NCBI GenBank assembly: GCA_964603655.1 | Contig: CAZRVZ010000045.1 | Location: 790-64,789, forward strand | Direction of reading: 5' to 3' | Length of the DNA stretch: 64,000 nucleotides | DNA from: an uncultured Pseudobdellovibrionaceae bacterium | Lineage (GTDB): Bacteria; Bdellovibrionota; FAC87; UBA2466 | Part shown: positions 1 to 64,000 of the stretch, piece by piece | How positions within the stretch are numbered: the first letter of the stretch is position 1 | How the letters are laid out: every line of letters starts with the position of its first letter | Notes under the pieces: generated by a model | What the model saw: the letters and a program-made list of their open reading frames with translations, nothing else | Told to the model about the DNA's origin: nothing | Databases searched by the model: none | Made by a program: the position numbers and the translations under genes

Positions 1-1000
1 GTTCCACCGCATCAACGGCCGTCTGGATTCGATTGCGCTCGGTAACGACTCCGGCGATATCACGGCACTTTCGAATGAGCTCCTGGTACTTGTACAAACG
101 CGCCTGATCGGCCTCGAGATTTTCGGCTATATCCCCCTCGAATTCTCGACTGATCCCAAAACTAAAAGTCTCCAGCGATTCGATCACTGCTGTCATTTTC
201 TCACAAACATCCCGACTCATTTTATTTGGGTCGTCCGATTTCCCGAGAACCAAGAGCCCCTTTTCAAGCTCCCGCAGAGCGGGCACCGCTCGGTTTTCAA
301 TCTGATCGACGCAAAAAGAAAGGGTCTCCCGGTCACGCTGAAGGCGCTCCCGCCGCGATACGCTTGCAGTCAACTCATCGAACTCCGCTTGGCTCGGGTT
401 AAATTTATCCAGCTCGGCGAGACGAAATTGTAGATAGTCCAAATTCGACGCGTTCTCCCCAGACGCTATCACCAGGGACCGGATCTCTTTAACCAAATCG
501 GCAACCTTATCGTAAATCATGCCAATCTCGCCTTTGAGCTCGCTGTGTTTTCCCAATCGATCGAGGTACTCCACGTGAGTGCCGGCATCGAGGAGACGCT
601 GGTTCTCATGCTGGCTAAAAATATCGATCAGACATTTTGATATTTCCCTTAGGGTGACGAGCGTCACGCTCACGTCATTGATCCAAGCCTGGCTCTTTCC
701 GCTCGCGAGGACCTGCCGTCTCAAAACTATCTCATCAAGAGTCGGAATTCCGAATTTTTCCATTTCACCATGAACTCTATGCTGCGAATTCACGTCGAAA
801 ATTCCAGAGACAATCGCAGCCGGCCTTCCTTCTCTAACCAGTTCCGATCCGGCCTTTGTTCCCGAGAGAAGATTTAACGCGCGAATGAGAATGGATTTAC
901 CGGCTCCGGTCTCACCGGTGATCACGTTAAATCCAGGCGAAAATTCTACCGACAGAGAATCGATAAGTGCCAGTCCACTGATCTCAAGGCGCGTGATCAT
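1..1000 (-). CDS. recN: DNA repair protein RecN, N-terminal part; gene runs off the window start
   Basis: Minus-strand translation from ATG at 998-1000 gives MITRLEISGLALIDSLSVEFSPGFNVITGETGAGKSILIRAL. This is the typical RecN N-terminus with a Walker A motif. The ORF stays open to position 1. Confidence 0.8.
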   Translation of the reverse strand, partial: MITRLEISGLALIDSLSVEFSPGFNVITGETGAGKSILIRALNLLSGTKAGSELVREGRPAAIVSGIFDVNSQHRVHGEMEKFGIPTLDEIVLRRQVLASGKSQAWINDVSVTLVTLREISKCLIDIFSQHENQRLLDAGTHVEYLDRLGKHSELKGEIGMIYDKVADLVKEIRSLVIASGENASNLDYLQFRLAELDKFNPSQAEFDELTASVSRRERLQRDRETLSFCVDQIENRAVPALRELEKGLLVLGKSDDPNKMSRDVCEKMTAVIESLETFSFGISREFEGDIAENLEADQARLYKYQELIRKCRDIAGVVTERNRIQTAVDAVE

Positions 1001-1047
1001 TTCCTCACTCTACTTGATGGGACAAAGAAGTGGCAAAGAGGCACAAC

Positions 1048-1683
1048 CTACCGAATACACATCGCGGCAAGGCGTCCGTCCATTTTGTAGGTAATGGCGC
1101 TTGTCGTAACGGACGGGTTAAACGCCCACGCCTGGTGGTTGGGCTCGATATCGCGCGTCCAGATATTGGCAAAAGGGTATTGGCTCCCGGTCAAGCCCTC
1201 CTGTTCATTTAGAAACGTACCTATCGAAGAGGTTGCGTTAAGATAAACGAAATCCCTGGTGAGCTCATCTCGACTCGGGAGCATTGCACTTAATTTTTGG
1301 CAGGCCTCGTCCGCTCTCCACCACGACTGCTTTCCGGGCACGAAAAAATACTCGTGCTGCCCATTTTCAGTTCGCCACGGCCCGTACTCCAACCCCGTCT
1401 CCGTCTCCTCAAACTCCTCACACCGAAAACTGGAATAACAGTGCGCCGTCCAAACCCGGTTCTGATAGTAGGTTTGGCAATGCCCAGAGTTTGCAACGAG
1501 CGAGGGGGTTGCCTCAAAGCCTAATTGAGTACATTGAAAACGCGCATTGGCGAACAGTTGGCTCCTGGCGTCATGCGTCGCAATATTCCCGGCGACGTAA
1601 GACTGCGCTCTACCGTCGGCTCGAATGATGGGATTGTTGGCACTAGCCACCGATGCGATAAAAAGAACCAAGAAAATTTTCAT
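1048..1683 (-). CDS. secreted C-type lectin-like domain protein
   Basis: N-terminal signal peptide MKIFLVLFIASVASA. The C-terminal WWRADEACQKLSAMLPSRDELTRDFVYL resembles the C-type lectin fold signature with conserved Cys residues. Confidence 0.45.
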   Translation of the reverse strand: MKIFLVLFIASVASANNPIIRADGRAQSYVAGNIATHDARSQLFANARFQCTQLGFEATPSLVANSGHCQTYYQNRVWTAHCYSSFRCEEFEETETGLEYGPWRTENGQHEYFFVPGKQSWWRADEACQKLSAMLPSRDELTRDFVYLNATSSIGTFLNEQEGLTGSQYPFANIWTRDIEPNHQAWAFNPSVTTSAITYKMDGRLAAMCIR

Positions 1684-1746
1684 AACCCTCCAAACCTTAC
1701 CCTCTGTAATTAGAGAATGGCCGGCGGGTCGTCACGACTCGTTGTG

Positions 1747-2667
1747 TCAATCAACGATCAAACGAAACGACTCATCTTTCAGTCGTTGGTAAAGCTCAGG
1801 CGACTTACCCTTGGATACCGTAGCCTGGCGAACGCCATCTTTCCCGCAAAACTCCGCACTCACGTGGCCGGAATGTTTTTTTACCTGCCCGATTACGCGC
1901 TCGCCAGAAATCACCTGGTCCTGGCGACCCAACCGGTCCATGACCAAAAAGCTGATCGGCAGTGACCGGAGATCAATTCCAAGTCGAGTAGCGGCAGTTC
2001 TCCAGAACTCGGTTTGAAAGGCTACGAGAGGGATTGCCCCAAAAAAATGGCACCAGGAATCGCCCTTAACGAGCGGGCATGCGCTCGAATGAGTACAGGG
2101 AGCGACCACTTTGAGCGGGAGTTTTTCCCGCACACCCGAAAGTCTCTGGCCGTTTTCCTTGTCACCCGGCTCCACCCAGATAATCATGCGTGCGGTTTTT
2201 AGGTTTTCCAAGAGGACGTCCAGATCGTTCTTACTGAGTTCCGACAACACGTGACTCACGATTACAATTGAATCTTCCCAGCGAATTTCACCGTCCACAA
2301 TCTCCATGGTCAGACCCTTACTGCGCCCATATTCACCGACCGTTCGATGGGTGAACTCTCTAGCCAATGCAGATCGATCCCAACATTGATAGCTCTTCAC
2401 TTCGAATCGTGATAAAAATGCCCGACTGGCTATCCCGGTCCCCGATCCCCATTCTACGAGGTGCAAATCACCAGTGCTGACCCATTCATTCAACGAGATC
2501 TCATTTAAAACATTTTCCCATTTCCATAAAATGCGCTGTCCCAGCGTGCGATCGTATAGTTCCAGAAGTTCCCGAGTCCAGTAATCGACGCCGGTGTCAC
2601 GATCCAAAAAACGGCTGCGAAGCCGGCGAAGGCTTTCCCATTCCTCGTGACTGATGAAGTCTTTCAT
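1747..2667 (-). CDS. class I SAM-dependent methyltransferase, Rsm22-like
   Basis: VEWGSGTG glycine-rich SAM-binding motif plus a C-terminal Cys cluster (PCTHSSACPL) typical of bacterial Rsm22-family methyltransferases. Confidence 0.5.
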   Translation of the reverse strand: MKDFISHEEWESLRRLRSRFLDRDTGVDYWTRELLELYDRTLGQRILWKWENVLNEISLNEWVSTGDLHLVEWGSGTGIASRAFLSRFEVKSYQCWDRSALAREFTHRTVGEYGRSKGLTMEIVDGEIRWEDSIVIVSHVLSELSKNDLDVLLENLKTARMIIWVEPGDKENGQRLSGVREKLPLKVVAPCTHSSACPLVKGDSWCHFFGAIPLVAFQTEFWRTAATRLGIDLRSLPISFLVMDRLGRQDQVISGERVIGQVKKHSGHVSAEFCGKDGVRQATVSKGKSPELYQRLKDESFRLIVD

Positions 2668-3260
2668 GGAATCTGCGGTAGGGCGTCGGCCACGCGTTTC
2701 ACGGAATCCGGAAAGACGCTCAGATCAAGTGTGGTAGCGCGCGCGTAGTGTTTGAGATCCCTTAAGCACACGGCCCGCGCGGCGGTCATCACGTCCGTGG
2801 CCAGCGCGCATTTCCTCAGAAACTCCGCCCCGACCGGAACCAATTTGACGTCCCCATCCATCGCATCGGCAATGGCACCTAGCTCATCTGCGACGTCGAT
2901 GACTTCGCTCGGCGTGTGGTGAAAATCGGTCCGGCCTTTTTTCTTAATCTCAGCCATTCGCGGCAGCCGTTTCCACGCCCTTTCGATGAGCAAAGAGAAC
3001 TCGGATGGTGGAGAAACCTCATTGGGTTGGGCTTTGATGGCAGAATTCGTCGGTACCGGCATCACGACCACCTTTGCGGGCCTTGCAACTTCCAGCAATC
3101 GCGGCAACGGTAGCACAGCCGAAGCTAGCTCCTGTTTTTCTAGGGCCTTCATCTTACCTGCGACGGGACTCGACCTCGGCTCATCATCAAAATAATGACC
3201 CACCAAATAGGTGACATACACAATAATGGCCCCGGCAATAATCAACTTCGTTTTTCTCAC
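2664..3260 (-). CDS. hypothetical membrane-anchored protein
   Basis: 198-aa ORF with one N-terminal TM helix (LIIAGAIIVYVTYLV). It overlaps the neighbouring genes by 4 nt, a sign of translational coupling. Confidence 0.4.
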   Translation of the reverse strand: MRKTKLIIAGAIIVYVTYLVGHYFDDEPRSSPVAGKMKALEKQELASAVLPLPRLLEVARPAKVVVMPVPTNSAIKAQPNEVSPPSEFSLLIERAWKRLPRMAEIKKKGRTDFHHTPSEVIDVADELGAIADAMDGDVKLVPVGAEFLRKCALATDVMTAARAVCLRDLKHYARATTLDLSVFPDSVKRVADALPQIP

Positions 3261-4171
3261 GGAATTGCCTCCGGCCGCGGGTCCCGCATGATCGCCGTGG
3301 GAAGCGTGCGGGTCAGCAGATCGGCAATATTTAAGTCAAGCGCGCGAGTCTCTTTGCTGGAACACCAGGTACAAATAGCGCGCAGCCTTTCCAAAATCAC
3401 ACGCCCCACTGGATACGGGCCGTTTAGGCTATCATCGCACGCGTACTCGCCCTTTAAATTTCCATCGATACACTTCTTGTGCAAGAATGCTGCGTGGGTG
3501 CCGTTACCATCGCAGTGCCTTGCCTCGTGAAAGAGCGTTCCCAATCTGAAATACGAACTGACATCATCCTTGGAACTCCCGCCGGGCGTCTTATCGAGAG
3601 TAAATAGACCTTTGCCGATCATAAACAACCCCACCCGGGGTGACTTAATGTAGAGTTTTTCAGAGGAGAGTTGCAGTGAGTACAACTGCTTATTGTCTTT
3701 TCCAGTAGTGTATGACCCGGCACCCACGTTTCGCATGATAATCGTCGACCCCCAGGGATCGATAGATTCCGAAAGAGACGGCGTGTACGGCACGTTGGAT
3801 CGCTCGACCGTTTTATTTTCCTTGAATGTCTCGCCCACGACATGGTGGTAACGGGCCTGCATCCAACTTCTTAAGTCCTCGTTGGAAAAGCTCGCAATGT
3901 TTAAAATGTCCTTATCCGTTGATAGATCGGTGAAGCCAACATCGGACAGAATCTCTAGATCCTTTTCCATCAGCTCCACCTGCCACTCGGGCACACTGGC
4001 ATCGTAGTTCACCACTACCTTGTCGACGCTCTTTTCGCCCGACCCGCTGCGATGGCCCTTATTGAAGATGCCCCGGATAATGCCGCAGCCCGAGGTCAAA
4101 CAGAGCGTGAGAATCAGCGCAACAATCGGATAGCGGAATATGGAAGCTCGCTTATGCATCTTTAAGGTCAC
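3257..4171 (-). CDS. lipoprotein, putative zinc metallopeptidase (HEXXH)
   Basis: Signal peptide with lipobox LTSGC. Contains the motif LFHEARHCDG, an HExxH zinc-binding signature. Confidence 0.4.
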   Translation of the reverse strand: MTLKMHKRASIFRYPIVALILTLCLTSGCGIIRGIFNKGHRSGSGEKSVDKVVVNYDASVPEWQVELMEKDLEILSDVGFTDLSTDKDILNIASFSNEDLRSWMQARYHHVVGETFKENKTVERSNVPYTPSLSESIDPWGSTIIMRNVGAGSYTTGKDNKQLYSLQLSSEKLYIKSPRVGLFMIGKGLFTLDKTPGGSSKDDVSSYFRLGTLFHEARHCDGNGTHAAFLHKKCIDGNLKGEYACDDSLNGPYPVGRVILERLRAICTWCSSKETRALDLNIADLLTRTLPTAIMRDPRPEAIP

Positions 4172-4323
4172 CTAAGAGGTGAATACAGCCTTAGGTATCA
4201 TGACTGCAATCATAAGGCCCAGCACGGAGCAGAGCCCAGGCACAAAACACACAGGAAATCACCCCCGCGGACCCCGCATCAGCCACGCTGGCTAACAAAA
4301 ATTGTCACCGGCCCGCAGACCGG

Positions 4324-6336
4324 CTACTTGCCGCCGTAAAAGTGCGACCAAAAAGGGGCGACACTTTCCAGCGTACTCCCGCCCATAACCTCGATGCGCC
4401 GTCGGTCACTGGATATTTTCCAGGGTTGATCGACATATCCCCTAAAGGCCGCGATATCCCGGCCACGATCGATGAGCGCCCAGGCCCACGGTTCATTGAT
4501 ACTCTCTGTGGCAGCGTATTTGGCAAACAGGGCCTTCATCTCGTCCACCTCTCTGAGCGCCTTAATGCGCTGAAGATCCGAGAGAAGTTTAATAGCAACC
4601 TCACGGCACTTGTCATAATCGACAACTGCGAGCACCTGATTTCCCGGCGTCACCACGACGCCGCCGTCTTTGGACACCCAGGCAATTGCCTTGGCTTCTA
4701 GTAGTTTAGAAATCAAGAGAAACCGACCCCTAACGTGGGCCTGTGCCAAACTCTTGGACCGCGAAACGGCCGCCGAAAAATCGATCGCGAGATAAAGATC
4801 CCACAGCGTTTTCTTCAGACGGTTAAGCGTCACCGCATCAGCAACGACACCGCTTTCGATCAACTTCGGGTCGGTGCCAAATACCAGGCCCGTCAGATCG
4901 GCCCGCTCCTCTTCGAGCGATGCCCCGAGTGACCCCAAGGCCACGCTCGGATCCAACCCGTCGGCATATTTTTTGGTATCGTAGGTGCCAGACCCATGGC
5001 CGATAATCTCGTGCAATAACACGTGCACCGTTTTTCCCGTATCGTAGAGTTCCATGATGTCTTTTACCCGGTCAGCAGTCGTAAACGCCTCGACCACCTG
5101 AGCCCGCATTGCCTTGGCCTCCGGGTCCTCGGCCTGGCCCGGCATTGGCAAGCGGATGACGTTTTTGAAACCAATGTCCTTTCTAATGTCCTCATAATTG
5201 GGAAGATTAAATCCACCAGTTCGAATGGGCGACACCTCTTCAAAATAATACCCCATAATCGCAGGCGGGGAATAATCGGCCGGGAAGGTTTTCTTGTAGG
5301 CCTTTAATTCACCCTCGACCTCGAATTCATAGGGCATCTGGTTTTCAAAATACTGGGCGTTTTTCGCCAGCGCCGAAGATTTTTTAGTCACGTCGCGATC
5401 TACGATCAGCACGTAGTTCTCCCACGAACCAATCCGATTGAGCCAGTCATCATACGTTTCCACCCAACCGATCATGAGATCGATAGTGGAATCGGTGCGA
5501 TCCTTTAGCCACTCGATATTAAACTGCCTAAAATCGGCCTCATCACCGGACACCAGATATTTGAGAAAGTAATCTATCTGGTTCCTCTGCCGCTCTGTGC
5601 CCGCGAAATTTTTCGCGAGCCTAAGGTGGTGATCAATTTCCTTAAGCTTTTTTCCCACCACGCCGGGACTCTTCACCGTGTGGAGATCGCACTCGAGGTC
5701 GAGCTCGCCGCGCACCACTCGGCAATTCAGCGAAGGTTTGAGCGTCTTATCCAGAGCCTTATTGACCTCATCCTTTGAAATGCCCTTTTCGTAAAAGTTT
5801 CCACCTGTCTCCTCGAGGCGATCCGCATCGGTGACTGGTTTTCGCTTGAGCTCATAGGTAGGAACGAGCATCAAATCGAGCGTCTCCTTTTCAGACGCTG
5901 GACTGAGCGGGCCAAATATTTTAAAGATTTCGCCCAACTGCTCTCGAGACACTTTGGTCAAAACATACTTGGTTTGCGAACGCATGTCGTAGGGGCCGTA
6001 GTTATCCAGAAATTTGGCGGTATAAACCAGGTACTCACCAAAGGCCTGAGGTCCCAGCAGAGTCTTGGTGTCGTTGATATGGGCCCTTGTCAGAGAACTG
6101 GTCAGGGCGTCCCGAATGACCAGCGCGTGGCGATGGCTTTCATGATACATGAGACTTCGCCCGGCACGGGCCGCGTTCATGAGATGAAAGGCCAGATTTC
6201 TTTCCTGTGAGGTCAACCGCTTCCAAACCTCAGCCCGCGGTAACGAACTCTCCACCCGCACCGAATCCGGCAACTGGGCCGGGGCCGAAGCCTGCGCCAT
6301 CGCACAAATGAGCGTCATCAATAGGTTAATAATCAT
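4324..6336 (-). CDS. secreted M49-family dipeptidyl-peptidase III
   Basis: Signal peptide. HEIIGHGSG (the HExxGH motif) followed by EEERADL (the EExRAE motif) are the two zinc-binding motifs of peptidase family M49. Confidence 0.7.
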   Translation of the reverse strand: MIINLLMTLICAMAQASAPAQLPDSVRVESSLPRAEVWKRLTSQERNLAFHLMNAARAGRSLMYHESHRHALVIRDALTSSLTRAHINDTKTLLGPQAFGEYLVYTAKFLDNYGPYDMRSQTKYVLTKVSREQLGEIFKIFGPLSPASEKETLDLMLVPTYELKRKPVTDADRLEETGGNFYEKGISKDEVNKALDKTLKPSLNCRVVRGELDLECDLHTVKSPGVVGKKLKEIDHHLRLAKNFAGTERQRNQIDYFLKYLVSGDEADFRQFNIEWLKDRTDSTIDLMIGWVETYDDWLNRIGSWENYVLIVDRDVTKKSSALAKNAQYFENQMPYEFEVEGELKAYKKTFPADYSPPAIMGYYFEEVSPIRTGGFNLPNYEDIRKDIGFKNVIRLPMPGQAEDPEAKAMRAQVVEAFTTADRVKDIMELYDTGKTVHVLLHEIIGHGSGTYDTKKYADGLDPSVALGSLGASLEEERADLTGLVFGTDPKLIESGVVADAVTLNRLKKTLWDLYLAIDFSAAVSRSKSLAQAHVRGRFLLISKLLEAKAIAWVSKDGGVVVTPGNQVLAVVDYDKCREVAIKLLSDLQRIKALREVDEMKALFAKYAATESINEPWAWALIDRGRDIAAFRGYVDQPWKISSDRRRIEVMGGSTLESVAPFWSHFYGGK

Positions 6337-6474
6337 GGGTCACCTCCACTTAAGTGTATTTGCAATACACATTTAAGCTTTCACGTTTAGGAGGCACAAC
6401 CTACCACATACAGGAGGTGAGAATAAAGTGAAGACAACAAAGGTGAGACATCGGAAACGCTCGAGCTAGATCCC

Positions 6475-6906
6475 TCAACCAATCGGATCGCTAGGTCTTA
6501 GTGCTGGAAATCTCCAGAAATCCCTATCGTGCGTAAAAATTTTCGAGATGCCATTGGCTTCAAGGACAGAGGCTATCACAGCGTCTGGTACGAGTTTCCC
6601 CTTAATCGCCAAGCGCTGACTCAGGTTCACAAAAATCTCCCACGACGTTTCGTCCGGAGCCAGGACAGTCGCACCTAGCGCATCACAAACACTACGCACG
6701 TTTTCTAGTGCGATTTTCGGCGGGAGTGGATTCTTAAAAATGCCGGGGTGAGTAGAAATACGAAGGAACCCGTATAGCGTATCCCAAACAAAATGGCAGT
6801 CACCCTCCCCGATCTGATTATCCAGAAACTCTCTTGCCTTTGCATGGAACGGACTATCGCTATCGGTAGCATACAGCAGGATATTAATATCTATGGAGTA
6901 CTTCAC
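6475..6906 (-). CDS. vapC: type II toxin VapC (PIN-domain ribonuclease)
   Basis: 143 aa starting MKYSIDINILLYATDSDSPFHAKAREFL, with PIN-domain acidic residues. It overlaps the upstream antitoxin ORF by 4 nt. Confidence 0.7.
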   Translation of the reverse strand: MKYSIDINILLYATDSDSPFHAKAREFLDNQIGEGDCHFVWDTLYGFLRISTHPGIFKNPLPPKIALENVRSVCDALGATVLAPDETSWEIFVNLSQRLAIKGKLVPDAVIASVLEANGISKIFTHDRDFWRFPALRPSDPIG

Positions 6907-7151
6907 TTTCGAGGATCGGTATCGAGTTTTTTATACAGTTCATCCGAATCGTTATAATCGATTTTCGCTTTCATCGATTGGCTGTGCCAATCAATCTTTT
7001 TCGCCCGCTTGGGCACACGCACGGCTGTCGTTTTTAAGCCGATTTCCATGAGACTGGACATGACCTTGCCCATGGCCCTACCCTCTTGGCGAGCCAGTTC
7101 TTTTACGGCTTTGAGCAGCGACGGGGCCAATGAAATCGTCGTTCGCTTCAT
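6903..7151 (-). CDS. vapB: type II antitoxin VapB (ribbon-helix-helix/CopG-like)
   Basis: 82-aa ORF MKRTTISLAPSLLKAVKELARQEGRAMGKVMSSLMEIG, the ribbon-helix-helix pattern, sitting immediately upstream of and overlapping the PIN toxin. Confidence 0.6.
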   Translation of the reverse strand: MKRTTISLAPSLLKAVKELARQEGRAMGKVMSSLMEIGLKTTAVRVPKRAKKIDWHSQSMKAKIDYNDSDELYKKLDTDPRK

Positions 7152-7234
7152 TTATCCATTGTGGCAAAAGTGATGTGATGATGTCAATACTAGTGATGCT
7201 CTGATGCGTAAAAAATAGAGTAAAGAACCGGCTT

Positions 7235-8953
7235 CTATTCGAGCGGGCACTCCGTCCAGCTCTCCACCTGAAACTGCGGATCCAGTTGCCGGCGGATGTT
7301 GGTTGCCGCGCAGTGCCCCCGAAACAGCGCCTCTTCGAAGGCGGGTGTGCCGAGGTTATTGTTGGCAAAATAGATGCGCCCAAACGGCGGACGCATCTGG
7401 GCCGCTTTCGTAAAATGGCCCGGTTCAACCGTGTGCAGCGAAAACGGCCAACGATACGTTTCCACCTTCTTAACCTCAATTTTCTGATTCCACTCACGTT
7501 CGAGAAGTGGGTTAAAAATCTCTGTCAGACGATTGGTGGCGGTGACAGCCTGCGCGCGGGCTGCCTCGAACGAAAAACCGGCACCCACCCAGTTCGGAAG
7601 CAGTGGATTGTAAACGGTCAATATGCCAACCTCGTCTTTCGGGTGCGATTTAAAATCGCGCATACCTTCATAACCGCGAATGGAGGGATCCTGCCACCGA
7701 GCATTGATGACATCGGTAAAGTCGCTAGGGTCAAAGTTCGCGGCCCGCACCCAGGTATCGTAAGTCGCCCGGTACGGATGCCCCTTTGTCCAAACATTGT
7801 GAATTGCAAAGTGGGCGTATTGCAGCTCCTTAAAAAGTTTGAATTGTTCGGGCGCCTTTTGTTCCAATCCGGAGATGAGTGTGGTCGCAAGCTTTAGCTG
7901 TGCAGCAAACACCACGAATTTGGCCCTGGCGCTAAAGCCATTTTTACCCTCTGTAAAACGGACCTCCACAGCATCCAAGCCGTTTTCAATTCCGATCACG
8001 GTCGCCCCATTTCGCAGAGTTACGGGCGTCGCGTTCAGCATTCCAATAATTTTTTCCGCGGCGATGCCCGTTCCAATTTCGGATGCAAAACGCGTATCAA
8101 TTTCGGAAATATAAAAATTGGCGAAAGCCATTGCCGACAGGTGGGAAGTGGGCGCCCCCAGTGCCGAACGAGCAAATTGATCTAGAAACTGAATCACATC
8201 CCGCATTGGGTCCTTGGCATCAACCCGAGGGTCCGCCTTTAATTTATTCAAAAGCGCACGTGATTGGGCGTCGGACCGGGTACTTGCCCGACGGGGCATG
8301 GACCGAATCCAAGAAGCAGCACTAATTTTGTCGAGCGCTTTACGGGGCGCCTTTTCCATCGGCTGATTTGGAATCAGCCCCTGCTTATCCGCAATTTCCA
8401 ATTCATGTTTAAAAAGCGCAAAGCTGGATGGCAGTGTCTCAAGTACCGTTTCATCCTCCCACAACCCCGGGTATAGTTTTCCGTTCCATAAATAGGAATC
8501 GATGGGTTCGGGAATGGAATATTTATTTTCATAATCCCCCAAACCAATCCGCTCCAAAATCTTTCTCTCTTCGGCGTAGGCAGGTGTCCAATAGGCGGCG
8601 CCTCGGCAATAACGAATACCGTTCTCAGTTCCCCCGGCTGCAAGCCCACCCATGACCGCCTCTTTTTCCAGCAGAAGTACCTTAAGGTTAGAATCGCCCA
8701 GATAAAGAGAAGCCGAAAGCCCGGCTAACCCGCCCCCCACGACTATCGCATCGTATTGCTGAGGCAAGGGAGTAAACGGACCATTCACCGACTGTGCAAA
8801 GGATGCTTCGTCAGCGCCCAGCACTTCGACCGGGTACTGCGAGTACTCTGTCGAAAAGGCCTGCCAGGCAAAGGAAACGAGTAACCACACCATATAAACC
8901 TCACCGTTCTTATTGATACAGCTGGCTATAATGACCATGCAATGGCGCGTCAA
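7235..8953 (-). CDS. FAD/NAD(P)-binding oxidoreductase (amine oxidase/desaturase-like), probably secreted
   Basis: DAIVVGGGLAGLSASLYL...LLLEKEAVMGGLAAGG is a Rossmann dinucleotide-binding motif. The start could instead be the internal ATG at 8893 (MVWLLVSFAWQAFS, a signal-like segment). Confidence 0.55.
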   Translation of the reverse strand: MTRHCMVIIASCINKNGEVYMVWLLVSFAWQAFSTEYSQYPVEVLGADEASFAQSVNGPFTPLPQQYDAIVVGGGLAGLSASLYLGDSNLKVLLLEKEAVMGGLAAGGTENGIRYCRGAAYWTPAYAEERKILERIGLGDYENKYSIPEPIDSYLWNGKLYPGLWEDETVLETLPSSFALFKHELEIADKQGLIPNQPMEKAPRKALDKISAASWIRSMPRRASTRSDAQSRALLNKLKADPRVDAKDPMRDVIQFLDQFARSALGAPTSHLSAMAFANFYISEIDTRFASEIGTGIAAEKIIGMLNATPVTLRNGATVIGIENGLDAVEVRFTEGKNGFSARAKFVVFAAQLKLATTLISGLEQKAPEQFKLFKELQYAHFAIHNVWTKGHPYRATYDTWVRAANFDPSDFTDVINARWQDPSIRGYEGMRDFKSHPKDEVGILTVYNPLLPNWVGAGFSFEAARAQAVTATNRLTEIFNPLLEREWNQKIEVKKVETYRWPFSLHTVEPGHFTKAAQMRPPFGRIYFANNNLGTPAFEEALFRGHCAATNIRRQLDPQFQVESWTECPLE

Positions 8954-9128
8954 TGCAGGTGCCTAAATTCCGTTGGCAGGACTTAAACTCGGTCGCGCCT
9001 TTTTTTATTTAATCCAGTTTCCTTAAGGGGCTAGGCGTAGTCTTTTTTGAAGTTCTTGCCACTACCGCAGTGGCAGGGCTCATTGCTGACAGGCTGCCGT
9101 TTCTGTTACCCTTTCACACTGCCTCTGC

Positions 9129-10493
9129 CTACCTCAGCCCCAGCTCCTTCATTTTGAGCTGAAGCCCTTTGCGGCTCATGTTCAGGTGTCTCGCAGCATG
9201 GGTGACATTTCCGTCCGTTTTACCCAGCGCCAATTCAATAGCTTTGGTCTCCACTCGTCGGGTCACATCTCGAACCTGGTCCTTTAACGATGTGTGGGCC
9301 GTGTTTTGGCTCTCTAGAAACCGTTTGTCCTCAAATTCCAAAACCTCTTCCGGCAGTTCCTCCGCTACAATGTTTCCCGTTTCGTTAATGACCACCAACC
9401 TCTCGATGGTATTTTCGAGTTGGCGAATATTTCCAGGCCAAGGAAACTGGCATAACAGTTCGAGCGCCTCGGGCGTCACGGTACAACTCGAACGTTTGAG
9501 CTGACCCGCCATTTTTTTAACGAAAAACCCGACCAATTGAGGAATATCTTCTGGTCGTTCTCTGAGCGGGGGCAAATGCACCGGCACAACGTTGAGTCTG
9601 TAAAACAGATCTCCCCGAAAGCGACCGTCCCTTACATCGGCCTCCAGATCACGATTCGTGGCGGTCACCAACCTGACGTCGACCTTCAGTGTTCGTACGC
9701 CTCCCACACGCTCAAAGGACTTGTCCTGAAGCACCCTCAGGAGTTTTACCTGCATCTCAACTGGCATTTCGCCTATTTCGTCCAAAAAAAGCGTCCCGCC
9801 GTCGGCAAGTTCAAAGCGGCCAGGTTTCGTCGCAACCGCCCCGGTGAACGCTCCCCTTTCATGGCCAAACAACTCGCTTTCCATGAGCCCGGGTGGAATC
9901 GCGGCACAATTTATTTTAATGAATGGCCCCGATGCGCGATTACTCTTGTCGTGTAACCCTTGAGCGATCAGCTCCTTGCCGGTGCCGCTCTCGCCCGAAA
10001 TAAGCACTGTAGACTCAGTGGCGGCTACCTTTTCAATCAAACTAAACACTTTCATCAACTTTTCATGTTTTCCGATCATGGGAACGGGTTCCGAGCCCTG
10101 GCAATTGCCCGAAGGGGAACTGTGAAATGCGTACGTCTTGACAGCTTTGGAAATCACCCTCACCAGCTCACTGCGATCAAACGGTTTGGTCAGGTAATCA
10201 AACGCTCCCTTTTTCATGGCATCCACTGCAGAATCAACCGTTCCGTGCGCGGTGAGAATGATAAACGGAATCGGGAGTCGTTCTCCCACCACCCACCTAA
10301 GTAATGACAAACCATCTTCCCGGTCGAGCTTCAAGTCAGATAGCACTACCTGAATAGATTCGCGCCGCAGTGACTCGCGGGCCTCGGCAACCGACTCGGC
10401 AGTCGTTACTTCGAATCCCTCGAATTGAAGCATTCGACTTAAAATAGTTCGAATGTTGTCTTCATCATCAACAATCAATATTCTCGTCGCCAT
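9129..10493 (-). CDS. sigma-54-dependent response regulator (NtrC family)
   Basis: Receiver domain (ILIVDDEDNIR...DLKLD). AAA+ domain with GESGTGKELIAQ Walker A and an ESELFGHERGAF (GAFTGA-type) motif. C-terminal Fis-type HTH. Confidence 0.85.
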   Translation of the reverse strand: MATRILIVDDEDNIRTILSRMLQFEGFEVTTAESVAEARESLRRESIQVVLSDLKLDREDGLSLLRWVVGERLPIPFIILTAHGTVDSAVDAMKKGAFDYLTKPFDRSELVRVISKAVKTYAFHSSPSGNCQGSEPVPMIGKHEKLMKVFSLIEKVAATESTVLISGESGTGKELIAQGLHDKSNRASGPFIKINCAAIPPGLMESELFGHERGAFTGAVATKPGRFELADGGTLFLDEIGEMPVEMQVKLLRVLQDKSFERVGGVRTLKVDVRLVTATNRDLEADVRDGRFRGDLFYRLNVVPVHLPPLRERPEDIPQLVGFFVKKMAGQLKRSSCTVTPEALELLCQFPWPGNIRQLENTIERLVVINETGNIVAEELPEEVLEFEDKRFLESQNTAHTSLKDQVRDVTRRVETKAIELALGKTDGNVTHAARHLNMSRKGLQLKMKELGLR

Positions 10494-12633
10494 ATTTCTC
10501 CCTGGAATTTTTTCCTATCGGCAGAGCGCCTCGCGCCTCTTTTGAGATTGGAATGTGAATTACAAATCGCGATCCTGTGCCGGCTGTGGCACCACCTGCC
10601 GCCAACGACACTCTTGCGGAGTGCGCCGTGATAGTCCCGCCCATACCCTCAATCAAGCGACGGCAAATGGCCAGCCCCAAACCAGTTCCCTTTGGCTTGG
10701 TCGTATGAAACGGCAGAAAAATTCGAGGCATTTCCTCCTGTGGAATTCCCGGGCCGTTGTCTAAAACTTCGATCTCGAGCTGTGGCTTTCCCTCCCCCAA
10801 GAACTCCGCACCCCACCCCTCTAGAAGCTTATAGATAGGCAACTGATCCTTAAGACCAGAAAACGGCCTTGGCCTAAGCTCCTTGAGGCTAACGGTAATT
10901 TCGGCGGCGCGGCCGCTACCGCTGACAGCCTGAATTGCATTGAGAAACAGATTGACCAGAACCTGTTTGAGCGCCTCGGGATCCACGGGCAGGCGAACAG
11001 TAGGTGCGCCGCGAATCTCAATCTTCGCATCGCTTTGAAACAAACGCATGGTGTGCTCAACCACCTGAAGGGGATCGCATACCGCTAGCGGAGGGCTTCG
11101 CCTAGGCTTGGCATAGTCCAGAATATTGGTCACCACATCGGAGAGCCGGTCCGTTTCCTCAATGATGATGCGAATAAACTCGCTGCTATCGACATGCGGA
11201 TCGCGCAACAACTCGGCGGCCCCCCGGATGGCGCCCAGAGGGTTCTTAATTTCATGTGCCAGTCCCGCGGCCAACTCTCCTACAGCAGCCAACTTCTCTC
11301 GATTGCTCGTCCGCTCGAAGATCAGTGAGTTTTTGAGTATCACCGCAATCTGGCGCGACACTGGAAAAAACAGGCGCAGCTGATCATTAGTAAGAAGGAT
11401 CACTTCACCCATGCTGGCTGCGCAAAACCCGACCATTCTGGAATCGTGGGTAAAAGGAACCACAACATCAATGCCGAGCCGTCTCATCGTTTCAGTCACC
11501 GATTCGCAAAACCGAATCGGAGAGGTGGAGTGAAATGACTCCCGATCGTTTTCCACTGTTTCCAGCACAAATGGACGACCCCGACGAAGAGCAATGTATT
11601 CAACCATCGGACCGCTTGCCGAAATTTCTCGAACTCCACCCACCTCGGCAAAACTCAAACCATCGGCTTGAACCAAAAAGAGCGCGGCATCCTTTACACC
11701 CAAAGATTTTTTCAAGGTGTGTGTGATCCGGACACTCAACTCGCTCGAATCCACAATTCCCATCAAATCACAGGATAGAAGGCCGAGTTCTCGTTCCAGA
11801 GCATTGTGCCTCTCCAAGAATAGCCTTCGGGTCACTCGAGAGGTAAAGTTTCGAATCGGATCAAACAATATGATGATTCCAAATGACGCAATCAGGGTAT
11901 TAAAGAATAAAAGCCCGGGCCGGTCTCCAACCCAGCTCACCAATAGGAAATAAAATGACGCCAGAATTACGGCAATTCCACCAAAAAGCGCGACCTTGGC
12001 GACGACCTCCTGGGCCGTCATCAGTTCTCGCTGAATGAATAGCTGAAAGATAAAAACGAGATAAAGCGTTCGGGCCAGAGTTCCGAGCTCGGGGACACCG
12101 AATCCCGACACCTCGAGCACGTTGGTTAGGTGAAATCCCAATACGAAAACGGCGCCCCAGACCACATGACGGTAACGCGTTTTCTCCCGAGGCAGGAGAC
12201 TCTCGCGCTCGGCCCGGGCCAGAGTGCCCACCCACAAAACGGCTGGAAAAATAAAACAGAGCTCACTCGCAATTCCTACAAGCCACTGGGTCGTTGCATA
12301 CCGGTTTGACAACATCCAAGCCACGGCTGCCGCAAAAAGCGGGAGATAAAACCATGTCCATTTTCTCAGCCTCTTGCGCTCTTGTGGAATGAGCTCCGAC
12401 AAGAACCACAGTGCGGCCGGCCCCAGACCAATATTCACCAACGAATGAAAGCGACCGGGCTCGGCTCCTCCGAAACCCTCCACTACCCGAAACGCGTCCG
12501 AAACAAACAGCAATGACGAGAACGCTCCGAAGGCGATGCAGAGGCGACTCTGAAAATTTCTCATGAGGGCCGCGACACAAAGGCTGATGTCCACAAACGC
12601 CGCAATAATCGCGCTGATACTTCCAATCCCCAT
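10468..12633 (-). CDS. sensor histidine kinase with polytopic N-terminal membrane domain
   Basis: At least 8 predicted TM helices. HisKA H-box LAHEIKNPLGAI. HATPase_c with D/G boxes (DNGPGIP, GTGLGLAI). Overlaps its cognate regulator by 26 nt. Confidence 0.8.
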   Translation of the reverse strand: MGIGSISAIIAAFVDISLCVAALMRNFQSRLCIAFGAFSSLLFVSDAFRVVEGFGGAEPGRFHSLVNIGLGPAALWFLSELIPQERKRLRKWTWFYLPLFAAAVAWMLSNRYATTQWLVGIASELCFIFPAVLWVGTLARAERESLLPREKTRYRHVVWGAVFVLGFHLTNVLEVSGFGVPELGTLARTLYLVFIFQLFIQRELMTAQEVVAKVALFGGIAVILASFYFLLVSWVGDRPGLLFFNTLIASFGIIILFDPIRNFTSRVTRRLFLERHNALERELGLLSCDLMGIVDSSELSVRITHTLKKSLGVKDAALFLVQADGLSFAEVGGVREISASGPMVEYIALRRGRPFVLETVENDRESFHSTSPIRFCESVTETMRRLGIDVVVPFTHDSRMVGFCAASMGEVILLTNDQLRLFFPVSRQIAVILKNSLIFERTSNREKLAAVGELAAGLAHEIKNPLGAIRGAAELLRDPHVDSSEFIRIIIEETDRLSDVVTNILDYAKPRRSPPLAVCDPLQVVEHTMRLFQSDAKIEIRGAPTVRLPVDPEALKQVLVNLFLNAIQAVSGSGRAAEITVSLKELRPRPFSGLKDQLPIYKLLEGWGAEFLGEGKPQLEIEVLDNGPGIPQEEMPRIFLPFHTTKPKGTGLGLAICRRLIEGMGGTITAHSARVSLAAGGATAGTGSRFVIHIPISKEARGALPIGKNSREKYGDENIDC

Positions 12634-12698
12634 TGCTAGCTAACTATCACGACCACCCTTAGGGTGCCAACGTCGGGTACCAAACACGCGGAAGACGT

Positions 12699-14231
12699 TT
12701 ACGCTGGGGGAAAAATGCCGGTAGCCTTGCAGGTATTTCGGTACAGAATTCCGCCAAAGCCTCGCACGTAATAAGGCGATTCCCATCCAAAAATTTTGAA
12801 CCGCTGCACGCTTCGATGATCAGCCACTAGCTCATAACAACTGGGTGTCCAGTAGCACATACCGCTTCGCGGCAGAGCCTCCGCCCGCTTCGAGAAGACC
12901 TGAAAGGTTTGCGATTCGCTAATCCAGGCATAGTCGTAATGGGTGTGAACGGACCGGCAGACAAAATCCAAATTGTCCCCGGCCCCAGTCGGAACCGAAA
13001 AAAAACTATCGGCACCGATCACCAATCGCGCTCCTCTATCCGTATATGGTTTTAGCAGAACTCGAACTGCGGAAAGCCCCTGACTGTCCACTCGCGTAAT
13101 ACCGTCAAAACACAGCTTCCCCTCGCGACCCAGCATCAACGAAATACTGGCCACCAGCCCACAGATCATTAACAGTGCGGTTAGTTTCGAGCGAACCAAG
13201 ATTATTTTGGATAGGAGAACAATCATTAAAAGGCAGCAGCTAAACCATAAATATAACGGTTCAATCGAAAACACTATTATAGAAAGAGCCGCACAAACTA
13301 TAGCGCAAATTAATAACTCCATCTGATGACTCACCTTCACCGCGTACCACCAGGCATTGAGTCCAATGAGTATGCCCAGACACAAAAAAAACGGCGCCCC
13401 CATCATCACCGACTGTTTCAAGTGAAATAGAAAAGACGCCACCCCACTGGTCCCCATTCGTGCATGTTCCGACCGATTGGCATACGGAAGTGCATTATAT
13501 TTAACGCCAATCAAAAAGCGTTCCAGCGCCGTGGGATCAACCCAAAGAACCGGTGCAATCACCAGTCCAAATACCCCGAGCGATACCAATCCAATAACTA
13601 CCAGCCTCCTCGGGTTTCGCCGTATCCACCAGAAAACGTGTAACACCGCCGCAAATAGACCGGCGGTCGGGGAGACGGCCGCCGCCAATCCCAAAAGTAC
13701 TCCCCCCAAGACCGCCCCCGATAGCCAACCGCCGCGCTCCAAAACTTCCGTTACGTAAAGACTCGTTAAAGCAAGGACAAACCCCATTTCATCAGGGCGG
13801 TCCTCATTGTTGGGAAGCCAGGTAGAAATCCATAGAAATAAAAAAACTGCGGACAACTTGGTTGAGTTTTCAAATGTCGATTTGCCCACTAATCGGCTGA
13901 TCCAGAGCAAAATGACAAGAGCCCGGGCTAATCGCCATAAACTATCAAACAAAACCGAGGTACCATAGTGGTTACCGAAACACTTCACCCAAACGCCGTA
14001 AATAGTCGGAAAAAGAGGCGGGTAGAAGGCGTAAACTTCACGGGTGTCGACCGCAGAATTGGGCATGTTGACGCTAGTGAGTGTGCCGCGCGTCGCCAAT
14101 TCTACCCCGGGTAACTTGAATTGAAAAATATCGGGTCCCGGAAACCGGGTTTCAAAATAGATTATAAAACCCTGTGCGACGCACCACGCTAGAAGAAAGC
14201 CGATACACAGGATTGTCGTTCTGTTACGCAT
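12699..14231 (-). CDS. polytopic membrane protein, putative GT-C-type glycosyltransferase-like
   Basis: 510 aa with about 12 TM helices and a soluble C-terminal domain. Its architecture resembles the ArnT/PMT/DUF2029-like families. No decisive motif. Confidence 0.35.
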   Translation of the reverse strand: MRNRTTILCIGFLLAWCVAQGFIIYFETRFPGPDIFQFKLPGVELATRGTLTSVNMPNSAVDTREVYAFYPPLFPTIYGVWVKCFGNHYGTSVLFDSLWRLARALVILLWISRLVGKSTFENSTKLSAVFLFLWISTWLPNNEDRPDEMGFVLALTSLYVTEVLERGGWLSGAVLGGVLLGLAAAVSPTAGLFAAVLHVFWWIRRNPRRLVVIGLVSLGVFGLVIAPVLWVDPTALERFLIGVKYNALPYANRSEHARMGTSGVASFLFHLKQSVMMGAPFFLCLGILIGLNAWWYAVKVSHQMELLICAIVCAALSIIVFSIEPLYLWFSCCLLMIVLLSKIILVRSKLTALLMICGLVASISLMLGREGKLCFDGITRVDSQGLSAVRVLLKPYTDRGARLVIGADSFFSVPTGAGDNLDFVCRSVHTHYDYAWISESQTFQVFSKRAEALPRSGMCYWTPSCYELVADHRSVQRFKIFGWESPYYVRGFGGILYRNTCKATGIFPPA

Positions 14232-14395
14232 TACCGATGAATGATTGGATAGATTACCACAGTTGACCTGCTCTCTCTAACTCATCGCCCGCACCGAAAT
14301 CACAGCCCCTGAGCGGCCCCTCAACCGCTTAATTGAATAAAAGTAAGAATTAGCTCATAATTCAGAGTAGTCCTTCCTTATTCAAGCCATATCCT

Positions 14396-15373
14396 GTGAG
14401 CCTGTTTAAACTTAAAGTTAGCGCTCCCAATGTGCGCGTGAATATTCCAACGCGCGGCCTCAATCTCGACACCCAGTCGCGTTGTATCTGGGCGGTAGGC
14501 GGCGGGAAGGGCGGCATCGGAAAGACGCTTCTCACCTCCAATATCGCAGTCTATCTCAGCTGGTTAAATAAGCGCGTGGTCGTGGTCGACATGGATCTCG
14601 GCGGAGCCAATCTTCATACGAGCCTCGGAGTCGATCCGCCCTCACGCACCTTAAGCGATTTGGTACTGGGACGAGTCGAGAATATTTCAGAGATCATTCA
14701 ACCAACGCCCCTAAAGAATCTTTCTCTAATTAGTGGCGCCCAGGACCCTGTTGGAATCGCAAATATGCGGCACATGCAAAAAGCTCGACTCCTCAGAAAG
14801 TTTCGTGAAATCGACGCCGACTTTGTACTACTCGATCTGGGCGCTGGAACGGCGACGAATACCTTGGATTTTTTTCTGCTGGCAGACAAAAAAATTGTTG
14901 TCGTAACGCCAGAGCCCACGAGTATCGAAAATGCCTACCGATTTATCAAATCGGCCTTTTACCGAATGCTTCGATCCTCTACCTCATCGCCTTATGTAAG
15001 ACAGCTCATTGAAACCGCCATGGATGCCAAAAACTCCCGCGGAATCAAGACTCCCAAGGATTTACTTAGCGAGGTGGCCCGACTCTCACCGACGGACGGT
15101 CACGACCTCGAAAACCGGATGCGCCAGTTTTCCATCTCGCTGATTGTAAACCAGGTTCGAATCAAGGCCGAATCCGATATTGGCAAATCGGTACAGATGG
15201 TCTGCGAAAGGTATTTCGGCATGTCCGTTGATAATCTTGGATACCTCCCCTATGATAACGCTGTTTGGCAATCCATTCGTCGGCGCAGGCCGTTTCTGCT
15301 TGAAGCGCCGAACTGCACCGCAGTCATTCATTTGGAGGAGATTTTACGCAATCTACTTCGACCGAAATCATGA
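14396..15373 (+). CDS. MinD/ParA-family P-loop ATPase
   Basis: Deviant Walker A GGGKGGIGKT. VVVDMDLG (Walker A') and LLDLGAG (Walker B) MinD/ParA/FlhG signatures. The N-terminal extension of about 30 aa leaves the start uncertain. Confidence 0.7.
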   Translation: MSLFKLKVSAPNVRVNIPTRGLNLDTQSRCIWAVGGGKGGIGKTLLTSNIAVYLSWLNKRVVVVDMDLGGANLHTSLGVDPPSRTLSDLVLGRVENISEIIQPTPLKNLSLISGAQDPVGIANMRHMQKARLLRKFREIDADFVLLDLGAGTATNTLDFFLLADKKIVVVTPEPTSIENAYRFIKSAFYRMLRSSTSSPYVRQLIETAMDAKNSRGIKTPKDLLSEVARLSPTDGHDLENRMRQFSISLIVNQVRIKAESDIGKSVQMVCERYFGMSVDNLGYLPYDNAVWQSIRRRRPFLLEAPNCTAVIHLEEILRNLLRPKS

Positions 15374-15987
15374 AAAAGCAGAACGATACCTTTTACGAGC
15401 TGCTCAAGGTACAGCGCACCGCCAATGTCGCTGAAATTGTTGCGGCATATCACACAGCGCGAAGCGCTTTTTCCAAGGACTCGGTGGCCACCTACTCTCT
15501 TTTTTCGGCCGAAGAAATCCAAATTGAGCTCACCCAACTCGAAGAGGCCTACCTCACACTCTCCAATATCGATAAAAAGCGAGAGTATGACAGGCGCCTG
15601 ACACTCAAGGGGCCGGAACTAGCCAAACAACCTGCCGCACTCAATCCATTAAGACAGGCCGGCGGCGCCGCGCCGAAACAGGACGAGCCCGTTGAGGCTT
15701 CGCCACCACCAGAACCACCGCGCACTGACGACATGTCCGGATCGTTTTTGAAACAAATGCGAATGCACTGGGGACTGAGCCTGGATGACGTCGCCCGCAT
15801 CACGAAGATTCCTGCGAAGTTTATTCGCTCAATTGAGGCCGAGGACATCAAAATGTTACCGGCACGCGTTTACGTTCAGGGATTCATCAAGAATTTGGCC
15901 ACCCTTTACAAGCTCGACCCCAAGACAACTGCTTCCTCCTATTTGAATTCCATCGACAGCCGAACGAAAGAAATTTGGAAAGAATAA
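15370..15987 (+). CDS. RodZ-like helix-turn-helix protein with J-domain-like N-terminus
   Basis: C-terminal FLKQMRMHWGLSLDDVARITKIPAKFIRSIE matches the RodZ/XRE HTH. N-terminal YELLKVQRTANVAEIVAAYHTARSAF resembles a J-domain helix but lacks HPD. ATGA overlap with the upstream ATPase. Confidence 0.45.
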   Translation: MKKQNDTFYELLKVQRTANVAEIVAAYHTARSAFSKDSVATYSLFSAEEIQIELTQLEEAYLTLSNIDKKREYDRRLTLKGPELAKQPAALNPLRQAGGAAPKQDEPVEASPPPEPPRTDDMSGSFLKQMRMHWGLSLDDVARITKIPAKFIRSIEAEDIKMLPARVYVQGFIKNLATLYKLDPKTTASSYLNSIDSRTKEIWKE

Positions 15988-16931
15988 TCGATCTCATTCT
16001 CACCGACTCGGGACGCCTAGACGCCGTCTTGTCAAAAATAATGGGCGTTAGCCGAGCACTCATCACCGAAAATATTCAAAGAGGCAACCTACTTATCAAT
16101 GGCAGCGTTATCACCAAGCCTAGTCAAACTGTTAAAGAGGGAGATAAGGCATCGGGGATTGTGAACGACCCGCGGCAACATTCCCTCGAACCGGTCGAGT
16201 CCAGACTAGACATTCTCTTTGAAGACGATGCACTGCTAATACTCAATAAGCCCCAAGGGGTCGTCGTTCACCCTGCGTCCAGCCATCGGGGAGACACGCT
16301 CGTTCATCACGTTCTCTACCATCTGAAATCGCTCCCTGATTTCAAAACTCTTTCGGATCTTCGCCCAGGCATCATTCACCGTTTGGACAAGGGAACCAGC
16401 GGTGTCATCTTAATCGCTAAGAATCGCCAGGCCCTGGATTTTGTTTCAAAACAATTCAAGGCTAGGACTGTCGATAAACAATATGAATGTCTCGTGTGGG
16501 GTACGGTTGGGGAGTCTGGCTCGTACACGCAAGCCATCGGACGAAGCACTCTGGATCCCAAGCGCATGAGCCTCAAGTCTCGCTCGCTCCGCGCCGCCAC
16601 GACTCACTGGAAACGACTCCACCTATTCAAACATTTTTCTCACCTCGAGGTATATCCGAAGACCGGCCGCACTCACCAGATTCGCGTCCACCTCTCCCAG
16701 GCGGGACACCCCATCGTGGGCGATGGGCTTTATGGCAGACCCAATATCCAAAAGAGAATTTCACCGCCCCCTGATGTCTCCGACTTAATCCAGACCGTAA
16801 CCGACACTTTTCTGCATGCACGCCACATCACGTTCGTTCATCCCGTTACGCTCTCACCGATCTCGATAGAGGCGAAAAGACCACCTCTCTTTGACAAAAT
16901 GCTAGACCTTTTAAATTCTTACGACCAATGA
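15975..16931 (+). CDS. rluD: RluA-family 23S rRNA pseudouridine synthase (RluD-like)
   Basis: S4 domain N-terminus. Catalytic HRLDKGTSGVILIAKN motif. GDGLYG C-terminal motif. Confidence 0.85.
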   Translation: MERIIDLILTDSGRLDAVLSKIMGVSRALITENIQRGNLLINGSVITKPSQTVKEGDKASGIVNDPRQHSLEPVESRLDILFEDDALLILNKPQGVVVHPASSHRGDTLVHHVLYHLKSLPDFKTLSDLRPGIIHRLDKGTSGVILIAKNRQALDFVSKQFKARTVDKQYECLVWGTVGESGSYTQAIGRSTLDPKRMSLKSRSLRAATTHWKRLHLFKHFSHLEVYPKTGRTHQIRVHLSQAGHPIVGDGLYGRPNIQKRISPPPDVSDLIQTVTDTFLHARHITFVHPVTLSPISIEAKRPPLFDKMLDLLNSYDQ

Positions 16932-17542
16932 TCAATTATGGATTTGAGTTTGAAAAAAGGGGCCAGTCACCAGCGCTCATCGAGCAGACTCACGGAAACA
17001 CGGCCGTGTTGGCGTGGCACGAGAATCCGCCACCAAATCCCCTACCAATCGCTGATGCGATCTATATTTCTAAACCCGATTACCCTATTTACATATTCAC
17101 CGCCGACTGCCTACCCGTACTCATGCACGGTTCTTCCCCGGACGATCCTATCGCCGCGATTCATTGCGGCTGGCGTGGAGCACTGGCACAAATTGTGACC
17201 AAGACGCGTGATGCAATAAAAATACCACCGGAAAGACTGCGTGCCATCTTGGGTCCGTGCATCCGCGCGTGCTGTTTTGAGGTAAAATCGGATTTTATCG
17301 AGGCATTTCAAACTCGCGGTTATAGTATTAACCGCTATCTGGACCGGCGGAACCTGAAAGACTACTTTGATCTTTCGCGGTGGGTAATTGACACTCAGCT
17401 GGCTAATATTTCACCGACTGGAATCACCCAAGACGGTCGTTGCACAGTTTGCCATGCCGACCGGATGCCAAGCTTTCGTCGGGATAAAACGACTGACCCG
17501 CGAATTCGGGCGTGGATTTGCAAGACCTCGCCCACGCCATAA
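16928..17542 (+). CDS. pgeF: purine nucleoside phosphorylase/laccase-domain protein YfiH/PgeF
   Basis: ADCLPV and HCGWRG motifs. C-terminal CTVCHADRMPSFRRD Cys/His site. The rluD-pgeF pairing is conserved. Confidence 0.8.
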   Translation: MINYGFEFEKRGQSPALIEQTHGNTAVLAWHENPPPNPLPIADAIYISKPDYPIYIFTADCLPVLMHGSSPDDPIAAIHCGWRGALAQIVTKTRDAIKIPPERLRAILGPCIRACCFEVKSDFIEAFQTRGYSINRYLDRRNLKDYFDLSRWVIDTQLANISPTGITQDGRCTVCHADRMPSFRRDKTTDPRIRAWICKTSPTP

Positions 17543-17930
17543 CTAACGCATCCCCCACGCCCCCATAATACCGGCGTCTTCGTCCAACTGCCTCAAATCC
17601 CACACTCCTGTAAAGGGCGATGGCTGGCGCATTAGATTCAGCCACCTCGAGTGATGCTGCATGAACTGTGTCTGATGCCAACCAGACACTCACAATCTCT
17701 TTCCCCAGGCCCAGACGCCGCTGTCCTTGGCTCACGGACACCGCGATGATATCCAGTGCACCCTGCACCAATAGCGCCAGCCCGAAGCCCTGAGCTTCGT
17801 CGTCTCTGCGACACTCCAGGTTAAAAGCACACGCGTGGTTTAAGAAAAACTGCAAATCACGACGGGAGTAGTTTTCAAATCCAATCGCCGCGACGGCGTT
17901 GAGATTGCCAGGTGCCAGTGGCCCAATCAC
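17424..17930 (-). CDS. rimI: GNAT N-acetyltransferase (RimI-like)
   Basis: QGQRRLGLGKEIV acetyl-CoA-binding motif and YRSVGFE. A C-terminal extension of about 40 aa overlaps the pgeF 3' end. Confidence 0.6.
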   Translation of the reverse strand: MIGPLAPGNLNAVAAIGFENYSRRDLQFFLNHACAFNLECRRDDEAQGFGLALLVQGALDIIAVSVSQGQRRLGLGKEIVSVWLASDTVHAASLEVAESNAPAIALYRSVGFEAVGRRRRYYGGVGDALVMAWARSCKSTPEFAGQSFYPDESLASGRHGKLCNDRLG

Positions 17931-18580
17931 CCGCCCCCTCCCAATAGATTAACCACGGCATACTTTTCCTGCAGGAAACGTATCCACTGAGCCAGCGATT
18001 TTTCCACCTGCTTTTTCTGCAACAGCGTTCGAATACCGGCGCGCTGTGACTCCAAAGTTTCGGTCTTAATCTTGTTATTCTGTTCGAAGTACCGCTCAAC
18101 TTCGGTATCGGTAATGATGGGGGTGAACGTTTCGATCTTTTTCTCCAAAAACTCCTCGACCTCCAGTCGCCGCCAAACAGCATCGACAACATCGGCCTCA
18201 GTCTTTCCATAGGTCACAAATAACTTGCGCCAATCCTTGGTATTCTTTTTTAGAGTATTCCATTGCCCGACGGCCTTCGAACGCAATGAAAAATCTATCT
18301 TAAGGCTCTTCATCTCACCCATGACCATCTGCTCAAACAAAAGCCGATTCACCCCCCGTTTGAGATCCTCAATAGCTACCGGCTGTAATGAAAACCCCTT
18401 GCCATCTACCAGATTTCGGATGTTTTGGAAAAAATAGGCATCCTGGACCGTGTAAAGATCATTGCCAACTGCGGCGGCGGTTCCAGCGATGACCACCCTA
18501 CCTGGCGTTTCAGACGGGGCACCAATCAAGGCGAATCCAAATAGGAACGCTAGTAGTCCAAAATGCACGGCATTACCCAT
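17927..18580 (-). CDS. periplasmic SurA N-terminal-domain-like chaperone protein
   Basis: Signal peptide MGNAVHFGLLAFLFGFALIGAPS. Helical, chaperone-like body. ATG at 18580 overlaps the ridA stop (ATGGGTAA). Confidence 0.4.
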   Translation of the reverse strand: MGNAVHFGLLAFLFGFALIGAPSETPGRVVIAGTAAAVGNDLYTVQDAYFFQNIRNLVDGKGFSLQPVAIEDLKRGVNRLLFEQMVMGEMKSLKIDFSLRSKAVGQWNTLKKNTKDWRKLFVTYGKTEADVVDAVWRRLEVEEFLEKKIETFTPIITDTEVERYFEQNNKIKTETLESQRAGIRTLLQKKQVEKSLAQWIRFLQEKYAVVNLLGGGG

Positions 18581-18953
18581 CGACTTCCGCGATGGATTCG
18601 ATCTCAACTAAGACCTGTTTGGGAAGTTCCGCCACCTCAACTGTCGACCGGGCCGGAAAGGGGCTTCTAAAGTGCTTGGCGTAGACTTCATTAAATCGGG
18701 CAAATTCACTCATATTCTTTAAAAACACTGTGGTCTTGCAAACCTGGTTCAACGAAGAATTACTTGCCTCGAGGAGTCCTCGAATATTCTTAAGGACCTG
18801 CTCGGTCTGCTCCTCGATGGTTGTACCAACAATTTTCATCGATACCGGATCAAGCGGGATCTGACCTGATAGAAACACAAGGTTTCCCACGCGCACAGCC
18901 TGCGAATAAGGACCAATCGCAGCCGGGGCGAGTGCTGTTGAAATAGGCTTCAC
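18573..18953 (-). CDS. ridA: RidA/YjgF-family reactive-intermediate deaminase
   Basis: APAAIGPYSQAV...GQIPLDP...ARSTVEVAELP, the classical RidA sequence. Confidence 0.8.
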   Translation of the reverse strand: MKPISTALAPAAIGPYSQAVRVGNLVFLSGQIPLDPVSMKIVGTTIEEQTEQVLKNIRGLLEASNSSLNQVCKTTVFLKNMSEFARFNEVYAKHFRSPFPARSTVEVAELPKQVLVEIESIAEVDG

Positions 18954-19315
18954 GAACTCTCCTTTTCTTTGGAATTAAAAGACAGTTTCATTTCCACTTT
19001 GACATCGTGAGACTCCAAAAAACGGCTCATTTCGCGTGTGAGATCGATTTTCGCCAGAACTTTTCCAAATTCTCGACCGAAAGTTGCATAAAGGTCCTCC
19101 TTCTTTTTGCCAACATTATCGAGAATCATACCCATCAATTCCTTGGGAAGCTTAAGATCCTTGAGTTGAGTCCTGATCATATCCTCGGTCAAAAAAACGG
19201 TGGCAATTCCCGACAACGCCATTTCACGCATAAGCTCCGTCCACCAGGGCTTATCGCTCTGCGATTTTTCGCCAGTATGCTTTTCATTTTCGGTTACACT
19301 TTTAGGATCATCCAC
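18950..19315 (-). CDS. hypothetical protein
   Basis: 121-aa charged, helical ORF translationally coupled (4-nt overlaps) within the rimI-glpX minus-strand operon. Confidence 0.35.
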   Translation of the reverse strand: MDDPKSVTENEKHTGEKSQSDKPWWTELMREMALSGIATVFLTEDMIRTQLKDLKLPKELMGMILDNVGKKKEDLYATFGREFGKVLAKIDLTREMSRFLESHDVKVEMKLSFNSKEKESS

Positions 19316-19745
19316 GTGGTTTCATCTCCATCGCCCTCTTTTCAAATCGGTCAAACATCGCGGGCAGACTTACCTCAGTCAGTTTTCGCGTCACCCATCC
19401 AGGCACCAGAAAACCGAAACCCACCTCGAGCTCGTAGTGAACCTGTACGCCACCGCCCACCTCGGTCAATTTCCAAACTCCCCGATTGTCCTTAAAAAAA
19501 TTACTCTCAATCAACTTCCAAGAAACCTGGTTCGGTTTCACCAGCTTAAACTCGAGGACGTAATTGAATCTCTTGATGACCTCTAGCTCAAACTGCACTT
19601 TAACGACATCGGTTCCCGCACCTTTAGCGATGCGGGCCGACACCACCTCTGGCAGAAATGCGGGATAGTTTTCAAAATCGGTAATGCAGGCATAGAGTGA
19701 CTGCATCGATACTACCATCTCCTTGTCCCTAACAACACTAGCCAC
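19308..19745 (-). CDS. SRPBCC-family protein (RatA/CoxG-like)
   Basis: 145 aa with the YACITDFENYPAFLPEV...W.L pattern of the RatA/polyketide-cyclase SRPBCC fold. Confidence 0.6.
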   Translation of the reverse strand: MASVVRDKEMVVSMQSLYACITDFENYPAFLPEVVSARIAKGAGTDVVKVQFELEVIKRFNYVLEFKLVKPNQVSWKLIESNFFKDNRGVWKLTEVGGGVQVHYELEVGFGFLVPGWVTRKLTEVSLPAMFDRFEKRAMEMKPRG

Positions 19746-19749
19746 GTGT

Positions 19750-20709
19750 CTACCAACCGTATCTGGGTTTTGTTTGAAAATAGTGGGACGCCTGAATATC
19801 GCGAATCGTTCCTGTCTCTGATCGCATCACCACCGAATGAGTGTGTGCGCCTCCTGCAAAATACCTCACTCCCTGCAGATAACTTCCGTTGGTAATGCCG
19901 GTCGCAATGAACATGACGTTACCGCGCGCCAGATCGGTCATTTCATAAACCCGATTTTCGTTTTCAATTCCCATACTGCGCGCCCGATTACGCTCCTCGT
20001 CACTTCTAAATTTCAAAATCCCCTGAAAATCGCCCCCCATGCACCTCATGGCCGCAGCAGCTATCACGCCCTCCGGAGCACCGCCTACTCCCATCAGCAT
20101 ATCCACGCCGGTCTCCTCACGCGCGGTGGCAATTGCCGCTGAGACATCTCCGTCACCTATCAAACGAATTCTCGCTCCAGCACGGCGAACCTCCGCAATC
20201 AGATCCTGGTGGCGAGGTCTATCCAGAATAATAACCATGAGGTCGGTGACATTTTTTCCGGTCGCCGTGGCCACCGCCCGCAGGTTCCACGATGCCCCCT
20301 TCGTGATATCGATAGAGCCTTTGGCACGCGGGCCAACGGCAAGCTTGTCCATATACGTGTCGGGCGCATGAAGAAAATTACCGGCCTCGGCCGCAGCGAT
20401 TACCGAAAGGGCCTCGCTTCTTCCCAGAGCCGTGATCGTTGTACCCTCCAGCGGATCGCATGCAATATCGATCTTTGGTCCCTTTCCGGGACCCACCTTT
20501 TCGCCAATAAACAGCATGGGCGCCTCGTCCCGCTCCCCCTCACCTATCACGATGGTCCCGTCAAAAGGGATGGAATCGAAAGCCTTTCGCATTGAATCCA
20601 CGGCAGCGGCATCGGCAGCCTTCTCCTCACCCTTGCCAATCCACGGAGCTACTGCCAATGCGGCAGCTTCGGTAACACGCACAAACTCCAGGGCTAAATT
20701 TCGGTCCAT
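19750..20709 (-). CDS. glpX: class II fructose-1,6-bisphosphatase GlpX
   Basis: Full-length match to the GlpX pattern (EAAALA...GEGERDEAPML...DPLEGT...). Confidence 0.85.
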   Translation of the reverse strand: MDRNLALEFVRVTEAAALAVAPWIGKGEEKAADAAAVDSMRKAFDSIPFDGTIVIGEGERDEAPMLFIGEKVGPGKGPKIDIACDPLEGTTITALGRSEALSVIAAAEAGNFLHAPDTYMDKLAVGPRAKGSIDITKGASWNLRAVATATGKNVTDLMVIILDRPRHQDLIAEVRRAGARIRLIGDGDVSAAIATAREETGVDMLMGVGGAPEGVIAAAAMRCMGGDFQGILKFRSDEERNRARSMGIENENRVYEMTDLARGNVMFIATGITNGSYLQGVRYFAGGAHTHSVVMRSETGTIRDIQASHYFQTKPRYGW

Positions 20710-20915
20710 CTGGCTTCCTTTCGCTCATTACAATGATTTGGCACAATATACCAAAGGCCGGGTGCAAAGACCAATGGTGCCGGGCAAAAGCCCAGCACCA
20801 TTGTTTGGGGGGAAATGGGGCGGGGCTGCCAAAGGCATCCCCGGAAACAGTGTCTGCTAAAGGACGAGCGGAGTGTCTTTATGTGACACGCGTTCTCAGG
20901 TATTAAATAGGGTGA

Positions 20916-21293
20916 ATGGAAGATGATGAATTAAGGTTACTCCGGGTATATAAGGACCGCCTCAAAGACCGACGCCAACTGCGCTTCAGACGCAAGTTCA
21001 GGGATGATATCCCCGAACACCTTTCCAGAATAATCAAACAGTTTTTCCGGCAAACACCGGAAAGCGCCCAGCAGATGAGCCATTCGCAGATCCTAATCGC
21101 CTGGCCACGTATCGTGGGTGAAGCCATCGCCCGCCATTCATCCGCCAGGCGGATTCAAGGAGAAAGGCTTTTCGTCCACGTGCTAGATCCCCTCTGGCGA
21201 CAGGAACTGGCGTTTCAAAAAAGCACTCTTCTAAAGCGCTTGCGCGATGAATTTCCCCAGGTTCGCATTCGGGATATTTTTTTTACAGCATAA
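20916..21293 (+). CDS. DUF721/DciA-like protein
   Basis: ILIAWPRIVGEAIARHSSARRIQGERLFVHVLDPLWRQELAFQKSTLLKRL matches the DUF721 (DciA) core. Confidence 0.55.
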   Translation: MEDDELRLLRVYKDRLKDRRQLRFRRKFRDDIPEHLSRIIKQFFRQTPESAQQMSHSQILIAWPRIVGEAIARHSSARRIQGERLFVHVLDPLWRQELAFQKSTLLKRLRDEFPQVRIRDIFFTA

Positions 21294-21316
21294 GGACTAT
21301 TTTAAACGCCTCGCTC

Positions 21317-21751
21317 TCACAACCCTGTACTGCCAAAGCCCCCGGCACCCCGCGCCGTATCGCCAAGCCCCTTTGAGTCCAACCAATCGATGTGCTCGGT
21401 TCGGGAAAGCACCAATTGCGCAATCCGCATTCCATGCTCCAATACAACGTCGGTTTCACTTAAATTAACCAGCAGCACACGAATCTCTCCCCGATAGTCG
21501 CTGTCAATAGTTCCGGGAGCGTTGATCACCGTCAGCCCGTGTTTTATCGCCAGACCGCTCCGAGGCCGAATCTGGATTTCAAATCCCCTGGGAATCTCAA
21601 ACGCCAGGCCGGTAGGAATCGCCTGCCGGTGCATTGGCTTTAACGTGACAGGTGCCTCGAGACAGGCGCAGATATCACACCCGCTTGCAAATTCAGTTTG
21701 GTAAACTGGAATCGCCGCTCGCTCATGAATTCGCATAATTCGCACAATCAT
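21317..21751 (-). CDS. dut: dUTP diphosphatase
   Basis: Conserved dUTPase motifs (AIPTGLAFEIPRGFE; GTIDSDYRGEIRVLLVN; IAQLVL). Confidence 0.85.
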   Translation of the reverse strand: MIVRIMRIHERAAIPVYQTEFASGCDICACLEAPVTLKPMHRQAIPTGLAFEIPRGFEIQIRPRSGLAIKHGLTVINAPGTIDSDYRGEIRVLLVNLSETDVVLEHGMRIAQLVLSRTEHIDWLDSKGLGDTARGAGGFGSTGL

Positions 21752-21764
21752 AACGCCTCCATAT

Positions 21765-23051
21765 TCATAAAACTCTCAGGGCCTGCGCGGAAATGTTCCG
21801 ACGCCCCATTGTTAAAACACTTTCCTTCTTTTTTTGAAAAATGTGTCCGGCCATTCGCTCAACTCCGTCTGACGTCACCCGGTCGACAGCATCAATCACC
21901 TCGCCGACGCCCAAGTACCTGCCAAAAATCAATTGATTGCGACCCAGAGACTCCTGCCTGCTATCCATAAACTCCGAGGACAGAAGAATCGATCCACGAA
22001 TTTGCCCCTTGACGCGATCCAAGTCCTTTTCTGCAATCGCTTGAGTTCTGAGACGTTCCAACTCCCGTGCGACTATATTTAGATATGACTTCACCGACTT
22101 GGGTTCCAGCGCTGCATAAATGGAAAGTACCCCGCTCTCGGTAAACGGCATCAGTTCTGCCTCAACGGAATAGGCCAAACCTTTCTTTTCCCTTACCTCC
22201 TGAAAAAGTCGACTACCCATTCCACCGCCGAGGTAGACGCAGAGAACGAGAGCATCGTAACGATCCTCGTCCCTGAGGCCCAGAGCTTCGTAACCAATCA
22301 GCAGGTGTTGCTGCTCGATATCAGCGACTACGCTCCGCCTTGCGGCGCGAAACCTCGACGGCAATCGTGCTCCTGGAAATGTACGCTGTCCCGACCTGTC
22401 CTCACCCAAATGACGAAGCGCGAAACTCTCTAGACTCTTCAAATCATAATTTCCAGCGATGGCCAATACCATCTTTTCCGGACAATAGTTGTCCGAGTGA
22501 AACTGGGCCAATTTAGACAACTTAATTTTTGAGATGGTTTTTTTGGACCCAATCACCGGTTGACCGAGTGGCTCCCCTTTCCAAACCATCGAGGCAAAGA
22601 GATCAAAGACCCGCTCGTCAGGTGCATCCTCAAGCATTGCAAGTTCCTGTAACAACACCCGGCGCTCCCGATCGAAATCCGTCTTTTCAAATGCAGGACT
22701 CAGTGCCAGATCAGCCAGAACCTCGACCGCGAGTTCCAAATCATCCTTCAGAACCGTAGCGTGAAAACAGGTGAACTCTCGGTCCGTAAATGCATTCAGG
22801 TCCCCTCCACGGGACTCCAAAACGGTCGCGATCTCCTCAGCTGTTCGCCTCTTGGTCCCCTTAAAAACCATGTGTTCGATGAAATGGCTGGCGCCATTTT
22901 CGTTCGGGTCCTCGTACGAACTCCCCAGCCGAACCCACAGTCCTACAGAAACGCTGCGTGCGTAAGAGTGCCGTTCAGCAACAACCCGCAATCCGTTATC
23001 CAAACTAAAATGGTGATATTCCCCGAATTGATAACGTTTATTCTTCGTCAT
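21765..23051 (-). CDS. M16-family zinc peptidase (insulinase/PqqL-like)
   Basis: Inverted zinc motif HFIEHMVFKGT. N-terminus MTKNKRYQFGEYHHFSLDNGLRVV. The start ATG is embedded in the pnp stop (GATGACGAAGAATAA). The longer listed 711-aa ORF is a read-through of the pnp repeat region. Confidence 0.7.
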   Translation of the reverse strand: MTKNKRYQFGEYHHFSLDNGLRVVAERHSYARSVSVGLWVRLGSSYEDPNENGASHFIEHMVFKGTKRRTAEEIATVLESRGGDLNAFTDREFTCFHATVLKDDLELAVEVLADLALSPAFEKTDFDRERRVLLQELAMLEDAPDERVFDLFASMVWKGEPLGQPVIGSKKTISKIKLSKLAQFHSDNYCPEKMVLAIAGNYDLKSLESFALRHLGEDRSGQRTFPGARLPSRFRAARRSVVADIEQQHLLIGYEALGLRDEDRYDALVLCVYLGGGMGSRLFQEVREKKGLAYSVEAELMPFTESGVLSIYAALEPKSVKSYLNIVARELERLRTQAIAEKDLDRVKGQIRGSILLSSEFMDSRQESLGRNQLIFGRYLGVGEVIDAVDRVTSDGVERMAGHIFQKKKESVLTMGRRNISAQALRVL

Positions 23052-26046
23052 CACGTTGGTAACGGGGCGGAGCGTAGGGCGCGTCATCCTCGTTCCATTG
23101 TGGCGAACGCCCGCCTCTATCGGCAGCGCCTCGATCAGCACCACCTCTATCGGCAGCGCCTCGATCAGCACCACCTCTATCGGCACCGCCTCGATCAGCA
23201 CCACCTCTATCGGCACCGCCTCTATCGGCACCGCCTCTATCGGCAGCGCCTCGATCAGCACCGCCTCTATCGGCAGCGCCTCGATCAGCACCACCCCTAT
23301 CGGCAGCGCCTCTATCAGCACCCCCTCTATCAGCACCCCCTCTATCGGCACCACCTCGACCAAATCTATCGTTTGCGTTGCGATCCCGAGTCTGGCCTTC
23401 TCGCGGTCGATAGTCGCGCGGCTGATAATCCCCTCGATCCGGACGATCTCGCCTCGGTCCGCGATTTCCACGGTCGCTTCCGCCTCGGTCTTGATAATTG
23501 CGGTCGTTGAAGTTCGGTTCAGTACCGAAACGGTCCTCTCCACCACGTCCTGTACCTGTACCTCTATACGGTGCGGGCCCCCGTTCACCCCAAGCTGCTC
23601 GACCGGGACCACCGCGTCCCTCACTACGCGGACCGGCATCCCGATGTCCGCCACCACCTTCGCGATACCCACCTCGTCCTGCACCCTCGCGAGGACCATC
23701 AGACCGTGGTCCACTACTCGGCCGTCGGGAATCCCGACGCGGTCCACCGTCTTGTCGGTCTCTATTAGAAATTCGGCGAGCCTCTCGCAAAGGTCGGTCC
23801 TCGGGATCCCGAACGAGAGAGCTGTTATCCATTTCGGTTTCCGAATCTGCAAAATAATCGCCCGGTGCCGTCGGCTTAATTTCGGTGGATGCCGCAGCAT
23901 TGGGGTCTGCTTGTGTAGGAGTCGGCACAGCCGGTGCCATTGCAGCTCCCTCCCTAAGGAGAGCCTTGCGGGAAAGCCTCATCTTGCCACTGGACTCCAC
24001 CTCAAGACACTTCACGCGAACGGTATCTCCAATTTGAACCACGTCCTCGACTCGCCTAACCCGTTGAAGGTCCAACTCGGAAATATGGCATAACCCTTCC
24101 GTTCCCGGAATAATTTCAATAAAGGCACCGAAATCAGCAATTCGCGTAACCTTACCTTCATAAATCCGACCAGCCTCCGGCTCCTCCACGATTCGCTTGA
24201 TAATTTCAATCGCCTTTTGAGCGCTCGCATCGTCGACTGAAGCGATATGAACACTCCCATCGTCCTCGATATCGATCTTAACGCCCGTCTGCTCGATGAT
24301 CCCGCGAATAACCTTTCCTCCACTGCCGATCACCTCTCGAACCTTATCCGGCTTAACCTTGATGGTGTAAATTCGAGGTGCATAGGCTGAGACACTTTCG
24401 CGCGCCTTTTCGATCACCTTACTCATCTCTCCCAGAATATGGAGACGGCCTTCGCGAGCCTGTTCGAGCGCCTGTTCCATGATGACACGGCTCACTCCAC
24501 CAATTTTCAAATCCATCTGAAATGCGGTAACTCCATCGGCGGTGCCGCATACCTTGAAATCCATATCTCCCAAATGATCCTCATCACCCAGAATGTCGGA
24601 GAGAATGGCGACCCGTTCACCTTCCTTAATGAGTCCCATAGCGACTCCCGCGACCGGTTTCGCAACCGGAACGCCCGCATCCATCAGCGCCATTGAACCA
24701 CTGCAAACTGTCGCCATTGACGACGATCCATTGGACTCAAGCACTTCGGAGACGATTCTCACCGTGTACGGAAATTGCTCTTTGGGCGGCATGATGAAGG
24801 TCAACGCTCGTTCGGCCAAAAAACCGTGGCCGATTTCTCGTCTTCCCGGACCCCGAAGCGGTCTGGCCTCTCCCACGGAGAAAGGAGGAAAGTTGTAATG
24901 GAGCATGAACGCCTTTTGATAAATCCCAGTAATTGAATCGATTTTTTGTTCGTCATCGGCGGTTCCCAATGTCACCGTTGACAACACTTGAGTCTCACCG
25001 CGGGTAAACAGCGCCGAACCATGCACTCGCGGCAGCAGGCCGGTCTCGCAACTGATCGATCGGATCTCATTGTAAGGGCGACCATCGATGCGAGTCTTGG
25101 TGTTTAACGTGTGCTCGCGTGCATAAGTCGCCTTGAGTTCCTCAATGTAAATGGGCACCATTTTATTACGCGTTTCGTCCGCATCCGTTTTTGGCTCCTC
25201 AATTAGGAATTTTTCTTTCGCATTCGACTTAACCTTATCTAGCGCCTCATAACGGGCCAGTTTTTCACGAATCGCAAACGCAGACTTAAAGCCCGACAAA
25301 AGGGCCTTGCGCATATCGGTCTTAAGGGCCTCGTCACGCTTAGGGTGCTCATAGGCCCGTTTTTCCCGTCCAACCTTTGCCTTCAACTCGTCCTGCATGT
25401 CAAAAATGGCCTGCATCTGCTCATGTGCAAAATAGATGGCATCATTAAGAAGTTTTTCATTTACCTCTTTTGAACTCCCTTCGACCATCACGATTCCCGA
25501 TCGCCCTCCAGAGACCAGGAGATCCAAGGAACTATTGGCCTGGTCGGCTGGCGAAAAATTCATCACCATTTCGCCATTGATATGCCCAACACGTCCGCAA
25601 GCAATAGGCCCGGCCCAGGGTATATCGGAGATATGAAGCGCACAGGATGCACCAATGGATGCTAAAAGATCCGGCTCATTCACTCCGTCATTTGACAACA
25701 CAGTTGCAACGACGTTGGTCTCAAACATGTAATCTTCGGGAAACAAGGGCCGAATGGGTCGGTCGATGATTCGAGCGGAGAGAGTTGCTCGGTCCGATGG
25801 TCTCGCTTCCCTCTTAAAAAACCCGCCTGGAATGCGCCCGGCCGAATAATATTTTTCCTGGTAATCCACCGTCAACGGGAAGAATTCCTGATTTTCCTTT
25901 AATTTCTTACTCGATACCACGGTGACCAAGACCATCGTGTCGCCGTAACGACAAAGAACGCTTGCATCCGTCTGTTTAGCCATTTTTCCGGTTTGTAATG
26001 TTAAAGTCCGGCCACTGATATTTGCACTAACTTCTACGACTGACAT
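23038..26046 (-). CDS. pnp: polynucleotide phosphorylase with about 290-aa C-terminal Arg/Gly/Asp-rich repeat tail
   Basis: Complete PNPase core: two RNase PH domains, KH, and S1 ending in GKMRLSRKALL. An in-frame 1002-aa ORF continues through RG-rich low complexity and 16 GGADR/GAADR pentapeptides. Confidence 0.9.
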   Translation of the reverse strand: MSVVEVSANISGRTLTLQTGKMAKQTDASVLCRYGDTMVLVTVVSSKKLKENQEFFPLTVDYQEKYYSAGRIPGGFFKREARPSDRATLSARIIDRPIRPLFPEDYMFETNVVATVLSNDGVNEPDLLASIGASCALHISDIPWAGPIACGRVGHINGEMVMNFSPADQANSSLDLLVSGGRSGIVMVEGSSKEVNEKLLNDAIYFAHEQMQAIFDMQDELKAKVGREKRAYEHPKRDEALKTDMRKALLSGFKSAFAIREKLARYEALDKVKSNAKEKFLIEEPKTDADETRNKMVPIYIEELKATYAREHTLNTKTRIDGRPYNEIRSISCETGLLPRVHGSALFTRGETQVLSTVTLGTADDEQKIDSITGIYQKAFMLHYNFPPFSVGEARPLRGPGRREIGHGFLAERALTFIMPPKEQFPYTVRIVSEVLESNGSSSMATVCSGSMALMDAGVPVAKPVAGVAMGLIKEGERVAILSDILGDEDHLGDMDFKVCGTADGVTAFQMDLKIGGVSRVIMEQALEQAREGRLHILGEMSKVIEKARESVSAYAPRIYTIKVKPDKVREVIGSGGKVIRGIIEQTGVKIDIEDDGSVHIASVDDASAQKAIEIIKRIVEEPEAGRIYEGKVTRIADFGAFIEIIPGTEGLCHISELDLQRVRRVEDVVQIGDTVRVKCLEVESSGKMRLSRKALLREGAAMAPAVPTPTQADPNAAASTEIKPTAPGDYFADSETEMDNSSLVRDPEDRPLREARRISNRDRQDGGPRRDSRRPSSGPRSDGPREGAGRGGYREGGGGHRDAGPRSEGRGGPGRAAWGERGPAPYRGTGTGRGGEDRFGTEPNFNDRNYQDRGGSDRGNRGPRRDRPDRGDYQPRDYRPREGQTRDRNANDRFGRGGADRGGADRGGADRGAADRGGADRGAADRGGADRGAADRGGADRGGADRGGADRGGADRGGADRGAADRGGADRGAADRGGRSPQWNEDDAPYAPPRYQRDDEE
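23103..23350. repeat. 15-bp tandem repeat array (about 16 units) inside the pnp 3' end
   Basis: Units of ggcagcgcctcgatc / agcaccacctctatc repeat head to tail. All three frames stay open, which produces the overlapping spurious ORFs. Confidence 0.85.
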
Positions 26047-26074
26047 AGTTTTCCTTTATTGTGAGTAAGGATGC

Positions 26075-26341
26075 TTACTTGCGGATACTAAGACGTTCAA
26101 TCAACGACTGGTAACGACCTGAGTCTAATTCCTTCAGATAATCCAACAGACTTCGCCTTCGGCCTACCATCTTGAGCAGTCCTCTTCGAGAATGGTGATC
26201 TTTAATGTGGGATTTAAAGTGCGGGGTCAATTCATTAATCTTTTGCGTCAGTAAGGCAACTTGAATCTCCACAGAACCCGTATCTCGTTCATGGACGCGA
26301 TAGCCGCTGATGACTTCGTTCTTTTTCTCCTTCGTAATCAA
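26075..26341 (-). CDS. rpsO: 30S ribosomal protein S15
   Basis: 88 aa, ...[48 protein letters not shown]. Confidence 0.9.
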
Positions 26342-26437
26342 TTCACACCCTTTTGTATTATCAATTAGTTAAGTGCCTCTAATATCACCGCTTTTGAGGT
26401 TCGGCAACCCCAGAAACCAAGTTTAACAAAGAACCTG

Positions 26438-27196
26438 TTAGGAATTCTTATACCCGGCCGCATTGCACGCCCTGAGATACCGAACGTAGTTCCCATAACC
26501 CTTTTCTAGATTCTCCTCGACGCTTTCCGAGAAATGGGAAAGCGTCATGCTCTCATCGACCGAAAATCCACCACACATGAGCCGTCGCAATTCCACAAGA
26601 TGAGCGCGCGTGCCGAGTTTAGCGCCAATTTCCTGAGCAAGGCTCCGAACATACGTCCCTTTCGAACAGTGTACTTCGAAATCAACATAGGGGGATTCGA
26701 ACCCAAGCATGTCAATCCGGTACAGCTTGACCGGTATCGGACTCAATTTGACTCGGATGTCCTGACGCGCAAGTTCATACAGCCGCACGCCGTTAATTTT
26801 TTTAGCGCTAAATGCCGGCGGCACCTGCTCCCAAACCCCCTCAAACCCCTTGATTACCGAGGCAATCCGGTCTGACGACAGGTCCGGAATGGGCATTTTT
26901 TCAGTAACCTGACCGGTACGGTCCATTGTATCGGTGTTGGACCCGAGCTCAAGTCTTGCTCGGTACACTTTATCTGCGTCGAGAATAGACTGCGACAGCC
27001 GCGTGGCTCGTCCCAAAAGAAGCACCAGTACCCCAGTAGCAAACGGATCGAGACTCCCGGTGTGTCCTACCTTTTCACCACCCGCCAGGCGCCTTACTTC
27101 TCTTACAATGTCAAAACTCGTCGGCCCTGGAGTTTTATCAATAACTAGAAGTCCTTCACGCCTTCTAGAGTTTTCCTGATGATTGCTCAATCTCAC
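26438..27196 (-). CDS. truB: tRNA pseudouridine-55 synthase TruB
   Basis: GHTGSLDPFATGVLVLLLG catalytic motif. The start is probably GTG at 27196 or TTG at 27190, not the far-upstream ATG, which would overlap rbfA by 83 nt. Confidence 0.8.
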   Translation of the reverse strand: MRLSNHQENSRRREGLLVIDKTPGPTSFDIVREVRRLAGGEKVGHTGSLDPFATGVLVLLLGRATRLSQSILDADKVYRARLELGSNTDTMDRTGQVTEKMPIPDLSSDRIASVIKGFEGVWEQVPPAFSAKKINGVRLYELARQDIRVKLSPIPVKLYRIDMLGFESPYVDFEVHCSKGTYVRSLAQEIGAKLGTRAHLVELRRLMCGGFSVDESMTLSHFSESVEENLEKGYGNYVRYLRACNAAGYKNS

Positions 27197-27524
27197 TAAA
27201 TATTCCCATAATTCTTTGAACGCCAACTTCGTGCGTATCACAAACAAATCGCAGCTCCGGAAGCACTTTGAGATTTAATGCGTCGCTTAACTGACGCCGA
27301 ATAAAGCCTCTGGCCCTTTCCAGCCGCCTCAAAGCATCTTCTGGCACGCCGGCACTATCCACGGAACCCAAAAACACCCTGGCAACCTTTAGATCGCTGC
27401 TTAAATCGACCTCGTTCACCCGCAATCGTTGCAATGCTGGGTCTTCAATTTTTTCAGCGAGTAGCCGCACCAACTCGGAATGGATCACGCGCGCAACGCG
27501 CTTCGGCCTTCTGACATCGCTCAT
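27165..27524 (-). CDS. rbfA: ribosome-binding factor A
   Basis: [22 protein letters not shown]...VNEVDLSSDLKVARVF. Confidence 0.85.
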   Translation of the reverse strand: MSDVRRPKRVARVIHSELVRLLAEKIEDPALQRLRVNEVDLSSDLKVARVFLGSVDSAGVPEDALRRLERARGFIRRQLSDALNLKVLPELRFVCDTHEVGVQRIMGIFSEIEQSSGKL

Positions 27525-30106
27525 AGACTCCGTTTTACCTCTTCTTTGACAAAAACTTCGAACTGATCACCCATTTTTACATCGTTAAAGTTCTCAAGTC
27601 CAATGCCGCACTCAAACCCCTGAGCCACTTCCCGCACATCTTCCTTAAACCGCTTCAGGCTTGAAAGTTTTCCTTCATAAACCACCCGGCTGTCCCGGAG
27701 AAGTCTCAAAAACGATCCTCGAATTACCTTTCCGTCTAATACCGCGCTCCCCGCAATCGTACCAAACTTGGTAATATGGAAAACGCTTCGTACCTCGGCA
27801 CGACCAATCACCTTCTCGTGCGTCTCAGTCCCTAACATCCCCTCCAGGAATTTTTTCAGATCGTCGAGCATGTCATAGATAATGGAATATGACTTTATCT
27901 GTACCTTTTCAGCGTCAGCCAAATGCTGCGCCTTTAGATCCGGACGAACATTAAAACCAACAATGATTGCGCCACTCGCGGCCGCCAGCATTACGTCGGT
28001 CTCAGTAATTCCCCCGGTACCGGAATGCAGGAGTTTAGCCTTGACCTGATCCCGAGGTAACTTGCCAATTGCCTCGCGCAGGGCCTCCGTGGATCCCTGT
28101 ACGTCGGCCTTAACAATAATCCGCAACTCCTTTTCCTCGGTAACCGCGGCCAGAATTTGTTCCAGTGTCGCCTTGGGACGCGCCTCTGTGTTCTTTTCCC
28201 TGAGTTTGATGCTGCGTTGATCGATAAGTTCTCGGGCACGTCGGTCATCGGCGACTACATTAATCTCATCTCCGACATTGGGAACACTCGAAAGTCCCAT
28301 TACCTCAACACTCGTACTGGGATGAGCCTCATCCAGCTTTGCCCCCGTGGAATCGGTCATGCCTCGAATTTTTCCAATGCTCAGGCCGCAAACCACCGTA
28401 TCACCGCGCTTCAGAAGTCCCTGCTGCACCAGTACAGTTGCAATCGGCCCACGCGCCTTATCCAGACGAGATTCAATAATTGTTCCTTTAGAGGGCGCTG
28501 TTAGGCTCGCCTTGAGCTCCAACATCTCCGCCTGAAGCAGGACATTTTCCAGAAGAGTATCGACCCCCTTTCGGGTCTTGGCTGAGACGTTCACATAGAT
28601 CGTATCGCCGCCCCACTCCTCAGGGTTCAATCCGTGCCCAGCGAGTGTCTGCTTAATCCGATCGGGATTGGCATCGGGAAGATCCGTTTTATTGATCGCA
28701 ACAAGGATCGGCACGTTGGCTGCTTTGGCGTGGTCCACTGACTCCAACGTCTGTGGCATAACCCCGTCCACCGCCGAAACCACCAGGATAACCAAATCAG
28801 TAACCTTTGCGCCCCTGGCCCGCATTGCGGTAAATGCTTCGTGACCTGGGGTATCTATAAAAGTAATTCGCCCCTTTGCTAAGGTAACCGTGTAGGCACC
28901 GATGTGCTGAGTAATTCCGCCAGCCTCACCGGCAGCCACGTCCGTCTTTCGAATGGCATCGAGCAACGAGGTTTTACCGTGGTCCACATGCCCCATTACG
29001 GTAACGACCGGGGGTCGACTCTCACCCAAACTGGTCTCAGCAATTTGCTGCGGCAAAAAATCACTCTCCTTGAATATGAACTGCTTCACCTCAAAGCCAT
29101 ATTCATGAGCACAAAGTACAGTGGTGTCATGGTCTAAGGTTTCATGAATCGTGGCTGTAACACCCATCGTAAGCAGTTTAGCCATGGCTGCTTTTGCTTT
29201 AATCCCCAAGGCCTTAGCCAAATCAGCCACGGAGATCCGCTCTCCCATTTCGATGACTCGCTTATGCTCAGCGGGGGTAGTAATCAACGTCTTTTGAACC
29301 GGTCGATTCAACCCGGTTTTCTTCTTTTTTGTGGCATGAATTAGCTCTCGTTTTAGATAATCCGCACTCCGAAAAACCTTATCGTTTCGCTGCAACCCAC
29401 GCTTTTTTCCATCTTTGGAAGAATCCACCGCACTGACGCTGGCGATTTCAACTTCTTTTAGCCGCTTCGGCCCTCCCTTGGCTTTATCGTTAGCGGATGC
29501 CTCCGCAGGTTTGGCCGCCTTAGCAATCTCTACTTTCTTCTCGGGCTTAGGCCCAACCACCTCGCCCAAGTACTGCTCGGTCCCAACCTTTTTAATGATG
29601 GAACGAAACGATTTGCGTTTTATATCCGCAGATTGTAATCCGGCCGGGAGTTGTTCGACCTCACCCTCAACAAGTGGCATTGGCGACTCCGACGAGCCGT
29701 CTTCTACTGCCAGAATAGTTGTTTCAGCGACCGACGGGGCGTCTGTTACTAACGAATCATCCACCAGCTCGGTTTCCATATCAACTGGTCGGCCCGCCTC
29801 CGGAGCTGGCTGGTCCACCTCGGCACCAGCTTTTGCCCGTCGCCGGATGACAGATGTTCCAACACGTTTCTCGGTCACCGATGGCTTTGCGTTTGCCAAC
29901 GGCTTTACGTTGACGGGAGCACCGGCACCCTTGCCGAACGGCCGATTCTTTCTAAAATACTCACGAATGGTGCGCACCTCCTCGCTGCCCAATACATTCA
30001 TCGGGTTCTTTACGTCGACCCCCAGGCGTTGAATGACATCAACCATCTGCTGGTTTTCTATCCCCAGTTCCTTTGCCAGTTCATATACCTTCAGTTTAAT
30101 TGCCAT
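27521..30106 (-). CDS. infB: translation initiation factor IF-2
   Basis: G domain [24 protein letters not shown]. Low-complexity N-terminal region. Confidence 0.9.
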
Positions 30107-30109
30107 CGG

Positions 30110-31639
30110 TTACTCTTGATCCTTGCGAGGGATGGTCGTCGTGTCAGTTCCATCGGTTGAGCTAGCTATTGCGTCGGTTGCAATAGTCATTGCGTCGGCA
30201 CCGTCGGTCGCAGTAGCCACTGCGGCAGTTGCGGCGGTCGTTTCCTCAAGAGCAATACGATCGAGTGCTTCCTGTTTCTGAGTCTTTTCCTCGTGTGCCT
30301 TTACCTCCGCCTTAAGCCGTTCAAACACCTGATCCGCCGACAGTTTGGCGTTCATTTGGGCATTTCTCGCCGCCTCGGCCTGAATCTGTCGAAGTCGGGC
30401 CAATTCTCCCGAGGCAATAAATGCAGCCGCCCCCACTTTGAGCTCCTTGGCTTTTTCAGGCGTACAGCCGGGAACCTGACAAAGCGCCTCCACTTCGCCA
30501 GTCGATATCTGTTCAACTGAATAACCGTACTGGTAAAACGAAACGATAAGCGTATCATTCATTCCGGCAATTTTTGCGAGCAGTGACTTAGCGTCCTCTT
30601 TGCGTTTTGCCATCCTGGATTCGGACAGAATATCCAATTTCCAACCGGTCAGAATCGAGGCTAACTTGACATTCTGTCCTCGTTTTCCAATCGCAAGGCT
30701 CAATTGACTGTCACCCACCACTATCGCCATCGAGTGATTGTCTTCATCGATAACGACCTTTGTCACCTCGGCAGGCGCCAACGCGTTACACACAAATCGA
30801 GTCTCGTCTTCATCCCAAGGAACGATGTCGATCTTCTCGCCTCGAAGCTCCTGCACTACGTTTTGAACGCGAGCTCCCTTCACTCCAACACAGGCCCCCA
30901 CGGGATCTACGTCGGAGTCGGTCGAGGTCACCGCAATTTTCGCCCTAATGCCCGGCTCGCGGGCGGCCATTTTAATCTGAACAATATCCTCCGCAACTTC
31001 GGGTACCTCTTGACGGAAAAGCTGAATAAGAAGTTCACGACAGGTTCTAGACAACACGATCTTGGGGCCGCGAGGCGTCTGCTGGACATCGATCAGGTAG
31101 CCCAAAACCCTGTCACCGGGACGAAATGTCTCCCCGGGAATCTGCTCCCTGGCGGGGAGTATGGCGTCCGTTCTCCCCAAATCCACCACCACGCATCCCT
31201 TCTCGATTCTTCGACAGACACCACTCACCACTTCACCCTTACGGACATTAAATTCCTTAAAAATAATGTCGCGCTCTGCGTCACGCACCTTTTGAATAAT
31301 GACCTGCTTCGCCGTTTGAGCAGCAATCCTTCCAAATTCCGATGAGTTTAACTTAATGCCGATACTATCTCCGAGAGATGCATCGGGATCCAATACCTTC
31401 GCCTGCTCTTGGCCAACTTCAGTCTCGGCATTTCCAACGATGTCAACCACCGTTTTAAACTGGAATAGCTCAATTTCGCCCAACTCTTCATTGAAGTGGG
31501 CCTCAATTTCCCGCTCCAATCCAAATTTCTTTTGGGCGGCCACCAACATTGCTGATTCCAAAGCCTCAACAAGGATAGCTTTTCCAATGCCTTTATCTTT
31601 TTCTACCTGTTCCAACACCCTACCGAGTTCCGATGGCAC
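30110..31639 (-). CDS. nusA: transcription termination/antitermination factor NusA (with Ala/Thr-rich C-terminal tail)
   Basis: N-terminal domain, S1 and two KH domains. The C-terminal 40 aa are ATAAVATATDGADAMTIATDAIASSTDGTDTTTI. Confidence 0.9.
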   Translation of the reverse strand: MPSELGRVLEQVEKDKGIGKAILVEALESAMLVAAQKKFGLEREIEAHFNEELGEIELFQFKTVVDIVGNAETEVGQEQAKVLDPDASLGDSIGIKLNSSEFGRIAAQTAKQVIIQKVRDAERDIIFKEFNVRKGEVVSGVCRRIEKGCVVVDLGRTDAILPAREQIPGETFRPGDRVLGYLIDVQQTPRGPKIVLSRTCRELLIQLFRQEVPEVAEDIVQIKMAAREPGIRAKIAVTSTDSDVDPVGACVGVKGARVQNVVQELRGEKIDIVPWDEDETRFVCNALAPAEVTKVVIDEDNHSMAIVVGDSQLSLAIGKRGQNVKLASILTGWKLDILSESRMAKRKEDAKSLLAKIAGMNDTLIVSFYQYGYSVEQISTGEVEALCQVPGCTPEKAKELKVGAAAFIASGELARLRQIQAEAARNAQMNAKLSADQVFERLKAEVKAHEEKTQKQEALDRIALEETTAATAAVATATDGADAMTIATDAIASSTDGTDTTTIPRKDQE

Positions 31640-31640
31640 G

Positions 31641-32120
31641 TTACTCCTCCTTCCATACCAAATTTGCCCGTCGTATCGACTGCACGGGAATAATCATCGT
31701 TCGTCCGTCAAAACCAATCTCAACCAATCCATCGTCGACCTTCACAATGGCGCCGCGAACATTCGCTCGACCCTCTTGTGGTTCACATAATCGCAGCTTC
31801 GCCTCAGCGCCGATTTGACGTTTGAAATCGGATTCGGTTCTCAAACGCCTATCGAGACCCGGAGAGGACACTTCAAGATCAAAAGGTCCAACGAATTTTT
31901 CGCTCTCTAACATCTTTCCGATAACCCCACTGGCCACACTACAATCATCCAAGGTTGCGCCAGAACTTCCCACTCTCTCTACAAAAACACCGATGCGGCG
32001 GTGTCCGACCAGTACGCAATCGACATCAACCACCAACAATGACAGCGGGGAAAGCACATTTTCAATTAACCTAATCAGGCGATTTTCAACTTCGCTTTTT
32101 AAAATCGTCAACACAAACAA
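31641..32120 (-). CDS. rimP: ribosome maturation factor RimP
   Basis: Position at the 5' end of the nusA-infB operon. VSSPGLDRRL motif. TTG or GTG start. Confidence 0.8.
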   Translation of the reverse strand: MFVLTILKSEVENRLIRLIENVLSPLSLLVVDVDCVLVGHRRIGVFVERVGSSGATLDDCSVASGVIGKMLESEKFVGPFDLEVSSPGLDRRLRTESDFKRQIGAEAKLRLCEPQEGRANVRGAIVKVDDGLVEIGFDGRTMIIPVQSIRRANLVWKEE

Positions 32121-32141
32121 AAAAAGCGGGCTAATGCCCGC
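32109..32141 (-). terminator. hairpin + U-tract (mrcA terminator or rimP-nusA leader attenuator)
   Basis: Minus strand reads gcgggcATTAgcccgc followed by TTTTTTTgtttg. The stem is 6 bp, all GC. The U-tract runs straight into the rimP start codon. Confidence 0.4.
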
Positions 32142-32243
32142 TTCCTCCAGAGAACTACGACTCAGAGTAAGTAGCAGTAAATGCCCTGAAGCACAAGTTT
32201 TTTAGTTCGGTCTCTGTTTCAGTTCCGCGGTATCCGAAACAGT

Positions 32244-34871
32244 TTACTGAAAGTCCTGACGCATGAGTTCCTCGTTCTCCGGTATCGGGTTGCCTTCCGA
32301 TTGGGTCGATTTCGACTCATTCGGCGACATCGGTTCGGAGGTCTTCATTCCCGGCTCCCGAATGCGAAGCACATTCGTGCCATTTATTCCAGGCACGGTA
32401 CCCTCGCGAAATGCCACCCGCGTTCGCTTCTGGCTTTCCGGCCCAGCCAGTAGACCCGACGACCTGTCAATCTGGGCAAAGGCAATACCCTCGGGAATCT
32501 CAAACTCCTGCGCCGGGTAATCCTTGACTACTTTGGTCATGTAATCCGCCCAAATCGGCGCCGAGACCCGGCCACCTGATTCGCCAGGATCGAGCGCCTT
32601 GTCCTTATCGTAGCCAACCCACACTCCGGTTATCACCGTCGGTGTATAGCCAATGAACCAAGCGTCACGGTGATCATTTGAAGTTCCCGTCTTACCCGCA
32701 ATGGCGCCGCCTACGACTGCTGCTCGACTACCGGTCCCCTCCCGAATCACTCCCCTGAGCATATCCGTCATAATGTATGCGGTCTGGGGAGATACGCGAA
32801 TAGGAGCACTCGTTTCTGTCGGAGAGGAACTGGGAACTGGAACATTTTTCTCTTCGGTCACCTCTCTTGCAGATTCAATGACATTCGCCTCTAAAGTTTT
32901 TCCGGTTTCATCCTCAACTTTACGGATAAACTGCAACTTAATGCCCTCTCCGAGCCGAGGAAATACCGCAAAGCTCGACATCAGCTCCTCCAAACTGCTG
33001 GACCAAGAACCGAGCGCGATCGTCAACTCCCGGGGTAGCACGGCCGTGATTCCGAATGATCTGGCATATTGAATCCCATAATCAATGCCGATTTCATTTA
33101 AGATCTTTATCGTCGGAATATTGAGCGATCGGATGATCGCCTGTCTGAGCGGAATATCTCCCTCGAATTTGTCGGTATAATTATGGGGACGCCAGTCTTC
33201 GGCCTCCTCGATTTTTGCACCATCCTCAAAGCCAACATCTGATTTAAACACTATTGGAGAATCGGAAACTAGCGATGAGGGTGAGAACCCTTTCTCCAGC
33301 GCGGCCGCATAAATAAACGGTTTAAACGTGGAGCCAACCTGTCGTTTCGCGTGTAACGCACGATTGAATTCACTTTGCTGAAAATCGGTACCGCCGATCA
33401 TGGATCTCACATAGCCAGTCTCCAGATCAAACGAAAGCATTGCGCCTTGGATCTCCGGTTCCTGTTCCAACGCCACCGTTACCAATCCGGTCTTTCGATC
33501 AATTTTCTCAACCCTCACATCGATCACATCGCCATCCTTGAACAATTGAGCGAATGACTTCACCGGCTTTTCATTGATAAGCACCCATTCGATGCCAGAC
33601 AAACCCATCTCCGCCTTGGTTAAACCAATCTGCAAGATAGCCCTGTCCCCAGTCGCCGACCTAGAAACGATTACGGCCTTTTCCACTCCGCCCTCCTTGA
33701 GCGGCGTCGAGCCAAAATACCCCTGGCCCTGAAGGTCGCTCAGATCAAATGGCAGGCGACGTGTGGAGGCATCAATCGTCGGGGGAAAGAGCCTTCTGGG
33801 TACCGCGCGATCGAGCACCGCCTCGTGATATTGAGCGGAAAAGGTCTTAATGGCCTCGGCCCCAGCCAGATTCTGAAAAACACCCCGCCACCCCATGCGC
33901 TTGTCGACCTCTCTCAATCCCTTTTCAAGAACCGCTTCAGCATGTTTTTGATTATCGTATCGTACGGTTGTCTGGACCTTGAATCCCCGGTTAAGTACCG
34001 CTTCCGCGCCGTACCGATTCATTAGATAGATTCGCACATATTCCGTAAAATACGGAGCAGCCTTCGCATTGATCTCTTCAAGACGATACAACACGAGAGT
34101 TTCCGCCGCTGACCGGTTCCTCTCTTCATCAGTAATTATTTTTTCCTCGGCCATTCGCTTTAAAACGTACGCCTGTCGCGTTTTCGTCTGGTGAGGGGTT
34201 CGGAACGGATCCCATTCGGTAGGTCGCTGTGGCAGACCCGCTAGCATCGCTGCCTCGGCTATCGACAGCTGTTCCACTGTTTTGTTGAAATAATTCCGAG
34301 CTGCCGCCCCAATTCCAAAGGCCCCGTGTCCCAAATAGATTTCATCCAGGTACAATTTTAAAATCTCGTCCTTGGTGAGACTGCGCTCCATTTGCCAAGC
34401 AAGAACCATCTCCCGAATTTTTCGCGTGATTTCCTTTTTTCGAGTCTCAAGAAGAATACTGCGCGCGACCTGTTGGGTAATGGTACTTCCGCCCTGGGCG
34501 TACCTGCCCTTTAACACGTTTGACATTACCGCTCGAGCAATGCCCGCCAAGTCAATGCCGCCATGTCTAAAAAAATTGGAGTCCTCTGCAGCAACAAATG
34601 CCAGTTTGACATGCATCGGAACCTTATCGAACGCAATGGGGTAGCGCCGCTGCGATGTAAACTCTCCTATTTTAATACCCTCTTCTGAAAAGACCTCGGT
34701 CGAGCGCGAATGGTGGTAGTTTTTTAATTGAGAGACGTCGGGTAACCCCCTCAGGGCCAAAAATAGAAAAAGTGAGCCACCGCCAAATCCGATAAACGCT
34801 AACGCCACGATCCCAACCGAGAACGTTTTTAAAAGCCCACGGACCATGGTGATGAATGGATACATAGACAA
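32244..34871 (-). CDS. mrcA: class A penicillin-binding protein 1A (transglycosylase/transpeptidase)
   Basis: N-terminal TM anchor. Glycosyltransferase-51 motifs (EDSNFFRHGGID). Transpeptidase STFKPF, SxN and KTG motifs. Confidence 0.85.
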   Translation of the reverse strand: MSMYPFITMVRGLLKTFSVGIVALAFIGFGGGSLFLFLALRGLPDVSQLKNYHHSRSTEVFSEEGIKIGEFTSQRRYPIAFDKVPMHVKLAFVAAEDSNFFRHGGIDLAGIARAVMSNVLKGRYAQGGSTITQQVARSILLETRKKEITRKIREMVLAWQMERSLTKDEILKLYLDEIYLGHGAFGIGAAARNYFNKTVEQLSIAEAAMLAGLPQRPTEWDPFRTPHQTKTRQAYVLKRMAEEKIITDEERNRSAAETLVLYRLEEINAKAAPYFTEYVRIYLMNRYGAEAVLNRGFKVQTTVRYDNQKHAEAVLEKGLREVDKRMGWRGVFQNLAGAEAIKTFSAQYHEAVLDRAVPRRLFPPTIDASTRRLPFDLSDLQGQGYFGSTPLKEGGVEKAVIVSRSATGDRAILQIGLTKAEMGLSGIEWVLINEKPVKSFAQLFKDGDVIDVRVEKIDRKTGLVTVALEQEPEIQGAMLSFDLETGYVRSMIGGTDFQQSEFNRALHAKRQVGSTFKPFIYAAALEKGFSPSSLVSDSPIVFKSDVGFEDGAKIEEAEDWRPHNYTDKFEGDIPLRQAIIRSLNIPTIKILNEIGIDYGIQYARSFGITAVLPRELTIALGSWSSSLEELMSSFAVFPRLGEGIKLQFIRKVEDETGKTLEANVIESAREVTEEKNVPVPSSSPTETSAPIRVSPQTAYIMTDMLRGVIREGTGSRAAVVGGAIAGKTGTSNDHRDAWFIGYTPTVITGVWVGYDKDKALDPGESGGRVSAPIWADYMTKVVKDYPAQEFEIPEGIAFAQIDRSSGLLAGPESQKRTRVAFREGTVPGINGTNVLRIREPGMKTSEPMSPNESKSTQSEGNPIPENEELMRQDFQ

Positions 34872-34935
34872 ATTAGATTAGCACCAATTTCAGTTCGCTT
34901 CTTGACGAAAACATTCTCGCAACTATCATAAAAAC

Positions 34936-35124
34936 ATGAAAAAAGTCCACTCACCTCAAGAACTTAGCGTCGTTCCGGTTACCGTGAATCTCAAGTCGTA
35001 TATCTTGAGAGACCTCAAGGCTATGGAAAAAAACACCAAAAAATCGGTGGATGATCTCGTTACCACCGCGTTACTCATGTTTATCGCAACGCATAATGAT
35101 TTTCTGGGCAGGCCGAGGTCTTGA
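34936..35124 (+). CDS. small ribbon-helix-helix-like protein (possible regulator)
   Basis: 62 aa. VTVNLKSYILRDLKAMEKNTKKSVDDLVTTALLMFI fits a beta-strand then helix-turn-helix (CopG/ParD) pattern. It sits at the island boundary. Confidence 0.3.
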   Translation: MKKVHSPQELSVVPVTVNLKSYILRDLKAMEKNTKKSVDDLVTTALLMFIATHNDFLGRPRS

Positions 35125-36732
35125 TTACTTTTTCGGAACGAAATTAAACCCTTTGCTCTCCCCGTTGCTCTCCCCGTTGTTCTCCCCGTTGCTCTCCCCG
35201 TTGCTCTCATAGATCTCATCAGTCTCTTGAGGCTGCTGCGACTGAGGCTCCGCCACCCGAGACTCAGCAACGGGCAATTGACCAAAAAGCTGCCCCCCGC
35301 TGACTACCAAATCGGGAATAATCTCCTCTTCCCAGCGCTCCAGAGGAATACGGTCGAGTCCAGGGTTTTCCTTGCGACTAAGACTAACCATCTTCGTGAA
35401 GAAACGCTCCAAAAACTCGTCAGACAACAAATCTTTTCCACGCTCCCTGAGTCCGAGCGATTTTCCTTCGCTCTCGAGCTCCAGGAGACTTAATAGCGCA
35501 ACCCCAGACACTATTTGGAGACTGGCCTGCTGGAGTCCGTTCTGAAATGTCTGCCCGTTCTTTTCCATGGCAAATGGACACTGGTAAAATCTCAGGCGGG
35601 GGTGGCTTCTCCATGCGGCGATAAACATGGATAAAAGCGGTTTTGGAAGTAGATCGGCCATCGTTGAAATATAAACTTCGCGGTGTTTCTGGCGAACGGC
35701 TTCACCCTGTTCGAGACGGGTTTCCTGAGCCAGCTGGGCATCGTAATACCGTGAAATCGCGATACTCGTGACCGGAATGGCAAGGAGTAATGCCGGCAAT
35801 GAGGCTCGTCGCCAATATTTACCGGTACGGGTGATCGAACGTGCCGCAGAGCTTTTGACGTTTCGAATTGCACTTAGAGTCAATTCGAGGTGCAGCGCGC
35901 GCGCCCCGGGCGTGGACCCGATTTTGATCGTCTGTCCCTCACCAACAGGAAGGTAGTCAACAATTCCACCGGCATCCTTAAAAATGGCATCCGTACTTTT
36001 CGGGTGCGGAATCTGGCGCCGACTCGCGGCCTTGACTATCTCCCCGACGCGCTGGGTTTCCATGGCGCTTCGCAGATTCTCATAAGCGTTCGAATGAAGC
36101 TCCATCGCTCTTTCAATCGTAGGGCGACCACTCGTTGCGTCCCCGGGTGAATCGACACCCGAAGCGATATCCGCTCCAAGCTTTAGGGCCTTACCTCTCA
36201 CCGACGAACTGATACGGTCCGATTGCAGCCATACATCCAACTCATCTTTCGACAGCTGCGTCAGCGCCGCGGCAAGTCCCTTCTCTGCCCGGATCCAGTC
36301 CTTATAAAGATCCACAAATTTCGTTGGTTTTGAACCCGCCTCTCCGACGCTTTTAAAATCGAAGGAATTTGTCGCTAAATCTTTCAACGTCGCGATCTCA
36401 TGATTCCATACCGCGACATTCATGCGCATCCGGCGCCACGCAATTGCGTACACAATCATCTCCAGTGCGCCCGCGGACACTCCCATGTAAAAGGACTGCG
36501 GGTCTTTCCACGCAAACTGCAAAAACTCCGTAGGAATGCTCGTCCATTTCGATTTGTTATCGGACACCACGGCCCGTCTCTCGGCGATTTTATTGCGTTC
36601 CATCTCAATGGACTGGTGCAATCGATTCAGTTCGGTAAGCAGGCTCTCGCTCTGCTGTGACGAAGTGTCTTCACACACCGATAGAGACCCCAGACAACCC
36701 ACAAGAACCCAAGCTGTCAGTCGACTGCGCAT
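35125..36732 (-). CDS. secreted hypothetical protein with internal hydrophobic segment and C-terminal (SNGE)n repeats
   Basis: Signal peptide MRSRLTAWVLVGCLGSLSV. Hydrophobic stretch ASLPALLLAIPVTSIAI. C-terminus ESNGESNGENNGESNGESKG. Confidence 0.5.
   Translation of the reverse strand: MRSRLTAWVLVGCLGSLSVCEDTSSQQSESLLTELNRLHQSIEMERNKIAERRAVVSDNKSKWTSIPTEFLQFAWKDPQSFYMGVSAGALEMIVYAIAWRRMRMNVAVWNHEIATLKDLATNSFDFKSVGEAGSKPTKFVDLYKDWIRAEKGLAAALTQLSKDELDVWLQSDRISSSVRGKALKLGADIASGVDSPGDATSGRPTIERAMELHSNAYENLRSAMETQRVGEIVKAASRRQIPHPKSTDAIFKDAGGIVDYLPVGEGQTIKIGSTPGARALHLELTLSAIRNVKSSAARSITRTGKYWRRASLPALLLAIPVTSIAISRYYDAQLAQETRLEQGEAVRQKHREVYISTMADLLPKPLLSMFIAAWRSHPRLRFYQCPFAMEKNGQTFQNGLQQASLQIVSGVALLSLLELESEGKSLGLRERGKDLLSDEFLERFFTKMVSLSRKENPGLDRIPLERWEEEIIPDLVVSGGQLFGQLPVAESRVAEPQSQQPQETDEIYESNGESNGENNGESNGESKGFNFVPKK
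35153..35208. repeat. 12-bp tandem repeat (about 4.7 copies, ttgctctccccg)
   Basis: Direct repeats seen in the sequence. They encode the SNGE repeats at the 3' end of the 535-aa gene. Confidence 0.8.
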
Positions 36733-36870
36733 CTTTAAAACCCCAAAAAAAGACGTGTTGAGAACTCGGGTTTTATCCTGTTTTCTCCCGTTGATTCAAT
36801 GGGTTTGCAGTCAATGTATTGATTTACCAAACCTTTTTTTGCTAAAACTCTCTTCGCCCAAACAATCACC

Positions 36871-39800
36871 ATGTACCGAAACCCTATCATTTCAATGTTC
36901 ATTTTCGTCTGGGTATTGTTTTTCTGGGCACTACCGAGCCTAGCCGCCGACTCGCCTGTCGCGGAGCAGATTGCCCGCATGGAATCGCAGGTCGCAGAGT
37001 TGCAAAGGCGAATGCCGGTCACGGAGTCCGAGCGCAAGACCATAACCGGTTTGGCCGAAACGGGAATCACGCAATCGGCGAACCTGCAGGCGCAACTCGT
37101 GAAAGAGTGGGACGGGTTTCTGATTCGGCTCCGAGTTCCGGATAATGAGCGGACCGAGTTTAATAAACTGTTTAGCTCCGACGCGGCAGATTCAGGCCAT
37201 CTGGCAGCCTTTCCGGGTACCATCACGCTCCTCAGAGCCCATGTACTTCAAGGAAATCAAGCGCCGATGCAGATGGGACTCGAGCTGATGGTCGCTGGTC
37301 TTCGCATGACCCATTACCGGCTCGTTTGTTTTCACGCCCTGCAATCCGCTACTGCGAGTCCACCCATCCCGCTCGCTGATTTCGATAAGCTACTTCTTTC
37401 GCATTATAGCCAGCTCGCTCTTCTTTTCTCGCTGTACCCGGAATTCCCGGAAATTCTTATGGGTGCTCTCAGAAATAAAACAAACCAGCTGGACTTTTCA
37501 AAACTCATTCCCCTTCTAAATATTTTTTCTACTGGCCCACCCATGACAACCCTGCCGGCGGAATTCGCTGGGCCTGGTAAATTCAGTGCGACTAAGTTGG
37601 CCAACCTACTTGGTATTGGTGAAGGTACTCTGAAGGGCGTGCTCAATGCCGTCGCCACCGCTGAAATAACCACCCAGGAGTTGGAGCACTATCACCTCAC
37701 CCATTATCCACAGTCGGCAAAGCAGGAGGTTCTTGAACACCTGGCGGTCGTGCTCAGGAATGTTCCAGGGCTTCGTGAATGTGTGAATCTCACGAAGTCA
37801 TTTTCAGATAGCCAATCCAAGCCCACAAGCTACAGCGATTTCGAAGGAGCGCCCTGTGATTTCAAGGCTTACGAGGGTGCACTTCGGCGCTATGTTGGTT
37901 TTTACCGCGCCAATCAGGGGACAACGCTCCTTCCAACACTCGAGGATTTCTTTAAGACTTCAGCCGATAATTTTCGAACTCAGAGCGAGATGCGTGACGC
38001 GCTTGGGTCCCATATTTTAACCGACGCAACTGATGACTTTAAAAAACAATGGCCAGCCATCGAAGATCGAATCTTTCAAAACCCCGATACCATTGAACGC
38101 TGGAAAACAACCGACGCTCTTACGCTCACACGGGATCTTAAGGATGTACTATCCAATTCTGGCATTCAGATACAGGAAGGCTTAGACATCAATTACTCCG
38201 AAAACCTCAACCAGGCCGAACATCTCGTTTCCAACCTTAAAAACATGGACACCAACGCCCGCACTTCAGCCGGTGAAATTGTGTCGATAGACTCCCAAAC
38301 GCCCTGCGAGACATTTTTGAGAAAAGACCGATCCGATAATCGGGTCATCCAGACCGTTCGCCAAGCCGAGAGCTACCCGAGCGCCGAGGAGTCTAGCCAC
38401 GGCTTTGCTCGGCTGGTCCGACTTTTTGAGGTAAAGCTTTCTAATCTAGCGACTATTCAAAACCCAGAGACGGTTCACGTCACACTGGCCGGACTCCTAG
38501 GGCAGACCATTCGCGCGCAATTACTGACCAATTACGTTCAGACACAACTCCTCTTGGGAGCTCGATTAAACCGGGACCTGAAACTTCCGCGATCGCCATT
38601 TATTCAATTGATGGAAAATCGATACGGGTACTTGAGCGCCGAGGCGATTATGGCTCAGGCAGCTGACGTTGGAGCCACGGTCATAGGTGATCCCTTTCGC
38701 AAAGACTTTCGCACCAAATTATTGAGCGCGGCAAACCAAATACAAAAACTCGACGCTCTGATCACAAGGCTTAATACCCGCGCTGAGGCTGCGCGCATGG
38801 CCCCGCCCGGACTTTCAAAGATCCTAAATATTCCACCTGAGTTTACAGGTGAGACGGATAAGAGTCAGGCGAGCCAGATGAATCAGGCCCTCATCGACCT
38901 AGCAGGTTATGTTCGGTGGGATTTTGTCGAACGCCACAGCCCCGGTAAAACCATCCATGCACTCCGAAAAATCAATTCTGCCACGCGCCTATCGATTGAT
39001 CAGTTCAAGGAACAGATCGATTGGTACTCGGGCATTGAAAACGGGCGTGTCACTCGCCCCCCTCGTTACACCGATTTTATAGGTCGAGAAGAGCTGGACA
39101 TACTTCAAAAACACCCCGTGCTCCAGGGCATGCTCATCAATCATGTCGACGCTATCATGGATGGCCCCAGAGATTATGCCGTCTGGACACGCGACCTACT
39201 CATTTCCAGGTACCCAATGCTCACTCATGTCGATGCCTCTTCGGGCCGTAAAACCGACCTCTGGAGAAACTATCGGGACCAGGATTTTGATAAAACCCTA
39301 ACAAGCCATCTGACCATGATTCAAAAGACGCTGACCCTCTTTCTCGCTGAGACGGATCTGGATACGTTTTTTAATTCGGCGATTCATAACGGAGCCCTTC
39401 TGGATTATGTGCTCCGCAGGCACCCCGATCAGAAACTGGCTAGTTGCACTGAACAACGCAGGGTCGAGGCAATTCGACTGCGCAATGAACGCATCGTGAC
39501 TGGCCTTAGTTCGCTCGCGCTAAGTTTAAGTTTAATTCCCGAGGTGGGTCCAGCGGCCGCGTTTATTCCCGGTGTTATCGCCGTAGGAATTACCGCCTCG
39601 GAAAACTCGAAGGCCAGAATGGCCGCAGCGCAGTCCCATGCCTACCAAATCGCTTCACTCGCTCAGCGATCCGATTCGGACCGCGCGCTGGACCCGGTCT
39701 ATCAGCGAAAACTGGAGGATCAGTATTTGGTTGCTCAGGTGGAGCATGTGCTCAGTATCGTAGGACTTGCCAGCGCCGGCACCATCCGCTTCTCCCGAAT

Positions 39801-40605
39801 GGCGAAGTTGTTAGGGTCTTTCGAACGTGCCATGCAGTTCAACCGGCTAAGGACAGTTCGTTTCTTTCGGGGCTGGAGGGCTACAAGCGCCGCACCATGG
39901 GTAAAGTCACTCGCGAGTTCAGGCACCAGGCTGCCCGCATTGCGCTTCGGATTAAGAGTTTTCGACATCACAAAACGATCAGGCCAAACCGCCCGTGACT
40001 TTTTCTTTTACCCCTTTCACCGTCTGGGGTTGACCGCACCCTTCGGCTCCAACTGGCGACTGCTTTCTCAATTGAATCCGGGATTATCTCGTACAAAGCG
40101 GGTTTCGATTCGACTCTGGCATTCGGTGGAGGACGGATCTCATATCATCGGTAATCTGCCACTCAGTCCCATAGGCCTACAATTTGGATCGGGTACCGCA
40201 GGGCTGTATCTGCAAGGTTATACTCTCTACGAACTCGGCAACTGGGGCTTTCAGACGTGGAGGGCCTACCAAGCCGCCGCCCGAGAGCTGGTCGTTGCAC
40301 GACTGCACGAAACGCTCCACTCAGAGCAGCCCAATTCTGAGTATATCGATCTTATCGATGCGGTTTACTCGGGCTCACTCACGGTCGAGGAGGCGGCTCG
40401 AGTAATCGAAACCAGCAGAAGTTTTGGGTTTGAAGAGGCGTTGACCGATGTGGTGAAGTCAAATGGCGCCATTGAAGCTCGAAACTCACTAGATTCCGCC
40501 AGAAAGGCTCTAGAATCACAACCAAAGTCGCCCGATCCAATTCACGAATATGCAAAGGCTCGTGCGCTCACACAGATGAGAAAAATCCTCGACCAAATCC
40601 ACTAG
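36871..40605 (+). CDS. large secreted hypothetical protein (1244 aa) with bilobed hydrophobic segment
   Basis: Signal peptide MYRNPIISMFIFVWVLFFWALPSLAADS. No recognisable catalytic domain. Hydrophobic pair LALSLSLIPEVGPAAAFIPGVIAVGITA near aa 870. Isolated HETLH near the C-terminus. Confidence 0.6.
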   Translation: MYRNPIISMFIFVWVLFFWALPSLAADSPVAEQIARMESQVAELQRRMPVTESERKTITGLAETGITQSANLQAQLVKEWDGFLIRLRVPDNERTEFNKLFSSDAADSGHLAAFPGTITLLRAHVLQGNQAPMQMGLELMVAGLRMTHYRLVCFHALQSATASPPIPLADFDKLLLSHYSQLALLFSLYPEFPEILMGALRNKTNQLDFSKLIPLLNIFSTGPPMTTLPAEFAGPGKFSATKLANLLGIGEGTLKGVLNAVATAEITTQELEHYHLTHYPQSAKQEVLEHLAVVLRNVPGLRECVNLTKSFSDSQSKPTSYSDFEGAPCDFKAYEGALRRYVGFYRANQGTTLLPTLEDFFKTSADNFRTQSEMRDALGSHILTDATDDFKKQWPAIEDRIFQNPDTIERWKTTDALTLTRDLKDVLSNSGIQIQEGLDINYSENLNQAEHLVSNLKNMDTNARTSAGEIVSIDSQTPCETFLRKDRSDNRVIQTVRQAESYPSAEESSHGFARLVRLFEVKLSNLATIQNPETVHVTLAGLLGQTIRAQLLTNYVQTQLLLGARLNRDLKLPRSPFIQLMENRYGYLSAEAIMAQAADVGATVIGDPFRKDFRTKLLSAANQIQKLDALITRLNTRAEAARMAPPGLSKILNIPPEFTGETDKSQASQMNQALIDLAGYVRWDFVERHSPGKTIHALRKINSATRLSIDQFKEQIDWYSGIENGRVTRPPRYTDFIGREELDILQKHPVLQGMLINHVDAIMDGPRDYAVWTRDLLISRYPMLTHVDASSGRKTDLWRNYRDQDFDKTLTSHLTMIQKTLTLFLAETDLDTFFNSAIHNGALLDYVLRRHPDQKLASCTEQRRVEAIRLRNERIVTGLSSLALSLSLIPEVGPAAAFIPGVIAVGITASENSKARMAAAQSHAYQIASLAQRSDSDRALDPVYQRKLEDQYLVAQVEHVLSIVGLASAGTIRFSRMAKLLGSFERAMQFNRLRTVRFFRGWRATSAAPWVKSLASSGTRLPALRFGLRVFDITKRSGQTARDFFFYPFHRLGLTAPFGSNWRLLSQLNPGLSRTKRVSIRLWHSVEDGSHIIGNLPLSPIGLQFGSGTAGLYLQGYTLYELGNWGFQTWRAYQAAARELVVARLHETLHSEQPNSEYIDLIDAVYSGSLTVEEAARVIETSRSFGFEEALTDVVKSNGAIEARNSLDSARKALESQPKSPDPIHEYAKARALTQMRKILDQIH

Positions 40606-40639
40606 AGTCACGCGCCACACTTTGAGTTAAACTATTTTT

Positions 40640-41716
40640 ATGAAACGATACCGTCTAGTCTTCCTGGTATTACCTCTCTTATTAGTCCAGTGCAGGTCCA
40701 CACCAACGGCGATCCCGAAGGACCGAGAAGTAACGATCCTTTTTCAGTCAAACCGTTATGGGAACCTCGAAACCTGCGACTGCCATACAAACCCATTTGG
40801 GGGAATCGATCGCGAACACAACGCCACCCAAGACATCAGAAAACGCACTCCGAACATTCTGATGCTGGACTCCGGAAATCTGTTCGTTCCATCGGACCGC
40901 GGAGCGCCGCTCGAGTATTATCAAAAACGCGCCAAACGCCTCGCTCCCATTTTTTTCGAGTTAGGACTCGATGTTTTTGCCCCGGGGCCGAACGATCTGC
41001 TACTGGGAGCAACTGGTTTAAAGGAATTATCAGCCTCGAACTCATTTCGCTGGGTCGCCACAAACATCCGCACAGCGGATGGCTCAGAACCATTCCCTCT
41101 AATCTTAACCTTAGAAAGAGCCGGAATCCGGTTTGCCATAATATCTGCATCCCCCACGTCCGTTAGCACCGACTGGAAGATCCTGGACCCCCTCCAAACC
41201 CTGGAAAAAATGATCCCCGAGGCGGTAAAGGCGTCCGACTTTGTGATACTGCTTTCGCAGCTCGGCAACCCTATCGATATCCAGATAGCCGAACGCTTTC
41301 CCCAGATACAACTCATCGTCGGTTCCGACTCCATCCTGTCAACGGATCGACCCCAATGGTTTGCAGGCCACACACTTATCGTTGACCCCGATCTCAATGG
41401 CTATCTTCTGGGAAAACTGGCCTTAAAACTAAAATTACCGATAAAAGGGCTGTATTCTCCGGTCGATCTCGAGATCAACGAATCACTCCTAAAGGAATAT
41501 CAAGAACGGGCGTCTGCAAAAGATGGAAAACGTTACAAGGACTACGCTGACAAATTAAAATCGCAGAGCCAGCTAAACATCCCCGAACCAGGAAGTATTT
41601 ACGACTTCGAGCTCATTAAGCTCGATGAAGCGCGATTTGGGCTCCCGAAGAATCGATTCACTCAGCACATTTTAGACATGAAGGCGTGGGTTCGAAAGGC
41701 AGCGCTCAGGAAATAG
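40640..41716 (+). CDS. lipoprotein, degenerate 5'-nucleotidase/metallophosphoesterase-like
   Basis: Lipobox LLLVQC. GGIDREHNATQDIRKRTPNILMLDSGNLF aligns to the UshA-type N-terminal domain. The NDHH metal site is replaced by SNRYGN, so the protein is likely non-catalytic. Confidence 0.4.
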   Translation: MKRYRLVFLVLPLLLVQCRSTPTAIPKDREVTILFQSNRYGNLETCDCHTNPFGGIDREHNATQDIRKRTPNILMLDSGNLFVPSDRGAPLEYYQKRAKRLAPIFFELGLDVFAPGPNDLLLGATGLKELSASNSFRWVATNIRTADGSEPFPLILTLERAGIRFAIISASPTSVSTDWKILDPLQTLEKMIPEAVKASDFVILLSQLGNPIDIQIAERFPQIQLIVGSDSILSTDRPQWFAGHTLIVDPDLNGYLLGKLALKLKLPIKGLYSPVDLEINESLLKEYQERASAKDGKRYKDYADKLKSQSQLNIPEPGSIYDFELIKLDEARFGLPKNRFTQHILDMKAWVRKAALRK

Positions 41717-41810
41717 AGAAATGATCGGATGCATTTTTACCCGAAGACTCTAGGGAATACCCCTCGCTCCAAAGGGTCGCGTGAAACGCATGCCTACTAA
41801 TAACGGTAAA

Positions 41811-42614
41811 CTAATTCAGCTCAGGCTTTCCGGTCAGAACACAGCTGCGAACCCCAGCCGGTTCAATGGCATCAGCAGCCCCTGCTCCGGAAAGTGCGGC
41901 GCGGAGGTTAGTGCTAATCGCATGAAGGCGACCATCCCGATAAGGCATGGCGTCATTCGGAAATCCTAAAAAAGCATCCCGAGCGAATTGGACTGTAAGT
42001 CCACGTCCGAGCAATTGTAGCCGATCCATTTCCACAACACTCGCGACGTTGTTAGTCCTACAAAGCGCCCGATCCGTGCAAAGCTTAGCACCTTCCTCGG
42101 CCGCTCCTAACAAGCTTGCAACTGAAGCTTGGTTAGCAACATCAGATGGCGTGGTCGGAGTGCGAAATCGATCGAGCGCTTGAGGCGCCAACCGATCGAT
42201 GATTGCCAAACGATCAGTTGACCGAGGCTGGGGCAGACCCGGCTTCGTTCCCATCGTGACCAGCTCGTTCATCGATACGACGGCATTGCCACCCGCCAAG
42301 GATTGGATCTGTTGGACAAACTCCATTCCACTCACACCGTTTGCCTTAAGTGTCTTGGATAATTCCGTATAATTAACTGTTCTGAGGTTCCCAGCCAGTC
42401 CTCGGCTTTCTAACGATCGGACGGATCCAAAAAGCACGGCCCCTTCGGAACCCAGAGCCTCTATCGCCTGCGTTTTGGAAGTTATGGTTCGCCCGATTAT
42501 CCTTTGAAAAACCTGTACCGTCTTTTCGACGCCGATCTCAGCAGGTGCCAATATATCAGCGACCGCGAATTGGATGAGAAGCATTGAAACTAGAACCGTT
42601 GCCCCGTGAAACAT
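41811..42614 (-). CDS. secreted hypothetical protein
   Basis: 267 aa with an N-terminal hydrophobic signal/anchor MFHGATVLVSMLLIQFAVA. No recognised domain. Confidence 0.45.
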   Translation of the reverse strand: MFHGATVLVSMLLIQFAVADILAPAEIGVEKTVQVFQRIIGRTITSKTQAIEALGSEGAVLFGSVRSLESRGLAGNLRTVNYTELSKTLKANGVSGMEFVQQIQSLAGGNAVVSMNELVTMGTKPGLPQPRSTDRLAIIDRLAPQALDRFRTPTTPSDVANQASVASLLGAAEEGAKLCTDRALCRTNNVASVVEMDRLQLLGRGLTVQFARDAFLGFPNDAMPYRDGRLHAISTNLRAALSGAGAADAIEPAGVRSCVLTGKPELN

Positions 42615-42861
42615 TTAAACCTCCACCAGATTCAGTTGTTAAGCTCGTCTTATGACACAGCGTATTAATGGCATCAAGCAGAAATGTGACCTATTGCGTC
42701 TTTAGCTCGATGTCTTCTTAACTCATTGATATTTCAAATATTTATTTCAGTACTTAGCATACTCATTTTTTGCCTAACGGATTGATGTTGTGAGTCATTT
42801 TACTGTATCCTCCTCGGCACCGTAAAACTGGAGAAAAGCCATCCGCACCCTTAAAGAAGTA

Positions 42862-45800
42862 TTGATTCGCGTGCTTTGCACCTATCTGAGCGTCTTTTTG
42901 GCGATGCCTCCAAGCGTCTGGGCCGAACCATTCGATCAGATGACGCAGAAGGCACACATTGCGCAGTTGGAGAGCAAAGCGCCCAGCTGGAACGACGAAC
43001 GCCTCAAGGTATATCAGGCATTTCTGCTCGCATCCTGGAAGCTATCGGCTCTTTTGAGAGACCCACGCCTGGGAGCGATTGCGCTCATCCGGGAATCCGA
43101 AGATCGCGTCCTATTGTCAGCCTACAAAAATTGCCCAAGCCCGTGGAAAGAGGCGCCCGAATCATCTGAGATAAATTCAACCGTCACATCCCTCATTACA
43201 AATGTTCAAACGGCTCTGAATGCCCTATTCGAAAATCATGTTCTAGAAATTGGGTCCGTAGAGATCGAAACGGCTCCGGAAGGTCCACTCACGACACCGA
43301 CCGTGGAGTCGGATTTAAACGGAGCCATCTGCATTCCAGCCACTTTGATTTCTCATTCCTCAACTCACGATTCGCTGGACTCGCTTATCGCCTCAACCGA
43401 ATCAGCAATCCAGAGTGTTCAGAGGCCAATACACACACTGCTCCTGTCTAAAGTTACTCATGGTGGCATCGTAACCAATTTGGAAGTCCGTCGCTGGATA
43501 TCCTGGCTTGTGGGACTGCGGGAACTCTCGGCGCACACGATACATTTGCAGCCCAATTTGCCATCCAACGGTGGCGTTCAGGCGGCTCGTTTTTCAAAAA
43601 AGGTGGGGGACAAACTTTCCCTCGCGTATCGATCGGCAAAAAACACGCTGCTCACGCTGGGTGCTGCTAAAAATGACTTACCTCGATTTGAACCGTGTGT
43701 CGGTGAAAATCAAACGTCCGATTTCTTGTGCCTAATCGTGCCACCGCCTTCCGCCTTAGAGCAGGCTCGTGACAGGATCTTTCACCAGGCTCGGGAAAGG
43801 GCATACGACCACGGCAAAGGACTGGAGGCCATGCGTAGGTATAGCCTCATTATGAAGGGCGTTCCGGAACGCGCAGTCATCAGCCTTGCGCTCGGAAATG
43901 AAAACCCGGAGCTCAAACTTCCGGCATGCATGGGTTCGTCCGATGGGGCACTCATGCAGGATGTCTACCGCGAAAGCATTCAAACGGCCGCTAAATCGAG
44001 AGCAACCAATCAATTCCTCCAAGCGCTCGACCGAGTCAGCGCAAAGTATCGCGATAATTCCCTAGCACCACCAATCCCCAAAACGGACGAGATTTACACT
44101 GAAGGGCACACAATCGCGCTGTCCTTATTTATGACGGCTTTACAAAACCAACGTGAGGCTTCGGGTAGAGTGGCGAGCCATCTCGATACCTACAACTTTC
44201 GCGATTTTTTTCACAGCCAGCGGTTCTTAGATCAATTTCCCGACCATCTGAGTGGCAAACTAAAACTCACCCTCGCCTTTGTGAATGATGAGCTTTCTGA
44301 ACTAGCACCAGAACGGAGAACGGCCTTTCTCACTGGGCACATAACTGACACGATCCGTTATGTGCTGCACGACTCCCTGCTTAATTTTATTTTGGTAGTT
44401 GCAAGCGACCTCGGCATCGATGAGCAAGCAATAGCTGCAGAGTGGGAGCGCACGTTTGGTGCCCAATGGCAGTCCATTCTGGAGGATCCGCTGCTTCGGG
44501 CCGATATCTCTCAAATGGCGGAGACCGTGACCGCCCACATTAATACTAGTACGACGGCCCAACCGACCAACACGTTAGAGTGGTCGAATCAGAATCTTAG
44601 GACCTATGTGGACGCCCTTTCCGAGCAAGCGGTGCGGGCGGCCCACGCCGATGAAACCTACCGGTTCATGGAGAGTTTGTCTGAGTGGAAAAATGGCGGG
44701 GAGTCGGTCCTTTCCGGACCGCAGACCTATTATTGGAACCGCAGCGGCATTCACTTTTCACCGGTAGAGCTCAAACCCGAGCGCCCCAGCGATTATCGTC
44801 ACCTAAAGGAGCCCCTTAAATCCTTGGCCGAGGCTCACCGTAAAGCGCTGATCGACCGCCTTCAGTCGCAGGGATTTAACAATGAATTTGTACGGGCCCG
44901 ATTCGCTCTGCCCACGACGGATGCGCTAGCCGATCGTATCCTGGCCTATTTTGACCAGCTCGTCGCAGCGGACCCCAAGAAGTTTGAGGCCGACAGAATG
45001 CAGCAGAGGCAACAGGCATTTCAGCCATTACTAACCTGGCTCAACTCACCCCACGCGCGGGCTCAGTATGATGCCGCTGCCGGGCGGCTCTCTACCGAGA
45101 TTTTGGAGGCCGATTTGCGTCCATTCCTGGAGCAGGTTCCGAGCAGAGAATCGGCGCAATTCACAGCTTGGGAAGCTCAACTAAAGGCGGTTTTAAAGAC
45201 GATGTCGGACACCAAGACCTTTCGAACCCCTCCCGATACAGAAACCATTCTTAAGGTGAACAGTCGGTCCGACAACCGACTCCGCGAGTCGATTTCCAAT
45301 CTGCTCCGGGAAGTGACAGAACGAGGCTATTTTTCGGACCTGGAAACTGGGCTCCAAAAGTGCCTAAACGAACCCGAGAAATGCACGAGTCTACTAAAAT
45401 CAGTGCAGACTATTTTAACCAATCCCGCCCTAGAGCAATTGTACGAATGGCGGGTGATATCCCATTCGCTCAATCACGGTATTAATTTTCTGAATTACTT
45501 CGGGGCTGATGGAGACGTTTATGCCCCCCCACCCGTTGCGTCGCCTGTGCCAGAACTCGTGATATCGCTACGCGCAAAACTGAACGACATTTGGTTCGGT
45601 TTTCCTGGCTCGCCACCGAAGCATCCATCGGAGCATCCTTTGGGTCTGGCCAAGGAAGTTGATGCACTTTTAGTCGCCCTTTCCAAATCAGCACACGTGA
45701 ACCGGACTGGGGAATTGGATGGCTTTCACCAAAGTCTACTGGCGGACTTCCAACCGACAATTTCCAAAACCATTTCCGAAATGCACGCATTTCATCGTTG

Positions 45801-48800
45801 GCACGGTCATATTAAATCTTTGCTTCCGATGCTGACCGTTCCTGTCGATCGATTAACTCCGGCACTTTGGGAACAGGCAAGAACACTTATCCTAAACGAG
45901 CTTTCATACCTGCAGGGCGTTCGATTGCCGTTTTTAAACGCCCCCTCGGATTTGGACTCGTCACGAGCGCTGCTTCTCGATTTCTCGACCTATCGTAGTC
46001 GTCTTAATCATCTAGCCCGTATCGTGCTCAATCAGGGAACCGATCCGGCCGAGATTATTCACCAGGCCGAGGACGCACTCAGAGGTCTTCGCGCCATTAC
46101 CAAACCCACCGAGATGGTTCAACGCAGGATACGAATTCTGGGATCCCAGTTATCGGACGCCAAAAAGGACTTGTCAGCGTATTCAGAACTCCGGGGACTC
46201 GTTCGTCACTATATCCCCGCTCTCGCCGAGTCCAAGCAGGCTCTAACAATGGATATGGGCTCGCTCGGGCTCACCGAACGTTGGAATGCCTACTTCGAGG
46301 ATCAACTCCTCGACAAAAATGCTCGCGTCACGCTCAAGGATCTCAATTCATTGATCGCCAAATCGCAGTTCAATCAGCCAGTGGAACCACTTGACCCTCT
46401 GAATAAATCGACTATCGAAACCATTCTCAAGGATTCCATCAGTTATTTTACAAAGCTTCAGGCAGACCCGCTCACCGAGTCTTTTTTTCACCGTGAAGCC
46501 ATTCGTCATCGCATCCAAGGCCTCCCCGATTACACTTTAAGCCACGTACCTGGTAATATCGCTGGGCCTGCACTTTTTATGGCCGGGCTCAAGGTCGTCC
46601 ACGCGCGACTCATGCCGTATCTGATGCCTCGCGGATCGACGAATGAGGAGCTTTATCAGAAATTCGTTCGCGCCTCGGTTTCGACAGGGTCAGCGACTCA
46701 GTTAGATAATCTGATCGCCATCCTGCCCAGCCCCCGAGAGGTAACGACTTCGTTACTGTCTGAGGCGCAAGAAATCTTACGCGCTCTTAACGACAAAAAT
46801 GAATCGGCACAAACCAACTTCAGGGCATTTGCTCGCTCGCTCACCGATCTGAGTGCTTCGCGGCTGAGTACTCCGGAGCTGAGTACTCCGGAGCTGAGTG
46901 CTCCGGAGCTGAGTACTTCGGGGTTTGCTCCGTTCCTGGATTCTGAAGGAACCGAGGTTTCCATCAGCTCGACCGGACCCCACTCGGAGTTGGCGTTTCC
47001 TAAGGGTATAGATACTGAACTGTCGTTTCTTAATCGGGTCATTTCAAACCTATCAGTGAGTCATCGTTCGTCGCTACTGAGTCGGGCGGGGGTGGAAACT
47101 CCAGACACCAAATCTGCTGCAGAGCTACTCAATCGACTCAGTCCAAACGACAGGTCCCGCGTATACCGACACCTCTTGACCGAGGTGGAACGCAGTATTT
47201 CAACCCACGCGAGCATTTCTACAAACCCGGTTGCCAAGGCGCTATTTCCGCAGGGGGACACGCAAGAGACACTCAGCCCGACCTGGAACGCAGATTTGGA
47301 GCGGGCCATAGCCTTCTATGAAAAAAAGTCATCCCTACTACGCAAAGGGCAAACCCCAGCGTTGACTCGACTCATCGCCTTGACCCTTTTTGAGTACCTT
47401 GCACCCATTGGCTTTCGCTTCTCGGAAAAACAACTGGTCCAGAATGCTAAGATTCCAATCGATGTTAGTCGCGATCAATTGAGTCAAGCGCCGACTGCTG
47501 TTTTAAATCATTTTATTCAGGATGTCCGTTACCGCTACTATCAGGAGGTCGCTAGCAAGTCGGGGTTTTCAGCTTTTTCAAAAAGCACATCTATAGATGA
47601 TACGAATGACATTACGAAAATAGGTCCTGAAACCGCGACACTTCGTTTACTCTTGCGTCGCACTGTCATTCCACTGTCATATGCTCTCGCTGTTATTTCG
47701 GCTGAAAGTGAAGCTCTCTTACCCTTTTGGGCAAAGTGGAAACCCGGATCCACTAGTCACCTGGCGAAAGATTTTACAGAGTGGTTTTCTAAACTTGCAT
47801 CCTTAGATTCGCTCCGTTCGTCGTGGGGTCAACCCAATTCACGCGGCATTTCGAGTCGACACCCCAGTCTCTCGAGCTTTTCGAAGTCCAAAGAATATCG
47901 CCATCTCATGGTTCATCTGGTTTCGCTCGACGCCAATCAAACTGTTTCCGATGGGACGGGAAGTTATCCGGCACTTTTGGCTCAGCTCAATTGGAGCATC
48001 AACCGGAGTGGACGTACGTTCGATAGGACCGCGCGACCCATTCCAGCACCCCCGACCTTCAGAGAGCTAGACTACCTGGTCCGTCATCTCATCGACGTTA
48101 TTGGAATCGATCTCAAACGGTTCGATTCCTGGAGGCAGCTACTCGATACCCATCAAGGTGCTCCACCGGAATTGTGGGCACTGGCCTCGCGCAGTTTGCG
48201 CGATTCGATCTCGGAAGTTGGACAGGGTGGGTTTCTCGGCGTGAAGATTGCAGCACCACAGTCAGAAAGTCCACACACGCTTTTTGGAAACCATGGTTAT
48301 ATTCCGTATCCTGTCGTCAATGCGTCTGAGAGAGAACTATTTTGTGCCACTGACGACCTGACTGATTGGCTGGGTCGAGCCGAACAGCGGCTGCACCCCC
48401 CACACACCCAGTGGCTCAGATTTGAACGGGACGCATCCATATCCCAAAAGTCCCGGCTGGATAATGAAGTGCGGGGCCAAAAAGAGTACAGCCTCTATCA
48501 TGAGATTGCCCAGATAGAATCGGATGACATGGTGGGTCTTCAGGATACTATCGATGGAAACCCTACAATCAGAAATCGATTTCAATCGCGCTGGGATCGC
48601 TGGAATGCACTACCCTTTGGAACCGCAGTCTTGCCGGCAGTCGAACTCAACTCTTTGCAAGCACAGCTGGCCAAGGACAATATTTCCTCTAAGCAATCGG
48701 AACTCGAACGCATCTTCCGAGTACGCGAAGCATTGGTCGATTTTCGCCGCACGTTGAATGAAATCAATCTACAAGAAGGCGTCAACTGGTGGAGAGAGTC

Positions 48801-51800
48801 GCGCAATCTCTTCACGGGTGATCTCGAAAATCAATTGAATCTGGCGCTGGCGCAGTTTGGAAAACAGATCGCAACCGAAGGTTGGACCGACCGATTCCCC
48901 CGGTTCCCCCAGTTCCCAATGGCCGGTCGGAATTCAAAGGGAACCTTTGCCGAGCGCCGTCGAAGTAGTATCGGGAGCGCCATCTTTCACGCTTCGCGTG
49001 CGGTGCACGATACCTTGTATAAAGGTAGATCTCCGGAAGATACGGCTCGCGTTCGGAAGATTCTCGGCGTGATGGACACCCATTTCACGCGGTCGGTTGA
49101 AGTGGGGAGCGTTCGCAAAACTCTTGAAACCACGGCCAAGAATTTGGATGAAACCTTGGCTCGTCTTTGCCTGGCCGATTTTTCTGCCATTCATTCCAAT
49201 GATGACTTTAAACGCAGCAAAGATTCGATCCTCGCCTCCGGACTTCCATTCTTTGACAGTCACCAGCAACAACTTTTTACGGATTCTCAGATGCTTCCCA
49301 GCGGGTCACAGGAAACACACAATCGTCTCATCACCTTGTCACAGGAGATTTCCGATCGCGCAAAACTCATGAAAAACATCGAGTGGGGTTTTAACGCGCT
49401 GATGGTCGTTTCATTAGTAGCCCTTGTCGCTGGAAAGAGCTCACCTTCACTGTCCCACTGGGTTCTGGCAACGGGCGCAAGACGAACCACCGCTGCAGTC
49501 GCGGCCTCACTCGTTACGATCTTGTGGGTTGGCATCGAGGCGAATGGCTATGCCGAGGATTTCCACGTTGTCCCGCAGGATCTGCGCGATAAGCTCCACA
49601 TTCGCGACTCCCAATTCAGCGGGAACAACACCTTCCTTTCACCACAAAATGCTGCAGCCCTTTTTGATGCGATCCGCACCAACGACCAAGCCCAAGTAAG
49701 TGGGTTCCGATGGACATTCCGAGTTCTTGCCGCACTCGCCGGATTTCAACTTTTGCGTCCTTGGCTGAAAGCAGCACTCGGTGGTCCGGGTTATCTGCAG
49801 AAAGTAATCAGGCATGATTTCCGTGGCATTGCCAATTCCCGGCTGCGCCATGACCTACTCACATTAGGACAGGGCAAATTTCCCAACGCGATCGCTCACC
49901 TCGAACAGTTGAGTCCGATGGAGGCGCAAGAAAAGGTGGTAGGTGCGTACCTTGCGGAACTAGGTGCCACCCGAACAGGTTCGGGAGTCTACCGCATCTC
50001 TAACACCACCGCGCGCCGACTCTCGGAAGATGCCACTCGGCAGCTCAAGCAATTATCCAAACAATTGGGAATAGACCCTAATGATTTTGGGGCCCTCTCG
50101 GATGAATCCTTAAATTTACTGTCTCCTAAAAGGGTGATGGAGGAACGCGCAAAGTCTCTGCCGCGACTGAGAGATCTTCGTTATTGGGCTGGTCGTTTTT
50201 CAGGCAACACGACCTTTCACCAGGATGAACTAATGGATGGGGTTCTCGCCATCGTCGGCGTCCAGTCAAGTATCACGTCTCGCTATGTACCGCTCTGGCT
50301 TCGCTTTTTCGGGGTGGAATACCCGACTCCCACATCACTTTCACTCTCGAAACTTCAGCGCCTCAACCAGGCGCAGCTGGATATTTTGAGTTATTACCAC
50401 CCTCGCGTCAGATACGCCCTGGCTCAACTATCGGAGGCCTCTGGCCGAACTATTCAGCCCTGGGAAATTTTTGTGCCCTCCAAGATGGCGTCTTGGACAG
50501 CGCCCAAACCCATGCGCATGCTCCTTGGCTCTGTAAAAACTCGCGCCGTTTCGGCCTCCAATGCGTTTTTGGACAGAGCCCCGTATCTTTATGAATCCCC
50601 CGAATCACGGGCTCTGGTGTCACGACAACTCCAGCGGGAGGTATTTGAAACGGCTCTCCTGGAGACGGGAGAGTCCCCGATAGCCTCTTCACTACCGTCT
50701 GAAATCCTGGATCAGGCAGCGCGCTTACGATTGGAGTATGGACGTACTCGTTTTAATTTATTAGTCGAAGAGTATTTGATTGCCGAGGGGCTCTCGCTGC
50801 CATCACACGAAAAGACTCAGCTCGAGCTACTGGGCCAACTGGTGGGTTGGGATGCATCCGCTAGAGATCTGATCCTTATCCATATTCGGTCCAAAAACCC
50901 AAGGCAGTCGGTAACCGAAACTGACATCCAGGAAGTCATCGTCGCAATGATAGACCCCAAACACCCCCGGTTTGCCGAACTGAATCGAGTGCTCCCAAAA
51001 ACCGAATCGGAGTTTCACCCTGGTACGGATGCTCCTTTTACAGAAACCGATTTGATTGATGGCCCGCTCGATCTTTCCGAGCACGCGCTAAAGCTCCGCA
51101 CTATTTTAAAAGATTATCATCCCGACACGCGCCTGCTTCAGGCCATCGCGCGATCGGACTACTCCCAAATGGCGTCAGCCCTCACGGCAAGGAGAGTTGC
51201 TCAGTTTACATCTCAAACCATGGGGACACCGGACGCAGCGGCAGATACAATGGCGGAACCAGGTGGTGAGGGCTCGCCGCGAGAACCAGAGTCACCAGTC
51301 CGACCAAGCGTCCGCCCTGCACCCAAACCGAAAATGGATCTGGCATCGATTCCCCCGCCAAGAAACGAAGCCGAGATACTTAAAGAGCGTCTGGCTGATT
51401 TGGAAAAAGGAATCCTCCCAACCGATGTGCGCGAACCGCATCGTTTGATTTCAAAGCACAATCTATTTCAAGTAGTCGATAGAACTCTACTGGTCGCACA
51501 CGCACCCAGTCACAAGAACCACATCGTAATCAACCTTTTCGCTGAGGGTGTTAGACCAGAAGGAATCGATTCGGCGCTGGGGGAATTGATAACTCACGGT
51601 CTGGCTACCGACGAAATCATCGCGGCCTATCGATACGCGTCTGATAGTCTACGCACTTTGGAGATAATAGCCCAAGCTACGGAAGCTGGAGTGGTTCAGC
51701 CATCCGAGAAGACACAACTCTTCGAGTGGTGTGTAAAGATGTACCTCGGACACCCGGAAAAATTGGCCGCGCGCGCGATGACCCCCAGCGAGTCGGCTTC

Positions 51801-53409
51801 AATACTTGGCCTTTCCGCTTTGCGTGCCCCTCAATACTCCGCCCAGACCGTGAACTTGGCCGCGGAGAAAGCAGCGGGTCGCCAAATAAATCAATCTTTT
51901 ACCCGACAGGCCAGCCGGGCCTTCGAGCTTACGCGCGACGGACAGATTCAGTCGCTACGGGATATCTCGGATGCCCTTCATTTTCCATTAGAATATTTCG
52001 ACCGCCCCGAGCTCGTGACCGGTGTACTCCACAGAATTGTTTCCTACAACGCTCGGGCGGAGCGCACATTAGCTAAACTTTATCAGGGTGCGTTCCACGA
52101 CTCGGTCGAAGATGCCCGTGTGGCACTGGTACTAGCTGATTCAAAAACTGCCAACATTACAGCCCGAATTACCGACCGGATTCGAACCTTACGTGAAGAG
52201 ATTTCGGGACGAATAGAGTTGTCCGAAAATCGGGCCATCCACGAAGAGGCTATCCGACGCCTTGAGAGAGCTCAGCACATTCTGGAATCCCCAGAAGGGA
52301 CTTTTCCGGCAAAGTACATTGCACCTAAAGTGTTTCCAGACGTTCCTCGCTCGCTCACAATATCCGAATCCTCTGCCGAAACTACTGAGTTGTTTAATAC
52401 CCATTGGGAAAACCTCATGAAAACACTGCCTGCCGAGAGACAGGCAGAACTGGGGCCACTCCTCGGTGCACTTCCAACCCAGAGTCTCAGTGGCGCTCGG
52501 CGCAATTTGTGGAAAGCGCTCGGGGCACAGCAGTTCGCTTTCGGCTCGCCGGAGCACCACCTTCAACGCAAAGCGCTTCGGCTTATTCATTCCCACTTTC
52601 TTGTCGAACAGGCAAAGCAGACCGGCTGCGTAGTAACCGATGCAGAGGTGACTTCCCTCTTTGATTCGCTGGTCCGCCACTATGTTGAGAGGGATTCCAT
52701 CCATTTTGAATTGTCAGTCGATGAAGCTGAGATTCTGATCTCGGCCAGTACCCGCTTGCGCACATCCCAGCTGGAATTTGGCAAAAATCATGAGCGCCTC
52801 GAGGAATTTTGGAAGGCACTCTCACTAGAGGGGCATTTAATAGGAAAGGGCGAAGGAAATATTTCCCAAGCACTGCACGACCAGCTCGCCCTTGCGGCGG
52901 AAACGGTCAAGGCAACACTGTATCCCGGCAAAGAGCTGTCTATTCGCCATTTCGGTTATTATGATTTGGAAACGCTCTTTCTGAGTAGCTATTCTCGTTT
53001 GCCGCTCGAGGTAGTGATCGAACCGGAGATTTTAGCCAATCGGAAACTAGTTTATCTGTTCCTGGACGGACCGGGAGTAAAGCGAGCATCGGAATTAAAG
53101 ACGAAAGGTGATTGGGTCATCGAACTCTTCACCGATGGCGCTCCATTTTCCGAAAAATTAGCCGAGACCGCCGAGTATCAGCTCGCTCAATACGAAATCT
53201 GGCGACGGCTTAAGTGGAATGCAGATCTTCCCCCGGGGCCGGCCAGAGACCGAGGTCAACAGATCCTGGAGCACGCGCTAGGCCGATTTGGCGCGTCTCC
53301 AAAGGTGGAACCCTCACTTCCAAAACTCGAGCGGCCACGACGAATTATCGTCCCCTCGGAGAATACACCCAAACCTCAGCGGCTGATTTTACCGAAGGAT
53401 TTTCAATAA
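42862..53409 (+). CDS. giant secreted hypothetical protein (3515 aa)
   Basis: Uninterrupted 10.5-kb ORF. Signal peptide MIRVLCTYLSVFLAMPPSVWA. Predominantly helical composition. Internal TM-hairpin-like pair near aa 2170-2230. A 15-bp repeat encodes STPELSTPELSAPELS. Preceded by a 247-bp AT-rich promoter region. Confidence 0.7.
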   Translation: MIRVLCTYLSVFLAMPPSVWAEPFDQMTQKAHIAQLESKAPSWNDERLKVYQAFLLASWKLSALLRDPRLGAIALIRESEDRVLLSAYKNCPSPWKEAPESSEINSTVTSLITNVQTALNALFENHVLEIGSVEIETAPEGPLTTPTVESDLNGAICIPATLISHSSTHDSLDSLIASTESAIQSVQRPIHTLLLSKVTHGGIVTNLEVRRWISWLVGLRELSAHTIHLQPNLPSNGGVQAARFSKKVGDKLSLAYRSAKNTLLTLGAAKNDLPRFEPCVGENQTSDFLCLIVPPPSALEQARDRIFHQARERAYDHGKGLEAMRRYSLIMKGVPERAVISLALGNENPELKLPACMGSSDGALMQDVYRESIQTAAKSRATNQFLQALDRVSAKYRDNSLAPPIPKTDEIYTEGHTIALSLFMTALQNQREASGRVASHLDTYNFRDFFHSQRFLDQFPDHLSGKLKLTLAFVNDELSELAPERRTAFLTGHITDTIRYVLHDSLLNFILVVASDLGIDEQAIAAEWERTFGAQWQSILEDPLLRADISQMAETVTAHINTSTTAQPTNTLEWSNQNLRTYVDALSEQAVRAAHADETYRFMESLSEWKNGGESVLSGPQTYYWNRSGIHFSPVELKPERPSDYRHLKEPLKSLAEAHRKALIDRLQSQGFNNEFVRARFALPTTDALADRILAYFDQLVAADPKKFEADRMQQRQQAFQPLLTWLNSPHARAQYDAAAGRLSTEILEADLRPFLEQVPSRESAQFTAWEAQLKAVLKTMSDTKTFRTPPDTETILKVNSRSDNRLRESISNLLREVTERGYFSDLETGLQKCLNEPEKCTSLLKSVQTILTNPALEQLYEWRVISHSLNHGINFLNYFGADGDVYAPPPVASPVPELVISLRAKLNDIWFGFPGSPPKHPSEHPLGLAKEVDALLVALSKSAHVNRTGELDGFHQSLLADFQPTISKTISEMHAFHRWHGHIKSLLPMLTVPVDRLTPALWEQARTLILNELSYLQGVRLPFLNAPSDLDSSRALLLDFSTYRSRLNHLARIVLNQGTDPAEIIHQAEDALRGLRAITKPTEMVQRRIRILGSQLSDAKKDLSAYSELRGLVRHYIPALAESKQALTMDMGSLGLTERWNAYFEDQLLDKNARVTLKDLNSLIAKSQFNQPVEPLDPLNKSTIETILKDSISYFTKLQADPLTESFFHREAIRHRIQGLPDYTLSHVPGNIAGPALFMAGLKVVHARLMPYLMPRGSTNEELYQKFVRASVSTGSATQLDNLIAILPSPREVTTSLLSEAQEILRALNDKNESAQTNFRAFARSLTDLSASRLSTPELSTPELSAPELSTSGFAPFLDSEGTEVSISSTGPHSELAFPKGIDTELSFLNRVISNLSVSHRSSLLSRAGVETPDTKSAAELLNRLSPNDRSRVYRHLLTEVERSISTHASISTNPVAKALFPQGDTQETLSPTWNADLERAIAFYEKKSSLLRKGQTPALTRLIALTLFEYLAPIGFRFSEKQLVQNAKIPIDVSRDQLSQAPTAVLNHFIQDVRYRYYQEVASKSGFSAFSKSTSIDDTNDITKIGPETATLRLLLRRTVIPLSYALAVISAESEALLPFWAKWKPGSTSHLAKDFTEWFSKLASLDSLRSSWGQPNSRGISSRHPSLSSFSKSKEYRHLMVHLVSLDANQTVSDGTGSYPALLAQLNWSINRSGRTFDRTARPIPAPPTFRELDYLVRHLIDVIGIDLKRFDSWRQLLDTHQGAPPELWALASRSLRDSISEVGQGGFLGVKIAAPQSESPHTLFGNHGYIPYPVVNASERELFCATDDLTDWLGRAEQRLHPPHTQWLRFERDASISQKSRLDNEVRGQKEYSLYHEIAQIESDDMVGLQDTIDGNPTIRNRFQSRWDRWNALPFGTAVLPAVELNSLQAQLAKDNISSKQSELERIFRVREALVDFRRTLNEINLQEGVNWWRESRNLFTGDLENQLNLALAQFGKQIATEGWTDRFPRFPQFPMAGRNSKGTFAERRRSSIGSAIFHASRAVHDTLYKGRSPEDTARVRKILGVMDTHFTRSVEVGSVRKTLETTAKNLDETLARLCLADFSAIHSNDDFKRSKDSILASGLPFFDSHQQQLFTDSQMLPSGSQETHNRLITLSQEISDRAKLMKNIEWGFNALMVVSLVALVAGKSSPSLSHWVLATGARRTTAAVAASLVTILWVGIEANGYAEDFHVVPQDLRDKLHIRDSQFSGNNTFLSPQNAAALFDAIRTNDQAQVSGFRWTFRVLAALAGFQLLRPWLKAALGGPGYLQKVIRHDFRGIANSRLRHDLLTLGQGKFPNAIAHLEQLSPMEAQEKVVGAYLAELGATRTGSGVYRISNTTARRLSEDATRQLKQLSKQLGIDPNDFGALSDESLNLLSPKRVMEERAKSLPRLRDLRYWAGRFSGNTTFHQDELMDGVLAIVGVQSSITSRYVPLWLRFFGVEYPTPTSLSLSKLQRLNQAQLDILSYYHPRVRYALAQLSEASGRTIQPWEIFVPSKMASWTAPKPMRMLLGSVKTRAVSASNAFLDRAPYLYESPESRALVSRQLQREVFETALLETGESPIASSLPSEILDQAARLRLEYGRTRFNLLVEEYLIAEGLSLPSHEKTQLELLGQLVGWDASARDLILIHIRSKNPRQSVTETDIQEVIVAMIDPKHPRFAELNRVLPKTESEFHPGTDAPFTETDLIDGPLDLSEHALKLRTILKDYHPDTRLLQAIARSDYSQMASALTARRVAQFTSQTMGTPDAAADTMAEPGGEGSPREPESPVRPSVRPAPKPKMDLASIPPPRNEAEILKERLADLEKGILPTDVREPHRLISKHNLFQVVDRTLLVAHAPSHKNHIVINLFAEGVRPEGIDSALGELITHGLATDEIIAAYRYASDSLRTLEIIAQATEAGVVQPSEKTQLFEWCVKMYLGHPEKLAARAMTPSESASILGLSALRAPQYSAQTVNLAAEKAAGRQINQSFTRQASRAFELTRDGQIQSLRDISDALHFPLEYFDRPELVTGVLHRIVSYNARAERTLAKLYQGAFHDSVEDARVALVLADSKTANITARITDRIRTLREEISGRIELSENRAIHEEAIRRLERAQHILESPEGTFPAKYIAPKVFPDVPRSLTISESSAETTELFNTHWENLMKTLPAERQAELGPLLGALPTQSLSGARRNLWKALGAQQFAFGSPEHHLQRKALRLIHSHFLVEQAKQTGCVVTDAEVTSLFDSLVRHYVERDSIHFELSVDEAEILISASTRLRTSQLEFGKNHERLEEFWKALSLEGHLIGKGEGNISQALHDQLALAAETVKATLYPGKELSIRHFGYYDLETLFLSSYSRLPLEVVIEPEILANRKLVYLFLDGPGVKRASELKTKGDWVIELFTDGAPFSEKLAETAEYQLAQYEIWRRLKWNADLPPGPARDRGQQILEHALGRFGASPKVEPSLPKLERPRRIIVPSENTPKPQRLILPKDFQ
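46864..46920. repeat. 15-bp tandem repeat (about 3.7 copies, gagctgagtactccg) inside the giant gene
   Basis: Direct repeats seen in the sequence. They encode (STPEL)n. Confidence 0.75.
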
Positions 53410-53717
53410 TCCAACAGCCTCTGTTGAATGCCGAAACACCTGGATGCGAATACAGCACCGCCAACTATTTGATAGGACGCCGATTATTAAATAATTGTTA
53501 GTGCGCGATCTAGCATACGACAGATCGAGTGCCGTCCACTACCGTAGACTAGGCAGTAGAATTACTTGGCACTGCCATTGCAGTAATAAAATATTGAGAA
53601 TTTATTTCGGTGCTCTAAAGCATTTTTGAGCTGAGCGACACTTGAAGCAGACCGTATGTGACACTGTTCCTGAGTAGCGTGCGTAGCACCGGATTTAGTT
53701 TGGTCCCCTATCCCCCA

Positions 53718-53805
53718 TGAATTGGTGAATTGGTACCAGGTACCTTTCAGGACTGCATTATTTAACACAGTCCTGAAAGGTACCTGGTACCAATTCACCA
53801 ATTCA
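53718..53805. repeat. perfect 38-bp inverted repeat (12-nt loop), hairpin/cruciform and likely bidirectional terminator
   Basis: tgaattggtgaattggtaccaggtacctttcaggactg ...cattatttaaca... cagtcctgaaaggtacctggtaccaattcaccaattca. It abuts the ppsR stop. A T-run (cttttt) follows 14 nt downstream on the plus strand. Confidence 0.8.
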
Positions 53806-53810
53806 CTAAT

Positions 53811-54641
53811 TCACCTCACTTTTTCGGGGAAACTATTGCGAATTACCTTCTCGACTTCGGCGGCAGTTTCCTCAAGTGCTTTTCCGGTAACATCGAACAC
53901 AGGCCAACGGCGATTCTTCTTAAATACCTCTTTGCAATATTCGATCTCTTCCACTACATGGTCCAAATTCGCGTACTTGGCCTCTGGGTCCTCGCCCATC
54001 TTTACCAAGCGCTCTCGGCGAATGCGCACCAGCGTATTGGCGTCGATGATAAGGCCGACCACCTTTTTTTGATCGATCTGGCCTAACGCCTCGGGTAGCG
54101 GAATTCCGTTCACTAACGGAACATTGGCGACCTTCCACCCTTTGTAGGACAGGTAGATGGAAAGTGGAGTCTTACTCGTCCGGGAAAGCCCTACCAAAAC
54201 AATATCGGCGGCCTGAAGGTTATCGGGATATCTGCCATCGTCGTGTTTTACGGTGAACTCGATGGCCTCAATTCGTCTGAAATAGTACTCGTTCACCTGA
54301 TGAAAAAGCCCCGGCTGAGAGTAGGGATCCTTTGTGAGATAGCGGCCGAGCACCTCAAGCACCGGCCCCAGAAGATCGACGCTGGGAACTCCTGATTGAG
54401 AGGACAATCCCGCGATAAATGTTCTTAAGGAATCGGAAACCACCGTATACACGATGATCGCCTTGGTCTGGTGAGCCTCTTCAAAAATGCTGGCAACCTG
54501 AGCCTCGGTTCGGATGTTCTTGTACCTGGCAATTTTTAGGCCTTCGCGCACATACTGCACCAGAGCCGCCTTAATCATCTGATCGGCTGTTTCGCCGGTA
54601 CCGTCGGACAGAACAAATACCGTAAGTCCTTCACTCATCAT
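53811..54641 (-). CDS. ppsR: PEP synthetase/pyruvate-phosphate dikinase regulatory protein (PSRP, DUF299)
   Basis: FVLSDGTGETA N-terminus and the P-loop-like GLSRTSKTPLS, typical of the kinase/pyrophosphorylase YdiA family. Confidence 0.8.
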   Translation of the reverse strand: MMSEGLTVFVLSDGTGETADQMIKAALVQYVREGLKIARYKNIRTEAQVASIFEEAHQTKAIIVYTVVSDSLRTFIAGLSSQSGVPSVDLLGPVLEVLGRYLTKDPYSQPGLFHQVNEYYFRRIEAIEFTVKHDDGRYPDNLQAADIVLVGLSRTSKTPLSIYLSYKGWKVANVPLVNGIPLPEALGQIDQKKVVGLIIDANTLVRIRRERLVKMGEDPEAKYANLDHVVEEIEYCKEVFKKNRRWPVFDVTGKALEETAAEVEKVIRNSFPEKVR

Positions 54642-55600
54642 TCACACTCACCATTCACACTCATACTGGCATACTCATACTGGAGCCTCTCGCCCCTGGC
54701 AAAACGAATCGCCTCGCTTATACAAATTGCAGACATTCTCGAACGCGCGCTCAAAGTGGCCGACCCAATATGCGGAAGACACAAAGCGTTTGGCATCTGA
54801 GTCAGCGCTCTTTCAATATGCGGTTCAAACTCATACACATCCAGTCCAGCATAGAAAGTAGGCATCTTTTTCAAATGCGCTGCCAGCGCTCGCTCGTCGA
54901 CAATAGGACCGCGCGCCGCATTAATCAAGATCGCCCGGGGATTCATAATTCTGAGCTCCTTGGCGCCAATATAATGATGGGTCGACGCGTTGAGGGGGCA
55001 GTGAATCGATACAATATCACTTTCTTTCAATAGTTTTTCCTTGGAAATGTGCCGATAACGACACCGCTGCTTAGGGCCCGTGTAGAAAACTTCGGCACCA
55101 AATGCCTCAAGCCGTCTGGCAACTGCCCTTCCGATACGCCCTAAACCCACTAGCCCGACAGTCGCCCCTTGAAGTTCTACACCTAAGAAATCATTCGGAC
55201 CGAATCCCACGAACTTTCTATCGCCTGTTAGCCGCATCGCCGCCGGCAATCGACGAGCACACGCCAGAATCAACGTCAGGGTCAAATCGGCCGTCGCATC
55301 GGTCAGGACATTGGGGGTGTACGTGAGTCGGATTCCACGCCGCTTAAGCAGCGCGACGTCAATGTGGTCCAAACCAACGGAAAACGAAAAAATTGCTTTG
55401 AGTCGATTGGCCGATGCGATGGCCTTCGAATCAATTCGATCGGTAACCGTAACAACAGCTGTATCGGCGGTGTTTAAGAGCGCCCTGAGCTCGAGAGATG
55501 AAAGCGGCCGACCCTTCTCCACCTCGACAACCTTGTCATAATAGGGTGCCAACTGAATTATGGGCTCCGCCGGGAATTTTCGCGATAACACGATTCGCAT
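54638..55600 (-). CDS. D-isomer-specific 2-hydroxyacid dehydrogenase (glyoxylate/hydroxypyruvate reductase-like)
   Basis: NAD-binding GLVGLGRIGRAVARRLEAFG. Catalytic R...E...H pattern. Confidence 0.8.
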   Translation of the reverse strand: MRIVLSRKFPAEPIIQLAPYYDKVVEVEKGRPLSSLELRALLNTADTAVVTVTDRIDSKAIASANRLKAIFSFSVGLDHIDVALLKRRGIRLTYTPNVLTDATADLTLTLILACARRLPAAMRLTGDRKFVGFGPNDFLGVELQGATVGLVGLGRIGRAVARRLEAFGAEVFYTGPKQRCRYRHISKEKLLKESDIVSIHCPLNASTHHYIGAKELRIMNPRAILINAARGPIVDERALAAHLKKMPTFYAGLDVYEFEPHIERALTQMPNALCLPHIGSATLSARSRMSAICISEAIRFARGERLQYEYASMSVNGECE

Positions 55601-55611
55601 GGGTTCACGGA

Positions 55612-56868
55612 TTAACGTTTGAGTTGATTGGCATCGGAGCGCATGATCTTAATTCTAAACCAGGTACCGTCCTCTAGGAACTTGGTTTCGAGTACCTTCG
55701 ATATCTCATAGATACGCGACTGCAACTCAGAGTCACGATAGGGAACCACAAACTCCATTTCGATCATATCGCGCTCAAAAAAACCGTAAATCGCGTCCCG
55801 CAGGCGTTTCATATCCTCCGGCGAAAAAGATGAAACGGCGAGACTGTCGATATACTTTCGCTCAACTATTTTAGGAAGAAAAATGTCCTTAACCTTATCG
55901 GCCTTATTGAACACCAGAAATCCAGGCTTTTCTCCGGCACCAATTTCAGCTAGTACCTCTTCCGTCACCGCCATCTGTTCTTTAAAACATGACGCAGAGA
56001 GATCGACGACATGTAGCAGAATATCGGCGTCGATCACCTCGGCAAGAGTTGATTTAAATGAGGCGACTAGGGAATGCGGCAATTTCTTGATAAAACCGAC
56101 GGTATCGCTTAGCAAAATGGGCGGACGCGTTTTCGGATCAATAACTCTAACGGTCGAATCCAGTGTCGCAAATAATCTGTCGTCGACGTAAACCTCTCCG
56201 ACCGTCAATCGATTCATGAGAGTCGATTTTCCGGCGTTGGTGTAGCCAACGATAGCGACTCTGAGAAACCTGTCGCGGTGGTGGCGCTGAACCGCTCTTT
56301 GCTCCGAGAGCGTTTCCAGTTCTCCCTTCAGTCTGGCGATTCTGGAGCGGACCTGGCGCCGATCGAGCTCAATTTGACGCTCCCCCACGCCACGCAGTCC
56401 GATTCCGCCCCGTTGCCGTTCCAGATGGGTCCAGCGGCGGGACAAATGCGTGGATAGATATTCCAAGGTAGCCATTTCGACCTGCGTTTTAGCCTCCCTG
56501 GTCCTCGCATGCTTGGAAAATATGTCCAGAATAATGCCGGTGCGATCGATAACTCGGCATTCGGTTCCGTTCTCGAAGTTCTTCTGCTGAGTTCCGCTGA
56601 GCTCACCGTCAAAAACCACAAGATTAGCATTGTTCTGGGTAATGGCTTCCAGGATCTCAGCAACTTTACCCGAGCCGACATAGGTCGAGGGGTCTGGTCG
56701 ATTCCGCTTTTGGATAAACCGCGCGATAACCTTTCCACCGACCGTCTGTACCAGGCGCTCGAGCTCCTCCAGACTGTTAGCTACCTCATCATCGGTCTGT
56801 TCAGGGAATTGAACGGCGACAGCGATGGCGCGCTCCTCTTCGACATTTTGACGATATCTTTGCTTCAT
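55612..56868 (-). CDS. hflX: GTPase HflX
   Basis: HflX N-domain plus G domain (AIVGYTNAGKSTLMNRLT, DTVGF, NKAD). Likely start is MKQRYRQN at 56868, not the upstream in-frame ATG at 56955. Confidence 0.85.
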   Translation of the reverse strand: MKQRYRQNVEEERAIAVAVQFPEQTDDEVANSLEELERLVQTVGGKVIARFIQKRNRPDPSTYVGSGKVAEILEAITQNNANLVVFDGELSGTQQKNFENGTECRVIDRTGIILDIFSKHARTREAKTQVEMATLEYLSTHLSRRWTHLERQRGGIGLRGVGERQIELDRRQVRSRIARLKGELETLSEQRAVQRHHRDRFLRVAIVGYTNAGKSTLMNRLTVGEVYVDDRLFATLDSTVRVIDPKTRPPILLSDTVGFIKKLPHSLVASFKSTLAEVIDADILLHVVDLSASCFKEQMAVTEEVLAEIGAGEKPGFLVFNKADKVKDIFLPKIVERKYIDSLAVSSFSPEDMKRLRDAIYGFFERDMIEMEFVVPYRDSELQSRIYEISKVLETKFLEDGTWFRIKIMRSDANQLKR

Positions 56869-56871
56869 TAA

Positions 56872-57053
56872 GGGCTCGCCCAAAAATAACTTTACATTTT
56901 GGCGCGCAGATTGGGGGCAGATTTGGACGAGCCGATTGAACGAAACGGGAAGCATACCTCAGGCGGTATGTTAAGCGTTTCGTGAAAGAGGGTCGTTCAA
57001 AGATGGCTCCAAGATGCGATGTCCAAAATGTAAAGTTATTCTTGGGCTAGCCC
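56872..57053. repeat. 182-bp imperfect palindromic element with 31-bp terminal inverted repeats (MITE-like or structured sRNA locus)
   Basis: gggctcgcccaaaaataactttacattttgg (56872-56902) pairs with its reverse complement at 57023-57053, with 2 mismatches. Nested inner IRs acgaaacg/cgtttcgt and catacc/ggtatg share one symmetry centre at 56961.5. Confidence 0.6.
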
Positions 57054-57086
57054 TAAGGCAATGTTTCAATCACGCTATAAAACAAT

Positions 57087-57491
57087 CTACGATTCATTAA
57101 CGTGGACTAACGCCGAAACCAAGGATAACTCCGTTTTAAATAATAACGACCGAATACCCTCCAGTGCTTGGGAATTCTCGGACATGAACAATAGTTTTTT
57201 CCACTCGTTTTTCACTGCGGACGCAGCTACGAGTTCGATTCCCAACGCCGGAGCCTCCCCAATCTTCTCCAGACACAGCAGCGCAAATGGCAATCGCCGC
57301 ATCGTAGGCACAAACACAGGACCTGCATCACCATTCATCACAAAGCGCGATAGCGTGCCGCCCATCTGCCAATCGATCAGGTGCAGATCTCTTCCATGAA
57401 TGGGGAGACTTCCTACGCGACGCGTAAATCCGATCCATACGCAGTCCCACGCGGTTAGAAGAGAATCTCTCTCGAGAGAATCAACTTTCAC
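57087..57491 (-). CDS. hypothetical protein
   Basis: 134-aa ORF co-directional with nusB and hflX. Preferred over the overlapping plus-strand 112-aa low-complexity ORF. Confidence 0.3.
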   Translation of the reverse strand: MKVDSLERDSLLTAWDCVWIGFTRRVGSLPIHGRDLHLIDWQMGGTLSRFVMNGDAGPVFVPTMRRLPFALLCLEKIGEAPALGIELVAASAVKNEWKKLLFMSENSQALEGIRSLLFKTELSLVSALVHVNES

Positions 57492-57913
57492 GGCACCTTG
57501 TTGGGTTGCGGGTGTTTGAGGCGAACAGAATCTAATACTGCGTTGACGAATTTCGGTGTATCCACCTCGCCGAAACTTTTGGAAAGCTCTATCATTTCAT
57601 TAATGGTAACCGCGGCTGGTATATCATCGCAATACAGAATCTCAAAGACTCCAAGTCTTAAGATATTGCGATCGACTCGGGCCATTCTATCCACTCTCCA
57701 CCCAGTCGCTGCGCCATTGATAATTTCATCGACGGCCTTTACGTTCTCAACAACACAGGCGATCAGCCGTTCCACAAAGCTCGTCTCAGCCCCGTGCGTG
57801 TCGAAGTTAAGCCTAAAATATTCAAGGCCGGTCTGAACCGTCAGCTCCTGACTATCAAGTTGGTAAAGAACCTGCAGTACCTGCGAACGACTTGTGTGGC
57901 GAGTGCTTTTCAC
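57488..57913 (-). CDS. nusB: transcription antitermination factor NusB
   Basis: [20 protein letters not shown]...[29 protein letters not shown]. Confidence 0.8.
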
Positions 57914-59139
57914 AGCTCTGCGTATATGGGAAAGCGGAGACAGACATCAGCGATCTCCTGCCTCATGCTCATTACATTTACTGGCGTTGTCAGAACCCGG
58001 AAGATCGCATCGGATAGCCACCGCATCTCATCCCCCCCCAATCCACGAGCCGTAATCGACGGCGTGCCTAAGCGAATCCCGCTGGTGACGAACGGACTCT
58101 CCGTTTCGAAGGGAACCGTGTTCTTGTTCACCGCGAGGCCCACCTCATCTAACATCCCTTCCGCGACCTTTCCGTTCATTTTTTTGGTCCTCAAATCAAC
58201 AAGCATGAGGTGATTATCGGTGCCCCCGCTGACCAACTCGAATCCCTTTTCCACCAGTCCGCCCGCAAGTATTTTAGCGTTTTCCACCACTCGCTTTTGG
58301 TATTCTTTGAACTCCGGCTTTAGTGCCTCGCCAAGCGCCACCGCCTTTGCGGCGATTACGTGCATCAGTGGGCCACCCTGAATCCCGGGGAAGATTTTTG
58401 AATTTACTTTTTTGGCAAACTCCTCCCGACACAAAATAAGCCCGCCCCGCGGACCCCGGAGTGTTTTGTGAGTCGTCGTAGTTACAAAATCAGCATGTGG
58501 AATTGGAGACGGGTGCAGCCCCGCCGCTACCAAACCGGCGATATGAGCCATGTCCACCATGAGGAATGCCCCAACTTCGCGAGCTATCTGACCGAATTTC
58601 TCAAAATCTATGATGCGCGGGTAGGCGCTTGCTCCGGCGACAATCAGACGTGGCCTGTGCTTGATAGCCAGCGCACGCAATTCGTCATAATCAATTCGGC
58701 AATCGCCCGGACGAACTCCATAGGGAACTATCTGAAACAGCAAACCCGAAAAATTGACGGGACTGCCGTGTGTTAAATGGCCTCCGTGGGAAAGATTCAT
58801 ACCCAAAATCGTGTCACCGGGCTTTAACACCGAAAGGTAGACCGCCATGTTCGCCTGTGAACCCGAGTGCGGCTGCACATTGACATGTTCACAGCCAAAT
58901 AATTTTTTGGCACGCGCGATCGCTATCAACTCGACTTCATCGACAAATTGGCAACCGCCATAATAGCGTTTTCCCGGATAACCTTCCGCATACTTGTTAG
59001 TCAAAACACTGCCTTGCGCCTCGAGCACTTCGCGGGAGACGATGTTTTCGCTCGGGATCAATTCCAGCGTAGTCCGTTGGCGATCCAGTTCGCGGTCCAT
59101 AGAGGCAAATACCTCTGGGTCTAATTTCCTGATGCTCAT
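57910..59139 (-). CDS. glyA: serine hydroxymethyltransferase
   Basis: PLP-binding region [14 protein letters not shown] and a full-length GlyA match. Confidence 0.9.
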
Positions 59140-59576
59140 GCTCGCTTTTCCAAAGATGACAGGAGTTCAATTCTTCGGGCATGACGTCCACCCAGAAATT
59201 GCGAACTCAAAAACGTGCGACAGATGTCGAGCGCAACCTCAGGACCGATAAGACGGGCGCCGAGACACACGATATTGGCATCATTATGCTCGCGTGAAAG
59301 CCTGGCCGCCGTTACATCGGTTACCACCGCGGCCCTCGCACCGAGTACCTTGTTGGCCGCAATTCCAATTCCGATACCAGAGCCGCAAACGAGAATGCCA
59401 AGCGCATTTTTGGAGACGACCTCTCGAGCCGTGAGATCACCAAATTCCGGATAATCGCAGGATTCATCGCTGTGGCAGCCACAGTCGGAAAACTCCCATT
59501 GATCACTCTGTAACTTTGTAACGAGATATCTTTTCAACGCGAAACCCGCATGATCCGAACCGACAAAAATCTTCAT
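59136..59576 (-). CDS. rpiB: ribose-5-phosphate isomerase B
   Basis: [15 protein letters not shown]...[16 protein letters not shown]. Confidence 0.85.
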
Positions 59577-60805
59577 GTACGCTTAAAGATCAGCGACGCA
59601 TTGGTCCCGCCGAACCCAAATGAATTGGTCAAAGCAAACTGAATTGTTTTCTCCTGTGGCGTATTCGGCACGAAGTTTAAGTCGCACTCAGGACTGGGAT
59701 TCTCCAGATTAATCGTTGGAGGGGCAGTCTGATTCGTTAACGCCTGCACACAGTACATCGCCTCGACCGCGCCAGCAGCACCGAGCAGGTGCCCAGTCAT
59801 CGATTTAGTAGAACTCACCATCAGTTTCCTCGCGTGATCCCCAAACACGCTCTTTAAAGCCTGAGTCTCCATGACATCTCCAATGGGAGTGGATGTACCG
59901 TGGGCGTTCACGTAATTAATCGCATCTGGTGCCAAGCCCGCGTCCTTTAGAGCTAGCCGCATACACCGTGCCCCGCCCTCACCGTTGGGACTCGGCTGGG
60001 TCATGTGGTAGGCATCGGCGTTAAGGCCGTAACCCACGACCTCGGCCAATAGTGTGGCTCCCCGTTTTTTTGCATGGTCAAACTCTTCCAGAATCAGTAC
60101 CGCAGCGCCCTCACCCATAACGAAGCCATCGCGATCGCGATCGAAAGGACGAGACGCTCTTTGGGGTTCCTCATTTCGAGAGGACAGCGCCCTGAGTGCG
60201 CAAAATCCCGCAACTCCCAATTCGCAGATAACCGCCTCAGCTCCGCCCGCGAGCATCACATCGACATCTCCGCGCTGAATCAGGCGATAGGCCTCTCCGA
60301 TACTGTGAGCGCTGGAGGAGCATGCGGTAGTGATGCAGGTATTAGGACCTCGAAATCCATATTTTATCGAAATCTGACCGGCTGCCATATTGGCTATTAC
60401 CATCGGGATAAAAAAAGGGGACACACGGCGCGGTCCCTTATCCACCAACTCTTGATACTGAGCCTGAATTTCGCCCAGTCCGCCCAGGCCGACACCGATA
60501 CAGCACCCGATTCGATCGAGATCTTCCCTCGACCGATCGATATCGCTCGCCGCAAAGGCCTCATCAGCCGCCACTAGGGCAAACTGAATGAAACGCTCCA
60601 TCTTCTTGATCTCTTTTATCGGGATATGTTTTTCGGGCTCGTACCGCTTCACTTCACCGGCAATTCTGCAACTGTACTGCGAAGCATCGAACAGCGAAAT
60701 GGGGCCAATTCCAGAAGCTCCCTGCATGAGGGCATTCCAGTTCTCGGGAGCCGTCGATCCAATGGGACTAATGGCCCCGATGCCGGTGACGACTACGCGA
60801 CCCAT
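59573..60805 (-). CDS. fabF: beta-ketoacyl-ACP synthase II
   Basis: Active-site TTACSSS (Cys), HGTSTPIGD and GHLLGAAG (His/His). Confidence 0.9.
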   Translation of the reverse strand: MGRVVVTGIGAISPIGSTAPENWNALMQGASGIGPISLFDASQYSCRIAGEVKRYEPEKHIPIKEIKKMERFIQFALVAADEAFAASDIDRSREDLDRIGCCIGVGLGGLGEIQAQYQELVDKGPRRVSPFFIPMVIANMAAGQISIKYGFRGPNTCITTACSSSAHSIGEAYRLIQRGDVDVMLAGGAEAVICELGVAGFCALRALSSRNEEPQRASRPFDRDRDGFVMGEGAAVLILEEFDHAKKRGATLLAEVVGYGLNADAYHMTQPSPNGEGGARCMRLALKDAGLAPDAINYVNAHGTSTPIGDVMETQALKSVFGDHARKLMVSSTKSMTGHLLGAAGAVEAMYCVQALTNQTAPPTINLENPSPECDLNFVPNTPQEKTIQFALTNSFGFGGTNASLIFKRT

Positions 60806-60810
60806 AATGA

Positions 60811-61044
60811 TTAGTTAACCTTGGTCTTGATATAATTGACGACGTCGTTGACCGTCTTGATTTTTTCGGCGTCTTCATCGGGGATTTCCAGGTCAAATTC
60901 CTCTTCCATCGTCATTACCAATTCCACAATATCCAAGGAGTCGGCACCCAAATCGTCAATAAATGAGGCCTCTGGTGTCACACTCTCCGCATCGACACCC
61001 AACTGCTCGACAATGATGCCTTTCACCTTTTCGTCTACTGACAT
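60811..61044 (-). CDS. acpP: acyl carrier protein
   Basis: 77 aa with phosphopantetheine attachment site [13 protein letters not shown]. Confidence 0.9.
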
Positions 61045-61065
61045 ATCCGTCTCCTCAAATGGTTG

Positions 61066-61100
61066 AAAAAAGTAGGGGCAACTCTACCCCACAAGATTTA
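61066..61100 (-). terminator. putative rho-independent terminator after the C11 peptidase gene
   Basis: Minus strand reads GTGGGGtagagttgCCCCTAC followed by TTTTTT. The stem is 6 bp with one G-U pair. Confidence 0.35.
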
Positions 61101-61129
61101 CCTAAGCAAGCCGAGGTTCTCTTTGCCAT

Positions 61130-62797
61130 CTACTTGAAATACTTCTGAAAAATAAGGGCTCCCCAGTTTAACATTTTTGAAAACCGGGTATCGGCATAGG
61201 CCAAGGGGCCAAAGACCCACGCTCCATTTACCAATGCATAGTTTTCAAGGAGAACCGGGTCCAACTCGGTTTGAATCTGTAATGCTAACCCTCGGTTTCT
61301 GGCGGCACCAGAGGTATGTCCCTGAAAAACATAGGCAGAGGTTTTCGCAAAACTTTCCTGAATATAGTACGTCGCGGCTTGAGTAATTCGCTCGCTCGAA
61401 AGAATCTCACCGCGCGGTCCAAGCCACTCGACCCGCGCCCACAGCGACCCCGCAATAAATGGACGCAGAGAAAGCGGCTCTCCGGCCGCAGGAAGCGCGG
61501 CAATATCCTTCATTTTCACGGCAAAAAACCTTTCGCCATAACGATCGTAAACCGTCCACTGGGCACCCTCGATCGCCTTAAGTCTTGGATTTAGGTATTT
61601 AAACTGCTCCTGTGCAGCAGTGAGGGCGACACTCTTTTCAGCCACCTCGTCCCCTTGAACCCACACCCTAAGATACTTTGCGCTCGCTGGAACCCGTAAG
61701 GAATGGAATAGCCCGTCCGGAGCCTCGGTGACCCCGAGTTGCCCCAGAAGTTCGCTAGCCCTCTGAGGGAGATCCGAACCCACTCCATAACGAGCCACAC
61801 CTTCCAATAGTTCGGTGAGGTCGATGTTTCCCATGAGATCCTGATGCACGCTATTTTCTTCTTCGAGAAAAATCTTGCCAAAATTTTCAAGCCCTTTGAG
61901 ATCACCCACAAATTTCCACAATGGATCCAGTGCCTGGAGCCGAATGCCAAAGAGTCCGATGGCGGACAGGTCCCCCTCGTCAGCCACCTGCGATCCGCCG
62001 CGAGCAAACGACCTCAGAAGGTCCCGCCCGGATAAGCGGATGAGAGTCTCAAGATCACCCCAGGAATGTCTGAGCATCGCTTCATAATCAAAAGACATGT
62101 AACTCATCTGAGTACTGGCTGCGGTTAGGTAATGGGCTAGGTTTCGCAGAGAGTAGGCAATCTCCATAACCCCCCCGCGGCAGGTATCCATCACTACCCA
62201 ATCTAGCTTCGCTCCGCCCAATGACTCAGCCAGAGACTCAGAAAGACTGGTCTCCAGATCGTTGATCGGCATGAGACTGAAATTTCTTTCGGGAGCCGTC
62301 GAATGGGCCGCAAATCCTGGACGGAAGTCCTGCATCACTCCTCTCCACCCCCACGAGTGGCCAAGTAGAAATAATGCAGTGTGATCGGCAGGGTAATTCG
62401 CCATGCCCCACCGCACAAAATGGGCGAGTTCCTGCCCCGAGGCCGAATCACTCTCTTTGTCGCCCCGCCAAACTATCGGTGACGCAATTTTTAACGTCGA
62501 ATAATCCCCGGGAATTACCGGGCCGGGAAAATGGCCAATCTCATACCGCACGGCCGGCTCCTCAACCATCATTTCTCCCGACTCGTCAAAATGAAAATCG
62601 GCGTGGGCGACAATCCAACGATCATCGGTTGACCCTACTTGTTCCATCTTTCTGAGGGGGACTCGGGAGTAACGATCGATCTCGGCCTCATCACCCGCGA
62701 CGTAGACCAACACGGTCCACGCTTTTTTAGGCTGAGCACCGGTGGCTGAAATACCCATTAAGAATGAAAATACGACCACTAGCCAACCCATGTTCAC
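61130..62797 (-). CDS. secreted clostripain-like cysteine peptidase (family C11)
   Basis: Signal peptide. WTVLVYVAGDEAEI (C11 N-terminal motif). LLGHSWGWRG (His). VVMDTCRGGVME (Cys) catalytic dyad. Confidence 0.55.
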   Translation of the reverse strand: MNMGWLVVVFSFLMGISATGAQPKKAWTVLVYVAGDEAEIDRYSRVPLRKMEQVGSTDDRWIVAHADFHFDESGEMMVEEPAVRYEIGHFPGPVIPGDYSTLKIASPIVWRGDKESDSASGQELAHFVRWGMANYPADHTALFLLGHSWGWRGVMQDFRPGFAAHSTAPERNFSLMPINDLETSLSESLAESLGGAKLDWVVMDTCRGGVMEIAYSLRNLAHYLTAASTQMSYMSFDYEAMLRHSWGDLETLIRLSGRDLLRSFARGGSQVADEGDLSAIGLFGIRLQALDPLWKFVGDLKGLENFGKIFLEEENSVHQDLMGNIDLTELLEGVARYGVGSDLPQRASELLGQLGVTEAPDGLFHSLRVPASAKYLRVWVQGDEVAEKSVALTAAQEQFKYLNPRLKAIEGAQWTVYDRYGERFFAVKMKDIAALPAAGEPLSLRPFIAGSLWARVEWLGPRGEILSSERITQAATYYIQESFAKTSAYVFQGHTSGAARNRGLALQIQTELDPVLLENYALVNGAWVFGPLAYADTRFSKMLNWGALIFQKYFK

Positions 62798-62853
62798 CCC
62801 CGAGCAATGAAAGGTTGCATTTTCGAATCGATCCGTTTGAATTTCAACGAGAA

Positions 62854-63522
62854 ATGTCGTGGAAAAACCTCAATCAGCAAATAATTAAGTGTCAGCGATG
62901 CCCCAGGTTACTAACGCATTGCGTCTCGATCGCTCGTCAAAAGAAACGGCAGTTCGCAGGCGATGTTTATTGGGGACGTCCGGTTCCCGGCTTCGGAGCC
63001 GGAGACGCTTCACTCTGGATTATCGGATTGGCTCCAGCCGCTCATGGCGCCAACCGAACCGGCCGCATGTTTACCGGTGATAGTAGCGGAGACTGGCTCT
63101 TTTCGGCCCTCAATCGGGTAGGTCTTGCGCGACTCGGCACCTCTCAATCAAAACTCGACGGTAATGCATTAATACACACCTATATTTCGGCAGCTGCCAG
63201 GTGTGCGCCACCAGACAATCGCCCCACCCCGTTCGAACTGAAGAATTGTTTTCCCTATCTCGAGGAAGAGTTGCGACTCCTCTCCAATCTACGGGTCATA
63301 CTGCCGCTCGGCAGAATTGCTTATGATTCCACATCGCGGCTACTCAAAACAATTTATCCCGAGCTCCGCCCACCGAAATTCGGCCATGCAGTGGTTTATG
63401 ACGTCGGACCGTTACATGTATTGGCGTCGTACCATCCCAGTCGACAAAACACCCAGACAGGACGTCTGACGCAAACAATGTGGGATGGAATTTTCTCGAA
63501 GGCGAAAGAGTTGTTGGGCTAG
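62854..63522 (+). CDS. uracil-DNA glycosylase superfamily protein (family 4/5-like, Fe-S type)
   Basis: CQRCPRL Cys motif and GLAPAAHGANRTGRMFTGDSSGDWL motif. Start taken at MSWKN; the longer upstream ORF would overlap the C11 gene. Confidence 0.65.
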   Translation: MSWKNLNQQIIKCQRCPRLLTHCVSIARQKKRQFAGDVYWGRPVPGFGAGDASLWIIGLAPAAHGANRTGRMFTGDSSGDWLFSALNRVGLARLGTSQSKLDGNALIHTYISAAARCAPPDNRPTPFELKNCFPYLEEELRLLSNLRVILPLGRIAYDSTSRLLKTIYPELRPPKFGHAVVYDVGPLHVLASYHPSRQNTQTGRLTQTMWDGIFSKAKELLG

Positions 63523-63544
63523 ATGGATGGAAATTGGGTGCCAG

Positions 63545-63886
63545 CTATTTCGGCCATTCGACGAGTTTACCAGGCACTAAGACTATAGGTGAGCTCTTCC
63601 ATGCCTTTTCAAATTCGATGCAATAGGTCTTCGCGTCGCTCTGATCGATTACAAGCAGCACGATTGAAAATTGGCTGGCATTTTTCAAGGTAGTAGCTGC
63701 CGATTTATGAAACCGACGATCTCGGGTCAAGATCCCATCAAACTTATACTCGATTGCTTTGGCGGCCAGCGCCCCATTTTCCAACATATCCCAGTTCAAT
63801 TCTAGGGCCGTTTGGCAGGTGATTCCTAATTTAGATAAGACGCCCTTGAGCTTTCGAGGAACGTTATGATCAAGCAGCAATGTCAT
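63545..63886 (-). CDS. DUF5615-family (PIN-like) toxin component
   Basis: 113 aa MTLLLDHNVPRKLKGVLSKLGITCQ. Its start ATG is embedded in the stop of the upstream DUF433 ORF (AAATGA), the typical DUF433-DUF5615 pair. Confidence 0.5.
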   Translation of the reverse strand: MTLLLDHNVPRKLKGVLSKLGITCQTALELNWDMLENGALAAKAIEYKFDGILTRDRRFHKSAATTLKNASQFSIVLLVIDQSDAKTYCIEFEKAWKSSPIVLVPGKLVEWPK

Positions 63887-64000
63887 TTTTGAAATTCTTG
63901 GTCAGTAACGCGGCAAATCGCAAAACATCGGGTACGGACCCCGTCGGAAAGTTTCCATAATCTTCATTGATCTGTTCGGGGGTCATCCCGTCCGCGAGAC
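63870..64000 (-). CDS. DUF433-family antitoxin-like protein, C-terminal fragment; runs off the window end
   Basis: Minus-strand translation ...LADGMTPEQINEDYGNFPTGSVPDVLRFAALLTKNFKNDIAA* matches the DUF433 C-terminal consensus. Confidence 0.5.
   Translation of the reverse strand, partial: LADGMTPEQINEDYGNFPTGSVPDVLRFAALLTKNFKNDIAA

Follow-up and report, generated by a model that had tools for sequence, protein, structure and literature searches.

PNPase is a homotrimeric, phosphorolytic 3'-5' exoribonuclease. In an uncultured Pseudobdellovibrionaceae bacterium, the pnp gene raises the question of whether a long Arg/Gly/Asp-rich stretch, encoded behind the last domain of the enzyme, is a genuine part of the protein and, if so, what it may contribute. 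We addressed this on a 64,000-nucleotide stretch of DNA, here referred to as the window, and on the closest relatives of its PNPase.

The pnp gene and its surroundings

The pnp gene occupies positions 23038..26046 on the minus strand (ORF list, Pfam, NCBIfam), with an uninterrupted reading frame of 1002 codons followed by a TAA stop (23038-23040). Between aa 10 and 694, its product carries the PNPase domain set in the expected order, i.e. two RNase_PH domains (PF01138 twice), RNase_PH_C (PF03725), the PNPase helical domain (PF03726), KH (PF00013) and S1 (PF00575), the last of which ends at aa 694. The product also exceeds the cut-offs of the NCBIfam equivalog TIGR03591 (aa 10-695; 1009.3 bits vs 525) and of NF008805 (982.7 bits vs 471). 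On domain content and family scores, it is a true PNPase, with domains extending to aa ~697. The canonical core (aa 1-697; 23956..26046, minus strand), as delimited by Pfam, PDB alignment and the AF2 model, closes with GKMRLSRKALL (aa 687-697). The sequence-only reading had rightly placed the canonical end near this motif and noted that the frame runs on, which it does for another 305 aa. The core shares 55-76% identity with other PNPases, reaches a pLDDT of ~90 and contains 6.7% R and 6.5% K.

Canonical bacterial PNPases such as those of E. coli and Caulobacter (PDB 3CDI, 4AM3, 7OGK) share the full domain set and the equivalog score with the window protein and have rpsO just upstream of pnp, where the window has an ORF read as rpsO. 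However, they end ~5-20 residues after S1, a length that is typical rather than strictly defining, whereas the window PNPase adds 305 residues predicted to be disordered. Solved PNPases in the PDB cover query positions 4-713 only, and no counterpart of the tail was found in these structures beyond aa 713 or in the family models.

The ORF directly upstream of pnp (88 aa; 26075..26341, minus strand) was read as rpsO, the gene of ribosomal protein S15, judging by size, sequence and position. Pfam identified RimP, NusA, IF-2 and TruB among the flanking ORFs; NusA and IF-2, together with ORFs read as RbfA and S15, adjoin pnp. Downstream, a gene for an M16 (pitrilysin-type) peptidase (21765..23051, minus strand; Pfam Peptidase_M16 and M16_C) starts with an ATG at 23049-23051 and shares 14 nt with the end of pnp. 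The order truB-pnp-M16 peptidase is common to the window and the loci L001 and L004, where the peptidase gene also follows pnp, without the overlap. Within the 64-kb window, as in most of the relatives' neighbourhoods examined, PNPase is the sole ORF with a segment of this kind. The high-GC locus L005 displays extra ORFs with such segments, which are probably spurious.

Composition and parts of the tail

Past GKMRLSRKALL, the tail contains 63 G (21%), 58 R (19%), 41 D (13%), 40 A and a single K (0.3%), and its net charge is +2 over 116 charges (FCR 0.38, NCPR +0.01). Residues 700-1002 are modelled by AF2 with a pLDDT of 26-38 and without secondary structure, no Pfam match occurred in the tail even at E <= 0.1, and no membrane-targeting helix was seen. 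The tail is predicted to be intrinsically disordered. A disordered, Arg/Gly/Asp-rich tail of ~290 aa had been described from the DNA before; it is real, and disorder and composition hold, while its length is corrected to ~305 aa because it starts at ~23955, ~45 nt beyond the upper limit given then (23910). The same reading had likened it to the Arg/Gly-rich tails of other RNA-binding proteins. It is indeed a disordered translated extension with clustered RGG and RG motifs (16 RGG and 26 RG; 5 RGG and 10 RG outside the pentapeptide array described below). However, RGG boxes are expected to carry a net positive charge that supports electrostatic RNA binding, and here a net charge of +2 is spread over about 305 residues. 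The tail has many charges at near-zero net charge and arginine, not lysine, as cation (58 R vs 1 K), as in mixed-charge domains enriched in arginine (R-MCDs). By composition, it is an electroneutral R/D polyampholyte and not a simple cationic Arg/Gly RNA-binding arm.

Four regions can be told apart, all encoded on the minus strand. An acidic P/A/T/E/D-rich linker with a net charge of about -6 (aa 698-754; 23785..23955; charge profile in 20-aa windows) is followed by a mildly basic, R/G/D/P-rich low-complexity middle (aa 755-897; 23356..23784; composition and window charges), which holds 5 RGG and 10 DR outside the array. The array itself consists of 16 G[GA]ADR units with a net charge of 0 (aa 898-977; 23116..23355; TRF and unit table), and the C-terminal region GGRSPQWNEDDAPYAPPRYQRDDEE (aa 978-1002; 23041..23115) ends in an aromatic-plus-acidic tip, as defined by alignment and shuffles. 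Aligned with the two closest relatives, the tail shows invariant columns that mark a conserved island, IKPTxPxDYFAD...DPEDRPxREARRISxRDR (aa 723-764; 23755..23880, minus strand). A mid-tail island, EPNFNDRNYQD (aa 843-853; 23488..23520, minus strand), has invariant E, N, NDR and YQD columns in the alignment with the closest relatives, and W, PRY and RDD[DE]E of the C-terminal region are invariant across the three closest tails. The second half of the first island lies where most other tails hold an acidic-xGNR motif, [DE][DENS]x[GF]NR. The window protein has degenerate versions of this motif only and no exact copy; from position and pattern, we infer that EDRPLREARR may be its counterpart.

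With a TRF score of 390, the array lies well outside what chance would produce. The 16 tandem pentapeptides reported earlier are present in the assembled sequence, with only 11 of them reading GGADR and 5 reading GAADR. Its DNA, previously called a perfect 15-bp array, comprises 7 distinct 15-mers with 5 variable sites, matches itself to 81% with a period of 15 and to 92% with one of 30, and has a longest exact direct repeat of 42 bp. Changes at 4 of the 5 variable nucleotide sites leave the amino acid unaltered when read in the pnp frame, which supports this frame as coding. Codon usage within the array is skewed in a founder-like manner (AGA 62%, GAT 100%). In the alignment, the two closest relatives (P0002 and P0003) lack the array, which sits between conserved islands; other lineages have arrays of their own. 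On these data, it is a recent, lineage-specific and net-neutral insertion and not the conserved functional core, and it probably arose by slippage-type expansion. Since each unit holds one R and one D, the array lengthens the tail with its net charge unchanged. The array may be polymorphic in length, as the sequence-only reading had suggested; the collections searched contained no conspecific sequence for a comparison.

Tails of the closest relatives

The 36 closest PNPases stem from independent MAG and metagenome assemblies of uncultured Bdellovibrionota. They form one clade in an NJ tree, and all 36 carry a tail of 54-382 aa, with no short-tailed member inside the clade; in more distant Bdellovibrionales, PNPase ends 5-13 aa past S1. 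Conservation of the tail in orthologs, which had been put forward as a check, is thereby borne out, including a common C-terminal motif. Between subclades, the primary sequence of the tails is barely alignable. Their net charge lies within -6 to +6 despite 24-162 charged residues in each, and var(z) is 0.10, where random signs would give 1 (lower-tail chi-square 6.5e-13, with the 36 related tails treated as independent). |NCPR| is <= 0.03 in 34 of the 36 tails, none of them has an R/(R+K) below 0.90, and kappa ranges from 0.05 to 0.20, i.e. the charges are well mixed. By decile, the tails keep the same order of charge, with an acidic linker, a basic middle and an acidic C-terminus; the first two deciles are acidic clade-wide (mean NCPR -0.07 and -0.16).

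Three short features were counted in the tails and in shuffles, again treating the related tails as independent. The [DE][DENS]x[GF]NR motif occurs in 29/36 tails (0.8 expected), an acidic tip with at least 3 acidic residues among the last 6 in 28/36 (5.4 in shuffles) and an aromatic residue within the last 12 aa in 33/36 (14.6 in shuffles). The observed counts were reached by 0 of 2000 shuffles for all three measures. The commonest form of the tip, [RP][YF]xRDD[DE][DE], places the aromatic residue ahead of the acidic run. Taken as a whole, these data are best explained by a tail that was acquired once in this clade and has been selected for bulk properties rather than sequence, a reading to which we assign a probability of roughly 0.55.

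The comparison also bears on whether the tail is a sequencing, assembly or annotation artefact and the true PNPase stops after S1, with the frame beyond it open by chance or through a frameshift or a collapsed repeat. Short reads assemble repeat arrays poorly, and the same DNA opens long spurious ORFs in other frames (21765..23900, minus strand; 23056..24093, plus strand). However, the 36 independently assembled relatives have homologous tails with the same end motif, the Arg codon usage of the non-repeat tail is the same as that of the core, and most variants within the array leave the protein read in the pnp frame unchanged. Moreover, the alternative frames gave no credible Pfam match (one low-complexity match fell below its cut-off), and miscounted copies of a 15-bp unit cannot shift the frame. 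A frameshift or error hiding a stop just after S1, the case raised by the sequence-only reading, is contradicted by the single ORF and by the tails of all 36 relatives. An artefact is effectively refuted for the whole tail; we give it virtually no chance and, on the sequence evidence, regard the tail as genuine. It is also highly improbable that the array folds as a structured repeat domain, e.g. a pentapeptide-repeat beta-helix. This would agree with the strict period of 5 and with phmmer matches of the tail to period-5 repeat proteins, including ADLRG-type pentapeptide-repeat proteins, but these matches reflect likeness in periodicity and composition to unrelated KAAAD/GGADx arrays. A Pfam pentapeptide match (PF00805) is lacking even at E <= 0.1, and AF2 predicts no strands at a pLDDT of ~30. 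The pentapeptide-repeat family requires a hydrophobic residue at the central position of its A(D/N)LXX consensus, where the array has Arg.

Likeness to known tails and possible function

We found no published account of a tail of this kind on PNPase. Polyangia (Myxococcota) PNPases, e.g. of Sorangium cellulosum and Chondromyces apiculatus, have tails that also follow S1 and are R/G/D/P-rich and nearly lysine-free. With 45-77 aa in most cases and 212 aa in Chondromyces, these tails are shorter; they mostly have a net charge of +2 to +6 (neutral in Chondromyces) and a basic end (RDRR), and neither an acidic tip nor an acidic-GNR motif was seen in those examined. SSB and Hfq have disordered C-termini with an acidic tip that binds partner proteins or the protein's own nucleic-acid-binding surface, SSB ending in DDDIPF. 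In the window protein, a disordered linker and an acidic tip likewise come after an OB-fold RNA-binding domain (S1), the terminal residues being RYQRDDEE, and the DDDDGF or DNDGF ends of four relatives recall that of SSB. The tip of the clade differs in mostly having the aromatic residue before the acidic run, and the AF2 monomer model docks neither the tip (pLDDT ~26-30; weak negative evidence only) nor any other tail motif onto the core. With R-MCDs, the tail has in common that R is paired with D/E at near-zero net charge and much favoured over K, that the charges are well mixed, that length varies and that an RNA-binding domain is joined to it. In contrast to them, it is bacterial and glycine-rich (21%); the likeness is one of composition, not homology. 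R/D mixed-charge domains condense according to length, arginine and net charge (Greig et al., bioRxiv 10.1101/771592).

As the tail is present in 36/36 relatives, electroneutral and equipped with conserved motifs, it is probably a built-in module for RNA or partner binding or for self-assembly. In the reading we favour, at the probability given above, an arginine-enriched mixed-charge disordered domain would provide the trimeric PNPase with multivalent RNA or partner binding or with self-association; binding, self-association and auto-inhibition are what we infer here. PNPase being a homotrimer, each enzyme would bear three tails, located beside the KH/S1 RNA-entry face. The R/G-rich middles may bind RNA and acidic segments weakly and multivalently, and the acidic linker and tip may vie for these arginines, or for KH/S1, inside one molecule or from one trimer to another. 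Such competition would render binding tunable and allow trimers to be linked into assemblies or condensates, and the conserved motifs may dock a partner. Against this reading, an electroneutral, well-mixed polyampholyte is expected to form an expanded coil with weak self-attraction and an RNA affinity below that of a cationic RGG box.

Two other readings were weighed against such a module. Slippage-prone R/G/D-coding DNA may have accreted at a permissive C-terminus and been tolerated without specific function, as the range of tail lengths, the poor alignability between subclades and the own recent arrays of several lineages, the GGADR array clearly among them, would suggest. We regard this as distinctly unlikely: the tail is retained throughout the clade, charges are balanced much more closely than at random, R is almost exclusive over K in the tails but not in the core, the blockwise charge layout and two motifs exceed by far what composition would give, and neighbouring genes lack such segments. 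Alternatively, in an idea that goes back to the sequence-only reading, a degradosome scaffold may have been transferred, with an RNase E/G lacking a long non-catalytic tail and the PNPase tail acting as scaffold or condensate driver that recruits helicase, RNase E and others by short motifs. In kind, the tail resembles the non-catalytic C-terminal domain of RNase E, a degradosome scaffold and BR-body driver, which is also long, fast-evolving, disordered and R-rich, with conserved microdomains or short motifs on an RNA-decay nuclease, and whose motifs bind degradosome partners (helicase, enolase, nuclease); the tail, too, changes quickly in length and has its microdomains set in variable low complexity, and disorder with conserved short motifs is apparent here from AF2, the shuffles and the islands in the closest relatives. 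RNase E condensates recruit PNPase and enhance its activity (PMC10412687), and RNase E-PNPase recognition varies among lineages (PMC12489471, PMC3964918). On the other hand, the window tail sits on an exonuclease, not an endonuclease, and has no detectable sequence relationship to that of RNase E. Furthermore, the 64-kb window contains no RNase E gene, and tail-only searches yielded low-complexity matches only, with no similar tails or motifs on other RNA-decay proteins or protein families. We consider such a transfer rather unlikely. As an equally unlikely reading, we propose only tentatively that PNPase itself and not RNase E is the RNA-decay scaffold of this clade, with the three R/D tails of each trimer driving condensates and the acidic-xGNR motif and aromatic-acidic tip recruiting partners or gating RNA access to KH/S1. 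If true, the tail would represent a bacterial counterpart, of independent origin and located on an exoribonuclease, of the eukaryotic arginine-rich mixed-charge domains.

Architecture of the tailed PNPase

The pnp ORF (23038..26046, minus strand) runs uninterrupted over 1002 aa. Pfam found the domains in canonical order (two RNase PH domains, RNase_PH_C, the PNPase helical domain, KH and S1), the last of which reaches aa 694. The NCBIfam equivalog TIGR03591 matched aa 10-695 and scored 1009 bits there (cut-off 525). Query positions 4-713 were the only part of the protein aligned by every solved PNPase. As the sequence-only reading had it, the frame continues past the core/tail boundary at ...GKMRLSRKALL (aa 687-697) into Arg/Gly-rich low complexity, here for 305 further residues; the tail was correctly located apart from its start, which at about 23955 lies slightly beyond where it had been placed. 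With 63 G, 58 R, 41 D, 40 A and 25 P but a single K, the tail has a net charge of +2. In the AlphaFold2 model, built from a 61-sequence alignment, the pLDDT was about 90 in the core but only 26-38 over residues 700-1002, which had no secondary structure, and nothing of the tail was docked on the core.

Alignment with the tails of the two closest relatives revealed conserved islands amid variable low complexity, namely IKPTxPxDYFAD...DPEDRPxREARRISxRDR (aa 723-764), ExN[FY]NDRxYQD (aa 843-853) and Wx[ED][ED]...PRYxRDD[DE]E at the C-terminus. The stretch that separates ...NDRF(G/N)R from the C-terminal island holds an inserted G[GA]ADR array (aa 898-977; 23116-23355, minus strand), which neither closest relative possesses. 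The 16 tandem pentapeptides counted previously were all recovered, but only 11 of them are GGADR, the other five being GAADR, and the 15-bp array is not perfect as had been thought: the share of matching positions in TRF was 81% for a period of 15 and 92% for one of 30. Its DNA comprises seven distinct 15-mers with five variable sites. The single R and single D of each unit cancel, leaving the array with a net charge of zero. The narrow codon set (AGA for 62% of the Arg and GAT for 100% of the Asp codons) indicates that the array arose recently, by amplification, from one or two founder units, and exact direct repeats of up to 42 bp make length polymorphism plausible. A metagenome search for conspecific contigs returned none (the best match had a core identity of merely 76%), and the 90% cluster of the window PNPase has one member. 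Other members of the clade carry arrays of their own: ENRGPDRN in about nine copies (P0013), GGDRGPDR (P0026) and a 12-mer (P0018).

Evidence that the tail is coding sequence

The tail is genuine coding sequence, as several lines of evidence establish together. We aligned the 36 closest homologues (alignment A1), which stem from independent NCBI, ENA, JGI and Logan assemblies and share 60-75% core identity with the window protein. This comparison with orthologues, which the sequence-only reading had proposed, found the tail kept in every one of them, extending 54-382 aa past S1 (36/36). Next-tier Bdellovibrionales PNPases (57-59% identity) end 5-13 aa after S1, and in a neighbour-joining tree of the cores the tail-bearers grouped as a single clade that included no short-tailed sequence. 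The tailed pnp gene lies between truB and an M16 peptidase gene in the window and in the relatives' loci L001 and L004 alike. Arginine codon usage is similar in the non-repeat tail and the core (CGA 0.31 vs 0.28; AGA 0.07 vs 0.09), of the five nucleotide sites that vary in the array four are synonymous when read in the pnp frame, and a miscounted array cannot alter the frame, since its unit is 15 bp. Finally, the tail ends in ...PRYQRDDEE in the window protein and in ...PRYQRDDDE and ...PRYHRDDDE in the closest relatives. An artefact, including the sequencing or frameshift error considered earlier, is effectively excluded by the homologous tails in independently assembled relatives, the gene order, the codon usage and the synonymous array variation. 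The nearest genome loci belong to MAGs labelled Pseudobdellovibrionaceae or Bdellovibrionota, and the source organism is an uncultured member of the Bdellovibrionota.

Several other long ORFs cross the tail DNA: 21765-23900 (minus, 711 aa), in which 23052..23900 forms an N-terminal extension of the M16 ORF, 23056-24093 (plus, 345 aa) and 22761-23510 (plus, 249 aa). Pfam gave no credible match for the two plus-strand ORFs or the M16 extension, only one low-complexity match below the cut-off, and these ORFs were rejected as frame artefacts. They arise from the repeat and from codon positions 1-2 that are GC-rich and poor in stops, and gene prediction could be led astray by them. The alternative-frame peptides include IEALPIEAV... 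and SIGSASISTT.... The M16 ATG (23049-23051, minus) falls within the last pnp codons, so that the two genes share 14 nt (23038-23051), which suggests translational coupling; there is no such overlap in L001 and L004.

Conserved properties and distribution of the tails

Across subclades, the primary sequence of the tails can hardly be aligned. Charged residues make up 0.26-0.60 of the clade tails; each tail holds 24-162 of them, at a net charge of only -6 to +6. For net/sqrt(N), this amounts to a variance of 0.10, where random signs would give 1 (lower-tail chi-square P = 6.5e-13, ignoring phylogeny). R/(R+K) is at least 0.90 in 36/36 tails, whereas both residues are equally used in the core. 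The charges are well mixed (kappa 0.05-0.20) and follow common blocks, the first two deciles being acidic, deciles 3-8 mildly basic and the last two again acidic. Three short features exceeded composition-preserving shuffles (n = 2000), none of which attained any observed count: [DE][DENS]x[GF]NR in 29 of the 36 tails (0.8 expected), an acidic C-terminal tip with at least three D/E among the last six residues in 28/36 (5.4 expected), and an aromatic residue within the last 12 in 33/36 (14.6 expected). The window protein has the tip, but the first motif occurs in it only in degenerate form (EDRPLREARR, SDRGNRGP, NDRFGRGG). We rejected the idea that the tip is kept merely through the M16 start-codon overlap, as L001 and L004 keep tip or tail without it. 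One subclade (P0007, P0014, P0019 and P0023) has tails ending in ...PDDDDGF or ...DNDGF, which are nearer to the SSB tip DDDIPF than the RDD[DE][DE] of other tails.

Within the 64-kb window, PNPase is the sole ORF with such a segment. The same pattern held in most of the relatives' neighbourhoods examined; high-GC L005 gave extra ORFs, which are probably spurious. Also located in these regions are the genes for NusA and IF-2 (identified by Pfam) and ORFs read as RbfA and S15. The window further contains hflX (55612-56955), immediately upstream of which no hfq ORF could be recognised, a 141-aa ORF read as putative nusB (57488-57913) and, between glpX and dut, a homologue of the helicase loader DciA (DnaC/DnaI antecedent; 20916-21293, plus), encoded in the opposite direction to the pnp operon. 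A 3515-aa ORF lies at 42862-53409 (plus), and ORFs of 1244 aa (36871-40605, plus), 510 aa (12699-14231) and 535 aa (35125-36732) had no Pfam match at E <= 1e-5. RNase E/G was absent among the large window ORFs scanned, and Rfam at gathering thresholds detected no RNA family in the whole window, hence no known rpsO or pnp leader element.

Searching a 5.8-billion protein set with the tail only was uninformative, since it gave two matches, both unrelated low-complexity, and missed the known relatives too. The tail-only phmmer search of 1.84 billion representatives yielded 1714 matches; the best 150 covered essentially the array alone, with nearly all best stretches at query positions of about 170 to 300, and the 40 top matches inspected were unrelated period-5 repeats (KAAAD, GGADx and ADLRG pentapeptide proteins). 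Because the array dominates, no similar tails on helicases, RNase E, Rho etc. were found among the phmmer matches inspected.

Arginine-rich PNPase tails are not unique to the window genome. Polyangia PNPases (Myxococcota), including those of the cultured Sorangium cellulosum, Labilithrix luteola and Chondromyces apiculatus, bear lysine-poor tails rich in R/G/D/P. Loci with such tails (L009, L014, L022-L026, L040, L043 and others) fall in Sorangium, Polyangium, Labilithrix and Chondromyces. The tails start with a conserved ELLPLPEGEEGERAKERM... segment and mostly measure 45-77 aa; that of Chondromyces apiculatus reaches 212 aa with ERPERGPRPEGGERGPRPEGF repeats. Compared to those of the Bdellovibrionota, they are shorter, mostly carry a net charge of +2 to +6 (Chondromyces is neutral) and have basic RDRR ends without acidic tip. 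Among the sequences compared, the long, neutral, tip-bearing design is specific to the Bdellovibrionota clade.

Possible roles of the tail

PNPase is a trimer with its RNA entry formed by the KH/S1 domains, in agreement with the solved structures matching the window PNPase. Three neutral, R/D-rich tails would emanate from the KH/S1 face of this trimer. With an acidic tip joined to an OB-fold by a disordered linker, the protein resembles SSB and Hfq in layout; in those two, the tip competes with nucleic acid and also recruits partners. The tail composition matches that of arginine-enriched mixed-charge domains, in which condensation of R/D repeats depends on length, is abolished by R-to-K exchange and is tuned by net charge (Greig et al., 10.1101/771592). 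By analogy in composition and architecture, we favour the tail as a multivalent, tunable module for binding of RNA and partners and for self-association. The acidic ends may temper the arginine-rich middle, and the motifs may dock a partner; as a well-mixed neutral polyampholyte, the tail may bind RNA weakly.

PNPase is stimulated in RNase E condensates (PMC10412687), which makes a condensation or scaffold domain borne on PNPase biologically plausible. We consider it less likely that the scaffold role has been transferred from RNase E to the PNPase tail, an idea that goes back to the sequence-only reading. The retention of the tail in all clade members, its balanced charge, its preference for arginine and the enriched motifs contradict a neutral expansion of junk sequence. 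A pentapeptide-repeat beta-helix formed by the array is excluded, since the tail has no Pfam match, is predicted to be disordered by AlphaFold2 and places Arg where a hydrophobic residue is required. The protein is best classed as a canonical enzyme to which a disordered, mixed-charge domain specific to the lineage has been fused.

In the prevailing view of bacterial RNA-decay machines, disordered regions of the endonuclease (RNase E, RNase Y) or of helicases do the organising and PNPase is a folded client; here, the disordered domain sits on the exonuclease itself, clade-wide. Literature searches for a PNPase bearing its own disordered tail found none and returned RNase E-centred work only. 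The named public-database entries among such sequences are plainly annotated as PNPase, and as annotation pipelines assign this label only, the tail goes unnoticed unless one looks at protein length. While the sequence turns over, the net charge, the arginine bias, the charge blocks and the short motifs stay conserved, and the clade is a natural experiment on which features selection preserves in a bacterial disordered region. The tail is a candidate for an alternative route to RNA-decay assembly; it also offers a testable bacterial case for the arginine mixed-charge grammar, which has so far been studied in speckle proteins of eukaryotes.

Follow-up and report, generated by a model that had tools for sequence, protein, structure and literature searches.

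Among the closest described systems are inner-membrane-anchored, periplasm-spanning helical proteins such as GldM/PorM of the type IX secretion/gliding motor, as well as CrvA and CrvB of Vibrio cholerae, described as periplasmic polymers patterning peptidoglycan growth (bioRxiv 10.1101/2020.02.20.954503). Giant proteins of over 10,000-30,000 aa have been reported for Omnitrophota, where many transmembrane segments are combined with SecA-DEAD and carbohydrate-active/adhesion domains (bioRxiv 10.1101/2023.11.21.568195). The locus described here can be compared with both. Like CrvA/CrvB, it would comprise Sec-exported, helix-rich structural proteins which reside in the periplasm near the cell-wall synthesis machinery and are encoded by a small dedicated module, while CrvA/CrvB are far smaller and without a membrane hairpin, no sequence relationship to them surfaced in the general searches, and the module gives no sign of polymerisation. 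With the Omnitrophota proteins, its largest product has in common that it is very large, poorly annotated and probably envelope-associated, and that it stems from ultra-small/predatory uncultivated bacteria of groundwater-type samples. In contrast to them, its family spans 2.9-4.3 kaa and displays one hairpin, no SecA and no recognisable domain. Quite possibly, although we propose this tentatively, the locus represents a clade-specific envelope module centred on a Sec-exported protein of ~3,500 residues that is almost purely alpha-helical.

The window, that is, the whole stretch of 64,000 nucleotides that was analysed, contains this locus as 19 kb between the genes of PBP1A and a PpsR-type kinase/phosphorylase. 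Six open reading frames in between were verified in coordinates and size:

32244..34871, minus strand: PBP1A with Transgly and Transpeptidase domains (TIGR02074, 597 bits), serving as context anchor
34936..35124, plus strand: 62-aa small ORF, weakly RHH-like
35125..36732, minus strand: 535-aa protein, its gene divergent from the 1244-aa gene
36871..40605, plus strand: 1244-aa protein, predicted to be exported, with a hydrophobic hairpin of its own
40640..41716, plus strand: putative 358-aa lipoprotein with a UshA/SoxB-type metallophosphoesterase N-domain
41811..42614, minus strand: 267-aa Cys protein, probably secreted, divergent from the giant gene
42615..42861: intergenic region of 247 bp from which the 267-aa and giant genes diverge
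42862..53409, plus strand: giant 3515-aa all-alpha protein, predicted to be exported (ORF call, family alignment)
53811..54641, minus strand: PpsR-type kinase/phosphorylase, the far bracket of the 19-kb stretch

Every one of these genes has homologs, the giant even a family of 29 representatives, on which basis they are judged to be genuine. An N-terminal hydrophobic, signal-like segment was found by hydropathy in all five larger proteins, and the prediction of export draws on hydropathy together with cleavage-type motifs that are conserved, and on cysteine statistics. Pfam gave 0 matches for all products of the stretch, and the first-pass annotation, which had described exported or membrane-associated products without known domains, was borne out in this respect. 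Pfam, NCBIfam, PADLOC and PHROGs scans of all products yielded only UshA-like matches of the 358-aa protein and one LeoA match at noise level, while PDB sequence searches with single sequences and family profiles gave nothing for the giant, 1244-aa, 535-aa, 267-aa and 62-aa proteins. Likewise, BLASTP, HMM and hhalign comparisons detected no paralogy among the five larger proteins, nor did HMM and hhalign relate the 1244-aa protein to the giant family, and lineage-specific NCBIfam markers were not found in the other proteins of the window. About 5,900 residues of presumably exported protein are encoded in this one locus with no annotation, known domain or recognisable fold. The same holds for a family of 3,000-4,300-residue proteins kept throughout a deep bacterial clade. 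Since single-copy, conserved and syntenic genes of such size are costly, their role in the envelope is very likely a central one, in a phylum noted both for predation and for an unusual cell-envelope biology.

Family, predicted export signal and cysteines of the giant protein

In a word-indexed search of 5.8 billion proteins, two matches were obtained for the giant, with P0002 (38% identity) as its sole close relative. Exhaustive HMM searching, however, recovered 29 cluster representatives, 25 of them at E<1e-10 and most of them full-length with 2857-4336 aa, illustrating that an 'orphan' by word-indexed search can conceal a real family; a metagenome scan added only two further loci. According to the family alignment, the members are collinear end to end. 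Where they carry annotation labels, these read Bdellovibrionales or Bdellovibrionota MAGs, which lends label-level support to the suggested predatory lineage. The family appears to be undescribed. Pfam gave zero matches for 12 giants (the window protein and 11 relatives), and two segments of the giant modelled by AF2 matched no known PDB fold. The models consist almost entirely of helix, at moderate confidence (pLDDT 67 and 73, pTM <0.5), and the N-terminal one (pLDDT 72.8) is without PDB neighbour.

Several features of the giant were located:

42862..42924, plus strand: predicted signal peptide MIRVLCTYLSVFLAMPPSVWA, followed by E; the motif 'PPxVWA', specific to the family, marks the presumed site of cleavage
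43132..43929, plus strand: Cys-bearing N-terminal head, residues 91-356 (C91, C157, C279, C290, C356)
47779..50421, plus strand: best-conserved core, residues 1640-2520
49378..49542, plus strand: hydrophobic helical hairpin, residues 2173-2227 (KD hydropathy 1.9/1.9), kept family-wide
49555..49653, plus strand: acidic post-hairpin motif, residues ~2232-2264, 'EDF..P..L..L..IRDSQF.G..PLM.DE.A' in the family alignment
49702..49779, plus strand: third, marginally hydrophobic helix, residues ~2281-2306 (KD(17) 0.8-1.6 across the family)

If translation of the giant is taken to start with the TTG at 42862, the signal peptide typical of the family is complete; the 3501-aa call by NCBI begins inside it. 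In every locus, the giants begin with this conserved PPxVWA signal peptide, which is absent from the other ORFs of the window and the loci and is predicted to be cleaved off. Eight cysteines are near-invariant, comprising the five of the N-terminal head plus C834, C841 and C2103. Their columns are kept in 16-19 of 20 members, and all of them lie N-terminal to the hairpin. In the C-terminal part, cysteine amounts to 0.16-0.17%, whereas the cytoplasmic proteins encoded in the window reach 1.01% (P ~1e-56); with its 0%, PBP1A, which is exported, comes close to the C-terminal part. Based on the signal peptide, the eight cysteines before the hairpin and the low cysteine content of the C-part, a periplasmic location is suggested. 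The giant would be translocated via its conserved PPxVWA signal peptide, its N-terminal part of ~2,150 residues would fold in the periplasm, and up to four disulfides formed by the eight near-invariant cysteines could stabilise this part.

Homology of the large proteins to adhesin repeats or RHS/polymorphic toxins, named in the first-pass annotation as a finding that would count against its view, was looked for and not found. An RHS, polymorphic-toxin or adhesin-repeat giant was rejected given zero Pfam matches in 12 members, nearly pure helix in the AF2 segments and no internal repeats of the window giant in self-BLAST; P0012 alone carries two copies of a C-terminal module of 294 aa. A J-domain, considered for the recurring C-terminal motif 'S/T-x-x-E-A-K/R-x-x-L-G-L', was discarded as well, as no DnaJ match was obtained in 12 members.

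Hairpin and proposed membrane topology

In the hairpin of the giant, a short basic loop (GKSSPSLSHW...ARR; K+R 2.0 vs D+E 0.1) connects two hydrophobic helices rich in Gly and Ala. The hairpin sits, in the AF2 model, inside two helices of ~45 residues each. It is predicted to be an inner-membrane anchor, and a stable anchor is preferred over a toxin hairpin because the basic loop fits the positive-inside rule and because of the two ~45-residue helices. In the motif following the hairpin, D2233, P2238, R2248, D2249, G2254 and A2264 are invariant or near-invariant. Pinned in the inner membrane by the hairpin, with the short basic loop facing the cytoplasm, the giant would most likely keep its Cys-depleted C-terminal part of ~1,200 residues in the periplasm, too.

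Helical proteins that are soluble apart from one hydrophobic helical hairpin also recall alpha-pore-forming toxins and toxin translocation domains, a resemblance of the works-like kind only. On this reading, the giant, perhaps with the 1244-aa protein, would be a prey- or host-directed factor which is exported to the surface or contact site, and the hairpin of which would enter the membrane of a target in the course of predation to serve as translocon, pore or anchor. Two observations weigh against an envelope scaffold here, namely the fast evolution of the module, which also fits conflict or contact with other cells, and the only marginal hydrophobicity of TM2 and helix 3, as in proteins that are soluble before insertion. 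The loop is basic, however, likeness to toxins was found neither in sequence nor in specific fold, and an outer-membrane secretion partner, a toxin domain or an immunity gene is present in none of the loci. A prey-directed role is considered rather unlikely, yet a live rival. From colicins, ClyA and the T domains of CNF1/PMT type, the module differs in that the hairpin loop is basic and not acidic and in that the genes are core-genome, single-copy and syntenic without immunity or secretion genes. As a separate candidate, a C-terminal toxin with adjacent immunity gene was dismissed: no toxin domain was found, and the giant is followed by ppsR in the window, while in relatives either PBP1A or the 62-aa ORF comes next. 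Of the secreted effector, membrane-inserting toxin or surface-structure family proposed earlier for this stretch, the last one, understood as a structure of the surface or envelope, is favoured in view of how the genes are distributed, of the basic loop in the hairpin and of the missing partners for secretion or immunity.

Helix 3 may possibly represent a third membrane pass, and it is followed by a strongly basic segment (K+R 5.0 vs D+E 0.8). With three passes, the N-terminal ~2,150 residues would be periplasmic, whereas helix 3 would place the ~1,200-residue C-part and the ~290-aa modules it contains on the cytoplasmic side, so that the protein would link some process in the cytoplasm with a structure in the periplasm. 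The charge pattern, with a basic loop between TM1 and TM2, an acidic segment after TM2 and a basic one after helix 3, agrees with such a topology, as do the position of every conserved cysteine ahead of the hairpin and a ClpB-like AAA+ gene located 10 nt after the giant in L008 and L012. Yet helix 3 is weakly hydrophobic and carries Arg in many members, the C-part is depleted in cysteine about six-fold compared with cytoplasmic proteins of the same genome, as is typical of exported proteins, and the ClpB-like neighbour occurs in a single lineage only. This connector is regarded as still more doubtful than the prey-directed factor, and the envelope scaffold with a periplasmic C-part is retained as the preferred reading.

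Genes accompanying the giant

The 1244-aa protein displays a predicted signal peptide with a KD value of 2.27, is helical by composition and contains four invariant cysteines as well as a conserved Gly/Ala-rich hydrophobic hairpin at residues ~875-910 (nt 39493-39600). The internal hydrophobic pair ascribed to all three large proteins in the first-pass annotation is therefore present in the giant and the 1244-aa protein, while the 535-aa protein has two separate, weaker segments instead. Homologs of the 1244-aa protein (20-43% identity) adjoin the giant in L007, L009 and L010 and are found on a separate contig in the closest relative. Pfam searches with five members of this family at E up to 1 returned nothing consistent. 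A bacterial dynamin-like protein (LeoA) was considered from a PADLOC match and rejected, as the match had an E-value of 0.023 over 109 C-terminal residues only; a dynamin-type GTPase domain was found neither with Pfam nor with NCBIfam. The N-terminus of the 535-aa protein resembles that of a signal-peptide protein or lipoprotein, and moderate hydrophobicity was noted in two further segments (~80-98 and 309-327). Its homologs are r541 (43% identity) and L4_523 (21%, E 1e-13), while positional analogues in L007-L010 (553-1114 aa) lack significant similarity.

Enzymes of the UshA/5'-nucleotidase type bind metal through the motifs DxH, GDxxDR and GNH(E/D). In the 358-aa protein and all its homologs in the module, these are replaced by SNR, DSGN and PGPND, which supports the earlier designation as degenerate phosphoesterase. 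It is the sole product of the stretch matching NCBIfam, with UshA-like/SoxB N-domains below cut-off: the best match is to NF041198 (E 9e-35; 120.2 bits, with the cut-off at 275 bits), where it covers positions 4-269 of a 519-position profile, followed by SoxB (E 2e-10). In addition, PDB entry 2z1a is matched with E 4e-5. The C-terminal 5'-nucleotidase substrate-binding domain is absent, as the protein ends before it. Among homologs, the lipobox Cys is conserved, and E-x-C-x-C-H/Q near the N-terminus is invariant in the family (C46 and C48 in the window protein; nt 40775-40783). The protein resembles NF041198/COG0737 in its homologous N-domain, with Cys-x-Cys where that family has Cys-x-Sec, a CxU motif being listed for UshA-like selenoproteins (PMC2398784). 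Unlike NF041198, it comprises the N-terminal half only, has its metal ligands replaced and is a predicted lipoprotein tied to a giant-protein module; a homolog adjoins the giant in seven of the eight assessable lineages.

The 267-aa protein has a signal-like N-terminus (KD 2.12), and no Pfam match. Three of its cysteines are conserved, and 'C(V/I)LTGxP' recurs as a motif at the C-terminal end. A homolog of this type (~270-330 aa) lies upstream of and divergent from the giant in 9/9 assessable lineages, and the divergent intergenic region between both genes is a conserved arrangement in all loci. The 247-bp region 42615..42861 is presumed to be a shared promoter region; a promoter and terminator scan gave counts no higher than the shuffled expectation. 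Homologs of the 62-aa ORF (52-73% identity) were found in L002, L006-L010 and L012, always adjacent to, divergent from and upstream of PBP1A, and the ORF is judged from its sequence relatives to be linked with PBP1A and not with the module. Matches of its family to RHH_3 (two of seven members, best E 0.017) and DUF2274 (four of seven, best E 0.011) are both weak and missing for the window copy, which leaves the previously suggested ribbon-helix-helix likeness standing in a weak form.

In the proposed envelope module, the giant would act together with the hairpin-anchored 1244-aa protein, the 535-aa protein as membrane partner of the latter, and the 267-aa and 358-aa proteins. As for the CxC pseudo-phosphoesterase lipoprotein, it is a candidate for assisting the putatively disulfide-bearing giant in redox or chaperone functions, and together these products could build a scaffold of large size in the periplasm or a structure crossing the envelope. 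This structural role is an argument by exclusion, as no function-bearing domain or fold was recognised.

Chromosomal context and inheritance

A recently acquired accessory or genomic island with strain-specific cargo, for which the lack of homologs in well-studied bacteria, the mere two matches in the word-indexed search and the absence of known domains might speak, is highly improbable and refuted by synteny, given that the same chromosomal position is occupied in lineages with only 54-57% identical PBP1A, GC equals that of the flanks and integrase, transposase and tRNA are absent. The label 'accessory island' of the first-pass annotation has consequently to be given up, since the same genes are syntenic in the ppsR...PBP1A core region of every assessable related lineage, while its statement that the stretch is not recent mobile-element cargo was confirmed: GC amounts to 0.50-0.53 within the stretch versus 0.48-0.56 in the flanks, no transposase or integrase domains were found in the stretch with Pfam, and tRNA and Rfam scans of the window were without match.

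The phyletic distribution, synteny and co-conservation checks that had been proposed earlier showed the genes to be present and co-conserved in relatives. Eight independent lineages were examined, the deepest of which share merely 54-57% identity in PBP1A. Wherever a related lineage offered sufficient sequence on the flanks, the module is found within the ppsR...PBP1A core region, and wherever flanks suffice, the giant is accompanied by the 267-type and 358-type genes, often by the 1244-type gene, and by the PBP1A-RimP-NusA-IF2 locus. PBP1A adjoins the module in 7/7 assessable lineages, and relative to PBP1A the gene block inverts as one unit. The stretch itself comprises two sub-modules, 535/1244 and 358/267/giant, which are located on different contigs in the closest relative, and the 62-aa ORF goes with PBP1A. 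Module proteins share 38-49% identity, compared with 72-88% for their neighbours, and hence evolve much faster. On this evidence of gene order and identity, the stretch is best described as an ancient, clade-specific and vertically inherited module of uncultivated Bdellovibrionota-type bacteria.

A bolder and rather questionable proposal would take the five genes for an unrecognised apparatus of the Bdellovibrionota lineage, namely a hairpin-anchored disulfide scaffold which forms either a 'periskeleton' beside PBP1A, involved in cell-wall growth or shape, or a part of the contact or invasion structures of predatory cells, to which proteins have yet to be assigned, with the CxC lipoprotein as folding or redox factor. 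The adjacency to PBP1A may reflect general high synteny, as unrelated housekeeping neighbours are equally conserved. With the signal motif, the cysteine pattern, the hairpin, the partner genes and the chromosomal address, a family handle is at hand for finding a cultivable carrier. In L010, genes for a GT2 and a hexapeptide transferase, both envelope-related, are inserted within the module.

Gene content and conservation of the module

The first-pass annotation had placed an accessory island of signal-peptide proteins (34936-53810) between PBP1A and ppsR. Both neighbours, a class A PBP (Transgly and Transpeptidase domains; TIGR02074, 597 bits) on one side and a PpsR-type kinase/phosphorylase on the other, as well as all six open reading frames with identical coordinates and sizes, were recovered:

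34936-35124 (+), 62-aa ORF
35125-36732 (-), 535-aa ORF
36871-40605 (+), 1244-aa ORF
40640-41716 (+), 358-aa ORF
41811-42614 (-), 267-aa ORF
42862-53409 (+), 3515-aa ORF, referred to here as the giant

GC content of the island (0.50-0.53) is the same as that of the flanks, and no tRNA, Rfam match, integrase or transposase domain was found anywhere in the 64-kb window, in line with the earlier statement that no recent mobile-element cargo is involved. Core chromosome continues on the PBP1A side (PNPase, M16 peptidase, TruB, IF2, NusA, RimP) as well as on the ppsR side (2-hydroxyacid dehydrogenase, HflX, NusB, SHMT, FabF).

Using the better-conserved 358-aa protein as anchor, together with the contigs of distant giants, the module was found to be kept across eight independent lineages. 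A secreted cysteine-containing protein of 260-327 aa is encoded divergently upstream of the giant at all nine assessable loci (the window, L002 and L004-L010; L012 duplicates L008). In L011, whose sequence extends 2.2 kb ahead of the giant, no such gene was detected within this stretch. The UshA-like lipoprotein, corresponding to the 358-aa product, lies close to the giant in seven of eight assessable lineages, and the 1244-aa protein has a homolog (E 1e-10 to 6e-31) beside the giant in L007, L009 and L010, and on a separate contig in the closest relative. Additionally, the 62-aa ORF and PBP1A-RimP-NusA-IF2 adjoin the module in 7/7 assessable lineages. Locus L010 displays the internal order of the window, 777(-)/1265(+)/374(+)...327(-)/giant(+), with the entire block inverted relative to PBP1A; hence, the module genes move as a unit. 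Functionally unrelated housekeeping genes in the flanks are syntenic to an equal degree, so that adjacency to PBP1A by itself is no proof of a functional link. The accessory-island framing is refuted: the same genes occupy the same core locus in lineages so deep that their PBP1A identity falls to 54-57%, and such clade-wide syntenic, vertical inheritance rules it out. Architecture and evolutionary pattern are well supported: the module is passed on vertically throughout the clade, and its proteins, predicted to be exported or membrane-anchored, lack known domains and centre on a giant all-alpha protein.

Some loci carry further genes. In L010, a hexapeptide-repeat transferase, a GT2 glycosyltransferase and a 546-aa protein are inserted between the UshA-like and 327-aa genes (5696-8624). 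In a single lineage (L008 19040-21958; L012 19079-21997), the giant is followed after 10 nt by a co-directional 972-aa ClpB-like AAA+ gene (Clp_N, AAA, AAA_2, ClpB_D2-small), and the closest relative, L002, harbors a 353-aa Lsa36-like gene (PF28316; 20145-21206) between giant and ppsR, for which tblastn gave no window counterpart.

The giant protein family

Pfam gave zero matches for every island product, and NCBIfam recognised solely the 358-aa protein, below cut-off, as the N-terminal half of a UshA-like/SoxB metallophosphoesterase. Searches of PADLOC, PHROGs and PDB sequences added nothing for the large proteins, as expected from the earlier impression of no recognisable enzymatic family, and neither HMM comparison nor hhalign related the 535-, 1244-, 358-, 267-aa and giant families to each other.

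When 5.8 billion proteins were queried by word-indexed search, only 2 matches to the giant came back, the giant itself and one relative (38% identity) from a groundwater MAG labelled Deltaproteobacteria; the method also missed the relative that is 41% identical to the 1244-aa protein. PBP1A and PpsR of this MAG are 72% and 88% identical to those of the window, whereas the island proteins reach only 38-49%, indicating their fast evolution. When 1.84 billion cluster representatives were searched exhaustively with HMMER, using a two-sequence profile of the most conserved portion of the giant (residues 1701-2700), 29 proteins passed E<1e-3 and 25 of these also E<1e-10, with lengths mostly within 2,857-4,336 aa. 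The apparent orphan status of the giant was therefore a sensitivity artefact. Family members align collinearly with the window giant from end to end at 19-27% identity, and those labelled stem from 'Bdellovibrionales bacterium' or 'Bdellovibrionota bacterium' MAGs, one being encoded on a 2.98-Mb contig. As 241 million JGI metagenome records contained only two further loci, the family is rare. Pfam matches were absent from twelve giants (~46,000 residues in total), and the 3,308-position family profile found nothing among PDB sequences.

All full-length giants start with a short signal peptide closing in 'PPxVWA' (MIRVLCTYLSVFLAMPPSVWA followed by E in the window), a motif absent from every other ORF in the window and ten related loci. 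Several gene callers place the start within this signal peptide, the NCBI call P0001 (3501 aa) beginning at MPPSVWA; P0016, P0026 and P0030 are shortened likewise. The family alignment supports TTG at 42862 as the probable true start (signal peptide 42862-42924). Eight near-invariant cysteines (C91, C157, C279, C290, C356, C834, C841, C2103) all lie N-terminal to a hairpin at residues 2173-2227, which is built throughout the family from two Gly/Ala-rich hydrophobic helices and a short basic loop between them. Behind the hairpin come a conserved acidic block, 'EDF..IRDSQF.G..PLM.DE', then a third helix of only marginal hydrophobicity and a strongly basic stretch. The C-terminal third is variable and holds a ~290-aa module, tandemly duplicated in one member (P0012, residues 3136-3429 and 3430-3700; ~294 aa, 42% identity, E 2e-57). 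P0013 and P0014 have a single copy of it, and P0002 a partly recognisable one; hence, copy number varies at the giant C-terminus.

AlphaFold2 modelling, suggested in the first-pass annotation along with Foldseek, gave nearly all-helical structures for residues 1640-2520 (MSA of 20 sequences, mean pLDDT 67, pTM 0.45) and 22-1000 (19 sequences, mean pLDDT 73, pTM 0.49), the hairpin sitting inside two ~45-residue helices of the former. Against the PDB, Foldseek gave nothing significant for the two models, with best E-values of 0.38 and 0.09 and TM at most 0.10.

Partner proteins and the 62-aa ORF

Members of the 358-aa family share a lipobox cysteine and an invariant E-x-C-x-C-H/Q where metallophosphoesterase motif I would be; the remaining metal-binding motifs are replaced in all members, which bears out the earlier label 'degenerate phosphoesterase', and the family lacks the C-terminal nucleotidase domain. 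The CxC corresponds to the CxU motif of a UshA-like selenoprotein family (PMC2398784). Together, these features point to a lipoprotein that is a pseudo-phosphoesterase and may have a thiol-redox site, plausibly a candidate folding or redox partner of the disulfide-bearing giant. The 1244-aa family combines a strong signal peptide and four invariant cysteines with its own conserved Gly/Ala-rich hydrophobic hairpin. Members of the 535-aa family start like signal-peptide proteins or lipoproteins and contain two segments of moderate hydrophobicity, and those of the 267-aa family carry a signal peptide, three cysteines that are conserved and, at the C-terminus, the conserved motif C(V/I)LTGxP. Signal peptide or lipobox features are thus predicted in all five families, as originally proposed, while a signal peptide plus internal hydrophobic pair, ascribed to all three large proteins, holds for the giant and the 1244-aa protein and only loosely for the 535-aa product.

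The sixth ORF, described as ribbon-helix-helix-like, gives only weak RHH_3 and DUF2274 matches. It is 52-73% identical between lineages and always divergent and upstream of PBP1A; hence, it belongs with PBP1A and not with the module. Its 62-64-aa homologs (window 34936-35124; L002 7596-7781; L006 13820-14005; L007 21052-21234; L008 21985-22158; L009 22091-22264; L010 22375-22566) share the invariant pattern ...DLK.M...K...AL.MFIATH.D.L and may represent a small PBP1A-linked regulator.

Possible role of the module

A secreted effector, a membrane-inserting toxin or a surface structure had initially been considered. Here, a stable periplasmic or trans-envelope scaffold rather than a diffusible toxin is tentatively favoured, with a mechanism that we infer from the core-locus, single-copy distribution, the basic loop of the hairpin, the absence of toxin domains, of immunity genes and of a secretion partner in the outer membrane, and the envelope-type insertions (GT2, hexapeptide transferase) within the L010 module. 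A prey-directed membrane-inserting factor is the live rival, if an unlikely one; what speaks for it is that the module proteins diverge fast, that two of the three giant helices are only marginally hydrophobic and that the carriers are affiliated with Bdellovibrionota.

Regarding topology, cysteine content is 1.01% in window-encoded cytoplasmic proteins and 0% in exported PBP1A, and amounts to 0.17% in the C-terminal part of the window giant (0.16% in 20 members pooled; binomial P ~1e-56). Considered alongside the signal peptide and the even number of conserved cysteines in the N-terminal part, this favours an arrangement in which both large domains would lie outside the cytoplasm, the two-helix hairpin anchoring them in the inner membrane with its basic loop on the cytoplasmic side. 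The distribution of charges around helix 3 would instead suit a three-pass connector with cytoplasmic C-domain, a topological variant considered improbable.

The giant family and module appear undescribed in sequence libraries, solved structures or the searchable literature corpus, and the giant proteins of Omnitrophota form a distinct class. The module could not be assigned to any known kind, and its carriers are uncultivated. The giant family represents a deeply conserved, very large protein in a biologically interesting phylum, now defined enough to test.

Elsewhere in the window, five further ORFs, all on the (-) strand (12699-14231, 17927-18607, 3257-4171, 1747-2667, 1048-1683), gave no NCBIfam match, nor did the 510-aa ORF among them match Pfam. 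A protein of ~130-142 aa without Pfam match is kept between nusB and hflX in the window (57087-57491, -), L004 (2412-2825) and L008 (2298-2726), the latter two being 34% identical (E 2e-32). In this lineage, unannotated proteins are also plentiful outside the stretch first singled out.

Follow-up and report, generated by a model that had tools for sequence, protein, structure and literature searches.

The 10.5-kb open reading frame at positions 42862-53409 of the window (the whole 64,000-nucleotide stretch of contig CAZRVZ010000045.1, from an uncultured Pseudobdellovibrionaceae bacterium, that was analysed) is a real, single gene. Judged by homologue searches, its product represents an undescribed, fast-evolving protein family which is found only in one uncultured Bdellovibrio-like clade. 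There is about an even chance that this giant is an all-alpha envelope protein, inserted in the producer's own inner membrane by a three-helix anchor and serving a lineage-specific interaction apparatus. The gene, the parts of its product and the neighbouring genes are as follows.

35125-36732, minus strand: w535, putative lipoprotein (…LVGC); 12-bp in-frame tandem repeat at its C-terminal end; members in the window and in locus L005
36871-40605, plus strand: w1244, 1,244 aa, signal peptide, no known domains; members in the window, L004 and L005
40640-41716, plus strand: w358, putative lipoprotein and UshA/SoxB/5'-nucleotidase-like metallophosphoesterase, family match below the cut-off
41811-42614, minus strand: w267, 267 aa, signal peptide, divergent; conserved partner at the orthologous locus
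42615-42861, no strand: AT-rich divergent intergenic region, 247 bp between w267 (minus) and the giant gene (plus); presumed promoter region
42862-53409, plus strand: giant gene, 3,515 codons plus stop, TTG start
42862-42924, plus strand: aa 1-21, Sec-type signal peptide, cleavage predicted between VWA and E, family-wide pattern
42925-49377, plus strand: aa 22-2172, N-terminal part, probably exported; all-alpha according to AlphaFold, with every conserved cysteine column
46846-46921, plus strand: in-frame 15-bp tandem repeat, (L)STPEL about four times, in a poorly conserved stretch
49378-49434, plus strand: aa 2173-2191, hydrophobic helix H1, IEWGFNALMVVSLVALVAG, KD19 1.75, position conserved
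49435-49485, plus strand: aa 2192-2208, H1-H2 loop, KSSPSLSHWVLATGARR, net positive, probably cytoplasmic
49486-49542, plus strand: aa 2209-2227, hydrophobic helix H2, TTAAVAASLVTILWVGIEA, KD19 1.61, position conserved
49543-49704, plus strand: aa 2228-2281, H2-H3 loop, acidic, of near-fixed length, probably periplasmic
49705-49773, plus strand: aa 2282-2304, H3, FRWTFRVLAALAGFQLLRPWLKA, moderately hydrophobic, candidate third membrane span
49774-53406, plus strand: aa 2305-3515, C-terminal part, helical (model of aa 2305-2713), probably cytoplasmic

No stop codon lies inside the frame. The codon-position GC of the ORF (0.59/0.44/0.54) is the same as in the adjacent housekeeping genes and stays even from end to end. 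A contig from an independent assembly of the same strain (L011) spans window positions 35931-46869 with 99.9% identity. In it, codons 15-1336 of the giant ORF (1,322 codons, ~38% of the ORF) are open with one amino-acid change, and no frameshift is found over 3,966 bp of the gene. Support for the 3' 62% comes from collinear full-length homologues, of which there are about 20, ranging from 2,857 to 4,336 aa. The orthologue of the giant protein is also identical between two separate MAG assemblies. The single uninterrupted 3,515-codon frame reported in the first-pass annotation therefore stands.

The N-terminus, read directly from the sequence, has the n-h-c layout of a Sec-dependent export signal: M-I-R, then VLCTYLSVFLAM, then PPSVWA before the E that would begin the mature protein. 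The features sought were an N-terminal basic residue, a hydrophobic core of about 12 residues and small residues at positions -3 and -1. The stretch MIRVLCTYLSVFLAMPPSVWA, followed by E, is kept both in P0002, the orthologue, and in homologues that are distant, and the family-wide pattern is M.R.L..YLC.F..(F/V)PP.VWA. Because this pattern is conserved both in the orthologue and in distant homologues, the TTG start is taken to be the right one, and the earlier claim of a signal peptide is borne out. The public model of the protein is 3,501 aa long, begins at ATG 42904 and loses the signal peptide. The public models of several homologues likewise begin too late and lack it, so automated localisation calls would misplace the protein in the cytoplasm.

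Modelled with AlphaFold, aa 22-1150 and aa 1697-2713 come out as nearly all helix. The giant protein has no match in Pfam, NCBIfam, PADLOC or PHROGs, and no Pfam domains were found in four of its homologues. PDB sequence searches with two profiles returned noise only (E>=0.2), no relatives were detectable in fold space, and neither sequence nor profile self-comparison uncovered internal repeats. With no Pfam match, no self-similarity and all-alpha models, the protein does not resemble a repeat-built adhesin or toxin of the Ig-like, cadherin, RTX or beta-helix/FHA kinds, in agreement with its initial description as helical and non-repetitive. The C-terminal '…EA..LGL…HP(D/E)' motifs were considered as a J-domain and the idea was dropped: they are wrongly spaced for one, the family does not conserve HPD, and the Pfam DnaJ model is silent.

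The short (STPEL)n microsatellite that had been noticed in the gene, as a possible driver of length variation, does exist (46863-46921, period 15 bp, 3.9 copies, 93% matches). It is an insertion relative to the orthologue P0002, which is without the repeat. The short-read contig L011 terminates within it, at window position 46869, as can happen at any 60-bp tandem repeat.

The most strongly conserved blocks are aa 300-750 and 1650-1800. The conserved cysteine columns, ten in number (C91, C157, C279, C290, C356, C834, C841, C1196, C1295 and C2103), all lie N-terminal of H1, and per 1000 residues there are 4.3 cysteines ahead of H1 vs 1.6 after H3. The C-terminal part has no conserved cysteines, varies in length from ~620 to 1,870 aa in the homologues and is weakly conserved past aa 2500.

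The bilobed hydrophobic segment noticed in the first-pass annotation corresponds to H1 and H2. The two helices are the most hydrophobic 19-mers of the whole protein, but a comparable pair arises in 228 of 2,000 residue shuffles, which in isolation does not go beyond chance. In this sequence each helix contains ~17 apolar residues, its hydrophobicity is marginal, and a rough additive insertion energy is above 0. The pair counts as real because its position is conserved in 20 of 20 homologues, several of which have H1 segments with KD 2.1-2.2. Together with flanking charges which obey the positive-inside rule, this makes the pair very probably membrane-spanning, as had been proposed.

H3 (aa 2282-2304), a third hydrophobic helix that is likewise conserved, did not feature in the first-pass annotation. 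Its KD17 is 0.7-1.6 over the family and 1.1 here, and the helix is amphipathic and contains Arg/His. The H2-H3 loop that precedes it measures 56 aa, as counted over the family, in 13 of the 20 homologues and carries the conserved motif EDF..P..L..IRDS.F.G..PLM.DE.A. H3 is followed by a conserved GG and then by a basic stretch. In the AlphaFold model H3 is a helix, while H1 and H2 lie near the turn of two 44-residue helices (H1 at the helix end), with pLDDT at the hairpin tip down to 55-64.

The charges around these helices alternate. The H1-H2 loop is net positive in 18 of 20 homologues (sum +54; here ~17-19 aa with a net charge of ~+3), the H2-H3 loop is net negative in 19 (sum -88) and the 30 aa after H3 are net positive in 19 (sum +90). 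The succession +54/-88/+90 over 20 sequences would suit a three-span protein with its N-terminus out and its C-terminus in, with the limit that H3 and the local H1 and H2 are only marginally hydrophobic. The conserved H1-H3, these alternating charges and the location of all conserved cysteines before H1 favour an anchor in the producer's own inner membrane, from which we infer that ~2,150 aa are periplasmic and ~1,200 aa cytoplasmic. This topology is proposed from hydropathy, charge bias and conservation.

Under this favoured topology, the conserved signal peptide would take the N-terminus through Sec and be cleaved after VWA. Some 2,150 helical residues would then cross to the periplasm, where conserved cysteine pairs may stabilise them, until translocation is halted by H1. 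The short, basic H1-H2 loop would remain cytoplasmic and H2 would lead the chain back to the periplasm, so that the H2-H3 loop, which is acidic, of fixed length and highly conserved, would lie on the periplasmic face. H3 would recross the membrane and the variable C-terminal part of ~1,200 aa would end in the cytoplasm. The giant protein could thereby serve as a scaffold or tether through the membrane, linking a module in the cytoplasm with a very large one in the periplasm, and may work with the co-encoded exported w1244, the phosphoesterase-like lipoprotein w358, w267 and w535.

H3 is amphipathic and has arginines, and it may instead sit at the surface of the membrane, which would make the C-terminal part periplasmic too. 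Such a two-span hairpin, with H1 and H2 in the inner membrane, H3 interfacial or soluble and both giant parts periplasmic, accords with H1 and H2 being the two strongest hydrophobic segments and with the moderate, Arg/His-containing H3. It is nevertheless unlikely, since the +90 after H3 (19/20) against the -88 in the H2-H3 loop is the pattern expected of an H3 that crosses the membrane, and conserved cysteines are absent after H3 vs ten columns before H1.

The first-pass annotation had compared the hydrophobic pair with membrane-inserting effectors such as Inc-like proteins. That the protein is a secreted effector or toxin whose hairpin enters the membrane of another cell (prey or host), either as in Inc proteins or as a buried hairpin freed on contact in the manner of colicins or the diphtheria T-domain, is distinctly improbable. 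A conserved cleavable Sec-type signal peptide argues against it, as does the third hydrophobic helix with its strongly basic continuation, and an H1-H2 loop of ~+3 would be hard to drive through a foreign membrane after secretion. The Sec peptide, the loop charge and H3 with its basic stretch fit co-translational insertion in the producer's inner membrane.

Inc proteins are exported by type III secretion and are specific to Chlamydiae (PMC3048545, PMC3656976). Like them, the giant protein has a bilobed domain, in which a short loop joins two neighbouring hydrophobic helices (aa 2173-2191 and 2209-2227), and the rest is soluble, largely helical and without sequence relatives elsewhere. Inc proteins are usually ~100-1000 aa long, with the hydrophobic domain near the N-terminus. 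The giant protein has 3,515 aa, its hydrophobic module is two thirds along the chain and includes a third helix, and it carries a conserved cleavable Sec signal peptide which Inc proteins lack. Its lineage is also non-chlamydial, whereas Inc proteins are restricted to Chlamydiae (PMC3048545): the best NusA relatives come from MAGs that bear the labels Deltaproteobacteria, Bdellovibrionales or Proteobacteria bacterium. Secretion system genes, type III included, are absent from the window. On the signal peptide, the basic loop, H3 with its basic stretch, the lineage and a window empty of secretion systems, the Inc-like assignment is not supported.

Pore-forming colicins and the diphtheria toxin T-domain carry hydrophobic helical hairpins. 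The giant protein shares with them a moderately hydrophobic, Ala/Val/Gly-rich helix-loop-helix within an all-alpha protein, but not the burial of the hairpin in a compact bundle of recognisable fold. GldM/PorM of type IX secretion and TssM/IcmF of type VI secretion are helical scaffolds which are anchored in the inner membrane and span the periplasm. Unlike these, the giant protein shows no sequence similarity or significant fold similarity to them, its periplasmic part would be three to ten times larger, and its membrane helices are arranged in another order and orientation. The cluster is free of type VI and type IX secretion genes. The N-terminal region of Helicobacter pylori CagA (PDB 4dvz) was also counted among the closest known systems.

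West-Roberts et al. (bioRxiv 10.1101/2023.11.21.568195) describe giants of Omnitrophota and other putative predators of >10,000-30,000 aa with numerous transmembrane regions, most of them with SecA-DEAD, dockerin, peptidase or carbohydrate-active domains. The likeness lies in very long, mostly HMM-unannotatable genes of uncultured, possibly predatory lineages, with membrane segments and a proposed surface role. The present family differs from the giants described there: it has 2,857-4,336 aa, one compact three-helix module and no recognisable domains, which places it outside that class.

A soluble periplasmic giant, in which the hydrophobic segments are buried core helices that never enter a membrane, is more improbable still. 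The marginal hydrophobicity of H1 and H2 here and the shuffling result for the single sequence are compatible with it. However, H1 is membrane-grade in several homologues (KD 2.1-2.2), a buried core is unlikely to produce systematic positive/negative/positive charges over 20 sequences, and in the model the pair sits close to where a long two-helix hairpin turns. An artefact, that is, several genes joined by mis-assembly or overlooked frameshifts, is hardly credible: the contig is metagenome-derived and the second same-strain assembly covers only 38% of the ORF, but the homologues are collinear over their full length, the orthologue is identical in two MAG assemblies, codon-position GC is uniform and L011 is free of frameshifts across its 3,966 bp of the gene.

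The clade that carries the family is known from MAGs only. A word-indexed homologue search with the giant protein found itself and one orthologue, a scan of the genome-representative collection found the known orthologue only, and a scan of the metagenome collection gave no match. The cluster that contains the giant gene is conserved, accessory and evolving much faster than the flanking housekeeping genes. Compared with locus L001, identity is 38% for the giant protein, 45% for w267 and 49% for w358, vs 88% for NusA, 87% for the kinase/PPPase and 72% for PBP1A. Loci L001, L004, L005, L006 and L012 are occupied. In two related genomes, L007 and L013, the site is empty, with the kinase/PPPase directly beside a 61-62-aa gene and PBP1A, and TBLASTN searches of both with the giant protein gave no match. 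No direct or inverted repeats, tRNA or Rfam match that would point to a mobile element were found flanking the cluster.

All cluster partners have signal peptides or lipoboxes. The order of a ~1,250-aa protein, a ~360-aa protein, a ~270-330-aa protein on the minus strand and the giant gene recurs even though the giants are only 22-26% identical. In phmmer searches w1244 matched L005_1249 (1e-71) and L004_1401 (1e-13), with a positional analogue of 1,265 aa in L006; it has no Pfam match. The w358 gene is present in every occupied locus in which the upstream side was captured (window, L001, L004, L005 and L006), with homologues in L001, L004 and L005 and, by TBLASTN, in L006 (36% identity). Its match to NCBIfam UshA_like_PCGU has an e-value of 9e-35 but 120 bits, under the cut-off of 275, the 5'-nucleotidase PDB 2z1a was matched at 4e-5, and no Pfam match was found at E<=1. 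No family matches were found for w267, which is 45% identical to L001_260 and has counterparts by position in L005 (278 aa), L004 (325 aa) and L006 (327 aa).

The 247-bp upstream region is AT-rich, as had been reported: its GC content is 38.5% vs 51.6% for the window, below that of 99.98% of 247-bp windows in the sequence. It contains a single, weak sigma-70-like site, on the minus strand. Two further readings of the locus were tried. A polymorphic-toxin/immunity arrangement was rejected: the 59-71-aa gene at the 3' end (L004, L005, L006) is conserved and kept at the empty sites as well, which does not fit an immunity gene that varies. The constant adjacency of PBP1A had suggested a functional link, which was downgraded, since the empty sites show that the cluster was inserted or deleted beside PBP1A and outside its operon.

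Because the cluster is accessory, clade-restricted and far faster-evolving than its housekeeping neighbours, it may encode a lineage-specific envelope or cell-surface apparatus for interactions with other cells (prey, host or phage) and not a housekeeping function. This role, read from distribution and evolutionary rate only, is inferred more weakly than the topology. More specifically, though doubtfully, the giant protein might be the core of a new trans-envelope apparatus specific to one uncultured Bdellovibrionota-like subclade, together with the exported proteins inherited alongside it (a secreted one of ~1,250 aa, the phosphoesterase-like lipoprotein and a secreted one of ~270 aa). From the inner membrane, its ~2,150-aa helical part would extend across or beyond the periplasm under the control of ~1,200 cytoplasmic residues, to attach to other cells or invade them.

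Lineage-specific giant hypothetical proteins are many, and the finding is solid as a new family and modest as biology until a function is attached. The public models which drop the signal peptide of the giant protein and several homologues carry a lesson for annotation. For a clade known only from metagenomes, the family is a diagnostic, fast-evolving marker, and the giant gene with its three or four exported partners is a defined, testable cluster for how these bacteria meet their surroundings. If the proposed topology is true, the protein would connect cytoplasm and periplasm as a very large bridge made of one chain, consisting only of non-repetitive helices and with no detectable relatives in Pfam, NCBIfam, PDB or fold space.

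The giant gene occupies one unbroken frame at 42862-53409 (+), with 3,515 codons and TTG as start. Since its codon-position GC (0.59/0.44/0.54) is like that of nusA, infB, PBP1A, hflX and SHMT of the window and its GC3 is uniform from end to end, the ORF reads as native coding sequence. A short-read assembly obtained independently from a near-identical strain (L011) corresponds to window positions 35931-46869 at 99.9% identity. In it codons 15-1336 are open, with M990V as the single change, and it ends at the exact start of a 15-bp tandem repeat. The first-pass annotation had proposed a single uninterrupted frame, a signal peptide, a (STPEL)n microsatellite and an AT-rich region before the ORF, and all four were borne out. 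The 247-bp upstream gap has 38.5% GC, below 99.98% of 247-bp windows in the window sequence. The repeat was confirmed by TRF, inserted relative to the orthologue within a weakly conserved stretch, and a second in-frame microsatellite lies in another gene of the same cluster (w535):

46863-46921, in the giant gene: 15-bp tandem repeat (STPEL), 3.9 copies
35149-35208, in w535 (35125-36732, minus strand): 12-bp tandem repeat, ~5 copies, encoding a (NGES)n-like C-terminal tail

The public gene model (3,501 aa) begins at the ATG at 42904 instead of the TTG at 42862 and thereby loses the signal peptide. The 14 codons 5' of this ATG complete a classical one, MIRVLCTYLSVFLAMPPSVWA|E. TTG is the better start call because the pattern M.R.L..YLC.F..(F/V)PP.VWA recurs in the orthologue (38% identical) and, once the correct start codon is used for them, in distant homologues. 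Five family members (P0011, P0013, P0018, P0021 and P0024) have an N-terminus apparently cut short in the same way. Signal peptides usually diverge freely. Here (…YLC.F..FPPQVWA; window 42862-42924; P0002, P0007-P0009, P0020, P0023, P0024, P0028, P0030) the signal peptide is unusually conserved and the mature proteins are only ~20% identical, which could reflect a specific need for recognition or processing.

Apart from the query, a word-indexed search returned a single orthologue, P0002; it is 3,379 aa long, has 38% identity and comes from a groundwater MAG that carries the label Deltaproteobacteria bacterium. An exhaustive HMMER search, run with aa 1697-2713 as the best-conserved section, gave 29 representatives at E<=1e-3, 26 of them at E<=1e-10. 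Almost all have 2,857-4,336 aa and match at about the same relative position. Twenty full-length members, 19-24% identical to the protein of the window, align end to end and share the signal peptide, TYPYFLALLNWN, RFLST, YRP.P.VD..ER, REALVDFR, the hydrophobic module and EDF..P..L..IRDS.F.G..PLM.DE.A. No Pfam domain was found in any of five members tested, NCBIfam, PADLOC, PHROGs and PDB-sequence searches gave no match, and the giant protein shows no internal repetition in either sequence or profile comparison. The predicted lack of Ig, cadherin, RTX or beta-helix repeats thus stands. Two members from other metagenomes are atypical. In P0022 (3,799 aa) the part after the third hydrophobic helix (H3) spans ~1,870 aa (~620-1,550 in other members), and its end resembles a SAM-dependent methyltransferase by eye only (no Pfam match at E<0.01). 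In P0026 (698 aa), which may be a chimeric contig, the hairpin module is joined to phosphodiesterase/pyrophosphatase-like sequence.

AlphaFold2 models built from family alignments are almost purely helical for both aa 1697-2713 (pLDDT 74.6, pTM 0.53) and aa 22-1150 (pLDDT 74.1, pTM 0.41), in line with the helix-favouring composition noted earlier. Two 44-residue helices carry the hydrophobic segments H1 and H2 near their turn, with pLDDT only 55-64 at the hairpin tip, and H3 is a separate helix. The best Foldseek hit of the N-terminal model had an E-value of 0.28. The family is new in that it fits no sequence family or fold described so far.

H1 (aa 2173-2191, KD 1.75) and H2 (aa 2209-2227, KD 1.61) are the two most hydrophobic 19-mers of the protein. 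Each contains only ~17 apolar residues, and 228 of 2,000 residue shuffles gave a pair of comparable strength. Judged from this sequence alone the pair is not beyond chance, and the case therefore rests on comparative data. Both positions are kept across the 20-member alignment, and in several members H1 is clearly membrane-grade (KD 2.1-2.2). H3 (aa 2282-2304) is moderately hydrophobic and ends in a conserved GG. Net charge is positive in the H1-H2 loop (18/20 members, sum +54), negative in the H2-H3 loop (19/20, sum -88; 56 aa long in 13/20) and positive again in the 30 residues beyond H3 (19/20, sum +90). All ten conserved cysteine columns (cysteine in at least half of members) precede H1, including the close pairs C279/C290 and C834/C841; none follows H3, after which cysteine density drops from 4.3 to 1.6 per 1000 residues. 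The membrane hairpin originally proposed is therefore supported by family conservation and charge pattern, but not by single-sequence hydropathy.

Charge alternation, cysteine distribution and the signal peptide together point to co-translational insertion into the inner membrane of the producing cell. Outside this membrane would lie the N-terminal ~2,150 aa, and inside it the C-terminal part. H3 is the weakest link of the topology: should it fail to span the membrane, the two large parts would both be periplasmic. A toxin-like 'buried hairpin' protein and a purely soluble protein are possible readings, but the charge pattern fitted both poorly. The Inc-like effector of the first-pass annotation fails on two of three defining features, the type III secretion route and the restriction to Chlamydiae (PMC3048545, PMC3656976), and both the third helix and the basic loop of 19 aa speak against it as well.

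The rest of the window is housekeeping (rimP-nusA-infB-rbfA-truB-rpsO-pnp operon, PBP1A, hflX, SHMT, fabF, two-component system, peptidases). Between PBP1A/w62 and a kinase/PPPase gene lies a block of w535 (-), w1244 (+), w358 (+), w267 (-) and the giant gene (+), all with a signal peptide or lipobox and none with a Pfam match. Three loci with giant proteins just 22-26% identical (L004-L006) share this gene order: ~1,250 aa, ~360 aa, a minus-strand gene of ~270-330 aa and the giant gene; these clusters always adjoin a conserved 59-71-aa gene and PBP1A. In L012 the giant gene sits at the same site and the contig ends inside it. L007 and L013, two related genomes with 72% NusA identity, have the flanks joined directly and carry nothing like the giant gene, which is also missing from more distant relatives (NusA 56-61%). 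This makes the block an accessory cluster specific to the subclade, outside the PBP1A and nusA operons. It also evolves fast: identity to the orthologous locus L001 is 38% for the giant protein, 45% for w267 and 49% for w358, and 88% for NusA, 87% for kinase/PPPase, 78% for HflX and SHMT and 72% for PBP1A. Other elements of the window and of L001 are as follows:

34936-35124 (+): conserved 59-71-aa protein, MKK..ELS..P.T.NL..HI..DLK.MEK.TK....L.TKALLMFIATHNDYLG, no Pfam match
53718-53805: near-perfect 43-nt inverted repeat, 2-nt spacer, between the convergent giant and kinase/PPPase genes
L001 20145-21206 (-): 353-aa gene with a Pfam Lsa36 (Leptospira surface adhesin) match, directly after the giant gene
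15370-15987 (+): 205-aa protein with a weak DnaJ-domain match (below Pfam cut-off) and an HTH_25 domain

The 59-71-aa gene has homologues in L001, L004, L005, L006, L007, L012 and L013 and always adjoins PBP1A on the opposite strand, with or without the giant-gene cluster in the genome. The inverted repeat occurs once in the window, between convergent stops at 53409 (giant gene) and 53811 (kinase/PPPase), and forms a stem of 38 bp capped by a 12-nt loop (-70.6 kcal/mol, z = -14.6 vs shuffles); it could serve as a bidirectional terminator or represent a small palindromic element. At the position of the L001 Lsa36 gene the window (53410-53810) has no gene, only this long hairpin. The 205-aa protein, encoded next to a ParA/MinD-like ATPase (14396-15373), is possibly a RodZ-like cytoskeletal or division protein.

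The best NusA relatives all come from metagenomes, labelled (where they bear a name) Deltaproteobacteria, Bdellovibrionales or Proteobacteria bacterium, and no cultured organism or published description of the lineage was found in database records or literature. The label suggests a putative predatory lifestyle.

The finding is genuine and clearly delimited. The evidence best supports a giant helical envelope protein anchored in the inner membrane and acting with co-encoded exported partners; a membrane-anchored envelope scaffold is a known general working principle. From the accessory distribution, the rapid divergence and the in-frame microsatellites in two cluster genes, we infer that it would function where the bacterium meets other cells.

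Follow-up and report, generated by a model that had tools for sequence, protein, structure and literature searches.

A perfect 38-bp inverted repeat takes the place of two conserved hairpins downstream of ppsR and may act as a 3'-end hairpin for convergent transcription units

The window, that is, the whole 64-kb stretch of DNA analyzed here, is ordinary core chromosome. It has a G+C content of about 52%, encodes among others nusA-infB, pnp, truB, PBP1 and glpX, and has the gene order fabF-rpiB-glyA-nusB-x-hflX-ppsR in common with a relative. Judged by its PpsR homologues, it belongs to an uncultured lineage, the named relatives of which are MAGs with the labels "Deltaproteobacteria" or "Bdellovibrionales". 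The inverted repeat that we studied (positions 53718-53805) lies between converging units. On one side, the minus strand carries a ppsR-like kinase/pyrophosphorylase gene (53811-54641, 276 aa, PF03618, assigned from Pfam and homologues). On the other side, the plus strand carries a giant open reading frame (ORF) of at least 3515 aa without any Pfam domain (42862-53409), followed by a sigma-54 promoter that also faces the repeat. The gap between the right arm and the ppsR stop codon is 5 nt, and not 6 nt as first reported, whereas the distance of about 310 nt given for the giant gene agrees with our measurement, its stop codon ending at 53409, 308 nt before the left arm. The original prediction suggested in addition that the repeat marks the boundary of a genomic island. 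The comparison with relatives does not support this. The giant gene has a syntenic homologue in the relative L122, also convergent with ppsR, to which its last 839 aa align with 33% identity (E = 5e-124), colinear to the final residue, and the flanking gene order is conserved too. Since the giant gene is syntenic in the relative, the repeat does not seem to mark an island boundary. A Pfam scan of the ORFs of the window revealed no transposase, integrase, RAYT or restriction-modification gene. At a distance of 3 kb from the repeat, we found a second lineage-specific hairpin element (56871-57054), which folds at -92.7 kcal/mol (z = -9.2) and is bordered by TAA at either end. It separates two genes that overlap or abut in relatives, so palindromic insertions have been acquired in this lineage.

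The repeat is made of two arms of 38 nt (53718-53755 and 53768-53805) separated by an A+T-rich loop of 12 nt (CATTATTTAACA, 53756-53767). Both the sequence itself and a repeat finder give 38 complementary positions out of 38, in line with the original description of a perfect stem, and the repeat finder also returns a version of the arms of 43 nt at 95%, which is an extension into the loop. The left arm, TGAATTGGTGAATTGGTACCAGGTACCTTTCAGGACTG, contains two copies of the octamer TGAATTGG, the palindrome GGTACCAGGTACC and TTTCAGGACTG, in the layout TGAATTGG-TGAATTGG-TACC-A-GGTACC-TTTCAGGACTG. The right arm is its perfect complement, and there are one GGTACCWGGTACC palindrome and two TGAATTGG octamers per arm. 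GGTACCWGGTACC is a near-perfect dyad and occurs twice in the inverted repeat. The 13-nt palindrome of the left arm, GGTACCAGGTACC (labelled P13, 53732-53744), consists of two KpnI-type sites around CCAGG and is found 34 nt from its partner in the right arm, GGTACCTGGTACC (13 nt, 53779-53791). Four GGTACC sites make up the two palindromes, which accounts for the embedded KpnI-like palindromes noticed at the outset. The window as a whole has 17 GGTACC sites, against 7.1 expected.

At the right end of the repeat, the octamers form an array of period 8, CCAATTCA, CCAATTCA, CTAATTCA (53790-53813), detected by the repeat finder and visible in the sequence. Its two copies of CCAATTCA (53790-53805) mirror the two copies of TGAATTGG at 53718-53733, and the third copy, CTAATTCA (53806-53813), is imperfect and present outside the right arm only. 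The AATTCACC direct repeats reported earlier are thus real, but they can hardly be called flanking, as the array lies mostly within the arms. The third copy includes the stop codon of ppsR (TCA at 53811-53813 on the plus strand, TGA on the minus strand). On the minus strand, the array gives a TGA in each of the three frames over 25 nt, the ppsR stop being the first. The element is flanked by ...CCCCCA on the left and CTAATT... on the right.

A chance origin of this structure is excluded by word counts and fold scores. A 24-mer of the arm is found in the two arms only, against 0.00 expected in shuffles, and the inverted repeat has a predicted fold of -75.3 kcal/mol as RNA (z = -12.8) and of -46.1 kcal/mol as DNA (z = -15). 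No other 100-nt stretch of the window folds at so low an energy as the one at the repeat (-64.5; mean -22.2 +/- 6.3; runner-up -47.1). The mirrored ORFs present at the repeat, which start with (L/M)VNWYQVPFRT, are reading-frame artefacts of its symmetry, as was suspected from the beginning, and we found no protein resembling them among 5.8 billion proteins. In Rfam 15 the repeat reaches no gathering threshold. The best match is to a microRNA-precursor model, with 46 bits for a gathering score of 99, and such sub-threshold scores are what any long hairpin would be expected to give.

The repeat is not an assembly artefact. Two Logan contigs, L125 (ERR4904393) and L126 (ERR3478687), encode a PpsR 100% identical to that of the window, and both end with ...GTGAATTAG followed by 30 nt of the right arm. 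Logan assemblies are built with k = 31. Hence, a unitig should stop one flank base and 30 arm bases into the sequence, because the first 31-mer wholly inside the perfect repeat is common to both arms. The break at 30 nt into the arm, seen in two runs, places the outer edge of the arm at the same position as in the window. Furthermore, a fold-back chimera is excluded by the synteny that both flanks show with relatives.

The original prediction proposed a search for dispersed copies, which would have indicated a generic repeat element, and we identified no second copy in any of the collections searched. The 64-kb window, which comes from a source contig of 65,163 nt, contains no other copy of the repeat, even when three mismatches are allowed, and no further copy of the 13-mer with up to two mismatches. 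The 20-mer of the arm is missing from 185,579 GTDB representative genomes save for one unrelated short hairpin of 31 nt, cGGTACCAGGTACC-TTTCA-GGTACCTGGTACCg, in a MAG of Planctomycetia. This hairpin shares the 13-mers with the window element, and probably shares the loop TTTCA by chance. Viral contigs, plasmids and phages yielded either no match or chance matches at E = 0.4. The concatenated six-frame peptides of the hairpin had no match among the 5.8 billion proteins, a search of low sensitivity since such ORFs are rarely called.

The comparison of ppsR downstream regions, also proposed in the original prediction, was run on seven further lineages, which we describe by the identity of their PpsR to that of the window: L122-L124 (88%, GCA_016196825.1), L129-L131 (88%), L127 (89%), L128 (86%), L132/L133 (80%), L137 (76%), and L134 and L135 (77-78%). 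The repeat, the 13-mer and the octamer array are missing from all seven (PpsR 76-89% identical). Four of them, represented by L122, L129, L132 and L137 (PpsR 76-88% identical), have smaller hairpins at the same place and follow a common plan: the ppsR stop codon, a first hairpin, a second hairpin, and the box TGGGGGRTAGGGGAC. The base of the first stem, GCCTGG/CCAGGC, is invariant in these four relatives. The rest of this hairpin varies, from a perfect stem of 15 bp in L129 and an arm of 17 nt with 82% complementarity in L132 to a stem with interruptions and about 17 pairs in L122, where a stretch of 120 nt folds at -46.6 kcal/mol. The consensus fold of the relatives has an energy of -25.6 kcal/mol and includes 3 pairs preserved by double changes. 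The second hairpin is either GCTCC-GAAAT-GGAGC or GCTCTTC-GAGA-GAAGAGC. The Logan contigs of L127 and L128 end 30-33 nt past the ppsR stop, and the tail of L127 aligns with an ordinary first hairpin.

In the window, the repeat exactly fills the interval between the stop codon and the box, the length of which is 93 nt here and about 87 nt in L122. The relatives do not offer a clean empty site, since about 87 nt of other sequence (the two hairpins and the last two codons) occupy this position in them, and the flanks of the repeat contain no direct repeat that could represent a target-site duplication. The C-terminus of PpsR is also altered, with ...FPEKVR* in the window and ...PEK(V/L/F)G(S/A)* in the relatives. 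Given these different 87 nt or so and the altered C-terminus, the repeat replaced both ancestral hairpins together with the last two codons of ppsR, rather than inserting into an intact site. It arose after the split from the relatives with 88-89% PpsR identity, and the perfection of its arms suggests that the event was recent. The result is a conserved terminator region that was overwritten in one lineage by a far longer perfect palindrome while the neighboring genes were kept.

The region between the giant gene and the repeat carries its own conserved features. A sigma-54-type -24/-12 promoter, TGGCACtgccaTTGCA (53567-53582, plus strand), points at the repeat and is the only exact match to the sigma-54 consensus in the 64-kb window. 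The short palindromes reported at 53530-53600 coincide with this conserved promoter and are not debris of repeat elements. The promoter is found on the same strand in the four hairpin-bearing relatives (L129 TGGCACtgaggTTGCA, L132 TGGCACcactgTTGCT, L137 TGGCATttccgTTGCA, L122 TGGCACattgaGTGCA), 130-151 nt upstream of the box, and the spacer is otherwise poorly conserved. The box itself, TGGGGGRTAGGGGAC, is almost invariant in these relatives. Its counterpart in the window, the C-rich GTCCCCTATCCCCCA (53703-53717, plus strand), adjoins the left arm of the repeat. A block of 31 nt (53495-53525), about 45-70 nt upstream of the promoter, is 93.5% identical to L122 and is a plausible candidate for an activator-binding site. 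Genes for an NtrC-type sigma-54 activator and its kinase lie at 9129-12633 of the window.

From the geometry of the promoter, we infer a short plus-strand non-coding transcript that would extend from an estimated start at 53593 to the end of the repeat at 53805. Its predicted fold opens with a stem-loop at the 5' end, continues with the C-rich box, most of which is unpaired, and closes with the repeat as 3' hairpin, a layout that would be usual for a small regulatory RNA. When read in the window and in the relatives, the sequences between promoter and hairpin contain no conserved ORF, and no Rfam family matches the transcript region in either. A consensus fold of the body of the putative small RNA gave no convincing conserved structure, with five sequences only and one of them (L137) mis-cut. 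Downstream of ppsR, the conserved sigma-54 promoter, the C-rich box and the terminator hairpins together define a candidate small RNA of an uncultured deltaproteobacterium-like clade.

On balance, we think that the repeat probably serves as a 3'-end hairpin common to two convergent units, in the manner of a bidirectional terminator, a read-through barrier and a protector of RNA 3' ends. The first unit would be the minus-strand operon of hflX, a 2-hydroxyacid dehydrogenase and ppsR, and the second the putative non-coding transcript of the plus strand, driven by the sigma-54 promoter at 53567-53582 and with its C-rich box just before the hairpin. The hairpin would block read-through from each unit into the other and cap both RNAs. 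In relatives, two ordinary hairpins would do this job, for which the lineage of the window would use a single perfect palindrome of 88 nt, whose own octamer array would have supplied the new TGA stop of ppsR. The palindrome itself may have originated in one of two ways, as an inserted hairpin-type repeat element or through template-switch palindromization. In favor of the shared 3'-end hairpin are the position of the repeat, the hairpins of the relatives, the facing promoter, the predicted fold and the presence of the repeat in two assemblies, as well as the analogy with hairpins that carry the GGTACCWGGTACC pair at ORF ends (see below) and the literature on REP elements and bidirectional terminators. 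The role of bidirectional terminator, already raised in the original prediction, is supported by the location 5 nt past the ppsR stop, by the convergent units and by the hairpins conserved at the same place in four relatives.

Some of the features of the repeat are unusual for a terminator. It has in common with intrinsic terminators that a hairpin lies just past a stop codon, but it has neither a compact G+C-rich stem nor an adjacent U-tract. On neither strand does a U-tract adjoin the stem. The RNA of the minus strand runs on into UGGGGGAUAGGGG (UGGGGGAUAGG), and that of the plus strand reads CUAAUUCACCUCACUUUUU, with a U5 that starts 15 nt after the stem. As remarked from the start, the stem is far longer than in normal terminators, and its 38 bp at 45% G+C with a 12-nt loop are far outside the usual dimensions (about 5-15 bp, compact and G+C-rich). 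A scan with the terminator consensus does not list the repeat, and in this region sites of that kind are no more frequent than expected by chance. Moreover, an RNA duplex of 38 bp would be a good substrate of RNase III, so that the transcripts could be destabilized rather than protected, and the replacement of the conserved hairpins could be a neutral or mildly harmful insertion.

The literature offers close functional parallels, and the repeat is one more intergenic palindromic 3'-end hairpin, a kind that is already known. Bidirectional terminators are common between convergent genes of Escherichia coli (Ju et al. 2019, as described in bioRxiv 10.1101/2022.10.23.513370). In that account, one structured element sets both 3' ends and need not have the look of a canonical intrinsic terminator. 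The E. coli elements presented there were defined by mapping of 3' ends, and the hairpin of the window is much longer. REP hairpins, of which REP325 is an instance, act as combined, partly Rho-dependent terminators and mRNA stabilizers (bioRxiv 10.64898/2026.03.23.713779). The REP and REPIN elements described by Bertels & Rainey 2011 (PMC3116915) resemble the repeat in being extragenic, with two inverted palindrome-bearing halves that make one long hairpin, and in their location at gene 3' ends and between convergent genes, where they are proposed to affect read-through and the stability of the upstream mRNA.

The likeness to REPINs also bears on the explanation that we rank next, a minority possibility but one to be taken seriously, namely that a selfish non-autonomous palindromic element of REPIN or MITE type landed in the ppsR terminator region and partly deleted it, any effect on termination being incidental. 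As to the origin of the palindrome, this overlaps with the shared 3'-end hairpin. The absence of the repeat from all relatives at 76-89% PpsR identity speaks for a mobile element, as do the perfect arms, which suggest a recent arrival, the stop codons in all frames at its edge, and the second lineage-specific hairpin with TAA flanks 3 kb away (56871-57054). Its form is that of a REPIN as defined in PMC3116915, with the palindrome GGTACCWGGTACC in each arm and the arms inverted around a 12-nt spacer, but this is a likeness of form only. REPINs occur in tens to hundreds of copies per genome, together with a RAYT, and have imperfect arms, whereas the window holds a single copy in 64 kb, no RAYT among its ORFs in the Pfam scan, and perfect arms, and the two have no sequence similarity. 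The repeat has the terminal inverted repeats of a MITE, in that its perfect 38-bp repeats represent nearly the whole element. It has neither a target-site duplication nor a clean empty site. A MITE would also be expected in several copies or alongside a parent IS that has the same ends, and no further copy turned up in the collections searched. The 87 or so ancestral nucleotides were replaced and not interrupted, no transposase is found among the ORFs of the window, and the searches of the 185,579 representative genomes (bar the one unrelated short hairpin), of viral contigs, plasmids and phages, and of translated copies among 5.8 billion proteins also count against mobility.

Small repeats are known to gather between convergent genes near their 3' ends, which fits a mobile origin. 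An example is SPRITE, a pneumococcal repeat that resembles Rho-independent terminators (Croucher et al. 2011, PMC3049150). Like the repeat of the window, its duplex is unusually long for a terminator, and it is strongly enriched between convergent genes near the 3' ends of coding sequences, where it is thought to have been co-opted as a terminator. It differs in that its stem measures 18 bp, its U-rich tract is long and each genome has about 30 copies, against a 38-bp stem, no adjacent U-tract and, as far as seen, a single copy in our case.

A further argument for mobility is that the GGTACCWGGTACC pair is multi-copy in other genomes. We scanned metagenomes for GGTACCAGGTACC-N(5-35)-GGTACCTGGTACC and obtained at least 120 stretches. 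Among the matches listed, some are tandem arrays of heptamers in low-G+C contigs and about 70 are true hairpins, mostly in contigs of 61-74% G+C. The listed hairpins have recurring flanks (AAATC...GATTT and GAAAC...GTTTC) and related loops of 12 nt, and several of the contigs listed contain two or more of them. For 41% of the listed hairpins, against 12% of control positions, the end of an ORF of 150 codons or more lies between -40 and +12 nt from the stem, often just 0-10 nt away, and T-rich tails follow 32% of the hairpins, against 4%. From this enrichment at ORF ends and these tails, the listed hairpins look like REP- or SPRITE-like terminator repeats within those genomes.

The window element and these hairpins (L001-L121, the one of the Planctomycetia MAG included) share the same 13-nt pair in the same A...T order, usually a few nucleotides past a stop codon; in the window, GGTACCAGGTACC...GGTACCTGGTACC fall within 35 nt, in a hairpin 5 nt past the stop. 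The window element departs from the others in lacking a short loop and a T-rich tail, and in being single copy in the window where they have several copies per genome. Theirs have a loop of 5-14 nt between the 13-mers, often flanks of A-runs and T-runs, and multiple copies in some contigs. Here, 22 further paired bases and a 12-nt loop separate the 13-mers, the octamer arrays lie outside them, and there is no T tail. The element also comes from a deltaproteobacterium-like MAG of 52% G+C, and the other hairpins mostly from genomes of 61-74% G+C. When the element and the complete window were compared by BLAST with the 121 genome and metagenome loci, homology did not extend beyond the 13-mers, and we found no description of either 13-mer in the searchable literature. 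These hairpins and the window element may have a common descent. The palindrome GGTACCWGGTACC, which recurs at gene ends in many metagenomic genomes, could represent either a family of REP type or a motif recognized by a protein. We regard it as unlikely that the repeat is a local case of an undescribed, cross-phylum class of GGTACCWGGTACC 3'-end hairpins, either REPIN-like "mobile terminators" or recognized by a dedicated protein. On that view, one such hairpin would have captured the terminator common to ppsR and an unannotated, sigma-54-dependent small RNA whose seed is C-rich, and would set the 3' ends and, via RNase III, the stability of both transcripts.

RNase III is central to a still less probable explanation, in which the repeat is a processing or retroregulation site whose duplex is cut when transcribed from either side, and which couples the decay of the ppsR mRNA or the maturation of the small transcript to read-through. 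The duplex is long and perfect, its Rfam matches are only generic, microRNA-precursor-like and sub-threshold, and PNPase is encoded in the window, which makes a control of 3'-end decay plausible. The short hairpins of the relatives are poor substrates, which argues that the ancestral function needed no long duplex. The nearest precedents are the Correia repeat-enclosed elements of Neisseria. These have inverted repeats of about 26 bp and TA duplications, neither of which is seen in the window element. Like the repeat, they are short, hairpin-forming insertions with long inverted repeats; they alter the expression of adjacent genes, and their RNA is a substrate or binding site of RNase III (PMC2649163; Delihas review PMC2229807), being cleaved or protected by it (PMC2649163). 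The conserved family sequence of the Correia elements, their internal core, where IHF has a binding site, and their many copies have no equivalent in the window element.

It is quite improbable that the repeat acts at the level of DNA, as two 13-bp palindromic operators 47 bp apart for a dimeric protein, or as a cruciform or recombination hotspot. The cruciform, recombination-site and protein-binding readings were raised in the original prediction, and no observation favors them in particular. GGTACCWGGTACC is a near-perfect dyad present twice, the DNA hairpin is very stable, and the reuse of the 13-mer in many unrelated contigs could reflect a sequence-specific binding protein. But the repeat lies between gene 3' ends, about 150 nt downstream of the only nearby promoter, and the 13-mer has no other copy in the 64 kb with two mismatches allowed, which leaves no regulon-like pattern. 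Nor does the window encode a candidate binding protein, a recombinase or a restriction-modification gene, and GGTACC is not avoided in it, given the 17 sites for 7.1 expected.

Several known types of site were considered and rejected. The repeat is too symmetric for an attC site and is not part of a cassette array, its single copy speaks against a CRISPR repeat, and its asymmetric 12-nt center speaks against a protelomerase target, with no such gene nearby either. Restriction-site avoidance or a decoy function is at odds with the over-representation of GGTACC in the window.

Finally, an origin of the repeat as a fold-back chimera or false join is scarcely credible: the source contig was assembled from a metagenome, and perfect palindromes count among the known artefacts, but synteny with relatives holds at both ends (ppsR next to the right arm, the conserved box and promoter beyond the left one), the sequences beyond the arms differ instead of being mirrored, and two assemblies from different runs share the right boundary and break where a true repeat predicts. 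As the two Logan contigs illustrate, perfect repeats longer than the k-mer of the assembler break short-read assemblies at exactly this place.

We identified a candidate non-coding RNA facing ppsR in the region at 53567-53717 of the window (forward strand), together with a block at 53495-53525. The region carries a conserved sigma-54 promoter motif (TGGCAC-N5-TTGCA) and a C-rich box (GTCCCCTATCCCCCA), and the 31-nt conserved block lies upstream of the promoter. Together they define a putative transcript that would be antisense and convergent to ppsR. This candidate is conserved at the ppsR loci of four relatives (L122, L129, L132 and L137); an Rfam search of the region gave no match.

In one of these relatives, L132, the neighbouring convergent gene is adjoined by an inverted repeat (3829-3881) whose perfect 21-bp arms enclose an 11-nt loop and are flanked by A/T runs; it looks like a textbook bidirectional terminator. 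In two other relatives, the Logan contig ends 30-33 nt past the ppsR stop (L127 3667-3696, L128 3844-3876), which could reflect strain variation or more long repeats at the same place. The gene content of the hflX-ppsR operon is variable: hflX and ppsR are separated by a 2-hydroxyacid dehydrogenase gene in the window (54638-55600, reverse strand), in the two Logan contigs with an identical PpsR (L125 and L126), in L132 and in L135, and it is missing from L122, L127, L128, L134 and L137.

Pfam domains are entirely absent from the giant ORF (42862-53409, at least 3515 aa) and from its neighbours at 36871-40605 and 40640-41716. At its C-terminus the giant protein evolves fast, with 33% identity to L122 versus 88% for PpsR. 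In this same relative, an Lsa36-like gene (PF28316; L122 5246-6307) separates the giant gene from the conserved intergenic blocks. The gene is missing from the window, and there has therefore been an indel of about 1.1 kb beside the 3' end of the giant gene.

A second rod-like hairpin element, which is lineage-specific and has 32-nt arms (94%), was found at 56871-57054, between a 134-aa ORF and hflX. It has TAA on either side, and the relatives have no gap at its position. It looks like a MITE. The 231-nt stretch that holds it folds at -92.7 kcal/mol (z = -9.2). It occurs once within the window, and Logan contig L125 starts inside it.

The window has 17 GGTACC sites, 13 of them outside the main repeat, against 7.1 +/- 2.8 expected; hence, this KpnI-type site is not avoided in this genome. 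Among the matches listed (L001-L121), hairpins made of a GGTACCAGGTACC...GGTACCTGGTACC pair are found widely across metagenome contigs (e.g., L070 8576-8613, L046 2626-2663 and L007 8774-8810), are enriched directly past stop codons, have T-rich tails, and fall into subfamilies defined by their flanks (AAATC/GATTT, GAAAC/GTTTC and CA/TG). We found no publication containing their 13-mer in the searchable literature. The heptamer-array 13-mers of low-G+C contigs (L025 6804-6886, L023, L101 and L109) are a phenomenon distinct from these paired hairpins: there, the 13-mer arises within long tandem arrays where (GGTACCA)n changes over to (GGTACCT)n. Finally, contig L102 has a tandem array of three GGTACCWGGTACC hairpins with conserved flanks and a 137-nt period (1039-1344).
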